Part shown: positions 1 through 64,000 of the stretch, piece by piece
Numbering within the stretch: the stretch's first letter is position 1
Layout of the letters: each line of letters starts with the position of its first letter
Source of the DNA: Schmidtea polychroa
Lineage: Eukaryota
DNA: 64,000 bases
Assembly: GCA_044892525.1 (NCBI GenBank)
Contig: CM097888.1
Location: forward strand, 26,474,001-26,538,000
Reading direction: 5' to 3'
Made by a program: the position numbers and the translations under genes
Notes under the pieces: model-generated
What the model was told of the DNA's origin: nothing
The model's input: only the letters and a program-made list of their open reading frames with translations
Databases searched by the model: none

Positions 1-22
1 TTCTGTATTTAATTTTTCATAC

Positions 23-3000
23 TTAGTTTTGTAAACATCACGTTCAGTAACCAATTCTTCTTTCTCATCTAAGCATTGCTCTAGATCACGCCGTAGTTGT
101 TTGTACTTATTAACAATATATAAATAATTTCTTATAAACCCATAATTAAATTATGAAATTCAATTTCAATACGAACATTTTTATCTGAGTTTGATTTTAT
201 GCTATCCAAAAAACTTTGTTATTTACTCGATTTAATTTAACACGATCCAAAAAAATTCATTTTTCAAATTGAATTAAATTTTGCAGGAAAAAGTATATTT
301 TGACTTACAATTTCAAGAAATAAGTCATCTAAGATAAGTTTTTATCGAGAATGAAATGATTAATGTTATCCTTAAGATATCAGATTCCAAAGAAAATATT
401 TAAAATGAAGAGATTCTTAACTGTATGTAGATTTATTCAATTAGACTAATATTTTTGTATGTATGATCTTGTTAAAGAATAAGTTGTCAATTTTCAACGC
501 TAGTTCAAATTATTGACAGATAATGACAGAGATCTCCATATAAAAAATATATACAAAATATACATACTCAGAGTTTATCCGACAAAATATTTTGTTCCCC
601 TATGGGTATTGGTCTCAAGGCTACTGATCACACTCAACATGTCGCAATGGTATATTATCAACAACATTTATACCACGACATTTTGGCCGCGACATTTTGT
701 CCGTGACATTTTGTCCGTGACATTTTGTCCGTGACATTTTGTCCGTGACATTTTGTCCGTGACATTTTGTCCGTGACATTTTGTCCGTGACATTTTGTCC
801 GTGACATTTTGTCCTATGACATTTTGTCCTATGACATTTTGTCCACGACATTTTGTCCTATGACATTTTGTCCTATGACATTTTGTCCACGACATTTTGT
901 CCGTGACATTTTGTCCGGCTACCCGGTGAATGTTATTTTACATTTTATTGTCAAAAAATAGCAGCAATTAAAAATTAACTATTACCTTTTAAAAGTAAAA
1001 AAATTAATTTTTTTCTTCACTTTCGATCTGTTTTTTTTAATTTCATTTATTTTCTATATAACACAAATTTTAAGTAATTCCATTTTCAAAATATATTTAA
1101 GTGCTATTACTATTAGAAGCTGCTAACACATCTTCTAAATTATTTTTTAAATCCGGTTCAAAAGTTAACGACATAATACCAAATATTTATTTAATGAAAT
1201 ATTGTATAATTTCCAAACAAATTTTCAGCGTTGAATAAAATATTTCAAAAACCATTTATTAAAATTTCGATATTTAAAATATATTTATTTAAAAATGATT
1301 TACTAATAAAAGCTTGTCTAATTTTTTAATTTAAAAATTTCAATTTAAAAATGTTTTTAAAAGTAATTTTAAATAGCCAATTATTTATCATTTAAAATTA
1401 TTTTAATAAATCATCGAAATATTTAATTCTCAGCTGAAAACACTTCACAATTACATTTAGCTATTCCTATACGTTTATAAGTTTAATTTAATTTTATTAA
1501 ATTTATTGCGCTATTTTTCATTTTAATAATAAATTTGTGGATTTTTTTCAATAGATACAATATTTTAGTTAACACATGTTTTTGAGGAAGGTATGTATCA
1601 TGTAACTATAATTAAAAAATGTTTAATTTCTTCACATTTAATCTGTTATTTACAATTTAGTTAATTTCCATTCAACGCAAATACAATTGTTTAGCGAGTG
1701 TTGACATAAATAATGTGCAATTATGCTTATCTTAATTTCTTTTAAAATATAGTACATAATATTTAATATTCATAAACCAAATTATTCTCTGAATGAAACC
1801 TATATGACAACTTGTCCAGGACATATTACTTAGGTTTTAGTAAATCATTAGGATATTGTAAGAAAATAACCTTTTAAAGTAATATTTTAAAATCATATAA
1901 TTGAGAACTGAAATTGAAGTACAAAATAATTTTAATGAAAACTGCTCATTTTCGATTGCCCCCTCCAGTAGGACGTGGGACACGAAATAGAAAACAAAAC
2001 ATCGGAGATAAATGAAATTATAAATAAAAACAAGTCAAATGTGAAGAATATAAAATTTTTTAATGACATACCTTTGTATGTATAAACATTAAGACGAGAT
2101 AAAATATTCTATTTATTTTAAAATCTGCCCTAAAAAACTCGCAAAATTCAATTCCAGATTAAAATTTCCTTTCAGTCAAAAAATTCTTTATTTTCCTAAT
2201 CAAAATTTTAAATCAATAACCAAGTCAAAAATTTAGAAATAATAATTTTTTTGCTTTATAAATTTGTTTGCATTCTCAAATAATTTCACTAATATCGATC
2301 AAGTACCTTCCAAATGTATTTTTACTAAAAATGAAAAATAATCACTGTACTGTTTACCTCGTTAATATTATAATAATAAACAATTATTTATATTATTTTA
2401 AATCATAAAAAATATATCATTTCAATATATAAAATCTAACACTTATATAATAATTCGACATCATATAAGGACAAATGTATATATTTCCATCAATAAAAGG
2501 AAATTTATTCAAACCCAGATAATAACATTCAAATATTTCCACCGCAAAATATTCTTTAAAATCCTCAAATTATTTACAGATTTTATCCCCAGATAACTCA
2601 ATTGCCAATAAAATTTATATGATGTTTAATTATTTATCAGCTATCCTGACTACTTTTAACTTAATATACTGATTCGCACAATTAACACAAAAATATTGAT
2701 TTTATTAAATTTGAAACCTTAACCAAATCAATAAAATATAAAACACATTTCGTATGTCTTTATAAATTATAATTATCTCTGAATAGCCATCTGATTGGAC
2801 ATTTTAAAAATACTGACAACTTCTTAAGTATTCAAATAGTTAAAAAATAGAACATTATTTTTTAATTATTTTATTGCGTAATAATTAAACAACAAAATCT
2901 TTATTTGTATACATAATCATATGGATAAAGAAAATATCATATAGTGCCTCCTTGGTTTTAGACTGAGTTTAAAGCGGATAACTAGAATTAATAACTAGTG

Positions 3001-3712
3001 ATTAGAGTGTCTGAAAATTATTTTTAAATATTACATAACTATAAATGGAAGAGAAATAAGAAATAACTGGAGAGCTAAAGAGTAAAGACACCAGGGATAA
3101 TAAGGGAAAACATCAAGAAACAAAGAGAACATACTATGTGGGAAAATGGGAACAGTAGTCGTTAAAAGACATTTAAGAAGTGGAAAAATACAGTGGAATT
3201 TTAAGCGAATTGCAAATTTGGATTTAGATTTGATTTATAATTTTGATTTGTATTCTGAAATTTGAAATATGGAAGATAATGAATATTTGAAATATCGTAT
3301 TTCAATGAGCAATATAGCGAAGGTAATATTTGAAAGTTATAGACAAGCGTTTTGTGTCTGTTGCGCGAAGAGATGTCTTCTCAGCAGTGAAACTTGTCCA
3401 TGTGATTGTGGCTCAACAAGATCGTTGTAAATTATTAATGGAAAATTTCTAATGGACATTAATTCAATTTCTCAAATGTTTATTCGCCAAAGTGTTGAAC
3501 AATTATCCAATGCTTCATTTCTAATGGACATTAATTCAATTTCTCAAATGTTTATTCGCCAAAGTGTTGAACAATATCCAATGTTTCCAATTCAATCATG
3601 GCTCAATCTCAAGTTATTGGACTCGTTAAATGGTTTGATAAACAATGGTTGTGTGAAAATAGAGCGTGTGATACGACTAATTACAAGGAAATTCTTTTGA
3701 TTTGTTTTAGAC

Positions 3713-3809
<97 letters not shown>

Positions 3810-5250
3810 TTTGGATAAATATGGTAAACATAAAATAAACACAACATCTCCTTTATCTTCATTTCTTTTTCAGACTATTTATCAATATTTTATATTATAT
3901 TTTTAGCACGAATTTTCAGAATGGCTTTATCCAAGTATTTTTCAACTATTTCATTTATTAACGCTAATAAAAACGAAAATACTATTATTTGATAATTTAT
4001 ATTTTAAATTACTTTCATTGGATTATAATTTATGTACTTAGAAAAGATTAAACAGAAGTAGTTGTGAGTTGAATGTTGATAAAATGCGGTTTCAGTGTTA
4101 ACATTATTTGTAGGGAATTCGTAAGCCCGTCCTGTAAAAGTTACGATGGGGTTAATTTATGTGCCCGTTTCCCAATGTCCCTTGATTTGTTTTTGATGCG
4201 TTTAATATGATAGATTTAAAAAAAATCAAAAAAACAACTTGAAAAGGGTTCCAAAACATAAATCTGTGATAAATATAAAACAAAATGAGACTGAAAAGGG
4301 AAATAAAGGAAATGGGTAAAAGATCAATAGTGAAGGTAAACGATTTAACTGACACAATTTATAATTCCATATCAACGAAATGAATGTTACTTTATCTGTC
4401 ATTTCCTCTATTCTACCCACCAAAGCCACTCTTTCATGCTGAGGAAAATTCCTGATAGAAATTCCACTATCTTCAACAACTCCAATATTTTTCCTCGTGA
4501 GTTGTTCACGCAGCAACTTGATATCTCCTTGATATTCGGATAATTTACGTTTTTTCTCTTCTAATTCAAATTGTAACACTTTATTTGCTTCTCTACTTTC
4601 GTGCAAAAGTGATATCAGCTGGAAGGAAGACACAATTCAAATAGTTATTAATAGTAAAATAATTGAAATTGCAAACATAGTAATATTTCTATAAAACAAT
4701 ATAAGTTGACATTTATTACATGTTAAAGTTTTTATTTAAATAGTTTCCTTTATAATTATTTACAAATTACAACATTTAAAAATACGATAAATAATATTCA
4801 TTTGGAAAAATTTCTTTTAAATTTAGAATTACTTTTAATTGCTTGCTGAATATATTACATTTTAATAACCTGTTGTGTTGTTAATTTAGCGTGCTTTTCG
4901 TCTATCATTTCAATTTTATGTGCACCTGAAAGCAATGATTTTCTTAAATCTTGATACCTATGTTGCACCTAAAATTTTTAGTGTGAAAATTTAATTATCT
5001 AAAAATTTACTTGTTCGGCCATTAATTTAAATTGGTCTCTTTCTAATTGATATTTATCCAGTTCTCGATGAATTATGATCAATGCTTCATTTTTACTAGA
5101 TAACTTGTTTTTTAATATTGCTATCTGGAATATGTAGGAATTGATATATAAATTTGCTATAAATAATCTTACATCATTTTTTAATGTCTCAATAACAGAT
5201 CCGATTTCATCCCCATAACTTTTATTGTTATTATCGTTTACTTTATCCAT
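23..5250 (-). CDS. CCDC149: Coiled-coil domain-containing protein 149, 5' part. Exons 5250-5173, 5124-5011, 4968-4870, 4618-4391 and 105-23; the gene continues beyond the window start.
   Basis: Phase-compatible GT-AG introns of 48, 42, 251 and 4285 nt. Spliced peptide contains KNKLSSKNEALIIIHRELDKYQLERDQFKLMAEQ, KLSEYQGDIKLLR, RNFPQHERVALV and LRRDLEQCLDEKEELVTERDVYK, colinear with CCDC149 motifs as I recall them (KRKLESKKEALLILSKELDTCQQERDQYKLMA; GEVQGDNKLLR; RHFAAHEREDLV). Confidence 0.85.
677..916. repeat. Tandem minisatellite, about 17 units of GACATTTTGTCC(GT/AC/TAT), period 14-15 bp
   Basis: Read directly from the sequence. It accounts for the spurious ORFs at 513-895. Confidence 0.97.
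3045..3200 (+). mobile_element. Possible decayed gypsy/Mag integrase C-terminal remnant
   Basis: Frameshifted pieces RNNW, PGII, RTYYV and GTVVKRHL resemble the W-x-PG-x-I...Y-x-V...G-x-V-x-KRH tail of gypsy integrases. Confidence 0.3.
3446..3583. repeat. 72-bp tandem duplication
   Basis: TTTCTAATGGACATTAATTCAATTTCTCAAATGTTTATTCGCCAAAGTGTTGAACAA occurs at 3446 and 3518. Confidence 0.9.
3715..3804. repeat. (AT)n microsatellite, about 45 units
   Basis: Read directly from the sequence. Confidence 0.98.
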
Positions 5251-5567
5251 ATTTTGGAATAAAAATCATTCGTTATAAATAATTCAATAAACAATAATTA
5301 GCAAATAAATATTAATATTAATAAATTATTTCAGCCTTGTGTTACCCTTAATTATTAAAACAATGTGATAACGTTGAAAATTCAACTTTATTTTTCAAAA
5401 TGAATTGTGTATATTTAATACATAATCCGATAAACTATAATTGTAATTTAAACTACATATTTATTTGAAAGTAATAAATTTAAAAATATTATAGATAATT
5501 TTGATTTTATGTTTGATTACTTTTTTATTATTAGGCAAATTGGTTATTAGGCATATTTTATTTACAG

Positions 5568-6097
5568 TTACGAGATTCATGTCTAACGTGCGAGTGGTGG
5601 CATTCGCGCAATCAAAATAATTTTGTAATTACTACTTCTAATATGTATATTCAAAAGTATTATAAAAATCTCACAAATTTAATCTGTATAAATGGCTGAG
5701 TTAGTGGTTCTATGACGACTACGAAAAAACCTGTCGTCCATTGCTATATAATGACGTTGAAGAGCCAGATGAGTGGATATCGGCAAAAGGTGAGCTTCTG
5801 TCGGGCATTGATAAGTCTCCTGTATACCACAGGTCCATGGACTACCGACTGAAGGTCAGATTTCTATCTCTTACACTTTATAGGTCTATTTTTATTTTAA
5901 AAATTTGGACAACATAAAATTTATGAACTATAATCAAAGGTGTTTTCTATTGATGATGATAAGTTTTCTTCAAAATGACAAGATCATATAATGTACATTA
6001 GCACTAGCATTTTGTGTTTTGCGCATCGTTATGTATACCTGGTTTGTTTGTGTATCTCATTGTGCGTCTAATTAATGTAACCAAACTGTTTAATTAA
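5568..6097 (+). CDS. Unidentified multi-exon gene candidate with a possible C-terminal transmembrane segment
   Basis: GC-richer exon-like blocks with splice-like borders: LRDSCLTCEWWHSRNQNNF; WFYDDYEKTCRPLLYNDVEEPDEWISAKGELLSGIDKSPVYHRSMDYRLK; FVFCASLCIPGLFVYLIVRLINVTKLFN*. Exon joins are not resolved. Confidence 0.3.
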
Positions 6098-6615
6098 TTA
6101 CTATAATTTTTAGTATATTAATTATTATTTTGTTAATTTTTTATTAATAAATTAATTTGGGAATTTTTATTTTTTTTTTGTTGTTTTAGATTATTTTCAT
6201 TTAATTTTCTTTTATTGTATAATTTTTATTTGCCATGTTGATGTCATTAATTTTTATACTTAAAATTCATTTTTTTTATAATATAAACGTAGCTGGTCAA
6301 AATTAGTGTTTACTTTTAATTTGTTGTTATAAAATGAAGGCATTTTCTTTATAATAAACATTTAAATGCAATTAATATGGCAATAAAAGTAACCGAATTA
6401 TTATTAAATGCACACAGGGTACTATATTTTTAAGTGTAGTTCTGAAAGTTATTTAGTCACACCTTAACAAATCTTTCAATGATCCTGAAATTTAAATACG
6501 ATTTACCATAACTTTGTTTATCTACTTATATGACAGCGTTGATAATCACGTTGGGCTCTATGGCCGCATTGAGGTTGTCCAAGGACAGTCAAGTTGGTTT
6601 TAAAGTAAATAATTA

Positions 6616-7515
6616 CCAGAGTTTACCAAAAGCAAGACCTGGCTTTGCTTTCGAAAAAATGAGGTTTATAAGAAAAAATTAAAAATTCGAAAGTAAGACT
6701 TATCTCTACCGGAGAATTAGATTAAATAATAAAAATTAAAAAAAATAATGATTCATAATTTATTCATGAGAACTGCTTGATAAATCACAAATTTCTTTCG
6801 AATCTTCACTAAAAATCAATTCTTCATTAGTTAACAAAATAGTTCTAAGTTTTTGATTATATTTTTCAATCTCAATTGCTTCATTCTGCTCAAAGCCACC
6901 AGGTGGTGAGAAAAATTAATTATTTAGAATACGAGCTTTGGGTACTTTCTTTAATCCCTTTAAAATGACCATTCCCTTAGCCATTTTACTTCCTTTGGAA
7001 ATGCAAAACATAACAGTCAATCTTGATTTTGAATGTCCTGTTGTATTTACTTCGGTATTTTTTCTCCGTTGAAAGAAACCGCCCTGCTATCAACCATATC
7101 TATTTTTATTGGTGTGTAATTGTATAATTGCTCTTCTAAAAGCGGATAAAGTGGCTTCTCCCGCATCCAATTTTGAAAGAGTCGCGTTTACTACTACAAT
7201 CAAAAAAACATCCTTTTTGAAAACCCAGCCCCGAATCATTTTGCAGGTTACTCTGGTTTCATCTGCGGTTTTTGTCATATTCGCGCCATTGATTCTTAAT
7301 CTTTCAATTGTTTCAAGTTTAAATGTAATATTATAGGATTTTCTGTGGCTACTCATAATAAGGTTGAATTTTTTTAAAAATTTAAATATTATATCGATTT
7401 TTATTGAAAAAATTACACAAGCTTTAAAATTTCAAAAAAATTAATTTAATAATTTCAACTCTGAAAGCAAGACCATGGTCTTACTTTAAGGGGTCTTACT
7501 TTCGGTAAACTCCGG
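6616..7515 (-). mobile_element. Internally deleted pogo-like (Tc1/mariner superfamily) DNA transposon, 900 bp
   Basis: TA flanks on both sides. 24-bp TIRs CCAGAGTTTACCAAAAGCAAGACC and revcomp CCGGAGTTTACCGAAAGTAAGACC (21/24). N-terminal HTH-like RKSYNITFKLETIE...MIRGW and DDE_1-like TTGHSKSRLTVMFCISKGSKMAKGMVILKG. Confidence 0.85.
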
Positions 7516-8481
7516 TAAGTATTATTTCATTACGTAAAGGAAGTGAAAATTGTAAAATACTGGATTTTAACCTCAGGAGGAATTAAGAAAACTAGATTAG
7601 GTAAAAAGGAAATTTATTGAAAGAGAAAGAAGTCAATTATTGAAATGAGGTTCTGAAAATATTCTGAGATTAATTATAGAAAGTGAATATTATTTTTAAT
7701 TGTGCAAAGTCTTGGCACCAAACATAATAATTGATAAGCTCAGTTGAACTATTTATTCTGTTAGCAGTGTAATAGTAGAAGTATGACCCATCAGACATTT
7801 GACTTAATTAATTTTCTTAAGTAATTTTTTTCGATTAAAATTAAAAATTATTTTTCAATGAAAAAATCCTAAGTATCATTTCTCGAATGAAACATTAAAA
7901 TTTATTTTTAAATGATAAAGTTCAGATAATATTTAAAAACCTTAAAATTTACATATTATTAAATATAAGTATAAAAATGAATAAATAAATATTAATTTTA
8001 AAAGTATAAAGTATATTAATTTAAATTTTTAATTAATTTAAACAAATAATTAATCTTTTTACAAGACAAAAATTCCATATTGCTTCAAATTGACATAACC
8101 CCCTCACTATAGTGTTTCAAATTTACACTACCCTTCCCCTCACTATAGTGCTTTATATTGGCATTACCCCCTCACTATTTAATAAAAAATATTTAATAAA
8201 ATATTATAAGCCACATATCTTTGAAAAAATATTTTAAGGGTCTCAAAAAAGCTTCAGATTGACATGTACAGAAAAATTAATTAATCAAAGGTTAATCAAA
8301 TCAGAAGTCCGCTACAGTCAACACGATACTCGAGAGGAATAAAATAAAAGATACCTAATAACTAGGCCTTCCATTAACATCTAAGTGAAAACTTCCAAGA
8401 CAAAACAAAGCGATAAAATAAATTTATATTCTCACAAAATTGCAAAATCTTGTCAAAACATTTTAATCTCAAAAATAAAAT

Positions 8482-11400
8482 TCATATAAAACTGACAACA
8501 TTAGTTTTCAAAAAGTTTGTCTTTTTAGATTTTAGATTCAAATTATTATTTGACACTCTTTTTGTATGATTTGATGAATAACTATAAGGAATATTGGGAA
8601 GAACCCTTTGGAAATTAGGTTTTCTTTCTTTTCTTGTAGAGGAAATATCATTTCCCACTCTTTGATTCGTCTCATCTGTTTCTTCCTGAATAATTTCAAT
8701 AATTGTATTACTTTTGTATTTCTGATGTGAAAGATTTTCCAATTCTTTATCTTTAATGGTGACCACTGACTCCAGGTGATGAACTTTCTTTTTCAATTCA
8801 TTTATTATGTCCATAAATTCATTTCTTTCATTTGATTCTATTTTTATGTGTTTATATTTTTCCGGGACATTTTCCGGCGATAAAACACCAAAAATGAAAT
8901 TTTCTTGCATTTCTATCTGCTCATAAAGTTGACCAATTTTATTATTAATAGCAATTTCGTAATTTCCCATCACTGTTGTCAAATTTGCTGTTGGGTCATT
9001 GGTGGAATTTATTTGAAATCTTTGTTTTACTGATTGGATTTCGATTTTCAAATTTTCAAAAATCTTCATTTCTTCGACAAGGTTATGATACAAGTTGGTC
9101 ATAGTTTCAAATAAATTTTGAAAGATCTCCAACTGTTTATCTATGTCGAACTTTTTTACATGAGATTCTGATGATTCTCGAATTAAAAGAGAATGCGAAT
9201 CCGATGAATTCTGTAAAATGGTTCGGATCGTTGAAGACATTTTAGTAACCATATTTTTAAACAGATTGAGTGAGCGCTCTATTCTTTGAATTTCTTTGTC
9301 GTTGGCTGTATTAAATTTGGCAGCTATTACCAATTCCTCTTCCTGTTGTTGTTTTCGCTTTTTATGTTCCTCAATTAGTAAGTTAAGTTCCTCTTGCTTT
9401 TCTATCAATTTTGTTTCAATTGCGGTTAACTAAAAATATAAAAATTTTAAGAATCTCTTTTCTAAAATATTTAATTAAATTTTAAAATATTTTATTATAA
9501 AAACTATGATTAAATTTAATACGAAATAACACGGTTCACTAGACACTTCAACCGAATAGACTTATAAGAGGTAACCTTTTTTTGTTTAAACAGGAAATAT
9601 ATCTATAGTAAAACGGATGTCTTTTAAAAATGAATTGTTGGCAGTAGATAAAGAATTGCAGATAAAGAATTCATAAATTGGAACCTGAATAAGAAAGATT
9701 TTTGAATACAAATAAATTTTTATAGTTAACCGTTTTTCCTTTTTAGGTAATTTGAATTGTTATTAATTAAAGATGGTTATAAGTTTTTACATTCGCAAAA
9801 CATTCTAATTATCAAACGTTGACTGTTAATAAATGTAATAATAATAAACAGTTGTATAAATTTATGAATGGTTTGGGGCGTGACTTTGGATGGTCCTAAG
9901 AATTGGTGTCAGAGGGCAATAAATGTATCAACTTGTTAGGGTTAGGCTTGAAAGAGTTAAGATAATTTTAGAATTAAAATCAAAAGTAGTTATTAAATTT
10001 TTTAGATCATTAAAGTTAAAAATTATATATAATCATTATTTCTGGGTTGATATAATCGTGTAAATTTGGAGACATCCCAAATATCTTTATTTTGACAAGC
10101 TACATGGAGTTGCTGCTAATTGTTAGTATCAGCTTTCGTTTCTTTGCAATACCTTTTCATATTGCGTATATTTTACATTGCGTATTTTATATTGCGTATT
10201 TTGCAGCTGTTATTTGTTAAGTAAATTATTAAAAAGCATATTGTTACCATATTTGTTTAGTTATTAAATAATTTACACGCAACACCGTTTTATTTGCAAT
10301 ACCTTTTGGAATCAGGTATTTGTTTAGATAAAGAACGAATTTATATAGTATTAGTCGTATCCCCGTTATTCAAACCTAACACATTGTGTAGGGGTCCAGT
10401 TTGTTAAATTATGACGTTGTCATAGTTTCAGTTGTTTTGGACCCGAAAAATTTCCTTAAAATTTATTTTATCTTACTATTTTTAAAAAATAAAAATGAAA
10501 CTGGTCAAGAATAGTAAAGAAAATATTTAATGATTTTTAAAATAATCAAATAGTTAAAGATAAAATTATTCTTCAAATTTATATTTCAAATAAATATTTC
10601 CTGATCTATGCGTACCAACTGTAACATTCAACAAAAGGTAATTTCACGCTTAGTTGAGGTTCATGCACTGCACAAGCTTCCGATTTTGAAACTTGAACTA
10701 CAAAAGACGTATCTGCCTTATATTCTTTTCCATAAATATTCACAACGGGGCGGCCTAAAATCAAATTATTTATGAATGTGATAATGAAATGAAAATTGAA
10801 TTTACCCTGTGCATCGAGGGTCCCAAAAAATCTTGGATATCGTCCTGATTGAGAAGCCGATGTCAAAAGTGCCATCATGAGAAGTGCTGATAAAATCAAT
10901 AATTTCATGGTTGATTGATTGGTGAAATGAATCGATATTCGATCAATCGATTGATTTTGAATTTATATTGATTTTTATAATTGAATGTGAAAATCGATTG
11001 AAATGTGCAGTTAAAGTTCTTTTGTTATTTTGATGATATGAAAAAATATTCGAATATATATTTTAATAAGAATTATATAAGAATTTGAAACTAAATTTAA
11101 ATGATGTTTTGTTATATCAATAATTTAATATTATATGAAAAATGTCGGTGAGATGTATTTAAAATTTAATATTATAAAATTGCAATAATATATAATTATT
11201 TATATATCCTTGAATTATTGATATAACAAAACATCATTTAAATTTAGTTTCAAATTCTTATATAATTCTTATTAAAATATATATTCGAATATTTTTTCAT
11301 ATCATCGAAATAACAAAAGAACTTTAACTGCACATTTCAATCGATTTTCACATTCAATTACAAAAATCAATATAAATTCAAAATCAATCGATTGATCGAA

Positions 11401-14085
11401 TATCGATTCATTTCACCAATCAATCAACAATGAAATTATTGATTTTATCAGCACTTCTCATGATGGCACTTTTGACATCGGCTTCTCAATCAGGACGATA
11501 TCCAAGATTTTTTGGGACTCTCGATGCACAGGGTAAATTCAATTTTCATTTCATTATCACATTCATAAATAATTTGATTTTAGGCCGCCCCGTTGTGAAT
11601 ATTTATGGAAAAGAATATAAGGCTGATACGTCTTTTGTAGTTCAAGTATCAAAATCGGAAGCTTGTGCAGTGCATGAACCTCAACTAAGCGTGAAATTAC
11701 CTTTCGTTGAATGTTACAGTTGGTACGCATAGATCGGGAAATATTTATTTGAAATATAAATTTAAAAACAATTTTATTAGTGTTTGTTTTTGAATAAAAT
11801 AAAATTATAATTGTTACAAACAAATCATGGTTCAGTTAATCATTATATCCATCTCAGGATTATAAATCATACTTGAACCTTCTATTCGACAATTTCAACA
11901 TTCAATGTACACGTCAACCAATCATTCACTATCCGACTAGCGCATGACACTCCAATCGAACTAAACCTGTAATTTAAATGATATATGACATATTTATCTT
12001 CTTTTTTTATCAAAAATTAGTTCGTTGTGTCTGTTTTTTAGAATAATTTATTATTTTGATTACATGACATTAAAAAGAATTTAGAGTTTATTTAGAAAAA
12101 TATTTAATATCTATAATTAATAATAATCGTAATTTATTTTTAATTTTTTATATTTTAAAAATTGTTTTGATAATAATTTGTTTTCAATGCAGACTGTTTT
12201 CGTTATTTGCCATTTATCTTGATGTGTAAAAAAATTATTAAATTTTTTAACCGCCGTAGATTGGTTAAAAATCACTATTTAAAAAACGGATTTTAGTCTA
12301 AGTTGACCAAATATTTAGCTTGCAAAAATAACATTGGCCTTAATTAACTACATAAATTAACTACATACATAACATATAACAAATCTACATAGGTAAATAA
12401 CATTACTTTTTGTTCCAAGAATCTTTTTGGAACGTTTTTATTTTGGAATGCTAAGTTAATTTGATTGTAAATTTTAATTAATGATAATTATTCTTATTTG
12501 TTAACTACATGATTACTTTAAAAGAACCGAATATAGTAGAGTTCCAGAACTCAACATAATTAAGTAAGCAGAAAATGAAAATAATGCATGTAGTGCCTTA
12601 GCCTTACGTCTACATATTTAAATGTTTAATTTATTTAAATATAGATAGAATATAAAAACGTTTGTTTAAATAACGGAAAATAAAGAAATATTCAATATTC
12701 AAAATGCAGATCAAGAAGCAGAAGAAAAAAATTAAATCTTGTTATGAATAAAATATTAATTCTGGATTGTATCTTATTCACTAAAATGCGTTTCATATGA
12801 TTGAGCGATATGTGACAAAGATGATATTTCAAGACTTCCCCTTTATTAACTGTCACTATAATAAAAGCATTATGATATTATTTTGAAACATTAATCCGAA
12901 GTATGGCTTATGTGATGATGCTAAACTTAGAATAATGATATTTTAGATAAAGTATAAAGACACAGTGACAATGTGAGTATACAAGAATGGTTTTGCAATC
13001 ATTTTAAAAAGAAATATAATAATAAATTAATTCAACAGTTGCTAGTCAAATATGTATTAAATAAATTGTTAATAATGATTAATTAATTTTATCGTTATGT
13101 TAAATTATATTATGATGCAATATTTATTTTCGTTATAAAGGCAAATTGACACCATGATAATAACATTTATAATATATCTGATACAAGTTGCACCCAACCA
13201 TGTTGAATTTACTTATTTTAATTTCATTTAAAATTATTATTAGTCATCAGTGAACAGTAAACAAAGTGTAAAGTTAATAAAAGAATATTGTTCAAAATAC
13301 GGGATATTTCATGGTGCGGTAAAGTGAACCAATGTACAGGACGGTTTCGCAAAATTTTGGATGAATGGCCAGTTTAGGCTTTGCAGATTTTAAACATTAT
13401 TGCGTAATTATATGTTTAGTACAGATGTGTAACAATTATGAAACTTTTCTCAAATGATAAATGGAAAAATACAAAATTATTTAGTTTCACTAACTTGTAT
13501 TTTCAATTGATCCTTTTCAACTTCTTTGCTTTTTATTTCTCTCTGAAATTTCCACGATTGCTCAACTTGGCCTAGCCGAGCAACTGAAGTTTTTCTTTGA
13601 ATTTCTTTTGGTTGACTTAAAAGATTTTTAATATTTTCTTCTTTTATCTGTATCAGTATAATACATCATAACGAATTAATTAAATTACGATAATAATTCA
13701 TGTTGGATATAATGCAAAAAATAACTATTATAATTATAAAATAAATCTGAATAAAACCAATTAAAGTGAAAAATGTATAAATTCATCATGTTGTATGTAA
13801 ATAAATGAACGTTTACAAAATTGTTCCCGTGATCATTAGGGTATGTCAGTTTAATTAACATTTGATAAAGGGTGTGCCAAAAATTTGTGTGTAACTTTAA
13901 TTCAGCTACTAGGTTAGAAATTTAATGCTCATTATAAACTTTTAACAGGTTGTATTCATGACGCATTACTGCTGTAAATAAGTTTTTTAAAATATTCTGA
14001 ATATCACAAAATTCAGAATATATAAATTGGTGAATAAAATCTTACTATTTATTTGTTCATTTAGTTCTTGCTCAAATCCATTTAT
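8482..14085 (-). CDS. Unnamed coiled-coil protein, 3' part. Exons 14085-14046, 13971-13940, 13647-13495 and 9429-8482; 5' exons not found.
   Basis: Phases join cleanly to give INGFEQELNEQINTVMRHEYNLLKIKEENIKNLLSQPKEIQRKTSVARLGQVEQSWKFQREIKSKEVEKDQLKIQ|LTAIETKLIEKQEEL..., followed by a 948-nt terminal exon rich in E/K/Q heptads. The join across the 4065-nt intron is inferred from phase and composition. Confidence 0.65.
10606..10908 (-). CDS. Secreted microprotein, copy 1 (83 aa after removing the 51-nt intron 10805-10755)
   Basis: Signal-peptide-like MKLLILSALLMMALLTSA; canonical CAGG|GTAAAT...ATTTTAG|GC intron; four near-identical copies in the window. Confidence 0.85.
   Translation of the reverse strand: MKLLILSALLMMALLTSASQSGRYPRFFGTLDAQGKFNFHFIITFINNLILGRPVVNIYGKEYKADTSFVVQVSKSEACAVHEPQLSVKLPFVECYSWYA
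11335..11429 (+). promoter_or_regulatory. Conserved proximal promoter/5'UTR of the microprotein genes, with clustered ATCGAT/ATCAAT motifs
   Basis: The same block lies upstream of all four ATGs. It has three ATCGAT and three ATCAAT within about 95 bp in copy 2. Confidence 0.45.
11430..11732 (+). CDS. Secreted microprotein, copy 2 (intron 11533-11583)
   Basis: Same protein as copy 1, with 4 synonymous differences. Confidence 0.85.
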   Translation: MKLLILSALLMMALLTSASQSGRYPRFFGTLDAQGKFNFHFIITFINNLILGRPVVNIYGKEYKADTSFVVQVSKSEACAVHEPQLSVKLPFVECYSWYA

Positions 14086-14734
14086 CTAATAAAGTTTATG
14101 ATAAGAATAATGAAAAAAAGTAACTGTAAATTTAACGGAAACTAATGTTAAAATTAACTAGACGCGAGTCTTTTTTATTATTATTATTAGTCGTGGAACC
14201 CTTTTATCATATTTAAAACTTTATAGAACCCCCAAAAAATATTAAAAATGGAAAAACCAACAAAATGAACTTTTGTATGACTCAGTTTCTTAACAATAAT
14301 TAAAAAAATTAATATTATTGTATATTCTTTATGTGAGGCGTTTTTGTAATTTGTATTAAAATAATGGTATGATGTTGTGCATGTTTGATTGTATGTTGCA
14401 ATCCTTACTTATACATTAATTATTATTTTTAGAAACTCCTCAAACAAATTAATGTTATAATTTGTTTTAATAATATTTGTAATAAATAATAATAAACGTG
14501 TTAGTATAATTTTTTTTTATGTATTCGATTTATACCCGTAGCTCTGTGGCTAATACTTTATAAAACTGGATACACTTCCATAAAGTTATCAAAATGCTTT
14601 ATCAGAAGAATAAATAATAATTATTTTTATTAATGATAATTTCTATTATATAATATAAATTTTTGTGTGACGAATGCACAATTTCCGTTTTTGGCACTTT
14701 TTTATAAATTATATTTTTATATAAACTTTTTTTA

Positions 14735-15040
14735 GTGGCTTAATGCAGTGAAAATCTTGTCTCGCATAAATAGGTAGCTGGAAATGATAATAATTTACGA
14801 CTTGCACATTTTGGAATTTTTGAATATTCTTCAAATAATTGGCCGTTGGAATTAATTTTTTGAAACCCGCATTAGGAAATTCGACTGATTTTTCTTGTAC
14901 TTGAGTGAATGAATTTCGAACTCAATTATATATTTTTTCATTTTTCATATCGGTTTGAATTTCTAGCTCGAGGGGTTGTTCAGTTTTATCAAAAAGTCAT
15001 GAAGTGTTGGAAAGCAGTCCAAATTGTTTTGATCAATTTT
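14735..15040 (-). mobile_element. Decayed hAT (Buster/Charlie-type) transposase C-terminus
   Basis: NNLDCFPTLHDFL and EEYSKIPKCASRKLLSFPATYLCETRFS, which matches the dimerisation-domain motif LLPFPSTYLCE-x-GFS. Confidence 0.7.
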
Positions 15041-15199
15041 AACTTACGAGACAATGATAATATTTTATCTTTCACATTAAATATGTTTAAGTTATTTTTT
15101 ATAAGTAAGAGTCTCTTTAAAAACTTGAAGGCATAGAGGGTGGTGTAAACTAACTGGATGAATTCATCTCGTAGGTCTGGATATTTGATTGAAATTGTG

Positions 15200-15640
15200 T
15201 AACTTATTTAGAGAACTGGAGTACAAATTTAAATGGATTAAAACTTGTTGAATGGGTAAATTTGAGAAAACAAGTTTTACGGAATAAAGTTTTGTGTTCA
15301 TTTCAGCCTTTAAAGCTTACTTTGGTTCGACATTAAATGAGGACCAATTATTCGATGAAGTTAGTCTGTTACAAGTAGAACTTCTAGGAGATAAAATTTC
15401 CGATTGCAACCCTGAAAATATTGGTATTGAAGATCGATAGGTTGAATTGTTCAAATTGATTCTAGAGTCTGGGTCAAGTCAAAATAAATTTTAAATTTAT
15501 GACATTTTATGTGAGTTTATTTTTTGTCTTCCTGAGAGAAGGGCGTCGATTCAGTGTATGTTCTCAAATATTATTAACTGGAGTTCAGAAAAATCGCAGA
15601 TAAAGCTGTGATGTAAGTTAACACATACTTTAATGAGACT
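15200..15640 (+). mobile_element. Decayed hAT-like transposase C-terminus (second family)
   Basis: NEDQLFDEV...LCEFIFCLPERRASIQCMFSNIINWSSEKSQ resembles EF-x-L-x-LPG-x-NA-x-VERVFS...W-x-x-EK; contains stop codons. Confidence 0.5.
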
Positions 15641-16660
15641 TGCATCGAAATGTTCGTTTCTAAAGGCCAAACCGGCAAATTTTGAAACCAATCCTAAGTT
15701 TCCTAAAGTACGATTGGCATAAACGTGACCTAAGTAATGGAGTTGTAAGGACGTTGAAATAAAATTATAAGTCTTTTAATATTAATTTATAAATAACTTT
15801 AGTATAGTGATTTTTGTTGCAGTTTTTTATCAAAAAATAATTAGTTTTGTTTTACTTTTTGATGATATACTACATTTAGTTAATCGATTTGTCTTTATAA
15901 ACATACTACTAATAAAAGTAGTGGATTGTCGACTTTTTGTTACCCTTTGCTTTTGTACTTTTTATCGAAGAATAAAAATGGTCACTTTAATATTAAAGGG
16001 TTTTTGTGACACTTTTTCACGAATGTTTTAAATGCCTTTTTACGCTAATAGATTTACAAATCCCGTCAATTCAACGAATTTCAAATTTTTCAAAAGGAAA
16101 TATTTTATTAAATCAATTCTGTAATAATAAAAATATTTTCAATTAATTTTGCTAACAAAACCTCATTTTAATGAATTAGTCAGTATGATGAAGTTCAGAA
16201 CAATAGCTATGAAATTTTTACCGTAAATGAAGTGCTAATATTATATCCTTCAGAAACCCTTAAAAGATTTTTACCATAATACTTATTAAAAAAAATCCAC
16301 TTTTTTTCATTTAAAATTCAAATAAATTGCTGTAAAATTAAAAAGTTTTTTTTGATTTTTGATTTTAAATTTATTGTTATATAAAATTATAACATAATAT
16401 AGCATAATAATTATGATAAAATTTTTCCATGCCAAATTTAAAACATAATACTTTGTACTAACTTTATTATTTATGTATTTGAAAAGGAGGTCTTTCTCTT
16501 TTTGAATTAACGTTTTCTTCAAAGTTGGTATCTCTTCCCAAATATCATTAAAATTTAATGAAACGTCAGACGACACTAAAATGACACCCAAAATAAAATA
16601 TATGAACATTATTATAAGAACTTTTTTCAAATTTCACCACTGATTTCTTTTCCATTGTAT

Positions 16661-16722
16661 TTATTAAAAAGCTTAAAAACTATATATATATACTGATTCA
16701 TAGTCTTCAAGCTTTTTAATAA
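16661..16722. repeat. Short palindromic dispersed element, degenerate copy
   Basis: TTATTAAAAAGCTT...AAGCTTTTTAATAA; related to 24007-24076 and 32293-32321. Confidence 0.65.
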
Positions 16723-18180
16723 ATATGAACATTATGAATTTTTACATAGTACTGGGAATTATTTTTCACTTTTTATAGTCTGTAAGGTTTACTTTATATT
16801 TAAAATCATTTTGTAGACTATTGTGATAAGCATTAACGGTTTTCTTCGTAAATAAGATTATATGTTTATTTTAATGTTTTGTCTAAAATACTTTTGTACG
16901 TTTTATACGCTAATTATACGATATATACATTATTGTCTACAATCCTCAAATTCATTGTAAGGAACTTCAAACCTCCTATTTAAAATTGATAAAATTTAAA
17001 TATTATAAGAGTAATCAGTTAGTTTAAAGAATTATGTGTTAAATTTGCATATTTATATTATATAAAAGTATCTTAAGTTAAACTAATTATATTTATGACT
17101 AATAATTGCATCAATATCAATAATTGCCAAGCCTCCATTGTTTAAATTGTCAGAAAAAGGAGAGAATTTAAAAATTGTAATTAATAAATAAATGTTGGAA
17201 GAAGACTTAAATCTATTATCATTTGCACCATTTGACACAAACTTCAATAGTACTTCACACTGGGTTACATTCTTATTGATTACAGAATTGGTAATTTTTC
17301 GAAGACCTAGTGGACCTTGTACTGTTTCTGGCTTAAATATTATCCAGTTTATTTTGAAATATGTTGAAAATATATAGGTATGATGGATCGCAGTTTGTAA
17401 GACAATTTAGTGACAATAAAGTAGTCATACTTTGAAGTCATGAAAATCGCTTGAATTGAAATATTTTTAGTAAATTAAAAGTTTATTATTTGAAGGTCTA
17501 ATATTTCAAAATAACTAAATGGAGTTTTATAAGTGTAACTTTTAAAAGGTAGTTAGATTTGCCTTTTCAAGGACTTTATAATGATACCAAATGTTGTATA
17601 TAAATGTTATGCCTAAATGATCTGGTAAAACAATAACTTTAAATAACTAAAAACATGAATAACTTTTGACTTAACTTGGTATATACTTTCGATGCAATAT
17701 AATATTAGTAAACTCGTTTGACTTTTCGCCAGTGATTAAATTCAAACAAAAGATCAATAATTTTTTTTAAATACAATTTTCGTACACCCTTTAGGGAATA
17801 CATAAATTTTGGTAAAATTAGATTTTTTTGACCTATTGTATTATAAAAAATAAGTAAAATGAAATTGAAAATATTCCATCAAATGGTGAAGAAGTTAAAA
17901 ATATTTTCTGATATAATAAAATATAAAAAATATTTTATTTTTACATATTTTTAAATTAAAAAAATTACCTTCTGTGCCTTAAAGAAAAATGGTTAATATC
18001 AAACACATTTTATATAATACGTATACACAAGTTATTTACCATTGCTCAAATAAACGTTTTAGATAAATAAAAGAAATATTTTTAAATTTGTCATTAAACA
18101 TATTAAATATATTAAAAACATTCTAAGGCTTAACTACAATTATAAAGAATATAACAAATTTATCAATTAATTCCCTTTAA

Positions 18181-18402
18181 CTCTTAAATGCATGATTTTT
18201 TGTATTGCATTATCACTGACCACGTGCTATCACAATTATTATTGACAAAAAACATAGATTTTATTTTTATTTTCAATTGAATCCATAGACAGACTGTTTA
18301 TCTTATTGCCAGACTAAAAAAATGTATCGCTGTCATTAATCATAAATAATTATATTTAAATATTTGGTACGATGAAAATTTCCATCACAATGCATTTAAG
18401 GA
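18181..18402. mobile_element. piggyBac-type MITE, 222 bp
   Basis: TTAA on both sides (18177-18180 and 18403-18406); 13-bp TIRs CTCTTAAATGCAT and revcomp TCCTTAAATGCAT. Confidence 0.55.
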
Positions 18403-19013
18403 TTAAAATATTATAGTCTTAATCAGTATAAAATAGTAAAAATAAGTATAAGAAAATAATTGTCAAAATTGAATGTAAAAGAGACAAAGCAAAAAGATTC
18501 AAATAATAAAGTTCGAGAAAAATAAGTTGAAACGAGAAAAAATTAATAAATCGGAAATGTTTAACTATATATTTGAGGTGGTTCCCTGTCACTACGTCTA
18601 GTACTATTAGTTGAGTTGTATTGATCTAATCCTAGAGATTGTAAACTGTAATAATAAAAAAAGTTATTTGTGTTGAATTTGTTTTAATTGATCAAGAGCA
18701 CGTGGAGTCAGATTAGCAGTTAAATCCTGAAGAAATATGTAAAATAAATCAACACTAATATGAAAGAAGAAATAAATGTTTTAGAATAAAAATGTAAGCT
18801 AAATTTCAGTTTAAATGATATTTTTCAGTCAATGCTTTAAAACTACATTTTCACAAATATTTTCTCATTTCATTTAGATTACAAAAGAATAAAACAGTTT
18901 CTTGAATAAATGCACATTTTAATGGATTTTCACATTCAATTACAAAAATCAATATATAAATTCAAAATCAATCGATTGATTGAATATCGATTCATTTCAC
19001 CAATCAATCAACA

Positions 19014-19316
19014 ATGAAATTATTGATTTTATCAGCACTTCTCATGATGACACTTTTGACATCGGCTTCTCAATCAGGACGATATCCAAGATTTTTTGGG
19101 ACCCTCGATGCACAGGGTAAATTCAATTTTAATGTCATTATCACATTCATAAATAATTTGATTTTAGGTCGCCCCGTTGTGAATATTTATGGAAAAGAAT
19201 ATAAGGCAGATACGTCTTTTGTAGTTCAAGTATCAAAATCAGAAGCTTGTGCAGTGCATGAACCTCAACTAAGCGTGAAATTACCTTTTGTTGAATGTTA
19301 TAGTTGGTACGCATAG
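19014..19316 (+). CDS. Secreted microprotein, copy 3 (intron 19117-19167; A13T in the signal peptide)
   Basis: Mature sequence identical to copies 1 and 2. Confidence 0.85.
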   Translation: MKLLILSALLMMTLLTSASQSGRYPRFFGTLDAQGKFNFNVIITFINNLILGRPVVNIYGKEYKADTSFVVQVSKSEACAVHEPQLSVKLPFVECYSWYA

Positions 19317-19376
19317 ATCGGGAAATATTTATTTGAAATATAAGTTCTATTTTTGATTCTCATTATTTACTTTTTC

Positions 19377-19436
<60 letters not shown>
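19377..19436. repeat. (AAT)n microsatellite, about 20 units
   Basis: Read directly from the sequence. Confidence 0.98.
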
Positions 19437-19437
<1 letters not shown>

Positions 19438-19450
19438 GCAATAATGATAC

Positions 19451-22400
19451 GTTACTTGTTCCATTCAAAAGTTCTGCAATTATTGGATAACCAGATAAAA
19501 CCAAAATTTCACAAAAATCTTCGAAATATTTGGATTTCTTCATTTGCAAAGACTCAATAATGCAGTCAATCTTTATTTCATTTGTGCTTGCATTCTGATA
19601 AAAAATTTCAAATAAGATGTATCCAATTGCTTACATATTAATTCTAACTAATCGAACAAATATACAGGAACCCAAAATTATGAAAGTTGACTAAATCATG
19701 TTTCTTTCCTTTCGGAATATCCATTTGGATCAACTGTATTATATCCCCCATAATATATCAACGGTAATATCTCTCCAGCCCCCAGTATAAAAAAATTAGT
19801 GTCATATTTTTGTTAGGGTTGGGTCTGGGCTCGCTTGGGGCGTGCACAGACGGTCTAATAACAAAAATACCAATTGTATAGAATAATCACTATAAATAGA
19901 TTAATAATATAAATTGTAGTTTAAATAATATGAATAGTAATAAATAAATACAAATAATTATAAATAGTAATAAATAAATATTAATGAATAAATATAGTAA
20001 TTTCAGTTATTAAATTAGATTAGAATTTAATATAAAAGAACACATTTTATCAACAAAGGGACATTAAAAATTATAGCAACAGCTTGCAAGAGAGATCAAT
20101 TGAGTAGATCAGCATATGTGAGAAATAGCTGGAAAACAAATTAAATCTCGTAGAGTAACATTTACGGAAAACTAATTACGAAATGAGTAATTAGCGTTTT
20201 ACCGTTACTTTACCTAACCAGAGAAACCACATTAAAAGCCATTTTTCCAAAACAAAAATCAGTTATCGATTCTACCGATTAAACTAATTGTAAAATTTTT
20301 GAGCAAGGCTTAAAATATCATTGTTTGGGTAATCTCAGCAACAGTTTTCTAGGGAAACTGCATTGATAGTTTGTAACATTTAAATATCAGATAGTAGGTA
20401 TCTAGGGGACGTTAATACCACCACTTCTGGGTAGTAATCGATCGCACTAAACTTCGGGCATCCCTCGTCTTTTACCTTCCATTGTTGAGCGGTGCTGTTG
20501 ATCAATTAGGATCCTGCATTCGCCGTCTTTGAAATACTTGAGGACGGTTTGTATAACCGATATCATTGCTTCTGTATATCGCGACAACTTTGGGTAACCT
20601 GTTTTATATTTTTAAAACTGTTTCACATAAATCATATTTTGTATTTATTTATTTTATAAATAAAGTTTATTATCGAAAGCGAGTTGTGTTCCTATTTATG
20701 ACATTAAAAGATCTTTGGAGTCAGATCAATAGAGCGTGTGTTAGTCGTATACCCACTTACGAGCCTAACTATTTGCACCAATATGACTCGATATTCTCTA
20801 TGTGTACATTGTTAAATGTATAAACGAATATTTCTGAATGGTTTATGGTCTTATATTTGAAACCGTTTGCAGAAATCTGTCTATAGATAGGCCACTCGTC
20901 AGAATAAATTGTTGTGCTTGGTAAACAAATCTTTTTGATTATCGGAATAAGTGTTTACGCTTTCCGATCCTCTAGAACTTGCATAAAACCTATGACTGGA
21001 CTTTAACTAGTCTCTACTATTCCAAAGTCGAAAACCTCTTCTTCTTTAACCTTACCCTTATGTCCTTTGGGATAATGACTACGCAGACTTTCATCAACCT
21101 AACAAATTTTATTTTGATCACTAAGGTGTCAAGGATTTAATATAAAAACATGACGCATACATATCTTAAAAAGTGTCTTATTAATGTCTTTTTCTAACTA
21201 TCACAGTTTTTTCACTCAGAAAGGAAGATCTTCGGGTTATCATGATATTTGACTGGATAAGCCAGTAGTAAATAACATGAATAAAACTTTTTAAAGGTAT
21301 CTGTGTATTTTGTTATACATCTTCGGATCTTATAAAGCTTCTTGTTTTGTATTTAGTGAGTAGAATACTATGAGCTTAGCATATGTGATTATGTAATTTT
21401 TAAGTTTTACATAATATACATACTTACGTAATCATATACGTAATTATACAATAATAATATTTTGTTTTGATTAAGTGATCACCATTTTTATTTTTTTGTT
21501 CTANNNNNNNNNNNNNNNNNNNNNNNNNNNNNNNNNNNNNNNNNNNNNNNNNNNNNNNNNNNNNNNNNNNNNNNNNNNNNNNNNNNNNNNNNNNNNNNNN
21601 NNNNNNNNNNNNNNNNNNNNNNNNNNNNNNNNNNNNNNNNNNNNNNNNNNNNNNNNNNNNNNNNNNNNNNNNNNTAATATTATACAAAAACCTTATGAAG
21701 ACAAGACGAGACAAGATTAAGAATGTGTTCACTTATAACAAAACACTACTCACACATACACTTTTTTACACAATGCTACAAGCGAATGGATATAGTGGTA
21801 TCTCGTAGGCTCAATGATTAAAATTGTGTATTTACTTTTTCACTTATATTTATTTTTGCAGAGGTCTCCCAAAAGGTTGGATTGCAGACATCCAACACAA
21901 TATCCGGCATATAGAATTCTATTTAAATTAAGAGATAAAGAAGGTGCCCCAATCATCATAATATATTAAAAAATACAAATAATTTTTCACTGTTTAATAA
22001 TAACTGTCTAGCAAATGTTCTTTTTACACCACAGCTTTTTCAAAGAATACTTAAAAAGATATACTGAAATTCTACACTAAATAGAAAGCAAAATATTGAT
22101 CTATAGTCTGAGAGAAAATGAAGATAAAGGAATTTGAACATGAAAATATATCTAACGTGAAAACAATAAAATATTTTACAGGATTTTATGTTGATCTAAG
22201 AAATTAGGAATAAATATACTAAGAAATGACATGTTGGAAATAAAGTTGAAAAAATCCGATATTATAAAAGTTAATTTAAATGTCTGAAGTACTGAAATAT
22301 TTCACAGCTCCTTATGAAGATGGGTTCAAATTTACTTGCTAGTGCAAATAAACATTTGTCTCACAAATGACATCCAATTTTCTATGGAGTGAATGTTGCT

Positions 22401-22696
22401 CAAAAGTGTAAGTGTTATTTTTAATGAATGAAAATGAGGAATTATTATCTTTTTACATTAATTATATAAAGAAAAGGTAATGAAGTAGGTAACTTTATTT
22501 ATGTAATCTAATTGCATGCATATCATTATCCTACCTTTAATTTGGATAAATTATCCCCCGAAACAATCTTCTTCTCATTGCATAAAGCAATAATATTTTG
22601 ATCGACTATAACATAATTTATCATCACCGATCGGTTGTTGATCAGATTCTCGCAATAGTTCTGATCCAATATCTTCAATGTGTTCGAAACTGGCAT
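19451..22696 (-). CDS. CARD-domain gene, first two exons (22696-22535 and 19594-19451); downstream exons unresolved
   Basis: A phase-0 join (AAG|GTAGGA...TATCAG|AAT) gives MPVSNTLKILDQNYCENLINNRSVMINYVIVDQNIIALCNEKKIVSGDNLSKLK|NASTNEIKIDCIIESLQMKKSKYFEDFCEILVLSGYPIIAELLNGTSN. This fits the caspase-2/CRADD-type CARD pattern (E-x-L-x-x-NR, EK-x-I, F-x-x-FCE-x-L...GY...LL). Confidence 0.65.
20700..21340 (-). mobile_element. Merlin (IS1595/ISXO2-like) transposase pseudogene inside the CARD gene intron
   Basis: VDES...FGIVET...EDRKA*TLIPIIKKICLPSTTIYSDEWPIYR...TINHS...NIESYW, with several stops. Confidence 0.85.
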
Positions 22697-22922
22697 AAGT
22701 TAACAGTAAATCTGACAATTAATTCGTTATATTTCAATTAAAAGTATTGCTGTAAAAGTAATTAATAACTTATAAGGTTTTTATATAATCTTAATCACAA
22801 AATTCATTCAACCATTTAAAGTGGTTTGACTTTAGCGGTTTACAATGAATAACTAAAGAAATAAAGTTTAATAGATTTTATTTGTAAATTAATATCTAAT
22901 TGTGATAGCTGAATACATTGAT

Positions 22923-22937
22923 GGGGGGGGGGGGGGG
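22923..22937. repeat. G15 homopolymer
   Basis: Read directly from the sequence. Confidence 0.95.
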
Positions 22938-23456
22938 TAACAACCGTAATTCCGATTGATAGTATGTAATGTTTAATTATGTTATTAGATCACTCTGGTG
23001 ATATTTAAGGGCTTCTAAAAAAGTAAGTTTTACGTTTGAAATGAATGTTTTTGAAACATTGAGCACATCTTACATTTGAACATTCAGCTAAAACATTTCC
23101 TTGATTTTCTACACTTGTAAATTTTTCTTCTCGATTCTCTACTCATTTAAAGTATAAAAATATGAATTATAGGAATCTCAATATAAGGCAATCTCGAAAA
23201 AATTATTAATGTTCGAAAAGAAAAAAGAGCAAAAATTGTCGAAACACGCCTATAAAGTAATACATAAACTATCAAAAACTTCTAAAAATTATAAAAGTTA
23301 TCCTTATACGTGTTCAAATTATCTTTGTGCGCATTTGTATTTTCCAAAAATTTACGTTTAATTGACTAATATGTAGTTATCGATAAAATCTTTTATTTTT
23401 TTCACTTTTGTTTTGTATACTTCTACTATTTTATTTATTTTCATTAGAACTTTAAA

Positions 23457-23560
23457 TAGGGTTGTCAGACGTACTGAATTATTGGAATTGTCACAGTTTT
23501 TAAGTGTCGTGTCCCGGTGTTCAAGACAAATTTTTCGGGACGCCCAAAAGTCCCGATTTA
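23457..23560 (+). mobile_element. Probable hAT-family terminus (orphan)
   Basis: TAGGGTTGTCAGA followed by TCCCG/CGGGA subterminal motifs; no partner TIR seen. Confidence 0.4.
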
Positions 23561-24006
23561 CAAATTGTTGGATATCTATCAATATTTAATCCAAAAATTT
23601 AAAATGTGTAAGCATGAACCATAATTTACAAATAAAATGTCAATTTCTTGTACATTCTACACACTGCACTTCTATTCAACGATGCAACTTTTGTCTCTTA
23701 CACATTTTGACAAACTGCGTGTAGAATTGTTTTATTCTTATTAATTTATTCAAGCACAATTTATACAGTTTAATTTAGATGTTTATATTAATTGGTTTTA
23801 TATTGTTAATTTCTTTCTGGAGGAGGGCGGTGTTCTGGTTTGACTTGCCTAATATCTGACAATCATACTTTAAATAAAAATGAATTTTCATTGTAACATA
23901 AATTTTTGATTTATAGCCATAATAAAAATAATTGCAATTTTTTGTTTTATTATAAGAACTTTTATTTCTTTCAATTTCACCACTGATTATTTTTTCCATT
24001 GAATTT

Positions 24007-24076
24007 ATTAAAAAGAGAGTTTGAAGACTATAAATCAGTAAATACTGATTTATAGTCTTCAAACTCTCTTTTTAAT
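24007..24076. repeat. Perfect hairpin with 34-bp arms and a 2-nt loop
   Basis: ATTAAAAAGAGAGTTTGAAGACTATAAATCAGTA-AA-TACTGATTTATAGTCTTCAAACTCTCTTTTTAAT. Confidence 0.95.
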
Positions 24077-24546
24077 TTTTTGTTCTCAATTTTATTATTT
24101 TATTAATAGAAATATTTTTGTCGAAAAAACAAGTTACAATTTCGTTTTAAATAAAATTCAGCCCTTAGAAAATCATCATAGAAATGTATATATAAAGATT
24201 CTGGGCGATATAAAAAAATGGAAATTATATTTCAACAATATTATTCCTTATTGAAAATCTTAATTGAATTGTAGCAAAACGGCGATAAAATTTTTTTGAA
24301 TTTAAATTTTTAAATAATTTTTCTTGGTTTTGATTGAAAAAATTTATTTTAATTTTAAAATATTTTATTAAATATTTATTATTTCTTAAATCAGCTTGAA
24401 TTAACTTTTTCAATAAGATTTTTTTATTTTAATAATTCATGTAATATTTATAGCACAAATTATTTATTGATAATTTAATTTGACGGGAAAAACAAATATT
24501 TAAATAAATGTTCATATTATTTATTGATTATTGCAAAATAATAATT

Positions 24547-25399
24547 GGGATATATTGTCCCAATATTATTGGTGAGTGGGTCGTATGTGTCTCAGCAGTA
24601 TTTTATGATAGTAAAATAGTGGAGCATATAAAATATATGTTTCACTAAAAATAAAAGAAAAACACCATTATAATTCAACATTTCTTTTTTATTGCATATA
24701 TTCAATGTAATCAAGAATGATACTTAGCAAAACAATCATTGCAGAGCGCAACTGTGCACGTTTGGCAAGTGATCTTTGTCCTCTTTTCTTTTTTGAAACC
24801 AGCACATTGTACACATCGTTTTTTTGAAATTTCCCGTAATAGGCAGATGATCCCCAACATTATCCATGAATTTGGTTCTATTTGAGGGACGTCCTCTCTT
24901 CATTATTTTCTTCTTGCCCAGCTGGGATTTGCCTATGGCTATCATATTTTCTGCTACTAGTATAATAAAGTTTATAAACGGTAGTTTTGAACGTCTTGTT
25001 TCTTGTTGTATATTATATATGCATTATCTATTGCCGTCATGAATAGCTTGTAAAAAACCTTTCACCACCATTTGGAGCTTTTTCGATCCTTATCATACTG
25101 TGATATCATTTGATAGGCTTATTTGGCAATTCGAGCACAGAACATATAAAGACACAGTTAGTAATAAGCGTGATACGAGTCTACTGTTTGTTAGCAACAT
25201 CTAGACTGACAAAATTTTAGAGAAAAGAAAAAAAAGCAGACAGCAAACAGCAACAAAGCAAACAGGTTTGGACTTGTTTACGAGCCTATGACCGTACAGT
25301 ACTAAAATCCCAGATCCCAATGCATTTGTAAGCATTTAAATTATTTTAGTAATTAATAGAAATTCTCCGGGACAATATGTCTCTACAGTATTGAAAGGG
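24547..25399 (-). mobile_element. Deleted piggyBac transposon
   Basis: Minus-strand end reads TTAA|CCCTTTCAATACTG. Peptides QMISQYDKDRKSSKWW*KVFYKLFMTAIDNAYIIY and the Cys-rich tail KRCVQC...KRTKITCQTCTVALCNDCFAKYH. The other TIR is degraded. Confidence 0.8.
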
Positions 25400-26643
25400 T
25401 TAAAGGGTAGTTTTTATAAACAGTTTGACTGCCACAATGCCATATACGCCTGTATGCCTGAGTAATCGTTTACGACTGCTCGAATAGTATCGCTAATATC
25501 CAACTTGGCATCTTGAACATTTTAAACTATTTTTATATAGCAATCACCCTGTTAAAATAGTTTTGAGTGTTTGTTTTATATATTTTATTTTCAGGTTTAA
25601 TTCTCGGGTTATTTTGATTTCCATATTTTTATAAGATTGTTTTACTATGTATTTATTTCAAACATACTTAATCTTATACAAATGATATCCAATTTTTTGC
25701 TGGTGAGTGGTTAGAAGATTTCAGTAAAACGTACATAAGGTCAAAAATTGATGTTTAATTTGTTAGTAACGCTCTCTTCCGATAATATTTGATACATTTA
25801 ATCTTATAGAAAGAATAGCACTAGCAGTAATGAAAAATTTCTTAATGACACACAACTCTATTTGATATATTTTTATATTTTTCAATATTTTTTCTGAATT
25901 ATTGTTAAATCTTTCACTAATATCTTTAGTCTCTCAACAGTCACTTGTGTTCCTTAATCAATTTCCTGGTTATATTTTGTACGTACTGCAGACCTCTTAT
26001 AATTTTGTGGAGTAATTATATATCCTTCGTCTACGAAGTCGATTTTCAAAACTTTTTTTTTATTATCTATGGAATTTGAAGACTCGTCTTTATTTGTTCC
26101 TTAAAATTGCTAAATTGAACAAGATTTCAGAGACCTCAATGAACTTAATTAAAATATTCAAATTGTACATTTAGTTAGTAATTTAATCATTCACAATTAG
26201 TGGTGTTTTTAGGTCAATTGTCACTGAGGAAACATTTGCAATTTCTATTTTATGTACTACATTACAATTTGTGAATTGTTATTTTTAAATTACTCCAAAA
26301 ATAATTTCAACCCTAGGAGAATTAACCCACCTAAGACATTCTACTGGTCATATTCTTAAAATTAAATACATAAAATATACTAGTTTAAATACAAATTACG
26401 CAATAATAATGAATTTCTTGATTTATATTTAAAAAAATTCATCATTTGATAACTGCATAAATTATCAAGTCATTAAAATAAAATTTTCAACTTAGGTATA
26501 TATATTTTGTTTTAAAACATAGAAAATAATTGATATTTTGAATTGTTAAATTAAATAAAACTTTAAATATATTTCATACAATAAATAATTAGATTATTAT
26601 TAATAAATAAGTAATAATTAATTATTTTGTATTATTTGGGGAT

Positions 26644-27390
26644 ATGCAAATAAATGTACACATAGTTGCAAATATTCTGATAATCCAAGTATCCTTCGTA
26701 TTTTCGCCAAACGAAAATTTCAATGAAATTAATTTTCATTCCATTGCCAAAAATCCTAAAGGAAATGTTTGCACTTATTTTGGTACGTAAATTGAATATG
26801 GATAAATTACATTATGAACAATTAGCTTCTAATAGATATTCCGAACCTGAAAGCAGTTTAATAAATTGCACATGGTTCCGAAAAGACGCTTGCTGCAAGC
26901 GGACAGAAGTAACTTCTGTTTTTACGGGAATGTTTGCATTATATAAAGCCACAAATAAATGCAAATACATGATGAATTATCTTATGTGTTATTTTTGTAG
27001 TCCATATCAATCTCAATGGTATCGAAACAAGTATTTTTGGTATAACTTTACCGATAAATATTAAACAGTAGTTTCTAAGTAAAACTGTTGTATGTCTATC
27101 ATTCTGTCAGAACTTGTTTGATAATTGCAAAACTGCTATGTATAAAGGAATCAAGTTGGGTAAAGAATTATTCTGTAAGTATTCTTTAAGCAACATTTTT
27201 AATTTTAGGCAGTGTATATAATTCTGGAAAAAAGTTTTGTGAGGCTCAAAATTTTCAGACTCTCAATTCCGACATGCATTGTTATGGTTACGATCCAACT
27301 GTTTTTGGGTCCAATTCCCTAAATGGAATCAACTGTTTATTAATTATTATATCAATCGTTTTTAATTATTTCGATATACTTATTTATTAA
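26644..27390 (+). CDS. Folate-receptor-family protein of about 201 aa, probably GPI-anchored. Exons 26644-26782, 26826-27030, 27080-27159 and 27209-27390.
   Basis: GT-AG introns of 43, 49 and 49 nt with consistent phases. Cys pattern NCTWFRKDACC...KCKYMMNYLMCYFCSP...VCLSFCQNLFDNC...FCEAQ...C; hydrophobic N-terminus and C-terminal tail after FGSNS. Confidence 0.8.
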
Positions 27391-28568
27391 TTATTTGAAA
27401 ATGTATAATTTTAGATAGTTTACTCGACAGTTAGTTCAGATGTTGTCTACGAATCTGTTATCCAATGCATTCGTTGGAGGGAAATTGCTATTGATTTTCC
27501 CATTTCCAATATTTTATGTCTTTGTTGTCGATGTGTGATCTCAATTTAATTTTTATTTGCTATTTTAATTATTAATCAAGTTTTAATTAGTAATTGTTTT
27601 TTATTATTAATATTATATTAGTGAGTATTTTTATTTCTCACATTAAATGTTACAATTACAGTGAATACATGTAATGTTCATGTATACTGCAAGATATTTA
27701 AACATTGTTATTATGAATTCGAGAATGCATGGAGATTTTGTGAAAATGAATTAATGAAATACACTTCGATTCACATCTTTGGGAGATTTCAACTTTTGGC
27801 ATTATCCTATCAGTACTGAATTGATATTCTATATATTTCTATATAGTATATAACAATGGTATATTATAATATTATAAGTCGATATTTATAATTTTGGATT
27901 TTTGTCTAATGATGCAAAATTTAAGCAGACTCAAGAGGATTTGTCAAGAATTTAATATTTAATCGTACTTACTTTGACAGATTTTTAACATAATTTCAAG
28001 TATGCTGTAAAATCAAGTTAAAATATTTATTATTCAATTTTCTGTCTTATTTGAATCTATGTAAATGACAAAATATTTTTGTTTCATTAAGAAAACAATA
28101 TTCTTAATTGGTATTGCACTAGTCATATTATTTTCAAAATTTACATACTTATCAAGATAATTCAATTAAAATTTAATAGATAATTTATAAATTGTATTTT
28201 CAATTCACTAAAACATTGAACAATTAATAATTTTACATTAAAAATTTCTGTATTATTAAAAATCTGAAACTATTTTAATGGCACGCAAACAATTAAGTTC
28301 AAGTCGCACAAAATATTGAAATAATAAGCATTTTATATTTAAACAGACGAGTAGGCTTTTTTTTGTAAATTAATTTCAATCTAAGTTCGATTTTGTTGTT
28401 AAGCAAATTCGTAACTTACATTGCTCTTTTTAGATTTGTTTGAAAATTCGAGGAATTAATTTATTATTTTTTATCAACTGTAAATTCTTGGAAAATTTTG
28501 TATGTAAAAATTAAATTTTGAATACCAAAATATAATAAAAACTTGAGTTTAATTTGTTGGGTTGAAAT

Positions 28569-29418
28569 AAGTGGCGTAGCTAGAAATTTCGGGCCCCTAT
28601 GCAATGAGTCATATATGGGCCCCTTATACTGCATACACAAGTGAAATAGGTGCGGTGCACCTTAGCGCCACAAGAAAAAAATTTTTGGCCCCCTTTGGAA
28701 GCACAATTGAATTATACCAGGGTTTCCCAAACTTCCTGCGACGGAACACTTCGTAATTCTCGAAATTTTGATGGAACACCTTGTTTATTTTGTACGGTAT
28801 GAGACCAGTGGCGTAGGCCTACCCAAGATTTTTTAAGGGGGAGGGGAGAGTGTTAATTGAAAGAAGGGCTTATAGTTACAGAGGAGTTTTGCGCCGCAGG
28901 CAAAACATTTTTTGGTCTTGTTTGGAAAGACGATTTAATTAAATAATTAGAGCTCAATATACAATATAACAGTATAAATCGTTATAAAATGATAGAATTG
29001 TATCAGGGACAAATGTGTAAAGCCGACAAGCGAAACAATTTTTTCGACCCCTATATGAATTGGCGATTTACTTAGATAACTAAAGTTGCTTGCTTATACA
29101 ATATATTATTAGCGAGGGAGAGGCAGAGAGCTTGCATTAATAGGTAAAATGCAGGTAAATAATGTACTTAATGCAATAATCAAACAAAACAGTGGAGCTT
29201 TATTAGATAAAACCACAAATCGATCATTTGGAGGTCCCTGTTGACTGGTGCCAACCATGCCGTTGTTTGACATTGTTTTCTGAAGAAAATTAAGGAAACT
29301 TGGAAAAAAGGCCCCCTGTCTTGTGGGCCCCTATGCATTGCTTGCTCTTGCTATATGGTAACTACGCCACTGGCCCCTATGCATTGCTTACTCCTGCTAT
29401 ATGGTAGCTACGCCACTG
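28569..29418. mobile_element. Composite non-autonomous hAT element, 850 bp
   Basis: TIR (C/A)AGTGGCGTAGCTA; 8-bp flanks GTTGAAAT and ATTGAAAT (7/8). Right terminus tandemly duplicated. Internal extra termini CAGGGTTTCCCAAACTT (about 28718) and CAGTGGCGTAG (28806). Confidence 0.75.
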
Positions 29419-29653
29419 ATTGAAATTTAATGTTAATTTCCAGAATAAAACAAAAAATTGTGTTGTTTAAAATAACCACAATAAACAGAAATTGAAAAGA
29501 AACGTTTAAAAGTGTAAAATTTTGTATTTTTTAATAATAATATCGAAAGAAAGAATTACGAATTTTATTTTACGAGATTTTTGATGTCTGAGGTATGTTG
29601 ATCAAAAAAGGCTTCTCTTAATTTTATAGATACAAAACACCGATAGTGAGAAG

Positions 29654-29986
29654 CTGGTGCACACCCAGGATTTTCGCTTATAAGGGCTCAACTTGAGAAA
29701 ATATTTTAAGGGTCGAGTTCATTTTCAATACATTAGAAAAATAAAATATTAAGTACTTTTATATTAATTTTGGATAGGAAGGGGGTAAATTCATTGAATT
29801 TACTACAAAGGGTGGCGCTTAAATTACACATTCAACGCTGCTGTTTATCAAATCTTATTATCCTGAGGATTTAGTAAGCGTTAAATAGTTTTACTCATTT
29901 AAATTGTGCAAACTTCACAATAATTTTAATGATTTTTTTGAGCCTTGGAGGGCTGAACCCCGTATGTCACGCTGGGTGAGCCCCTG
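29654..29986. mobile_element. Possible degenerate hAT-type MITE
   Basis: Imperfect TIRs CTGGTGCACACCCAGG and revcomp CAGGGGCTCACCCAGC; no clear TSD. Confidence 0.3.
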
Positions 29987-31740
29987 GGGAAGAGGTAGTG
30001 GAACTGAGTTTTCCAAAAGAGTATGGAAATATATTTGATGAATAATAGTCGTTGTGTAGTACTATGATATAGGAGATTGATAATCAAGCACGAAAAGAGT
30101 TATTTATCTGTTTTCTTTTTGTTCTTTGATTCATTTAATGATGTATGATGTATTGAAGTGGGAACTTGACGAATAACTATAAGCTTCTTGGATTATACAG
30201 GAAAAGTGCAAAGATCTATGTGAGATATTATGTAGTAAGACTAAGATAAGACGTAGTATATCCGCAAACAATAAATACCGCTATAGCAAGCATGTGTAAA
30301 TAGAGAATTGAATTATTTCCCATTAATATATTTTCTAATAAAATTTAACAACTACCAACTTTGAAATGCTGAGTCAAGCCTAAATCTAGATTAAATCAAA
30401 CTCATCGGTTGACGATGAAAAGGAGAAAAGTAGTTAGGATCCTAGGACAGATCAGTAAGGGGTTAGGAATCTGTATATCTTAATGGATTCCAATTGTAAT
30501 TAATTCTGTAGTTTTAATAAATATTTTTGATTTCAATTTGTTAATATGGTACCCAAAACTTTAGGCCTCTACTGTTTGAATAAACCCAAAGAATGGTTCG
30601 TCAGGGGTGAATAGGTCTGTCTATGGCACTCAATTTCCCTTAATTGTTCACCCATGGAATCAAATTGGAATAAATTGCTACTTGATAACTCTTTTAACAT
30701 GAGATATGGAAGTTTTCATTAATTTGATATAAGGCAATAAGTTACTGTAGTTATGATAATATAACCACTTTCCCCATACAATCCAACGATACAATAAAAT
30801 TTTTTAAATTTAATTTTATTAAAATATTTTATCCTCGTTACCATTGACTGATTTTCTTTATCATTATAAATTAACTTTATTGTTTTAATCTCGATGTTGT
30901 ATTTAATTCTCTCAAATATTTTCGAGAATGATCATTCTTTCGAATCAAACTTCATTCACACTATTTTGCCTGGAACACATCTTCCATGTAAATTAAAGTT
31001 TCAGTGTAAACCTTTTTAATTATTTATTATATTATTGACTACAACTTTACGCTATTCAATCGTTGTTGAAGTTGAATAAATCTCTTATGCAAATATCATT
31101 TATCTCGGAGCACTTCAAAAAATAAACTTTAAATACTTTTGGTTATTCTGGAAAATAGTTTGTTTTAATTATTGAAATATTTTTTCGATATATTTTAATG
31201 AAATCCAAAATTGTTTTTAATTGAAGTTCAAGTGGAAAATTCTTGTTTCAAATTAGGATAATTGAGCAACAAAATTTCCAACTCACTTAATTTGATAATA
31301 AATGCTGGAAAAGTTTCTAGAATCCGACTAAAATCTCAATTTTCAAATAGACTGCACTCAGTTTAATATTCTATTTTGGTTTTCAAGTTTTTTTATCGTT
31401 ATTTTTTGCTATTCCATTCTTTATGGTTAATTACTATTGTTGAAGTTTAAATAAAAAATTCATTATATCCTTATTGGTATTATATTTTTTTAAAAAATTG
31501 ATTGAACCAATAAAGATATCGATGTTATTTTGATATTCACAAATTTTCGGAACTGCATTTTTAAAGTGATTTTGATCATCATCTATTGATTTTAGAAAAA
31601 ATATGGAAAAATAAATTAATTTTGTATTTTATATTGATAATAAGTACTTCTCAATACAATTTAAATAAATTCCCCCGGTTATTGGTTTGTTAATCCGTGA
31701 TAGCACTTTGTTATTAATAATTCAGTGTTAAGTATGAAAC

Positions 31741-32260
31741 TTTTGATCATTCGATGTCAGCTCTTCTTATCAATGCGAAGCAGAATTCTCAAAGCTTTGG
31801 ATTGTTCTTCCACTGATATAGAACGTGAGAAAGGTTAGTTTTACCCTACTTTATAATTTGTTATGATATTAGTAATTCTGCTCAGTACGAAAAGAACAAC
31901 AGATTCGTATCACTGGTAAATGTGCTTGATTAAAAGTTCAGTGGCACGAAGCTACCATCCGAGAGATTAAAACTGAACGCCTCTAAGTCTGAATCTCACC
32001 TAAAAATCATGATATTTGTGCCATTCTCGTAACGAGGCAATGTCATTATTCATTAACGCAAGTTAATAGATGTGGCCTAACCATATATTTAAACTCGAAC
32101 CATTCTATGAAAGTAGTTTGGATGTTTGAATCATTTTTAATGATTTACGCGTTGGCATTAAATCTTTTGTTTATGACTTACTTTATAGTTGGGGGAAGCA
32201 TAAGAATTTGAGTGGTTTATACTGCGAGATTTTGAACTTCATCACCACGTGACCCACATC
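31741..32260 (+). pseudogene. 5'-truncated 28S (LSU) rRNA retrocopy
   Basis: Matches universal LSU 3' motifs (TTTTGATC-TTCGATGTC-GCTCTT, AGGTTAGTTTTACCCTACT, CTGCTCAGTACGA, GAAGCTACCATC, ACTGAACGCCTCTAAGTC). Has a 21-nt deletion and a flanking 13-bp direct repeat TTAAGTATGAAAC. Confidence 0.9.
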
Positions 32261-32760
32261 TTAAGTATGAAACAATAATTTAATATATGTATTTATTAAA
32301 AAGCTTGACTATGAATCAGTAAATATATCGATTTTTTTTGATATTCACGAATTTTCGGCACTACCTTTTTCAAGTGATTTTGATATATATATTGATGTGT
32401 AAAAGTATTTTTATTAAGGTGTAGTTTTTTGATGGTAATAATAATAATTTGCAATACATATGCATGACTAATAAAGACTTGTGCTATGCAAGTGTATAAT
32501 TAACAATTTCATCATAAATACAATTTGTAGTTTAAGAATAAATCTGCACGCGTGGTTATATAAATTTTGACTGTCCATAAAACCATTCAAAATGAACCTT
32601 GCAATAGCAATGTAATACCTTAGATCATCGCAATAAACATTCGGATACTCCAAGAGAAAAGCTTCGAAATGAGCTATTGATCACCGAAATGCAGTCTCAG
32701 AAACTTTCAATAATCAACTTTGAGTTAGCGAGTCCCTGCTTTTAAAACCGGTTTGAATTA

Positions 32761-32950
32761 ACGTATATACTCGCATATAAGCCGACCCCCCAAATTTGGT
32801 TGATTAAAATATCAAAAATAGATGACCCGCTTATAAACCGACCTATTAAAAATGATATTTTGGGTAATATATAATTTATTTCAAATTATGCAATTAACTA
32901 AGAACCATAAAAGAACCAAAACTACTCGGCATATACGCGAGTATATACGG
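32761..32950. mobile_element. pogo/Tc2-like MITE, 190 bp
   Basis: TA flanks; 25-bp TIRs ACGTATATACTCGCATATAAGCCGA and revcomp CCGTATATACTCGCGTATATGCCGA (22/25). Confidence 0.85.
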
Positions 32951-34342
32951 TATATCATTTTTCACTAAAAGTTTCTATTCTTAAAATTTGTTGAACTATC
33001 CCTTATTTATTGCCCATTACACACACACACACACACACAACATGTTATCTACTCCACTCAATCACCAATTAAAAAATGAAAAAAATTTTGAGTACAGCGT
33101 AATCAGCATTTCTAAAAAAATGTTAAAGTCTTTGACTTAATCGTTGATTTAAAAATATTTTAAAAATAATAAATTATGTAATCATTGATTAAAACAAAAT
33201 TTCAAAAAAAGAATTATAGGGGAGAGGTTTCGACCACAATGGTGTGTTTTTTATAAGCTTAGAGGTTAACATATTTATTTGTAGTATTCTGTTCAAGTCC
33301 TCGACCTATTATTACAATTCTAAAATTTGTTATTGTATGGTTATTGACAATAACCGGAAACTAAATAATTTATATTACATGACGGCCTTGTTTAGAAAAG
33401 TAATTTGTAGATAACTGAAGGGGTCCAATGCATTTGCATGTGAACCCACAAAATTATCACACTGACCTTGGTTATAAATGCATTTAAGATAAAAATATTT
33501 AAAGTTTTACATTATTTATCAATGTTTATTAAATTATTTCTAATTTCCATTCATGCATTTCGTATCCTACTGCAAATCGGACATAATTCGTAAAATGGCA
33601 AATGATATTGTCAATTTTGTAACAAGTACTTCTCAATACAATTTTAATAAATTCCCCCCGGTCATCAATCATTCCAAATTGGAATTGTAAACCTAATCTA
33701 ATTACCAAAATTTTGTCTCATATTTCAGGAATCTATCAAAAAATTTAAATTGCATTTTCAAACTGCATTTCCCTTTTTGTTTCTTAATTTTTTATTATTG
33801 GGATAATACAAAATTTGTTTGTTTATTTTTACTTTTTATACAGAAAACTAATTTTCTGCACATCCGTCAAAATTGTAGAGGTAGACGGGAGCCTGCTAGG
33901 GATAGCTAAATATGTAAGGCATAAATTTTTGATGTAACATTCCATCAAAACTGAAAATAAATAACCCTCATAATAATATAATTTTGCTACCTCTAGTTTT
34001 GACAGCAATAAATACAAGTTTGAGTCAAAAGTTTCTGACAAAATTTCAACAACAAATGAATAACAATAAGTTGTCTAATCATTAACCTCACATAAGTTTT
34101 AAAAATATTCACCATTGTAATTAATGTATCGTTGCCATCTTCTCAGTAGCTTGTTGATGCATTCCTTGAAGAATTATTTCGGTTTCAGTGAGAGTTTCCA
34201 CTCTTGGATATGGCTACCCAGTTGAAGCATGTTCTGAGGCCAACCGTGCCTTCATATAGGGTTCAGTTGATTTCTTTATGAATTTTGTAAATTGACAGTT
34301 CCCTTCCAGTTGTAATAAATGATTTTTTGAATATAAAAAAAA

Positions 34343-34435
34343 ATTCAATTCAAATTCAAATTTTAAGTAAATCTCAAATTCAAATTCAAATTCAAATTTT
34401 GAGTAACTCGAATTCAAATTCAAATTCAAATTTTC
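34343..34435. repeat. Interrupted (TTCAAA)n simple repeat
   Basis: Read directly from the sequence; could be a LINE 3' tail on the minus strand (unproven). Confidence 0.8.
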
Positions 34436-34732
34436 AGTAAAACTCTTCAGTGACCTCTGGAAAGTTGCAAATAATCTCCGCTTTCTTTTTTTTCTTTGTT
34501 ATTTAATAGTGTAATTAAATAAACTATTTTAATATTTAAATATTTCCGTTGATTCACCCGCCATGCTGGTTTCAATGAAACCTAGTATAGATTTTAAACG
34601 AATCATTTCAAATACGAACCAAAAAATATATATTATTTAATTAACATTACAAATTGTTTTATATTTTGAGAAATTTATCATAATTTATTCATTCATCAAA
34701 CATTACAATAATACGTTGATAATTATAAATCA

Positions 34733-34890
34733 AATTAAATATAACTAATAAAAATTAAATATATAAAAATAAAAATTAATAAAAATTAAATATAAAAAAA
34801 ATTAAATATAAAAATTAAATTAAAAATTAAATATAAAAATTAAATAAAAATTAAATATATACAAATTAAATATAACTAATAATTAAATAA
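34733..34890. repeat. AT-rich degenerate minisatellite (AAATTAAATATA-like)
   Basis: Read directly from the sequence. Confidence 0.75.
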
Positions 34891-35049
34891 ATATATAAAT
34901 TCTCCTTACTTACGTCATAGGTTAGCTGATTGAGTTTGGCCATCAACGATGACATGTGTATGATTGTCAAAGGTTTTAAAAAGTTTATGTTAACCTAGGT
35001 ATCTCAGCTTTAAACCAGAATCCAAGGTGATGCCGATAAAAAATGAGTT

Positions 35050-36330
35050 GCCTATTCAAAGGTTCGTGGTATATAAGATTTATATGTCGTTCTTAAACGG
35101 ATAGTGGGCCAGAATTTTGAGTTCTTTTAAAGTTTACCAGTTTCCAAAACTTATGATCTCAGATAACAACAACATTTGCTTTCCGAATAATAGCTGTGAC
35201 ACAGTTGATTCAGTAGATGTTGATTTTGTGTTTCTTTCAAAACAAAGGGCAAAAATGTCATTTATTCTTATGAAATTGGAAATATTCTCCAGGAGAATTT
35301 CAGAGCCTATTGAAACCGTTCTAATAGGGTGCTTGTCTGGCGATGCAATGATAAAGATCTTAAAAGTTTGATTGGTCGTTTTCCAATGAAAGGTTTATAA
35401 ATCTGGAATTCAAATTGTGCTTCACAATCATATATGTAATGTTTCTTGGGACATCATAACAGGAAATTTATTTTTTAACTTTGGTCAATAATTTTCAGTA
35501 TATAAGTGTACCTGTGATCAAGGTGTAGAACATTAAATCGAAATCCATTATTTATGGTTTAATATTTTTTCCTCTGACAGAGCAGACACTAAGATGCAAA
35601 TTCTTTTATTTGCTTTTCATATATTACCACATAATCTTGGTTGATAGGAACTCATAAGTTAATAAAGAAAGTTGGTGGTGTAAATTATGTGTTTTTACTG
35701 GTCTATGGGCCCATCCATAAAGTCCAAAACTGTCTTACTCCAGTTAACTACTGGATTCCTTTTGCTATTTCACAGATATGTCATTGGTCCCAAGATATCT
35801 GATATCTTTGAAATGGATTTGTATTATTAGTTTATGATACCCATGAAGTTTATAAGGTAGGTAACCGTTCTTGTAACTCAAAGTTCTTGATACATTTTAA
35901 ACTTTCTAAAAATGTCTCATTCCATCACTTTCAATGACGTGCCTTAAGAATCGAGCATCGGTTGAAAAAACGAACATTTCTGGTAACTTAGTGGTAGATT
36001 GCCTGAAAGATGGTTTTCATATTTAGTGAAATTTTTAGAACTTATTATGATTTCACTTACATAGGCAACAAAAGTAAAATTTTTAGGTATGTTGATATAT
36101 TTCTGCAAAATTTGTGCTGCATACCTGAGTCCAAAGCACATATAAAGATGTTCATACAAAAAACTTAACACTTCTTCTATTAACCGTATTCGGTAAGATT
36201 CATGAACAGCAATGTTGTTTAGTCTCCTTTAATAACTCAAAGATCCATAGCTATAATTTTTATTGAGCACAAAATTTATTCGTGATCCTTATGATGACTG
36301 CAACTTTTTGATAATGTTGTTCGCTTCAAG
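35050..36330 (-). mobile_element. Heavily decayed gypsy pol (RT and integrase pieces)
   Basis: ELEANNIIK...RRLN...SYRIRLIEEVL, MCFGLRYAAQILQKYI, AYVSEIIISS, KCSFF...FLRHVIESDG; integrase-like SLHRQTSTLLERFQ*ALK and STVSQLLFG. Confidence 0.7.
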
Positions 36331-36366
36331 TTCTAAAGTCTTTCCAAACGAATTCCATCTATCAAA

Positions 36367-37110
36367 ATGAACGATAAAACAGGGTTGAATATTGCATTAG
36401 GGCGTTTACGGAACAGGGCTTTTGGAGATGGATTGGACATTACGGAAGAACAAAGAAGAAGAGAGGCATACGAAGAAAAGTATGAAGAAGTCATGACAGA
36501 ATTCGAGCAGCTGAAGAATAATGCCCTGGAGTTAGAACGAGAGAAAGAAGTAAAAGAAATTGAAGCAGATCTGAAACGATTAGAAGCGGAGTTTAGCAGA
36601 ATCGGTGATCTGTTCTTCACGCAGAAGGAAGAAAGTTTTAAAGCGGAATCCCTGAAGGTCACAGAAAGATTATTTAGGAGTAAAGATCATAATGAAAAAC
36701 CGAAATTAATAGTGGGATTAAAGCCCTTACAACTTCCGATGTTTAATGGAGGGGTAAATGAATACGGAGTGGCGAGCAATAGTAAAAGCCTTCATTGAAG
36801 ATACGGACAAGCCTTGTGAAACAAAGTACTTATATCTAAGGCAATATTTGGAAGGCAAGGCTCTAAGACTAATCTTAAACATAGGATATGGAGAGGGGGC
36901 GTTTGAAACCGCAGTGAAGCGGTTAGACCAGCGATATGGCGGTGTCGAAAGAAATTATTCAATTATGATGGAGTCCTTGCAGCGCTTTTACCCTATCAGG
37001 AACAATGAGCTGAAGGATCTGGATAGGTTTTCCGAATTGCTTCAAAAACTTAATATTGAGATTGAAGGTCTTGAATAAAAAGGAGGAGTTAAAAGATTAC
37101 CTATTACAGA
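36367..37110 (+). mobile_element. BEL/Pao gag fragment (DUF1759-like), frameshifted
   Basis: LKPLQLPMFNG...EW...F...KYLYLRQYLEGKA...AFETAVKRLDQRYG...LDRFSELL; frameshift near 36765 and a stop at 37076-37078. Confidence 0.85.
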
Positions 37111-37450
37111 GATTACAAAAATCCCAATTTATCCAAACACTCTTATTTCTGCATCAAAGGATAAATCTTTGATTATTTGGGATGGATTTGAAAGTGATGT
37201 TGTTATGTCAAGTGATGGTCAATTTGCATTGTCTGGATCATGGGACGGAACTTTAATGTTATGGAATTTATCTGAAGGAAGACATTTATACACTTTAGAA
37301 AGATGTGATATTATCAGTGAACATCTTCTCACCAAACATATATTGGCTATGTGCTGCAACTGGCTCATCTATCAAGATTTGGGATTTGGAAAATAAAGTT
37401 TCAGTTGGAGATTTGACTTATGAACAAATGATTAATCAAAATAAAAAATG
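37103..37450 (+). pseudogene. RACK1: RACK1 (GNB2L1) pseudogene with internal deletions
   Basis: [45 protein letters not shown]...DII, and (after a frameshift) [26 protein letters not shown]3-WD5 are missing. Confidence 0.9.
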
Positions 37451-38003
37451 GATTGTTATGCTTCTTTTGGACTTGATACAATAACCTTTTGGAGTCTGAT
37501 TTATTTTTTGTTTACTTGTGTTATATCTGAGGTCAGATTTTATGTAAATGTGGATTCTAATATCAATAAATGATAATTTTATGATTGTAGGAGACGTATG
37601 TGACCCATTGGACATTTTAGACAGGTCATATAAAATACAATTATCTTGAAAACCGCATATAATTCATGGCTGGGAGACAAAGGTTATTCCTAGTTAAAAC
37701 ACATAAACCCTAACTGTCCCAACACACTCAAATTTATTATCGGTAAATCTGGTAGGGTCAGACAAATTTCTTGAAATGAATATACCAACAATTCCTCAAC
37801 CTTTCGACTAAAATGAGAAACATACAAAATACTTGGAAAATTCAATTCAATTCAAATTCAAGTAACAATTCTTGGAAAATTCGTAGAAAATAATTTTCGG
37901 GAAAATTCTTGAACTCAGAAAGGTAATAAACTTGGGACTTGGGAATCAACGAAAATATTCTTGGTATTTTTGCGAAACATGTAAAATAAAAACTAGTTGG
38001 GAT

Positions 38004-39100
38004 TTACAACAGGTGAGATAAATAATCATTATACATTTGCAAATCATTCTTTTCTTGTATAATTTCAACCAAATCATTTCCACGAGGAAGTGTGGTTGGT
38101 AAATCAGACAAAATACATCTTATGTCATCATAATTTTCCAAAGAAGATTTATGTGATTCTTGTAAGAACATGTCATAATTTTTAAAATTTAAATTATAAA
38201 TAATATCCATTCTTTTTTCAGAATTTGGTTTCAAGCAATCTAAATAACCTTGATGAGATATTTTATTGCTTACGCATTTTTTTATTCCCTTTTTTCTATT
38301 CTCTTCGCTTTTAAAACATTTGAGAGAATATTGTTTTGCTCTAATAATAGGAAAATCCATTATGGGATTATCGGGTTTTTCTGATTTAAAAGTAAAAAGA
38401 TCACCACTCGTATTTATTAATGAGATTAATTTTTGAGTTGATTCAATTTTTTCATCAATATTTATAAATTCTGGAATTCTATCAATTTTAAAAGCATGGA
38501 ATCAGTATCCATTGTGTGCATTGAAATTCTATTTTTAAAATGAGGTAAAAGAACATTGTAAAATGTTTCATACATTTGAAGTTATGATAATTCAAGAATT
38601 GTAAATCCCAAGCTTATTGATCTGTTATATTTTTTCCCCTATTTTCCTATTTCTACAGCAATAAAATCATCAGAAAATTTTACTGCATCTTTAAATGTTG
38701 GTCTTGATAACATTTTCCAAGTTTTCCTTTATCATTTTTTGTAAACAAGAGTATATTAACATATTTATCTATTCTTTTCTTTGTTTTTCCAAAGACTGTA
38801 TTATTTAATAATTTATACAACATAGCTTTAAATTCATCCTAGTTAGTTTTTGCTTCTGCTCCTTTTTCTATATTACCAATAATATAATCTCTCATAACAG
38901 GTCCTTGTTTGAAGAAAATTATATTATAAAGTTTATCAATTGTCATTCACTGTTGAACATAAAATTTTAACAATCTATAATGAACAAGATAATTCTTTTT
39001 ATTATTTTGATCACAAACTAATTTAGTTACTTTTCCAGGTTGTTTTTTTCTTTGCCATTCCATCAATTCTTCAGGTTGTATTATCTTTTTTATTTTAAAT
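38004..39100 (-). pseudogene. Protein-primed family B DNA polymerase, C-terminal fragment
   Basis: RPTFKDAVKFSDDFIAVE, MDTDS, IRAKQYS, KKGIKKCV, YDDIRCILSD...TLPRG. Confidence 0.85.
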
Positions 39101-39679
39101 TTCTGTTTTTTGAGTATTTATTTAACAAAAAAAAAACTAAAATTTTATATTAAAATAAAAAAACATAAATATAGTTCTATTATAATAATAATAATCTTAT
39201 AAAGTCTTAAAGATTTTTTTAATCATTCTATAAAATTATTATTTAGTTTGATCGGTAAAATATCTTGAAGTCTTTCTTCACTCAGGTGACAACGAAGGAA
39301 CGAAAACACATATTTTAACACAGAAAAAAATTTTTTATATTACTCGTATTTTTCATATAAAAAAAACTGAAGAATAATGAAACTAAATATCAAGAGGATA
39401 ATGATAAACTTACTTACCCAAGAATATTATTATTTATAAAGACAAACAGTAAATAATTAAAAATTCTAAAACCAATTAAACAAAATATAAATCAAAATAT
39501 TCAAATTTTCAAATTATAATCAGCTGTTATTTGACACATCAACACAAACTTAGATCCCAACATGCAAACTTTTCATTTTCCCGGCAAGCAATATTTTGAT
39601 ACCTAAGTAACGAAACTTACACTGATTTTCCGAAACTGACACTACATTCGTTTTCGAATAGGAATTTAAAAAAATATGC

Positions 39680-39812
39680 AGTGGAGCGGAACTGCACCTC
39701 ACCGCTCCGCTCCTTATAAATTTTTTAGTCACTGCTCTGCTATTTATTCCAAGCAAATTTTCCACTTCGGAGCTGCACAGGGCTCCGGGTTCCGCTTTGC
39801 TCCGAATCCCTG
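39680..39812 (-). mobile_element. Probable hAT-type MITE end with GCTCC repeats, inserted in the Polinton
   Basis: Minus-strand end CAGGGATTCGGAGC with repeated GGAGC/GCTCC; partner end not found. Confidence 0.35.
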
Positions 39813-39824
39813 GTTCAAATTCAT

Positions 39825-40500
39825 CTCAGAATTACTTTTCTAGTGTTGTCCAAAGCAACATTATTATATCTTCTATTCCAATGACTTTTTAAAATATGAA
39901 ACTTGTATTTTTCCATTATTGTTGAAAATAAATCATGATAAATATTATCTCGATCACGTTTATTCAATTCAAAAAATATATAAAAATTTGAATTCCCTCG
40001 AATAGATCTTCTCAGTAAATCAAAATAATCACAACAATTTCTATGTCTTTATCTTGTAAAATACGATTCCATTATTTGTTAATTTCTATCATTCACACAA
40101 TCATCAAAAACTATTAAATTCTTTCTATTTTTGTTTAAATTCTCACAAGGTATTACATCTGAAAATTTATTACTCATTGTTACTTGAATTATTCCATCAT
40201 TGTTAATTTCTCTCTGTCCACTAGTTTCACACAAGTCTGAAATCTTTATATCTTCTGGAATTTGCTCTTGGTTTTTAAAAATATTTAATATTCTTTGTTT
40301 TAATAAATTATTTTTAAATTGCAGTTCTGATGAAATATTGTTTTACTAAAAATTATTAAATTATTATAATCCAAAAATTTAGGGTACCACAACATTTTCC
40401 AAAGTAAAACATTTTTGCCACAACCAGAATCACCAACGATCAACATTCTGAAGGAACTCAGTAATATTTCGTTGTGGCTAAATTTTGTTAAATTATTATT
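39825..40500 (-). pseudogene. Polinton A32-like packaging ATPase pseudogene
   Basis: Walker A RMLIVGDSGCGK, Walker B NLIVFDDC, then YFTR*RHRNC and SIRGNSNFF; contains stops and frameshifts. Confidence 0.85.
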
Positions 40501-40679
40501 CCAAACGTAAAATTTCTTCCATCAGCTATTTTTTGAATTTAAAAATAAACCTTGTCCATTTGCTTTTATTTCAACTTCTTGTAGTTTTTTTAATTCTTTT
40601 AAATATTTCTTGCCTGTTTTATCATTGGATATTGTTTTTAAATATTTTGTAATAGTTTTTAATTGATCCTTGTTAAATA

Positions 40680-40895
40680 TTAAACCTTTTTCTTTGTATA
40701 GCTCGAGAAATATTCCTTTGCCTTGTTCCTATTTATTTCCGCAGGTTTTTCTGCAGGTTTTCCACGTTCATCAATTAATTTAGCTTCCTTAATATTTTTA
40801 ACCATAGTAGCTATTCCACCAGCTGCACCAGATGCTGCTGTTATTCCACTAAAAATTAATGTTATTAATCCAACCAAAGGAAGAATTGCTCCTTC
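40680..40895 (-). CDS. Polinton small Gly/Ala-rich virion core-like protein fragment
   Basis: EGAILPLVGLITLIFSGITAASGAAGGIATMVK resembles the GG-x-LPL...AG...GG-x-A motif I recall from Maverick/adintovirus core proteins. Confidence 0.5.
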   Translation of the reverse strand, partial: EGAILPLVGLITLIFSGITAASGAAGGIATMVKNIKEAKLIDERGKPAEKPAEINRNKAKEYFSSYTKKKV

Positions 40896-40999
40896 ATGTT
40901 TTAATTAGTTTATTTTTTCTTTGTAAATGCATGCCTTTTTTGCAATATAGGTTATTGTTTTCGGTTTCTCTTTTTCTAATATTGATCTTATTTTCTTTA

Positions 41000-41225
41000 A
41001 AAATTCTTTATCTGTCATTTTCTATTTTCTAAATTGGTCGTTGAATTTGAATTTAAAAAGAAAGCAATAATGGGAGGAGGATTAGTTGAAGATTCCGAAA
41101 GCAATAAAGAATTAAAACCAAATTTCCATAAAGCATTAAACACCAAAGTTTTCGGTGTTCTAGCTCCAGGTCCTAAATAATCCTTTATATTTAGCCCATG
41201 GACATTCTGGTAATTTGGAACTTGT
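41000..41225 (-). pseudogene. Parvovirus VP1u-type PLA2-like remnant
   Basis: KLPECPWAKYKG, then (frameshift) YLGPG, later LENRK and DKEFL; the HD catalytic part is not seen. Confidence 0.45.
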
Positions 41226-41747
41226 CTATTGTATATTCAAACCACTTTTTATTTTATGAGGATTAGTTCTTTCATGTTTCGCTTTATGAGATTTGCAAGG
41301 TTTGCAAAAATACATTTTTATACCACGAATATTTATGTTGGTTCCCAAGTCGGAGAATTATTTTCTATGAATTTTCCCGAGAATTATTTTCTAAAAATTT
41401 TATTTCTTTTTCCTCGAGAAGTCAATGATGACTCAAGTAATGAGGATATAAATCATATGACCTCAGGGTCCATATGGATTATATCCTCATTACTATTCTG
41501 ATTGAGAATTAAAATATAAACTGAATAATTAAACAAAATCAAAATTTTCAAAAATGAAAATTTAAATACGAGAATGGAAAAACTAATTACTTTTATTCTT
41601 ACTCCAATCCTTATTTTTATACAATAAATAATCTAGAAATTGCATTGTAAATAATTATCCATTCGAAAATTCTCAAAGGAATTTGATAATTAATATAGAT
41701 ATGGTACTTATTGAAACCAAAATTTCTTTTAACAACATAATATTTTT

Positions 41748-44700
41748 NNNNNNNNNNNNNNNNNNNNNNNNNNNNNNNNNNNNNNNNNNNNNNNNNNNNN
41801 NNNNNNNNNNNNNNNNNNNNNNNNNNNNNNNNNNNNNNNNNNNNNNNNNNNNNNNNNNNNNNNNNNNNNNNNNNNNNNNNNNNNNNNNNNNNNNNNNNNN
41901 NNNNNNNNNNNNNNNNNNNNNNNNNNNNNNNNNNNNNNNNATCATTAAATATATATATTTGTAACATCAATCTACTATAAAAATTTGGATTTAATGATAT
42001 GAAATAAGTGTTCATTTCGTAACAATTTTTATTTATTTAATTTCATTTAGTTCTGATTTTTATTGTAATTTCTTGTTTTAAAATGAATTTTCCAAAAGTT
42101 GTTAAGATAAAATAAAATAATTTTAATTCTTAGATCATCAATTTGACATTCTTAAAATGTATTACAATATTTTCTCATATCATCGAAATAACAAAAGAAC
42201 TTTAACTGCACATTTCAATCGATTTTCACATTCAATTACAAAAATCAATATAAATTCAAAATCAATCGATTGATTGAATATCGATTTATTTCACCAATCA
42301 ATCAACAATGAAATTATTGATTTTATCAGCACTTCTCATGATGACACTTTTGACATCGGCTTCTCAATCAGGACGATATCCAAGATTTTTTGGGACCCTC
42401 GATGCACAGGGTAAATTCAATTTTAATGTCATTATCACATTCATAAATAATTTGATTTTAGGCCGCCCCGTTGTGAATATTTATGGAAAAGAATATAAGG
42501 CTGATACGTCTTTTGTAGTTCAAGTATCAAAATCGGAAGCTTGTGCAGTGCATGAACCTCAACTAAGCGTGAAATTACCTTTTGTTGAATGTTACAGTTG
42601 GTACGCATAGATCGGGAAATATTTATTTGAAATATAAATTTATAAAATTTCATATTGGTTATTGTTTATTAATTATTAATAATTTAGTTTGTGGCTATAG
42701 ATCAAAATTAAATAATATTTAAAACTGCATTCTATGAAAATTTTAATCAATATTTATTATAAAATAATTAATAATTAAAGTGCATGAAATTGCTAAATTA
42801 GGCAATGAAATGTTTTATAATCAGGAAATAAAAATGATAAAGTTTACTGAGATTCAGTGTAAATAAACTGAAAGAAATTAAGTCAAATTGACATTCAACT
42901 GTGAAAAACATATATTATAGAAACAATCAAAACCTCATAAAAATCCGCATTTAGTTATAAAAGTCCTCTAATCACTAACCAATTTTATCTGAAAAAAACG
43001 CCATATTCTTTTAATATTCTGGCAGAATTTTATTTCCTTATTTACTTTATTTTTTGCTGGTAAAAGCAATCGCAATAAAATGCAAATAATTATTCCTATA
43101 GGTAATTTATTATCCATCACCAAACTCGTGCAATATGCAGGGAAATATTGGTGATCTCTCCCAGATATTGCTGCTGGAAATTGTGAACATTAATTTTATT
43201 TGGGAGAAAATTATCAGCTTTAACTGTATTATTTGCATATTTCATTAAGCAATTTTTCGATTCTACTGTTCATTAATTTTTAGCTGAATCAATAAATAGA
43301 ATAAAATGAAANNNNNNNNNNNNNNNNNNNNNNNNNNNNNNNNNNNNNNNNNNNNNNNNNNNNNNNNNNNNNNNNNNNNNNNNNNNNNNNNNNNNNNNNN
43401 NNNNNNNNNNNNNNNNNNNNNNNNNNNNNNNNNNNNNNNNNNNNNNNNNNNNNNNNNNNNNNNNNNNNNNNNNNNNNNNNNNNNNNNNNNNNNNNNNNNN
43501 NNNNNNNNNNNNNNNNNNNNNNNNNNNNNNNNNNNNNNNNNNNNNNNNNNNNNNNNNNNNNNNNNNNNNNNNNNNNNNNNNNNNNNNNNNNNNNNNNNNN
43601 NNNNNNNNNNNNNNNNNNNNNNNNNNNNNNNNNNNNNNNNNNNNNNNNNNNNNNNNNNNNNNNNNGAAGCAATTCTCATCATAAACAGACAGCCAAAGAT
43701 CAACACTAAAGAAGTCAATGAAATCATGAATTTGATCTTTTGTCATTGACCTTGAGAATAACTGACAATAAATAAAGAAATTTAAAAATATATATAATAA
43801 ATTAAAAAGTAATATTTAAAATAATATAGAAAATTTTAAAAAATAGGATTTAAAAATCAGAATTGACACATCTATTGAAATATTTAAATAGCGTATAAAA
43901 GTAGTTATTGGAGGCTTTATTTAGAATATTTTGAAATATTTTATTAGGCTTCTAGAAGCTAATTATAAAAGCTGTATAAAAAAATTTAAAGATTTTTAGT
44001 TTGTGTCATTTTGGAATTTTAAATTTATTTTATTTTATTTTTAATTTTAATTTTCAGTAAAATTTTAAAAGTTTTTAATAAAAAAATTCATAAAACGAAA
44101 GTATATATTATATTTACAACCAATGAGAATTAAGAGAAAGGAAATAAAAGAAAGATTGAAAGGTATTTTTGGGAAGAACATTACTAAATTCCAGGAGATT
44201 GACAGGGACTATCTTATAGTCGAAACATTTTTCATTATTTGCAGCAAAAGGCGTAATTATCACTTGATTGCATTATTTTGATTTTTATGAACTAAAATTA
44301 TTTTTTATTGTTTATAATAAGATGATTAAAGATTTCCATTTAACAAAACAATTTAAAATTGTAACAAATAGAATATTAAAAATTGTTTTTATATATTTTG
44401 TGCTTTAGATAATGTTCAGAAAAAAAACAACATTTGAATAAATTTTTATGTTTTATTATTCAATGTAATTAAAAAGATTTATTCAACCATTTAAAATTTT
44501 ACATGTAAAGATCAATAAAATTTTATTAGAAAAGGAAAAACTAGCGGAAAAGAAAAATAACCATTTGAAAACAAAATTTATTTTAAGGATATTAGTTAAT
44601 TTTGATATGTGTTTATCCCAAAACTCATTTCATTCTGATATGTCAATTAAATATTTTTTCAATAAAACTTAATAAAAGTGCTTTTTAAAACAAATAAATT

Positions 44701-47700
44701 AAAACAAATCGATTGAACAAAAATGTACTTTTATTTCAGTACCATTTATATATACTGAATGCTACGATTAATATCTTCGGATTTTTCCCCAATGAAATTT
44801 CCCTGATATTTCCCTAATTTTCCATTAGCCGTCACTGACTAACGTATAGCAACCACTCTCCATCTATAATAAACTATTTTTCACTGAATTCTTCCTAAAT
44901 GTCATTTTAACTAATATTATTTAATGAAATCTAATTTATGAATGACAAATATAACTGTCATTTTTATTGGTTAATTATCAACATTAATTTAATAAAGTAA
45001 TTTTAACTGATATGACTGTCAGATTTCTTTCCTCTGGATCACCACAGTTACTATTTTATAATTAATTGTGCTTCATTTTCAGCTGTTACGCGTTACGAAT
45101 TTTATAATTGAATAAAATGTAACGAGTCAATTTTTTCTACAAATAAAACATTTATAAAACAATTTAGATTTAAAATATTTTTCAATATTTTTGCTTCTTA
45201 AATTTGATCTTGTGAATGACACTCTTTCCGTAAAGAAATAATAATTATGTTATTTATAAAAACATATAGTCATTAATGTATAAACTCTGATTTATTCTTA
45301 CTTTAAAATTGAAATGTATTCCAAGTTGTTCAACAAAATAATTATTAAAAATCCGTTTAATTTAGCTAATCTTCACAAACAGCTGCTTAATAATATTTAT
45401 TTTAGTAAAATAGAATATTATTTATTAAAATAAATTCTTATAAATTATTCGTCGTTTTTATCAATTATTCATTTCTTGCATAAATTAATTATTTTTTTTT
45501 ATGAATTTAAATANNNNNNNNNNNNNNNNNNNNNNNNNNNNNNNNNNNNNNNNNNNNNNNNNNNNNNNNNNNNNNNNNNNNNNNNNNNNNNNNNNNNNNN
45601 NNNNNNNNNNNNNNNNNNNNNNNNNNNNNNNNNNNNNNNNNNNNNNNNNNNNNNNNNNNNNNNNNNNNNNNNNNNNNNNNNNNNNNNNNNNNNNNNNNNN
45701 NNAATAATATTTACTTTTCTCCATCATTGAATAAAAATAGACATTGAATTTTATATACAAAATAATAGTTCATATAATTTAAAATATAAATAAAGTATAT
45801 AAAAATCTTTATAAAAATCTTAATTCCATATTCTTTCATTCTACCGTGTAATAATCAAATAGGAATTATAATAAAAAAACTTTAGAACTATCTAAATATT
45901 GCACTTAAGTTTCAAACGAAATGAACAATTATAAATTGATCAAATGGAATGGAAAAGGGAAAATTAATTACTTACAAATTGTAGCGATAACATGAAAGAA
46001 TAAGAATAAGTTTTGAAAAGAAACAAGAGGTGCAAAAGACGTAGATAATTTTATAATATTAAACATAAGAAATTATTAATTAATAGTTAATAATCATGTA
46101 GTAATTATTGAAAATTAGTTTTTTTAAAGAAATTACATATTCAATTAATTCTATATATTTGTAAAAGTAATAATGAAGTAATAAATTTGCAATGATGATT
46201 AATTATAAAACGAATTTGTAACAAAGTTTACTGTATATATAAATTAGATGTATTTTCTGTATAATTATGTTTCACTAAATATAACTAACCAAAATTATAA
46301 ATTGTTTGAAAAACTTCGGGATTGCGGTTTATAGGATTTCATCGGTTCGGCTTTGGTCCAGTCACGGTTACAATGAACGAAAAAAGATTAATTTATAAAA
46401 AAAGAAATTTTTAAAAAATAAACAGCTTTTGAGTTCTGTTTTACTGAAATTTTGTAAACATTACAATAAAAAATCATTATTATGGGTGTGAATTATATAT
46501 AATTTCAAAAAAAGATTTTTTGAAAATCATGTTTAAATGTGATTAAAATTTAATATTTAAAATAATAAAATTGTTTTTATAATTTATTTAATTAATCTAT
46601 TAAGCCTATATATTTTTCCATTTTACTCGTTAACAGTGATACTGCTGAAATATATCGTAAAACGGATGTCTGAGTGGCATTTTCTAATAATGCGATATTT
46701 GCTTAACTTCTTATAAAGTGATTAAGAAGACAAAATCAAGCAACTACTTTAACATTATTTAGTGAAAATTCAAAAGTGCTAAATTTATTTTTACTATTTT
46801 ATTTGTATTATAATGTGAATAATTTAAGCATAAAATTATACTAAAAAATACTTTTATTATATTGCACGTATAATAGAAATTTAGTTTTCGATTCGTTCTA
46901 AAAACCGATTTACGATAAATTCTGTAGTTCAGTTTATTTTTCAATAAAATGTAGCAAAAAAAGTTTAGAAAAGTTCAAAAAAGTTCCGGATCCAGTTCCT
47001 GTTCAATTTGCATCCTTCAAAGACATTATTTTATTTATGCTAATTTTCTAGTGATTTCATGAGTAACACAATAATATATGTGGGAAATTTATTTATTTGT
47101 GATTCTGGAACGCTCAATTTATTTTTTAGTTATATTTTATTCATTTAAGTTACTTATTTTTATAAGTAACTTAAATGAATAAATAAATAATAATAATTAA
47201 TTATTATTATATTATATATAAATATTTATTTATTATAATATTCATATATTCAACGACAATCGTACTTTCACGTGCATTATTGTTTATAGAGAAATTTTGT
47301 AATAAATAAATCATTCTTAATGAACTGAAAATTATTCTTTTTATTGAAATCATTCACATACACTGATTCGATTCATAAGATTCACGTGAAAGATTTTGGA
47401 TTTTGAAAAAAAGTGCGCCATAGACGACCGGGAAAAACCTAGTTTATTTATAATTCAGTTTTCACCAATATCTATGTTTAATATATAATATTATAACTAC
47501 ATTTGTAAGGAAAAAGTTAATGAAATTTAAATTAATGGAATTATTTGTAATATCTGAAATCAATTATTAATAATTTAAACATTAAAAAACTATGTTAGTA
47601 ATTAATTTAGTAAAAAAATTTAAAATATATTTATATTATATCAAAATTACTTGTGACGAAAACTCGTGAATATAAAAGAAACATCGATATCTATACTAAT

Positions 47701-50700
47701 TCATNNNNNNNNNNNNNNNNNNNNNNNNNNNNNNNNNNNNNNNNNNNNNNNNNNNNNNNNNNNNNNNNNNNNNNNNNNNNNNNNNNNNNNNNNNNNNNNN
47801 NNNNNNNNNNNNNNNNNNNNNNNNNNNNNNNNNNNNNNNNNNNNNNNNNNNNNNNNNNNNNNNNNNNNNNNNNTTTATGAAACGCCCAAATATTATGCAT
47901 TTTTTATTTTCTTTTATACTACTTAATAACATGGGTCGTGGGAATTATCTGTTATTATTAATGCTAATATATTAACATTTTTGAAAATGTTATATATTTT
48001 TATATTTTTTTAACATAAGCCAAAATGTATCTTTATTTTATATTTCGTTGAATTTAGAATTACTTAAAAATTGTTTACATTCTTGGTCATGTGAAGTTTT
48101 TTTTTCTATTTTTTTCCGTGAGATAGATTTTGAATGTGTGTCAGAAGTAGGTGACCCCTGCATTTGAAAATATGTTTGTAAACAGTGGTTATGTTGATTT
48201 ATTGTTAACAAGCTTTTAATATACTTATCATAATCAAGGGTTGGTCGGTAATCCCAAACTGGTCCTGGCTTTTGATATCACTGGGCTTTCTTGAAACATA
48301 TAAGTTAAATAAATTTTTATAGATAATTGGAGATATTGCACAAAATTAATAAAATTAATTGATTTAATCCAAAAAAATCCAAATCCAGACAAGTACATTT
48401 TATTTTTTTCACCCTCTCCAAGTCACTCTAATTCCCCTAAATTTTAATACAGTTAAATTAAATTTATAATTTTAAGATATTTTAATTGTTAATAAATATT
48501 TTAAAGAAACTATCTAGAAAAATAAGCGATGAATTTGTCTAATAATTGCGGTTACATGCCGAAAAAACCTTATTGAGTGTCATGTTAATATCTAACAGAT
48601 TGGACAAAATCGGCGTCATATCGTTTTATATGGAATTCATCAGATTATTTACATGACACCGTGAGATAAATTATATTAATTATAATTGTTAATATCGTTT
48701 TTCAGAACGAATTTGTAATATTTTCACAGATGAATCTAGTCAAATAAGCGGTATTTTTAGAATTTTCACATTTATAAATTTGGGATTTTGTTTCTTTTTT
48801 TCAGATTATAGATCAATGTTTTGTTTTCTAAATTAAAACAAATTTTCGGTGTTAATTTTTCAATTATTAATAGGTATGGTAATTCCAAAAATCTGTGTTA
48901 TTTAGAAAAAAAGAAATTGATTTCTATTTTGGATTAATTACGGTGAACGGAATCGTAAATAAAAGGATCAAAGTTGAAAAATAAAAACTTTTCAATATTT
49001 TCTTTAATTAAAACAAACATTATTCAATTTAATTAAAATTAAATAATTCCTTTAATCAATAATTAATCGTGTTGTATCTCTTATCTATTATATAGAAATT
49101 AAATTATTGTGAATATTTCTGAAATATCGACATATTAATTAAATTATGGAAACAAGACTCATTAAAACAAAAAATTCAAATAATTATTTTTCTCCCTGTC
49201 GATTATTACAATTATATTTAAAAATTCCAACCCATAGCTGAAACAGTTTCATTATTTCCTCTTCGACTGACGACAATCATTGATACGGAGAACTGTAGAA
49301 TTCGAAGCAATTACAGACTTATAATTATGGGCATTCAATTTCACCACACTGAGACGAAAATTTTGGGAAGCTGTTAATGAAGCAATTNNNNNNNNNNNNN
49401 NNNNNNNNNNNNNNNNNNNNNNNNNNNNNNNNNNNNNNNNNNNNNNNNNNNNNNNNNNNNNNNNNNNNNNNNNNNNNNNNNNNNNNNNNNNNNNNNNNNN
49501 NNNNNNNNNNNNNNNNNNNNNNNNNNNNNNNNNNNNNNNNNNNNNNNNNNNNNNNNNNNNNNNNNNNNNNNNNNNNNNNNNNNNNNNNNNNNNNNNNNNN
49601 NNNNNNNNNNNNNNNNNNNNNNNNNNNNNNNNNNNNNNNNNNNNNNNNNNNNNNNNNNNNNNNNNNNNNNNNNNNNNNNATTAGATTATCAAAGGTGTCA
49701 GTAATTCGGTACTGAGTTGTGGTCAAATAAACCATTTTCATTATTTTATATAATTCTTTGAATTTGTAAACAAAATATATTTACAAAAAATAGCAACGAT
49801 GACATATTTCTATGAATATTATTTAATATATAAAATGGCAAATGATGAAAATGATGAAACATAATAGTGAAGCTTAAAATAAATTTATCTTAATATTTTA
49901 TTTATTATTTATCAGTAAAATATATGATAATTAAATTGATCAATTTACCCAAGATCCACGGTATGAAAAATTCTTGATAACCCTCTATGGATCCGATACT
50001 GATTAAACATCGAATTGAATTAATGTAAATCGTGGATTCGATGACTCCCATAAATTTCTTTTAAATTGGAACGAAATTCGTATAGAAATAACTTTTTTCT
50101 GTACCCCAAAATTTTGTTTTCGATTGTTTTGATCCAGAGATTTAAATTATATTTTAAAGGTTTATATTTTTTTGACTATTCTTATTTCTATCATTAGATA
50201 TATCTATTAGATAAATATTAATTTTAAATAATTTAATATTTTATACTTTTTATTTATTTTTATTTACTATGCTGAGTCTTCATTTTTTATAGATTATAGA
50301 TCAATATTACACGAATTCCAAGTGCTATAATAACATTAATTTGTTTAAATGAATATATTTTCATAGAGTTAATTAAGAGCAAACTGAGAAATTTTCAGTA
50401 AGAATCATTGTAATAATCAAATAAAATTTTGAATAAAATAATAATTATTTTATCAAATAAAAAATTAAATAATTAGAATTTAAAAAGTTGAAAAATGAAT
50501 TTAGAAGTAAATATTTATTTTGTAAATTGAAATTTTATAAAAATGAAAAATGAAAGACATAATTTAATATTTAAAATAATAAATTACTATTTTAAATATT
50601 AAATTATATTTTTATTACTGAATTATTATTTTATTACTTGCAAATTTATTACTTCATTATTACTTTTACAAATATATCGAATTAATTGAACGTGTAATTT

Positions 50701-51678
50701 CTTTAAAAGAACTAGTTTTAAATAATTAATAAATAATTATTAACTATTAATTAATAATTATTAAAAAGTGTAAAATTTCACGAAAGCATAATATTTTTTC
50801 AAATTTTTATTAAAGAAAAATTATACAAGGGCCCCATAAGAAATTTAGTCTTGTGCTCCCTCAAGAGTAAATCCGGCTCTGATAATAATTATTAAAAACT
50901 CAGTAGTAATTTGTATTCAAGTGTCAAATTGATGAAAATTCATCTCTTTCAATCCTTAATAGTTTTTCCTCAATATCTTTTACTTTTCTTTAATTTCTAT
51001 TATTTTCCTCAAACGTAATGGCAGTTTTCATCTGACTTGCCAGAAGCTAATGCCAAAATGGACTATCTTTTTATTGTCCGATAATCTGATTATTAATTTC
51101 CCATTGGGATCTTTCATGAAATAATTATTGAGTCATATTCAATAACCACATTCGCAGTTCAAACATTAATATCTTATTATGATTAAGATTTTTGGGAAAT
51201 TCTTCTGTTTACCTTTCAGTTTGTTTTGCCAGATTGGATTTTTGTAAATTAATTAATCAACTTGCAATTTTATCATTATCTCAAATTCATGCTTCACCTA
51301 CTCTATCATGTCATGTTGTTCCTTCAACATCTGTTTTATCACAGGCTCATTTTCCAAATCTAAATCTGATAATTGTGTAATTAAAAATTATACGAAATTC
51401 CAGGTATTCTATTCGCACAAATTTCTTGTTTCCCAATTTTGATTCTTGTCGATTCAATCTAAAAATAAGAGAAAATAATGNNNNNNNNNNNNNNNNNNNN
51501 NNNNNNNNNNNNNNNNNNNNNNNNNNNNNNNNNNNNNNNNNNNNNNNNNNNNNNNNNNNNNNNNNNNNNNNNNNNNNNNNNNNNNNNNNNNNNNNNNNNN
51601 NNNNNNNNNNNNNNNNNNNNNNNNNNNNNNNNNNNNNNNNNNNNNNNNNNNNNNNNNNNNNNNNNNNNNNNNNNNNNN
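41748..51678. other. Gap-dense scaffold segment. N-runs at 41748-41940, 43312-43665, 45514-45702, 47705-47873, 49388-49679 and 51481-51678; another lies at 21504-21674.
   Basis: N-runs read directly from the sequence. Confidence 0.95.
42308..42610 (+). CDS. Secreted microprotein, copy 4 (intron 42411-42461; A13T)
   Basis: Mature sequence identical to the other copies; upstream homology extends to about 42169. Confidence 0.85.
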   Translation: MKLLILSALLMMTLLTSASQSGRYPRFFGTLDAQGKFNFNVIITFINNLILGRPVVNIYGKEYKADTSFVVQVSKSEACAVHEPQLSVKLPFVECYSWYA

Positions 51679-52543
51679 TAAAAAAGTGAATTTTTTTTTA
51701 TGAAATAGAATAATATTCTCCTTTGATTAGGATAATTTAATAATGATGATAGTAATAGGAAATATTTATGGAGAAATTGAAACTATATTATAAAATAACT
51801 ATTTTTGTACTTTTAAAATTGTAACAAAATAATTTATAGTTTGCGACGTAAATACTGTCAAATAGTTGGTAGCATTCCATGATTGTAAAGCAATAATTTC
51901 ATGGAAGGATTATTTGCTGAGATTTACAAACCATAGCGGATAGATATTGAATTGTGTATACAATTACAAGTGTTTATAGGATCATTATCCCTAAAGTAAA
52001 TTTTTGAAAATATTTACCTTTTTAATAAGAAAAAACATTTCCGAGCAAGACAGGTAAACAATTGTTTCCATTAAGATCAAAGGTACTGTTTAGACTAATA
52101 AATAATCACAGTTATTTAATTTTAATTGTCAATAAAACTTAACAAATTTATTATTAATTGTAATTAATTTTATTTAATTTTTATAAATGTTTACAAAATT
52201 TAAAATCTCAAATCTTTTTTGTAAATAATTAAAACCCATTACATAAATAATTTACCAAAATATCTGACAGATTTTTGTCAGAGCTTACCACCGAAAAATG
52301 TCAAATTCATCTCATTTTGGTAGTTTATTTATATTTTTTCTAGAGCATCATGTTGAAGAATATCAAGGCAAATTATTTCAGAGAAATATAAATTCATTAT
52401 TACAGTAAGAGTGAAATTTCTAAATTAATAGGTAAATCAGTCCTATCAACATACATTTTTAATCGTTTGAATTTTTGATTAAAAAATAAATTATTTTTAG
52501 AAAAATTTCAAATTTCATTAGAGCTCTAAATTTTATTTTACTT

Positions 52544-52552
52544 TTATTATTA

Positions 52553-52616
<64 letters not shown>
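52544..52616. repeat. (ATT)n microsatellite (a second tract lies at about 52950-52997)
   Basis: Read directly from the sequence. Confidence 0.95.
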
Positions 52617-52617
<1 letters not shown>

Positions 52618-52920
52618 TAAAACAATAAAATGATAATTTAAGCCTTTTGCTGCAAATAATGTATTTAATGAAAAAATTTTCGACTATAAGATAGTCCTTG
52701 TCAATTTTAATCAACTTGCAATTTTATCATTATCTCAAATTCATGCTTCACCTACTCTATCATGTCATGTTGTTCCTTCAACATCTGTTTTATCACAGGC
52801 TCATTTTCCAAATCTAAATCTGGAAGATTGACAAGGACTATCTTATAATCGAAAACTTTTTCATTAAATACATTATTTGCAGTAAAAGGCTTAAATTATC
52901 ATTTTATTGTTTTAAATAAT
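52612..52920. repeat. Foldback structure: 94-bp inverted arms enclosing a 116-bp copy of 51253-51368
   Basis: Arms 52612-52705 and 52827-52920 match at 91/94; 52707-52822 is identical by eye to 51253-51368. Confidence 0.9.
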
Positions 52921-55250
52921 AAATGCTGCTACCAAGAAATCATCATTTTATATTATTATTATTATTATTATTATTATTATCATTATTATTATTATTTTAA
53001 AAATATAAATATTAAAATATAATTTTTATAATCTTCAAGCATTTTTTAATAATTCAAAGTTAATATAAAAATCTTGGAACATAATCAAAATTTAATTATT
53101 CAATTTAATTATAATTTATCACATTCTCTTTCTAAATTAAAATTAAAAAACTCGTTTCCAGAAATAACGGATTTTCAGTAATTAGAAATGGCATAATATC
53201 TGAGGATTTATTACCATCTTCATTTATAAACAGCAGTCCTTAAATTGGGCCATTAAACTGTTTTTATACATATACTGACAACTTGAGACCTTAAAAATAT
53301 AATTTCCCAAACGATATCTCTTTCAGAGTAATTGTATTCTACTTTTTCCATATTTTAATTCTTGACCACTAAACTATTAATTTTCTAACTTTTGTTTTTT
53401 TATTAATACTCTGGGTTAGTTTTCTAGGTTACATCGTCCAAAGATTGTGCTTCATATCTGGTGTGAAATATAAGGTGTACTTTACGAATTCATTCATCCG
53501 AGACAGGATTAAAATACTGAAATGTTGAGTCACCTGTTGTAACGATTCAAAGATTCAATTTTCATAAAAAACTTTCAATGAACCTTAAAAGATGAAAAGA
53601 AGCAGTTTGGTTGGAACCTTTTACCTTATATATATTATTCCCCAAAACGCGAGGACTTTTCAATTGATGGAAAACTTCATGAAAATCTTTTGTGATATTA
53701 TTATTCGTCAAAAGAACTAAATAACTTATTCTATTTAATCAACTTGCAATTTTATCATTATCTCAAATTCATGCTTCACCTACTCTATCATGTCATGTTG
53801 TTTTATATAAATAATATGTTCCTGAAAGATTAAGCAAAATCATGCAGAGCGATAGAAATTATTTTGATGATTAAGATTGTTTTTATGTTGTGTATTTTAA
53901 AAAGTAATTTGTTTAAATTGGTAAATTATAAATACTCGAAAGAGAGGACATTGCTAAGTAAAGTGCTACTAACTAACTAATACTAACACTATTATTATGT
54001 CAATATTATTACTCAATATATTTTTGTGGTTAAAACAAATAAAAGATTATAAATATTTACCAATTAAAAAAATTAAATAAATTTGTTTGGGTTACAGTAA
54101 AGACGAAATAAAAATATATATAAAATTTTACAAATTATCAAAATCAATTAAAATTAATTAAAAATTTTGAAAAAGTAAAATGTAAATATTTTTTGGGGGT
54201 ATGGTAACTGGTGACAAATGAAATTCTGAAAATGAATAAAACAATTTCAAAATGATCAGAGGTTCATAGAAGGGTAAAGGGCTCAAAAACAAATAAATTA
54301 ATCAATTAATTAAGTTTAAAAAAAGTCATTAATCAAACCCAGATCAATTGATTGTCGGGAACTAAGAGTAGGCGATAAATTATTTATTACACCTAGTTAA
54401 TTTTCAGATGAATGTGATGCCGGGAATTAGGAAAATTGGCAGCGAATTCTTAAGTCAGATGAGAAAAAGATTGATGATAAACGAAATACTATATAAACAG
54501 CTACCAAAATACAGAAAGCGGTGGTTTGGTCGAAGCAAAATTTACAAACTTTACAAGCACTTTAATTTAGCAGAATTAATTAAAGGAGGCAAACGATAGC
54601 GATTTAGCAAGTAGTGATAAACCAAATTTTGTCTTGACAGATTTCCATTGGGCATTTAGCCAGCTGTGGTAACATTAAAGAAAAAGGGTTTGTAAAATTT
54701 GAAAACAGAGATTTTGTTGATATATGAGTTTTTTTCTTTGATTTCTGAACACGAGAAGACTGATAAATATTTTCTCCCATCGATAAACATCTTAATATCC
54801 CAACAAATTAAATAAATATTAGAAGTTAAAAAAATATCAAATTTTTGTATTGCCACCAATCAAATAATCAAATTTAAAAATAATTTGTAAAAGTGAATTA
54901 TTTAATATAATTTATATTCGCATTTTCGATATCCAATAAACATCTTCTATACAGTGGCCTAAAAAAGGTTGAAGGATCTAGTAATAATTGACCTCTTTCA
55001 CACGGTGCTCCATATGATGACGACCACAGACTTGTATTACATTTGGTGAGAACTTGAAATTGTCATAAAAGTTCATACATTGTGTAAGTCATATAACGTA
55101 AATAATAAAAATTACCATACGAAAATTCAGAAAACCTAAAGTAAAAAAAACTAATTATTAAAGATCAAACTTCATTTTATAGAATCAAAATTACTTACAA
55201 ATTGTTGCCGAACTTAGTAGAAAATAATAATTGATGATTCCTTACACATT

Positions 55251-55924
55251 TGTTGGGTTATTTGGTTGGTGTCAATGTTTGTAAATTCAAACTTTTACTC
55301 TGACTCCAAAGGGTGTTTATTAATTCACAATTCAACACTCTCGAACACGATAAGCTTTATTAATATCCACCCGGTATTGTAAAAATTTCAATTACAACCA
55401 ATTGACTATAAACTAATTTATAACACAGAGCTTATTTCAATACATAGCTTAACACAAAGCTTATTCCCCTTCTGTAACCACAACAATAATCACTATCCGT
55501 CAACTACTCAATTACAGCGTACGTTGATCGATTGTTCTATTTGCTTTGACCACCAATTTATTTACTCCACTTCCACTTTATACTCAATTTTACAAAAGAT
55601 TCTCGCCACTTCTCGTTTCTCTCTGTTTTGAACTCTGTTTAATTCTCCCTTTAAATGTTCCTTTAAATTCTCCCTTTGATTCTCCTTTTAACTCTAGTTT
55701 TCTTCTCTCGTTGTCTTGGTTTTTGTCTCTAATTTTGTTCTACTTTTGTTCCTGACTTCTCGGTCAGCTGTTCCGATTTATATAGTCTGTTTCATTTGTG
55801 GCACTGGCGACAGATTCTGTTTTCCATTTTCCTTTTGCTCTGTGTCAGCCTTATCCCTGACAGATATCAAGATGTGCCCTGTTTTTCTTTTTTCATGCTG
55901 TGCCGACTTTCGCTATCTTTGACA
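55251..55924 (-). mobile_element. Possible solo LTR
   Basis: TG...CA ends (minus strand TGTCAAAG...CCCAACA), purine-rich body and AATAAA about 65 nt from the 3' end; no TSD found. Confidence 0.3.
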
Positions 55925-56102
55925 AGCTATCAAGATACGGCTTTCCCCATATTTTTGTTTTTCTGGAATTTAAAATTCCACCTTCATTTGTACTTCTTAA
56001 TTAACAATGGTTAATTGTTGTAAATTTTAACGAATTATCCGTATTCAATAATTTTTACTCAATTTTTTTAAACAGTTCCAAACAAAAGAAATAATATATA
56101 AA

Positions 56103-58134
56103 ATGCCTCCGAAAAAGAAATCAAAAATGTATGTTGAGTTGGAAACAGATATGGTGGCATTAAAAAGAAAAATTGAGGATGAAAACAGAAAGTTTCAACA
56201 CAATTGGGAAGATATGTATTTTTTTTAAACAGAGGACCGAATTCAGTGTCTTATTTGTCAGCAAACAATTGCAGTAGCAAAAGAGTTCAATCTTAGTCGC
56301 CACTATAACACACTTCATGGCAACAAATTCAAAAAATTCCATGGAAAATTAAGAGAAGAGAAAATTATACAGTTCAAATCATAATTTGAAAAACAAACAA
56401 GTTTATTCTCCAACTGCAATAAAGTCAGTGAAGATTCTGTCCAAGCAAGCTATGTTCTCTGTGAAATGATAGCAAAAGCATCCAAACCTTTTACAGAAGG
56501 ACTTTTTGTCAAAGAATGCATGGTACAAGCCTGCAAAATAATGTGCCCTGAAAAGAAGAAAGTGTTTGAGGGAATAAGTCTATCTGCTAATAAAATTTCT
56601 GCTCAAATTTCTGAGTTAGCAGATAACACAAAAATCAACTTGTCAATGTCGCTAAAACATTTGAAGCATTTTCCATAGTTATTGATGAAAGCACAGACAC
56701 AAATGACACAGCCGAATGTGCAGTCTTCACTAGAGGTGTTGACAAGCATTTAATGATTACTGAAGAATTAATACCTAGAATTAATACCTTTGAAGGGCAC
56801 AACCACAGGAAAAAATATTTTTCCTAAGCTTGAAGAGTGTATTGCTAAAGCTGAGCTACCTTGGTCAAAATTAGTTAATCTTGCAACAGATGGTGCTCCA
56901 GCAATGCTTTCAGAAAAAGTGGAAGTTGGTCTACTTAAAAACAAACTTCAAATCCTCAGTCCTCACAACAACAACTTTACCAGCATTCATTGCATTTTGC
57001 ATCAAGAAGCTATATGTGGAAAAAATATTAAAATGAAAGAAGTAATGGGAATTGTGGTAAAACAGTTAATTTTATTAGATAAAGAGGTCTAAACCACCGA
57101 CAATTTTCTTCTATCTTTCTTATCAATGAAAGCCAACATGGTGAACTTTTATATAACACTGAGGTAAGGTGGGCCACTCGTGGAAAGGGTTAAAGACGAT
57201 TTTTGATCTTTTGGATGAGATCGGCCCATTCATGAAAATAAAAATCAAAGAAGTACCAGAACTCACAGACTCAAATTTCATCAGCAATCTTGCTTTTCTA
57301 ACTGATATTACAGATCACTTGAATGATCTGAATACAAAACTGCAAGGAAAAGATTTGATCATAACTCAAATGTATGATCACATCAAATCATTCAAAATCA
57401 AGCTAAACTTGTGGAACAAACAAATTTCCAATGGTAACTACATTCATTTTCAAACACTCAAGTCACTGAAAAAGATTGAACCCAACTGCTTAGTAGTTTA
57501 TTCAGGTATTCTTAACAAACTCCTTCAACAGTTTGAGACACGATTTAAATATTTTAAAATGCTTGAACCACAGTTCCAACTTTTTCGACACCATTTGCTG
57601 TTGATATTGAATCCATGGCAGAGGAAATTCAGATGGAATTAGTGGAGCTTCTGTGTGATTCTATTTAAAAAAAATTACTCTGATGTTGGAATTCTTGAGT
57701 TTTATTCATATCTTCAACAAGAAAGATTTCCAAGTTTGCATTCTCAGGCAGTAAAGATTATTGCAATGTTTGGAAGCACCTATCTTTGTGAACAATTTTT
57801 TCATTGATTAAATTCAACAAATCATCAACAAGGACAAAGTTAAGTGAAGAACATTTACAAGCAACACTGACTGACCACATCTCAAAAGATTGTTCCCAAT
57901 ATTGATGCTCTTGTGGTGGCTAAACGTTATCAACTAAGTAGCCAGAAATAAAAACAATATATTTGACGCTTTGTTTGTCTTTATTTAAGTAATTTTGTGT
58001 TACATTTTTATGTTCATAATAATGTTTTTTTTCTTATTTCTAATAAAGTGCAATTATGATACATTTTCGAGTATCTATTTTCAAAAAAAAATTATGTTGC
58101 GGCCTGCCGGACAGTTTGAGTTTGACACCATTTG
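56103..58134 (+). mobile_element. Decayed hAT transposon (Buster/SPIN, GTF2IRD2-like transposase)
   Basis: KRKIEDENRKF...CLICQQTIAVAKEFNLSRHY, SKPFTEGLFVKECM, LATDGAPAM, HCILHQEA, LAFLTDITDHLNDLNTKLQG, MFGSTYLCEQ. Many frameshifts. Right end TTTGAGTTTGACACC; left TIR not found. Confidence 0.9.
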
Positions 58135-58289
58135 TCTATAGTATAAGCCATTATTTAATGTCATGGATTTAACCCTTTTATACGGAGTGTACAATATATT
58201 GTACACAGTTTTGTGTGCTGAATATCTGTTGTACCTTTTCGAAAATATAATGTGAGAAGTACTTTTTAAGAAAATTGAAATTTGTTCTA

Positions 58290-58532
58290 AGTAGTGGATA
58301 TATGACCCACATGCACCCACCTCCTCTGATAAAGTGTCTTCCAATCTCTTATTTTATAGTAAAAAAACCTCAAATTTTTACACTTTTAACTCCTTTTTGA
58401 CCTTTATTTTGAAAACAAATATCCTTATGTTTTCGGCTTTAAACCCTATAAACATAAAGAAAATAGGAGAAGAGATGGAAATTCACAAACCCCAGTTAGG
58501 GTTGCGTGCATGTGGGTCATATATCCACTACT
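58290..58532. mobile_element. Polinton-type terminus: AGTAGT-capped perfect 27-bp inverted repeat with a 189-bp spacer
   Basis: AGTAGTGGATATATGACCCACATGCAC ... GTGCATGTGGGTCATATATCCACTACT; 6-bp flanks GTTCTA and TATCGA do not match. Confidence 0.7.
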
Positions 58533-58544
58533 TATCGAAGTATC

Positions 58545-58612
58545 GATTGGCAAGTCGCCGATTGGCAAGTCGCCGATTGGCAAGTCGCCAGGTTGGCAAG
58601 CTACCAGGTTGG
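58545..58612. repeat. Subterminal tandem repeat, 3x GATTGGCAAGTCGCC plus degenerate units
   Basis: Read directly from the sequence. Confidence 0.9.
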
Positions 58613-58953
58613 TAAAATGCAAATTAAAATTATAAATATTTTAAAAATCTAAAAACAGAGTATCCAATAAAAAAATTTTTTTAAAAAATGAATATTTATA
58701 ATTGTGATGTTTGTCAAAAAAATTTTAAAAATAAAACTGCACTAGTATCTCATCTAAAATCAAAAACTCATTTATTAAAAACAAATAGACTTGATATTTC
58801 AAACTCAAAAATTTGTACTAAATGTAAAGTTAGATATTTACTTTCAGGATATAATAAACATTTTGAAAGTTGTATTGGAGTTCCTAAAATAGAGAAAAAT
58901 TTGAATGTCCTATATGTAAATCAAAATTTAATATAAAATCTTATTATTTAAAA

Positions 58954-61408
58954 CAGTGGTGCCCAACCTTTTTATCAAGTGGGCAACTATTTAAATGAAA
59001 AAGTCTTTGCGGGCACATTTTTGAAAAATTAGTTAATAGAAAAATGATCTTATAACAATCTTTTTATTAGGAAGCATGCATTTGTATTAAAAATTTAAAA
59101 TAATAAAAATAATAATGTGAAACAAAACAAACAAATTTATTTATAACATTTTAATGCGGCTTTTGAATTTGAGTCTGGCTAACAAGTTGATCAATATCAG
59201 GATTGATTTTTGAATTTGATAATAGAATGAGGTTTTCCAAGTGAGCATCAGTGAGTGAACATCTGAATTTGCTTTTTATGTAGTTCATTGAAGAAAATGT
59301 CTTCTCACAAATGTAAGTTGATCCAAATTTGACCACAAACCGGAGTGCCATGTTGTTAAGTTCAGGATAGTCATTTTTTGGAACAAGCTTCCAGAATGCT
59401 TTTAAGTCGGGTGAAATAGGTGATTCACAAAGCTCTTGAAACTTTCTCTTTAATCCTGTGTGGTTTTGAATGTCAGTAATTTCCATCTGTGTTTTTGGAG
59501 AATACTTGCTGATTTCACTTTCTGATATAGAGAATGGATTAATGAACAATAAAATGTTATCCTTCTCTGCCTCAAAGTCAGAAAATCGAGAAGAAAATGA
59601 ATGAGACAAATTCATAATGGCAAGTTTGTATTTTTCATAGTCCAAGTTGACAGTGATTGAACTTTCAAGTTGAAATTTCTGAAGCGTGGGGAAAAGATCC
59701 AGATTTCCTTGAGAAAGACTGTTATAAAACAGTTTTAATTTTGCCTTAAATGCATTGATTTGATTGAATAGTGTTGGGAACAAACTATTTTCACCTTGCA
59801 ATCCTGTGTTCAAGATGTTCAGGTAATTTGTGACATCAACAAGAAAAGCCAATTCACTCAACCAGGAATTGTTTTTCAAAAGATCACACTCGGTAGGCAA
59901 CTCTTTTTTCTCTTCCAAAAATTGCAGTACTTGGGTCCTTAACTGGAAAAATCTTGACAGCATTTTTCCCTTTGACAACCAGCGAACAGAGCAATGGAGC
60001 AAAAGTTCACCACAATCATCGGTTTCCTCTTCAAACAGGGATCGGAACTCTCTTCTATTTAGAGATCGTGCTCTAATCTTGTTAATACAGTGCACAGCTG
60101 TGTCAATAACATGCTTGAATTCCATATCCTTTGAGCAAAGAACTTCTTGATGAATAATGCAATGGTACTTAAAAAGTTTTCTTTTTAGATATTTTTCTAG
60201 AAGGGAAACACAACCGTTGTTTTTTCCAACCATTGCAGGAGCTCCATCTGTGCAGATACTTTCCAGTTGATTCCAGTTGAGCTTATACTCGTTGATGCTT
60301 GAATTTTCCACAAAATCTTTCAGTGCTTCAAAGATATCGGCTCCATTTGTTGTGGTTTTCAGTTGACAAAGGCCAAGAAGTTCCTGAACAACATCGAAGT
60401 TTTCATTGACACATCTTATATAAACCAGTAATTGAGCACTGTCAGTTGCATCACAGCTTTCATCAATTGCAATTGAAAAGTATTTTGAAAGTGAAGCAGC
60501 AACAATAATTTGTTTTGAGACATCATTGGCCATTTCTTCAATTCTCCGAGTAACTGTATTTCTTGAAAGTGCTATGTTTTTGGACAGCAATTTGTTTTTT
60601 GGGTCACCTGAGTTTTCAGCAAAAATAGAAATTGCCTCTTTTACCATTTCACCATCTGAATAACTTTTTTTTAATCTGGCAAGCAGCAGGGAAATTTGAA
60701 AGGAAGCTTTTGTCATACCGTGCATTTCTTCTTGTCTTTTGGTAAAAAATGTTTGCTGAACTGCAAGTTTCGATTTTCTCTTTGAAATAAAGTCAGTTCT
60801 GTCTGCAGATCCAATTGGGTATTTGATTTTGAATTCTGAATGCATCTGATTAAAATGACGTTCCACATTGTATATTTTATAGACTGCAACTGTGTCATTA
60901 CAAATCAGACAAATTGGCCTTGACGATTGTGAATGTGTGAACAAAAATTGTTCTTCCCAGTTATTTCTTAACACTTGTTGCGCAGATTTTTCATATTCAC
61001 GTTTTCTTTTTTGAGACATCCCTTTGCTGAGAGACATTTTTGTAAAAACAAAAATTATTTTTTTTATTTGGATAAATTGTTGTCCACACTGAGAGATTGT
61101 TTTTGGTTGACTGATTTAAATAGAGTTTTTTAACTAACGATGTAACGATATTTGAGTTAATTAATTTTAATTTAAAGTAGGAAAAAATTTAATTTTCTTG
61201 GAATTCCCATTTAATAATTAATTGTTGGGATTGATTAATTTTAATTTCGAAAACTAAAAATGCACTTGTAATTCTCATTGAAACATTATACATCTTAATG
61301 TTAAAAATTGATATTTTCTTTAACCGTATTTAGAAAAACACCCACGGGCATTTGAAAAAGTCTCCACGGGCACTTTTTTGCCCGCGGGCACTAGGTTGGG
61401 CACCACTG
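58954..61408 (-). mobile_element. Intact hAT DNA transposon (Buster/SPIN-like), 2455 bp
   Basis: Perfect 16-bp TIRs CAGTGGTGCCCAACCT; perfect 8-bp TSD ATTTAAAA (58946-58953 and 61409-61416). Confidence 0.97.
59151..61037 (-). CDS. hAT transposase, 628 aa, uninterrupted
   Basis: BED-like CLIC...HFNQMH; catalytic IAIDES, CTDGA and CEKTFS; CIIH and VRWL motifs. Confidence 0.95.
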   Translation of the reverse strand: MSLSKGMSQKRKREYEKSAQQVLRNNWEEQFLFTHSQSSRPICLICNDTVAVYKIYNVERHFNQMHSEFKIKYPIGSADRTDFISKRKSKLAVQQTFFTKRQEEMHGMTKASFQISLLLARLKKSYSDGEMVKEAISIFAENSGDPKNKLLSKNIALSRNTVTRRIEEMANDVSKQIIVAASLSKYFSIAIDESCDATDSAQLLVYIRCVNENFDVVQELLGLCQLKTTTNGADIFEALKDFVENSSINEYKLNWNQLESICTDGAPAMVGKNNGCVSLLEKYLKRKLFKYHCIIHQEVLCSKDMEFKHVIDTAVHCINKIRARSLNRREFRSLFEEETDDCGELLLHCSVRWLSKGKMLSRFFQLRTQVLQFLEEKKELPTECDLLKNNSWLSELAFLVDVTNYLNILNTGLQGENSLFPTLFNQINAFKAKLKLFYNSLSQGNLDLFPTLQKFQLESSITVNLDYEKYKLAIMNLSHSFSSRFSDFEAEKDNILLFINPFSISESEISKYSPKTQMEITDIQNHTGLKRKFQELCESPISPDLKAFWKLVPKNDYPELNNMALRFVVKFGSTYICEKTFSSMNYIKSKFRCSLTDAHLENLILLSNSKINPDIDQLVSQTQIQKPH

Positions 61409-64000
61409 ATTTAAAACATGTAAAATCATGTGCTATAAAGAAGAAACAACCAATACCTAAAAGAGACTCTGAAAGTCATTCTGATCCTGAAGATTCTGAT
61501 ATTGAACCTGAACATATTGAAAAAGAAAAATATAATTGGGATAACTTCAATCACATAGATGTATTTGGAGAACAAATGTTTTCCTCCACAATCTCAGAGT
61601 ATATAAGAGAAAATAAACAAAACATAAAAAATTCAATGGATAATGCTATAAGAATTTTTGGTCGATCAAGATTCAATATTATAAAATATAAAGTTAGAAT
61701 CACTACAAAATATTGGAGAGGAGAAGGAGTAGGTACATCTCCTTTAGATTCTAGTGTTGAATCATCTTTTAAATATTTATTCTCAACAAAAGGAATAAAT
61801 AAAACTATTAAAGATTTATGTAAAGAGATGGAAGAACAACAAGAACAAGTAGAACAAGAATTAGGAGAATCAAATTTAAGATTCCATTCATTTCAAGCTA
61901 TGGAAATTGAATATTGGAGAGCAGCACCACCAAATCCTAAATCTTTTATTCGTACACCATTCACTTCCAACTATGTTATAAATGTAAAGAATAAAGATAA
62001 CAAATGTTTTCAATGGTCAATACTTGCACACTTACATCCTCAACCAAAAAATCCCCAAAGGGTTTCCAAATATAAACAATATGAAAATGAATTAATATAT
62101 CCAAAAGGATTTGAACACCCAATGAAAATTGAAGACATTCCAAAATTTGAAAATTTAAATAATATTAAACTTAATATTTATGAATATGTTCCAGAGAAAG
62201 ATGATTCTATAAAACATATTATTCCAATTTATATTTCAAATAAAGAATTATTAGAACAAGATAAAAATAGAGAAATAGATCTTTTAATATTAGAAGAATT
62301 TAATAATGTTGATCAAAGAGAGTTTAATCAAGGTTATGTTTATAATGAAGAGCAAAGTCCAATAGATGATGAAGAAGGGGCAGGACAAGATTTAAATCTC
62401 CAACAAGAAGAGGAGGAAGATCCAGAACTATTTGAGTCAGGGCTAGATGAAGAGGAATGGCTGGGTGAAGGAGTGGATGAGCAGAACCTAGAAAACCTAG
62501 AAAGGAATCAACATTATATTTTAATAAAAAACTTTCAAAAAACTTTTTTTATGCGCTCAAAAACATTAGCTAGAGGTGGTATAACATGTAAAAGATGTTT
62601 ACATTATTCTACTACTAAAAACTCTATAATTAAACACGAAAGATTATGTGAGAAGAACCAACCAGCTTTAATTAAAATGCCTACAAACACTGACATGCAC
62701 TTTAAAAATTTTTCTAATTTATTAGAATCATTGGGAGTAATATATGGAGACTTTGAAGCAATAAATATAAAGTGTGATTTAGAAAAAGAATATTTAAAAA
62801 TAATAGAAAAAAATAATTTATTAGATTCTTGGCATAATTATTCAGGGGGAGTTCCTCTCAGACCAACATGGTAGACTATGAAAAACTTTCTATGGGAAAA
62901 TAGAAAATCTTATACAATAAGAACTGCTAAACAAATACCATCGGCTTATAAATTATTTTTTAAAAGTAATTACCCCGAACTCATAGAATCTAAAGAATAT
63001 TCATATAGAGGAACTTCTTCAGAAGATGTTTTAGATCATTTTGTTAAAAGTGTAAATGATTTAGAACATGAATTATTTAAAATATTAAAAACAGATTATA
63101 AAATAAAATTTTCAAATGAACAATGGGGAGAATATAAAAATGCTTTAAATTGTTGGATGTGTAAACAACTCTTTGGGAATCCAACCTCTGATACTTCACA
63201 TACCCTTTCCCCTGAGAATCCAACCTCTGATACTTCACTCCCTATGGATCAATTCATTAATAATATTGAAGAAGAAGAACAAAGAATGTTTCATGAAAGA
63301 CAAACAAACACAAAAGTTCCTGATCATGATCATTTTAAAAGTGAAAATAATTATAGAGGAGCTGCTCATAAAAATTGTAATCTTAATTGTCATACTCCTA
63401 AATTTACACCAGTTATATTTCATAATCTTTTTGGATATGATTTACATTTATTTATAAAAGCTCTAGCGGTAAATGCTAAAAACTCTTTCAAAGCTATTGG
63501 CTTAACAAAAGAAAAATATAAATGTGTACAATATGGTTGTTTAAAACTTATAGACTCGTTAAACTTTCTTCAAATGTCTCTAGATGCAATAGCTAAAACA
63601 ATGAAACCAGAAGATTTTAAATATACAATAGAACATGTTTTGAAAAAAAATAATATTCCTCCAGAAGAATATCCTACATGTTTAGCAAAAGGAGTATATC
63701 CTTATGACTATGTTGACTCGTTTGAAAAATATAATGAAACAAAATTACCAGAGAAAGAAGATTTCTATTCCCAACTTCAAAAATCTCATATTACAGATCA
63801 AGAATATTCTCGAGCAAAGAAAATGTGGGATTTATTCAAGTGTAAAACTTTAGGAGAATATACCGACATATATTTATCCCTTGATGTTTATATTTTAACA
63901 GACTGCTTTGAAACCTTCTGTAAAGCCTTTGAATTAAAACCTTATAACTATATAACACTGCCAGCTCTAGCTTGGGATATAATGTTATATAATAAATATT

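Follow-up and report, generated by a model that had tools for sequence, protein, structure and literature searches.

Gene units and their anatomy

The window, a stretch of 64,000 nucleotides of the Schmidtea polychroa genome, contained four near-identical units of ~450 bp, in each of which two exons of 103 and 149 nt, separated by a GT-AG phase-1 intron of 51 nt, encode a precursor of 83 amino acids. Two diagnostic probes (26 and 29 nt) each matched the window exactly four times, against zero matches expected by chance, and these matches and the alignment placed the copies at precisely the positions and on the strands given in the original prediction. Copy c1 was located on the reverse strand at 10606-10908 (exon 1, 10908-10806; intron, 10805-10755; exon 2 including the stop codon, 10754-10606). 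The other three copies were on the forward strand: c2 at 11430-11732 (exon 1 with the signal peptide and 16 further residues, 11430-11532; phase-1 intron, 11533-11583; exon 2, 11584-11732), c3 at 19014-19316 (exon 1, 19014-19116; intron, 19117-19167; exon 2, 19168-19316), and c4 at 42308-42610 (exon 1, 42308-42410; intron, 42411-42461; exon 2, 42462-42610). Both c3 and c4 carried Thr13 in the signal peptide. The per-column identity of the four-copy alignment was 94% over 500 nt.

Splicing of the c2 sequence reproduced the predicted 83-residue product with its one cysteine pair, Cys62 and Cys78. An automatic gene model for c2 returned identical exons, and the translation of c1 was the same as that of c2. 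The c2 intron (GTAAAT...TTTTAG, 51 nt) was free of stop codons and in frame.

The repeated unit measured only ~440-500 bp; it began around -141 upstream of the ATG, ran to roughly +35 past the stop codon, and was embedded in unrelated flanks. Copies c1 and c2 formed a head-to-head inverted duplication (10575-11768) with arms of ~550 bp and ~98% identity around a unique center of ~87 bp near position 11171. None of the gene units was touched by a run of N: the run at 21504-21674 began 2.2 kb after c3, and that at 41748-41940 stopped within AT-rich non-coding sequence, 209 nt short of position 42149, where the c4 unit has its 5' edge. Copy c4 was situated on an island of 1,371 nt flanked by two N runs; sequence continuity over the gaps bears on the c3-c4 spacing only.

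A conserved block upstream of c2 (11289-11429, forward strand, approximately -141 to -1) was assigned as the putative core promoter plus a short 5' UTR. It harbored TATAAA at -59, and the motif ATCGAT occurred three times, at -90, -43, and -28. Equivalent blocks were present at 10909-11049 (reverse), 18907-19013 (forward), and 42149-42307 (forward), and the proximal 101 nt contained nine variable sites. Most of the relatives described below had TATAAA at -37 to -55. Downstream of c2, a conserved block at 11733-11768 (forward), at the end of which the homology between copies stopped, was assigned as a putative 3' UTR, including a poly(A) signal of the AATATA type. The corresponding blocks were at 10575-10605 (reverse), 19317-19350 (forward), and 42611-42647 (forward). 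Over the copies, homology ended 27-141 nt past the stop codon.

Copy number and selection

The locus had been described as a four-copy family, but the S. polychroa genome holds seven intact copies inside 443 kb of chromosome 4, together with one fragment and one distant pseudogene (L008) that has a GTG start, two frameshifting indels, and 18% divergence in exon 2. It is very improbable that the copies go back to one or two loci duplicated by the assembly or through haplotypes. Although c4 lies on an island between N runs and 11% of the assembly is unplaced according to the assembly paper, every copy had unique flanks, and the inverted pair c1/c2 lay 0.5 kb apart in continuous sequence. Differences between the copies were mosaic and affected 1-4% of sites, and variant sets of the c2, L006, and pseudogene types occurred alongside one another in contigs from separate short-read DNA runs. 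The assembly paper moreover reports a HiFi assembly from which haplotigs were purged.

A site-by-site check of the four window copies yielded seven synonymous variable sites (11519, 11585, 11624, 11648, 11657, 11705, and 11717) and a single non-synonymous one (11466, Ala/Thr13 in the signal peptide), exactly as counted in the original prediction. The FHF/FNV changes (11547 and 11550) were located within the intron, where they had been placed. When all seven intact copies were compared genome-wide, 10 variable codons were synonymous and 2 non-synonymous (P=1.6e-5), and variation per site amounted to 0.175 for synonymous versus 0.010 for non-synonymous sites (omega ~0.06). In the intron, 6 of 51 sites varied, and all four variable "codons" would change a residue, compared with 2 of 12 in the exons. 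The intron thus varied like silent sites, and we therefore concluded that the unit truly codes for protein and is subject to strong purifying selection, as had been proposed. All four gametes were seen at 13 of 28 informative site pairs, and the copies show signs of gene conversion.

These figures also bear on the idea that the array consists of young silent duplicates that resemble each other through recency or conversion, being either relics or copies of a single functional gene that were dead on arrival. Conversion was evident, the subfamily also includes a pseudogene and a fragment, and no run containing the locus is on record as RNA. However, recency or conversion alone cannot yield a 10:2 synonymous excess with an omega of 0.06. 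In seven of seven copies, the ATG, both splice sites, and the reading frame were intact, as were the promoter block and its TATA box, whereas the true pseudogene L008 shows the decay noted above, and a run guessed to be RNA (X1, see below) covered exon 2 selectively. Silent duplicates are consequently an improbable explanation.

Predicted export and fold of the product

The precursor started with MK followed by 13 hydrophobic residues and TSA|SQ, i.e. a classic signal peptide; this element and the multi-copy dosage had both been anticipated, and both were present. The cleavage site was assigned by the -3/-1 rule only, according to which a cut after Ala18 (TSA|SQ) is predicted to release a mature protein of 65 residues and 7.3 kDa. 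Export of the protein would follow from this signal peptide. The mature protein is near neutral (charge +0.5, pI 7.7; the pI in the family ranges from 4.3 to 9.7), and on these values a cationic antimicrobial peptide was rejected. A neuropeptide or peptide-hormone precursor was likewise rejected: the mature sequence has no KR, RR, KK, or RK, and FFG precedes TLD, with no basic residues.

AlphaFold2 with the family alignment modeled the exon-2 domain as all beta with a pLDDT of 92 and strands at residues 3-6, 9-12, 17-22, 25-30, and 40-45. Cys27 and Cys43 (exon-2 numbering) were in register on the last two strands; in this model, the two residues face each other on neighboring strands and probably form one disulfide. 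A full canonical protein of the family was also predicted as all beta (pLDDT 83, five of five models agreeing). The best structural neighbors in two independent searches were fibronectin type I, vWC, beta-microseminoprotein, and CirpT1, with VIA Z values of 3.0-4.6, where Z <8 denotes, by VIA guidance, possibly a common arrangement only. Foldseek returned no match against the PDB at E<=0.001, with weak neighbors at E 0.2-1.3, and its VWFC matches against AFDB were weak (E 0.57-1.1). A PDB sequence search gave no match for the protein, and Pfam gave no significant match on 22 family members, the sole one being a chance TilS-like match with E 0.16. The nearest structural neighbors of the family in the AlphaFold DB were four unnamed proteins of ~90-136 residues, which, judging by their accession ranges, may be trematode proteins.

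Membership in a planarian family of ~37 loci

No family had been recognized for this gene in the original prediction. A profile of the exon-2 peptide nevertheless found 36-37 loci, spread over all four chromosomes, and placed the gene in a small secreted family of which one member, AHD24756.1, is already in GenBank. In canonical members, precursors of ~95 residues with four cysteines were encoded by three exons, with the phase-1 intron at the same position. About 20 paralogues shared a model in which a signal-peptide exon is followed by a phase-1 intron of 43-62 nt just before G-x-P-x-V, and most of these also had a phase-2 intron of 44-50 nt and a third exon carrying a cysteine. The canonical cysteine pattern was C-x2-C...C in exon 2 with the fourth cysteine in exon 3. 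Three members had database proteins (P0008, which is AHD24756.1 from S. mediterranea, as well as P0007 and P0009) that independently reproduced these junctions; the phase-1 junction was confirmed by P0008 and P0009. Homology was verified by a non-circular approach, in which a profile built from canonical members only was compared with the seven-copy exon-2 peptide and with 2,000 shuffles. The peptide scored 27.7 bits (E=8e-4 at Z=1e7) and the best shuffle 8.9 bits.

The seven-copy gene had the layout common to the ~20 paralogue models, with the signal peptide and ~12 mature residues on exon 1. Its 51-nt phase-1 intron split G|GC before RPVV, and its 48-residue exon-2 domain matched the family profile. 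V, I, A, Cys27, and Cys43 were invariant across the family exon 2. The C-x2-C pair in strand 4 was missing, since the second cysteine falls in a three-residue gap (ACA---VHE versus C-x-K-C). The phase-2 second intron and the third exon with the fourth cysteine were also missing, and the stop codon came 8 nt past a vestigial GT (TTG|GTACGC) that has survived and shares its phase with the second donor of canonical members. Because exon 3 is absent from the copies, the gene was classified as a truncated variant branch and not as a canonical member. It is a divergent, truncated branch of a planarian secreted-protein family. In a midpoint-rooted and poorly resolved tree, the stem of the seven-copy branch measured ~3 substitutions per site; this tree together with the vestigial donor suggests loss, rather than ancestral absence, of the second cysteine and exon 3.

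The family also speaks to the notion that the unit is a non-coding repeat or a mobile-element fragment with an accidental open frame. Such an origin would fit a short (~450 bp), dispersed unit with fairly sharp homology edges in a window that holds hAT and retroelement remains, but it conflicts with the codon-position pattern of variation and with the homology both to ~30 other genes whose exons and introns are arranged in the same way and to database proteins of cDNA type. The edges, which were ragged and differed between copy pairs, showed neither terminal repeats nor target duplications, and no transposon domain was found by Pfam. We consider this origin hardly credible.

Transcript structure

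The assignment of the 51-nt stretch as an intron held up in several respects: all of its variable "codons" were residue-changing, relatives shared its position and phase, and database proteins confirmed the junction. The DNA sequencing runs, in which the Nextera adaptor was present, covered the intron and its flanks and contained no joints, and neither the spliced junction nor the poly(A) site was seen in any read or contig. Run X1, which bears the same species label and whose RNA label is itself a guess, contained 0.73 of the words from exon 2 plus the 3' UTR and only 0.19 of those over the whole 451-nt unit; this content may be taken as a hint of expression. In guessed-RNA runs with a second species label from ~15 studies, 4-5 words were present.

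A transcript other than the two-exon form is an unlikely alternative. Either the intron, which can be read through in frame in every one of the seven copies, would be kept, giving a protein of 100 residues with a hydrophobic insert, or the GT before the stop, which falls into the phase-2 position class of the canonical donor, would be used for copy-specific downstream splicing. The lack in run X1 of ~4 of 15 sampled words of exon 2 plus the 3' UTR fits a transcript end or a splice near the stop. Retention, however, is at odds with the unconstrained variation of the intron and with the ~20 relatives, which require its splicing because their introns carry stops or shift the frame. As for downstream splicing, the 27-35 nt past the stop are conserved and UTR-like, neither an exon-3-like peptide nor a shared conserved block was found within 1.5 kb downstream of the copies, and copy-specific C termini are at odds with the invariant mature sequence. 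The two-exon transcript is accordingly the form that we infer.

Proposed origin and significance

The best explanation, to which we assign a probability of roughly 75%, is a compact, TATA-driven, two-exon gene for a secreted protein that represents a derived, truncated branch of the family, was amplified to seven copies, and has been frozen by purifying selection with conversion. Each copy would direct an 83-residue product into the secretory pathway, where it would mature to a near-neutral, all-beta mini-protein of 65 residues and 7.3 kDa with a predicted single disulfide. The branch would have lost its second cysteine through the three-residue gap, and its fourth together with the entire third exon. 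Its reading frame would pass the old splice-donor position into the stop and produce the tail SWYA. A long burst of change would have come first, followed by local copying of the short form to seven genes in 443 kb, two of them an inverted pair; thereafter, the protein would have stayed almost invariant under purifying selection, with gene conversion among the copies. High dosage may have been the reason for the amplification. Our guess is that the protein most likely is made in abundance by a secretory or epidermal cell type and serves outside the cell, in mucus or secretions, as a stable module for binding or defence. The roles suggested in the original prediction (adhesive, toxin, pheromone, or effector) are likewise guesses. 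More speculatively, and with considerable doubt, the family might constitute an undescribed small all-beta disulfide fold of flatworms, and the seven-copy branch a secreted effector that has been neofunctionalised, is supplied at high dosage, and is peculiar to the S. polychroa lineage, e.g. a mucus molecule for defence, adhesion, or conspecific signaling.

Planarian genomes encode many secreted proteins that are restricted to the lineage, and very little is known of what they do in mucus, epidermis, defence, and reproduction. An apparent four-copy orphan has now become part of a defined family with a three-exon plan, fixed intron phases, and ~37 loci. Three members were already deposited in databases; the family itself is undescribed. 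Its fold is predicted with confidence and has no clear known relative. One branch, lacking a disulfide and an exon, appears to have changed fast and then to have been amplified and frozen, which would make it a clear example from nature of a truncation that was succeeded by neofunctionalisation and amplification for dosage. As the seven copies are near-identical, one RNAi trigger or probe would address all of them, and function is therefore directly testable. The value of these findings is at the level of a resource for flatworm biology; no long-standing question is resolved by them.

Comparison with known systems

The closest known proteins are AHD24756.1/V9XTG6_SCHMD "X1.D.A5.1" (S. mediterranea, 98 residues) and the unnamed UniParc/MetaClust entries P0007 and P0009, which belong to the same family as the seven-copy protein. 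Shared features are the signal peptide, a G-x-G-(F/Y) segment, the phase-1 junction just before G-x-P/Q-x-V, and the 48-residue all-beta exon-2 domain with conserved V, I, A, Cys, and P-x-(F/Y)-x-Cys. Whereas the canonical X1.D.A5.1-type proteins have C-x2-C, a third exon with the fourth cysteine, and ~95-100 residues, the seven-copy protein has two cysteines and a SWYA tail of its own, lacks a third exon, shows 22-40% identity in exon 2, and occupies a very long branch; its promoter, with the three ATCGAT motifs, is likewise private to it. A literature and database look-up for the X1.D.A5.1 entry provided no function or paper that could be attached to it.

Fibronectin type I, the tPA finger, vWC subdomain 1, beta-microseminoprotein, and tick CirpT1 are small disulfide beta modules that are extracellular, bind proteins, and span ~45-80 residues, and as best structural neighbors they present two-stranded plus three-stranded antiparallel sheets. 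FnI has 4 cysteines (C...C-x-C...C), VWC 10, and SVWC 8. The framework found here differs from FnI and VWC, with C-x2-C...C...C (four cysteines) in the relatives and two cysteines in the seven-copy protein. Membership in FnI or VWC was rejected on cysteine number and spacing and on the absence of a Pfam match, and the likeness is one of resemblance only.

The PROG family (prog-1/prog-2) comprises lineage-restricted, locally duplicated planarian proteins with signal peptides and no assigned function; they average 179 residues with coiled-coil as well as internal repeats; PROG-2-5 (16.8 kDa) is packed into epidermal secretory vesicles (Zhu et al. 2015, PMC4507787; Cheng et al. 2017, bioRxiv 10.1101/179986). 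Lineage restriction, signal peptides, and local duplication are common to both families, and PROG may serve as a useful functional analogy. The present family differs in being 8-9 kDa in size (7.3 kDa for the seven-copy protein), all beta, and cysteine-stabilised. Membership in PROG was rejected for an 83-residue precursor predicted to be all beta, as compared with coiled-coil/repeat proteins of ~180 residues, and no sequence relation of the present family to PROG was found.

In invertebrate antimicrobial-peptide clusters, multi-copy genes for secreted peptides are kept identical by selection and conversion. Unlike those cationic amphipathic peptides, the protein described here is a near-neutral folded beta domain. 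The tandem or inverted arrays, the signal peptide, the one short intron, and the identical mature product are shared with these clusters and fit an amplification for dosage.

Seven Copies of a Two-exon Gene on Chromosome 4

The original prediction had placed four copies of a gene for a small secreted protein in the window, at 10908-10606 (-) (c1), 11430-11732 (+) (c2), 19014-19316 (+) (c3), and 42308-42610 (+) (c4). These coordinates and strands were confirmed, as two diagnostic probes gave four matches each with none expected by chance. The copies aligned with 96-99% identity across ~450 bp. As read from the sequence, c2 consists of exon 1 (11430-11532, +), a 51-nt phase-1 intron of the form GTAAAT...TTTTAG (11533-11583, +), and exon 2 (11584-11732, +). 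The predicted splice would join ...GCACAGG to GCCGCCCC, and conceptual translation of the spliced product yields 83 amino acids with cysteines at positions 62 and 78.

The number of copies had to be revised. A DNA search of the whole genome (781,270,316 bases, 1,012 contigs, chromosome-size pieces) revealed a fragment, one broken copy, and seven copies that are intact, all seven within the interval 26.269-26.712 Mb of chromosome 4. The fragment L009 (chromosome 4: 26709703-26709836, -; 134 nt, 95% identical) runs from within exon 1 through the intron into the beginning of exon 2; it is oriented opposite to the seventh intact copy, 2.1 kb upstream of it. The distant copy at 66.35 Mb is 85% identical and carries GTG in place of the start codon as well as a 1-nt deletion and a 5-nt insertion in exon 2. 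The S. polychroa assembly schPol2 was produced from HiFi and Hi-C data with haplotigs purged (Ivankovic et al. 2024, PMC11410931). Its GC content is 28.1% (Ivankovic et al. 2024, Table 1, PMC11410931), and that of the window is 27%. Duplication of the copies during assembly was rejected because they have unique flanks and because short-read DNA contigs from a separate data set contained the variant sets of c2, of the subfamily locus L006, and of the pseudogene side by side.

The repeated unit covers only the gene plus short stretches on either side (approximately -141 to +35), and the flanking DNA is unrelated between copies. Its edges are ragged and differ from one copy pair to another, which fits old DNA-level duplications rather than a mobile element, and a mobile-element origin was rejected. 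Copies c1 and c2 are arranged head to head as an inverted duplication. Only c3 and the loci L005 and L006 have a longer homologous 3' region in common (up to 141 nt), suggesting at least two duplication rounds with different end points. A (TAA)n microsatellite directly follows the 3' block of c3 (window 19350-19440) and that of L005.

None of the seven N runs in the window touches a gene unit. One of them (21504-21674) begins 2.2 kb past c3, and another (41748-41940) ends 209 nt 5' of the c4 unit edge within AT-rich non-coding DNA. Copy c4 resides on a 1.37-kb island flanked by two N runs but differs from the other copies in its flanks and in its combination of variants; the distance between c3 and c4 is the only figure that depends on continuity across N runs. 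Six runs of 169-354 nt, at 41748, 43312, 45514, 47705, 49388, and 51481, are spaced at roughly 1.6-2.2 kb, and the stretches between them (window 41748-51678) are not repeats of one another. Such regularity is odd in a HiFi assembly and may reflect deliberate masking.

Elsewhere in the window, a 628-aa open frame (59151-61037, -) with a Spin-doc-type zinc finger, DUF4371, and a hAT C-terminal dimerisation domain is predicted to encode a transposase of the hAT type or its domesticated relative. Three exon-size open frames matched CCDC149 (4226-4633, -; E 4e-15), the folate-receptor family (26723-27064, +; E 4e-11), and the retroelement Gag-like domain DUF1759 (36758-37078, +; E 1e-7); by these matches, they are predicted to be nearby host genes and the remains of a retroelement. 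No RNA family was found by Rfam across the window.

Constraint on the Protein and a Conserved Putative Promoter Block

Twelve codons vary over the seven copies, ten synonymously and two non-synonymously, the latter being Ala/Thr13 in the signal peptide and Val/Ile38 in a single copy. Per-site variation was 0.175 for synonymous and 0.010 for non-synonymous changes (omega ~0.06, P=1.6e-5), which bears out the proposed purifying selection on the protein. For c1-c4, the original tally of seven synonymous sites and one non-synonymous site was exact, and the FHF/FNV changes indeed fall inside the intron. As 6 of the 51 intron sites are variable and all four variable intron "codons" would be residue-changing, the intron evolves as silent sequence does. 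The four-gamete test was failed by 13 of 28 informative site pairs, which argues for exchange of sequence among the copies.

The 101 nt upstream of the gene are conserved as well as the intron or better. Within this block, TATAAA is located at -59, and ATCGAT occurs three times. The ATCGAT palindromes lie at -90, -43, and -28 of each subfamily gene (window 11340, 11387, and 11402 for c2), with two in c3, and 11 of the 26 ATCGAT sites of the window are located within the four ~140-nt promoter blocks. Upstream of ~20 canonical members of the larger family described below, no ATCGAT was found. The motif is a candidate subfamily-specific regulatory element.

Possible Signals of Expression in Sequencing Runs

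Run X1 (2016), which carries the same species label and is guessed to be RNA, contained 0.73 of the sampled words from exon 2 and the 3' UTR and only 0.19 of the words over the whole unit, as opposed to at least about 0.8 in runs X15-X17. The latter, in which the locus is best represented, are DNA, as seen from a Nextera adaptor tail and from coverage of intron, promoter, and flanks. The high value on exon 2 and 3' UTR combined with the low value on the whole unit is the exon-limited coverage that would be expected of a transcript, the RNA label of X1 being a guess. No joints were seen in reads from X15-X17, which as DNA are uninformative on splicing, and X1 gave no placed reads. In runs from ~15 studies that bear a second species label and are guessed to be RNA, the same 4-5 words were present each time. 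This would be consistent with expression of a well-conserved orthologue in a sister species.

A Planarian Family of about 37 Loci

The frame running unspliced across the intron, searched as a single sequence, gave no matches in Pfam, a 5.8-billion-protein index, or the ESM Atlas. An exhaustive phmmer search returned six proteins of 727-1990 aa with 3-8 matched stretches each; they were judged compositional because the matches centred on query residues 13-74, where the hydrophobic signal peptide and the residues encoded by the intron lie. When the exon-2 peptide was searched against the genome at the protein level, three weak extra matches emerged, two of which had a G-(R/E)-PVV start right at an acceptor site and common cysteine positions. 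A profile built from the weak matches found 36 loci in the genome, and a 22-sequence profile found 37 loci, which are spread over all four chromosomes and form clusters at 64-73 Mb of chromosome 4 and at 6.0 and 145.2 Mb of chromosome 2.

Gene models for ~20 loci followed one plan: a signal-peptide exon ending x-G-x-G-(F/Y)-x-x-x, a 43-62-nt phase-1 intron, and an exon of 48 aa. The apparent stop after C-x-x in most canonical members is a phase-2 GT(A/G)AGT donor. Beyond a second intron of 44-50 nt, a third exon codes for 16-24 aa with the consensus P-S-P...D-G-K..Y.S.C; the fourth cysteine is located here. These junctions were matched by three database proteins, AHD24756.1/V9XTG6 "X1.D.A5.1" from S. 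mediterranea (98 aa) and two unnamed UniParc/MetaClust entries. A literature search found no publication on X1.D.A5.1, AHD24756, or V9XTG6. Canonical precursors have 92-101 aa and mature forms of 8-9 kDa with four cysteines and a pI of 4.3-9.7. Recent canonical pairs showed omega values of 0.3-0.65, far looser than in the seven-copy subfamily. On chromosome 2 at 145.23-145.28 Mb, two canonical gene pairs ~41 kb apart (L018 and L022-L024) look like a segmental duplication. L018 (145237604-145240753) appears to be broken, with an in-frame TAA in exon 1 after the signal peptide. The twin gene L022 is intact and corresponds to one of the unnamed database proteins (P0009).

A profile made from canonical members only gave the exon-2 peptide of the subfamily a score of 27.7 bits (E=8e-4, ten million targets), the best score among shuffles being 8.9 bits. 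This score and the common intron position settle the homology of the subfamily with the canonical family. The core of the original prediction, a coding product under purifying selection, stands, but its four-copy orphan is replaced by a seven-copy truncated branch of an undescribed planarian family with ~37 members. This family is the main new result, and the gene is not a categorically new kind of system.

Unlike canonical members, the subfamily is without the second cysteine of C-x2-C, the position of which falls in a 3-residue gap, and it is without the third exon. A GT survives (TTG|GTACGC) in the phase of the canonical donor, and the frame continues beyond it and stops at a TAG eight bases later. 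Between subfamily copies, homology ends 27-141 nt after the stop, and no exon-3-like peptide was found within 1.5 kb downstream of them. The joint absence of Cys2 and Cys4, with Cys1 and Cys3 kept, suggests that canonical members would pair Cys1 with Cys3 and Cys2 with Cys4. In a midpoint-rooted, poorly resolved tree, the subfamily stem measured ~3 substitutions per site and lay within an unresolved group of canonical lineages. The likely order would be truncation and rapid change first, and amplification and freezing next.

Likely Product and Comparison with Known Proteins

The gene is compact, is present in seven copies under strong protein constraint, and belongs to a family of secreted proteins. 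Its product would be exported and form a stable 7.3-kDa beta domain with one disulfide, and high dosage would be the reason for amplification. A prohormone was rejected because there are no dibasic sites, and a cationic antimicrobial peptide because the charge is +0.5. A PROG protein was ruled out by size and architecture, as PROG proteins average 179 aa and have coiled-coil or repeats. Our best guess is that a secretory or epidermal cell type may release the protein in large amounts and that it would serve in mucus or secretions as a module for binding or protection.

AlphaFold2 with the family alignment predicted five strands in a 2+3 arrangement for the exon-2 domain alone (pLDDT 92), with Cys27 and Cys43 (exon-2 numbering) in register on the last two strands. 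The full canonical protein AHD24756.1 was modeled as all beta (pLDDT 83; 79-95 over residues 21-98; five models concordant), its first strand being the mature segment of exon 1. Because exon 2 of the subfamily was folded alone, the packing of residues 19-34 would follow from the canonical model only. A shape search of the Atlas returned only bacterial PAS-like sensors with TM<0.5, which were rejected as a generic beta arrangement. In AlphaFold DB, the best four neighbours of the full canonical protein were the small unnamed A0A4E0RWZ1, A0A4S2LKT2, G7Y7D8, and A0A095C0P3 (probability 1.0, E 0.02-0.09), for which no paper was found in a literature search. By their accession ranges, they may come from liver-fluke and blood-fluke proteomes; if they are fluke proteins, the fold would be flatworm-wide.

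Neither the exon-2 model nor the canonical model gave a Foldseek match in the PDB at E<=0.001, and the family profile matched no Pfam or PDB sequence. With the exhaustive aligner, fibronectin type I, the tPA finger, vWC, beta-microseminoprotein, and the tick complement inhibitor CirpT1 ranked at the top with Z of only 3.0-4.6, and the exon-2 domain retrieved several VWFC/SVWC/chordin-type entries from AlphaFold DB (E 0.2-1.3). The cysteine framework of the family differs from that of the FnI, VWC, MSMB, and CirpT1 modules, and no Pfam model matches. Any resemblance of the predicted models to these small extracellular binding modules is a lead rather than a classification.
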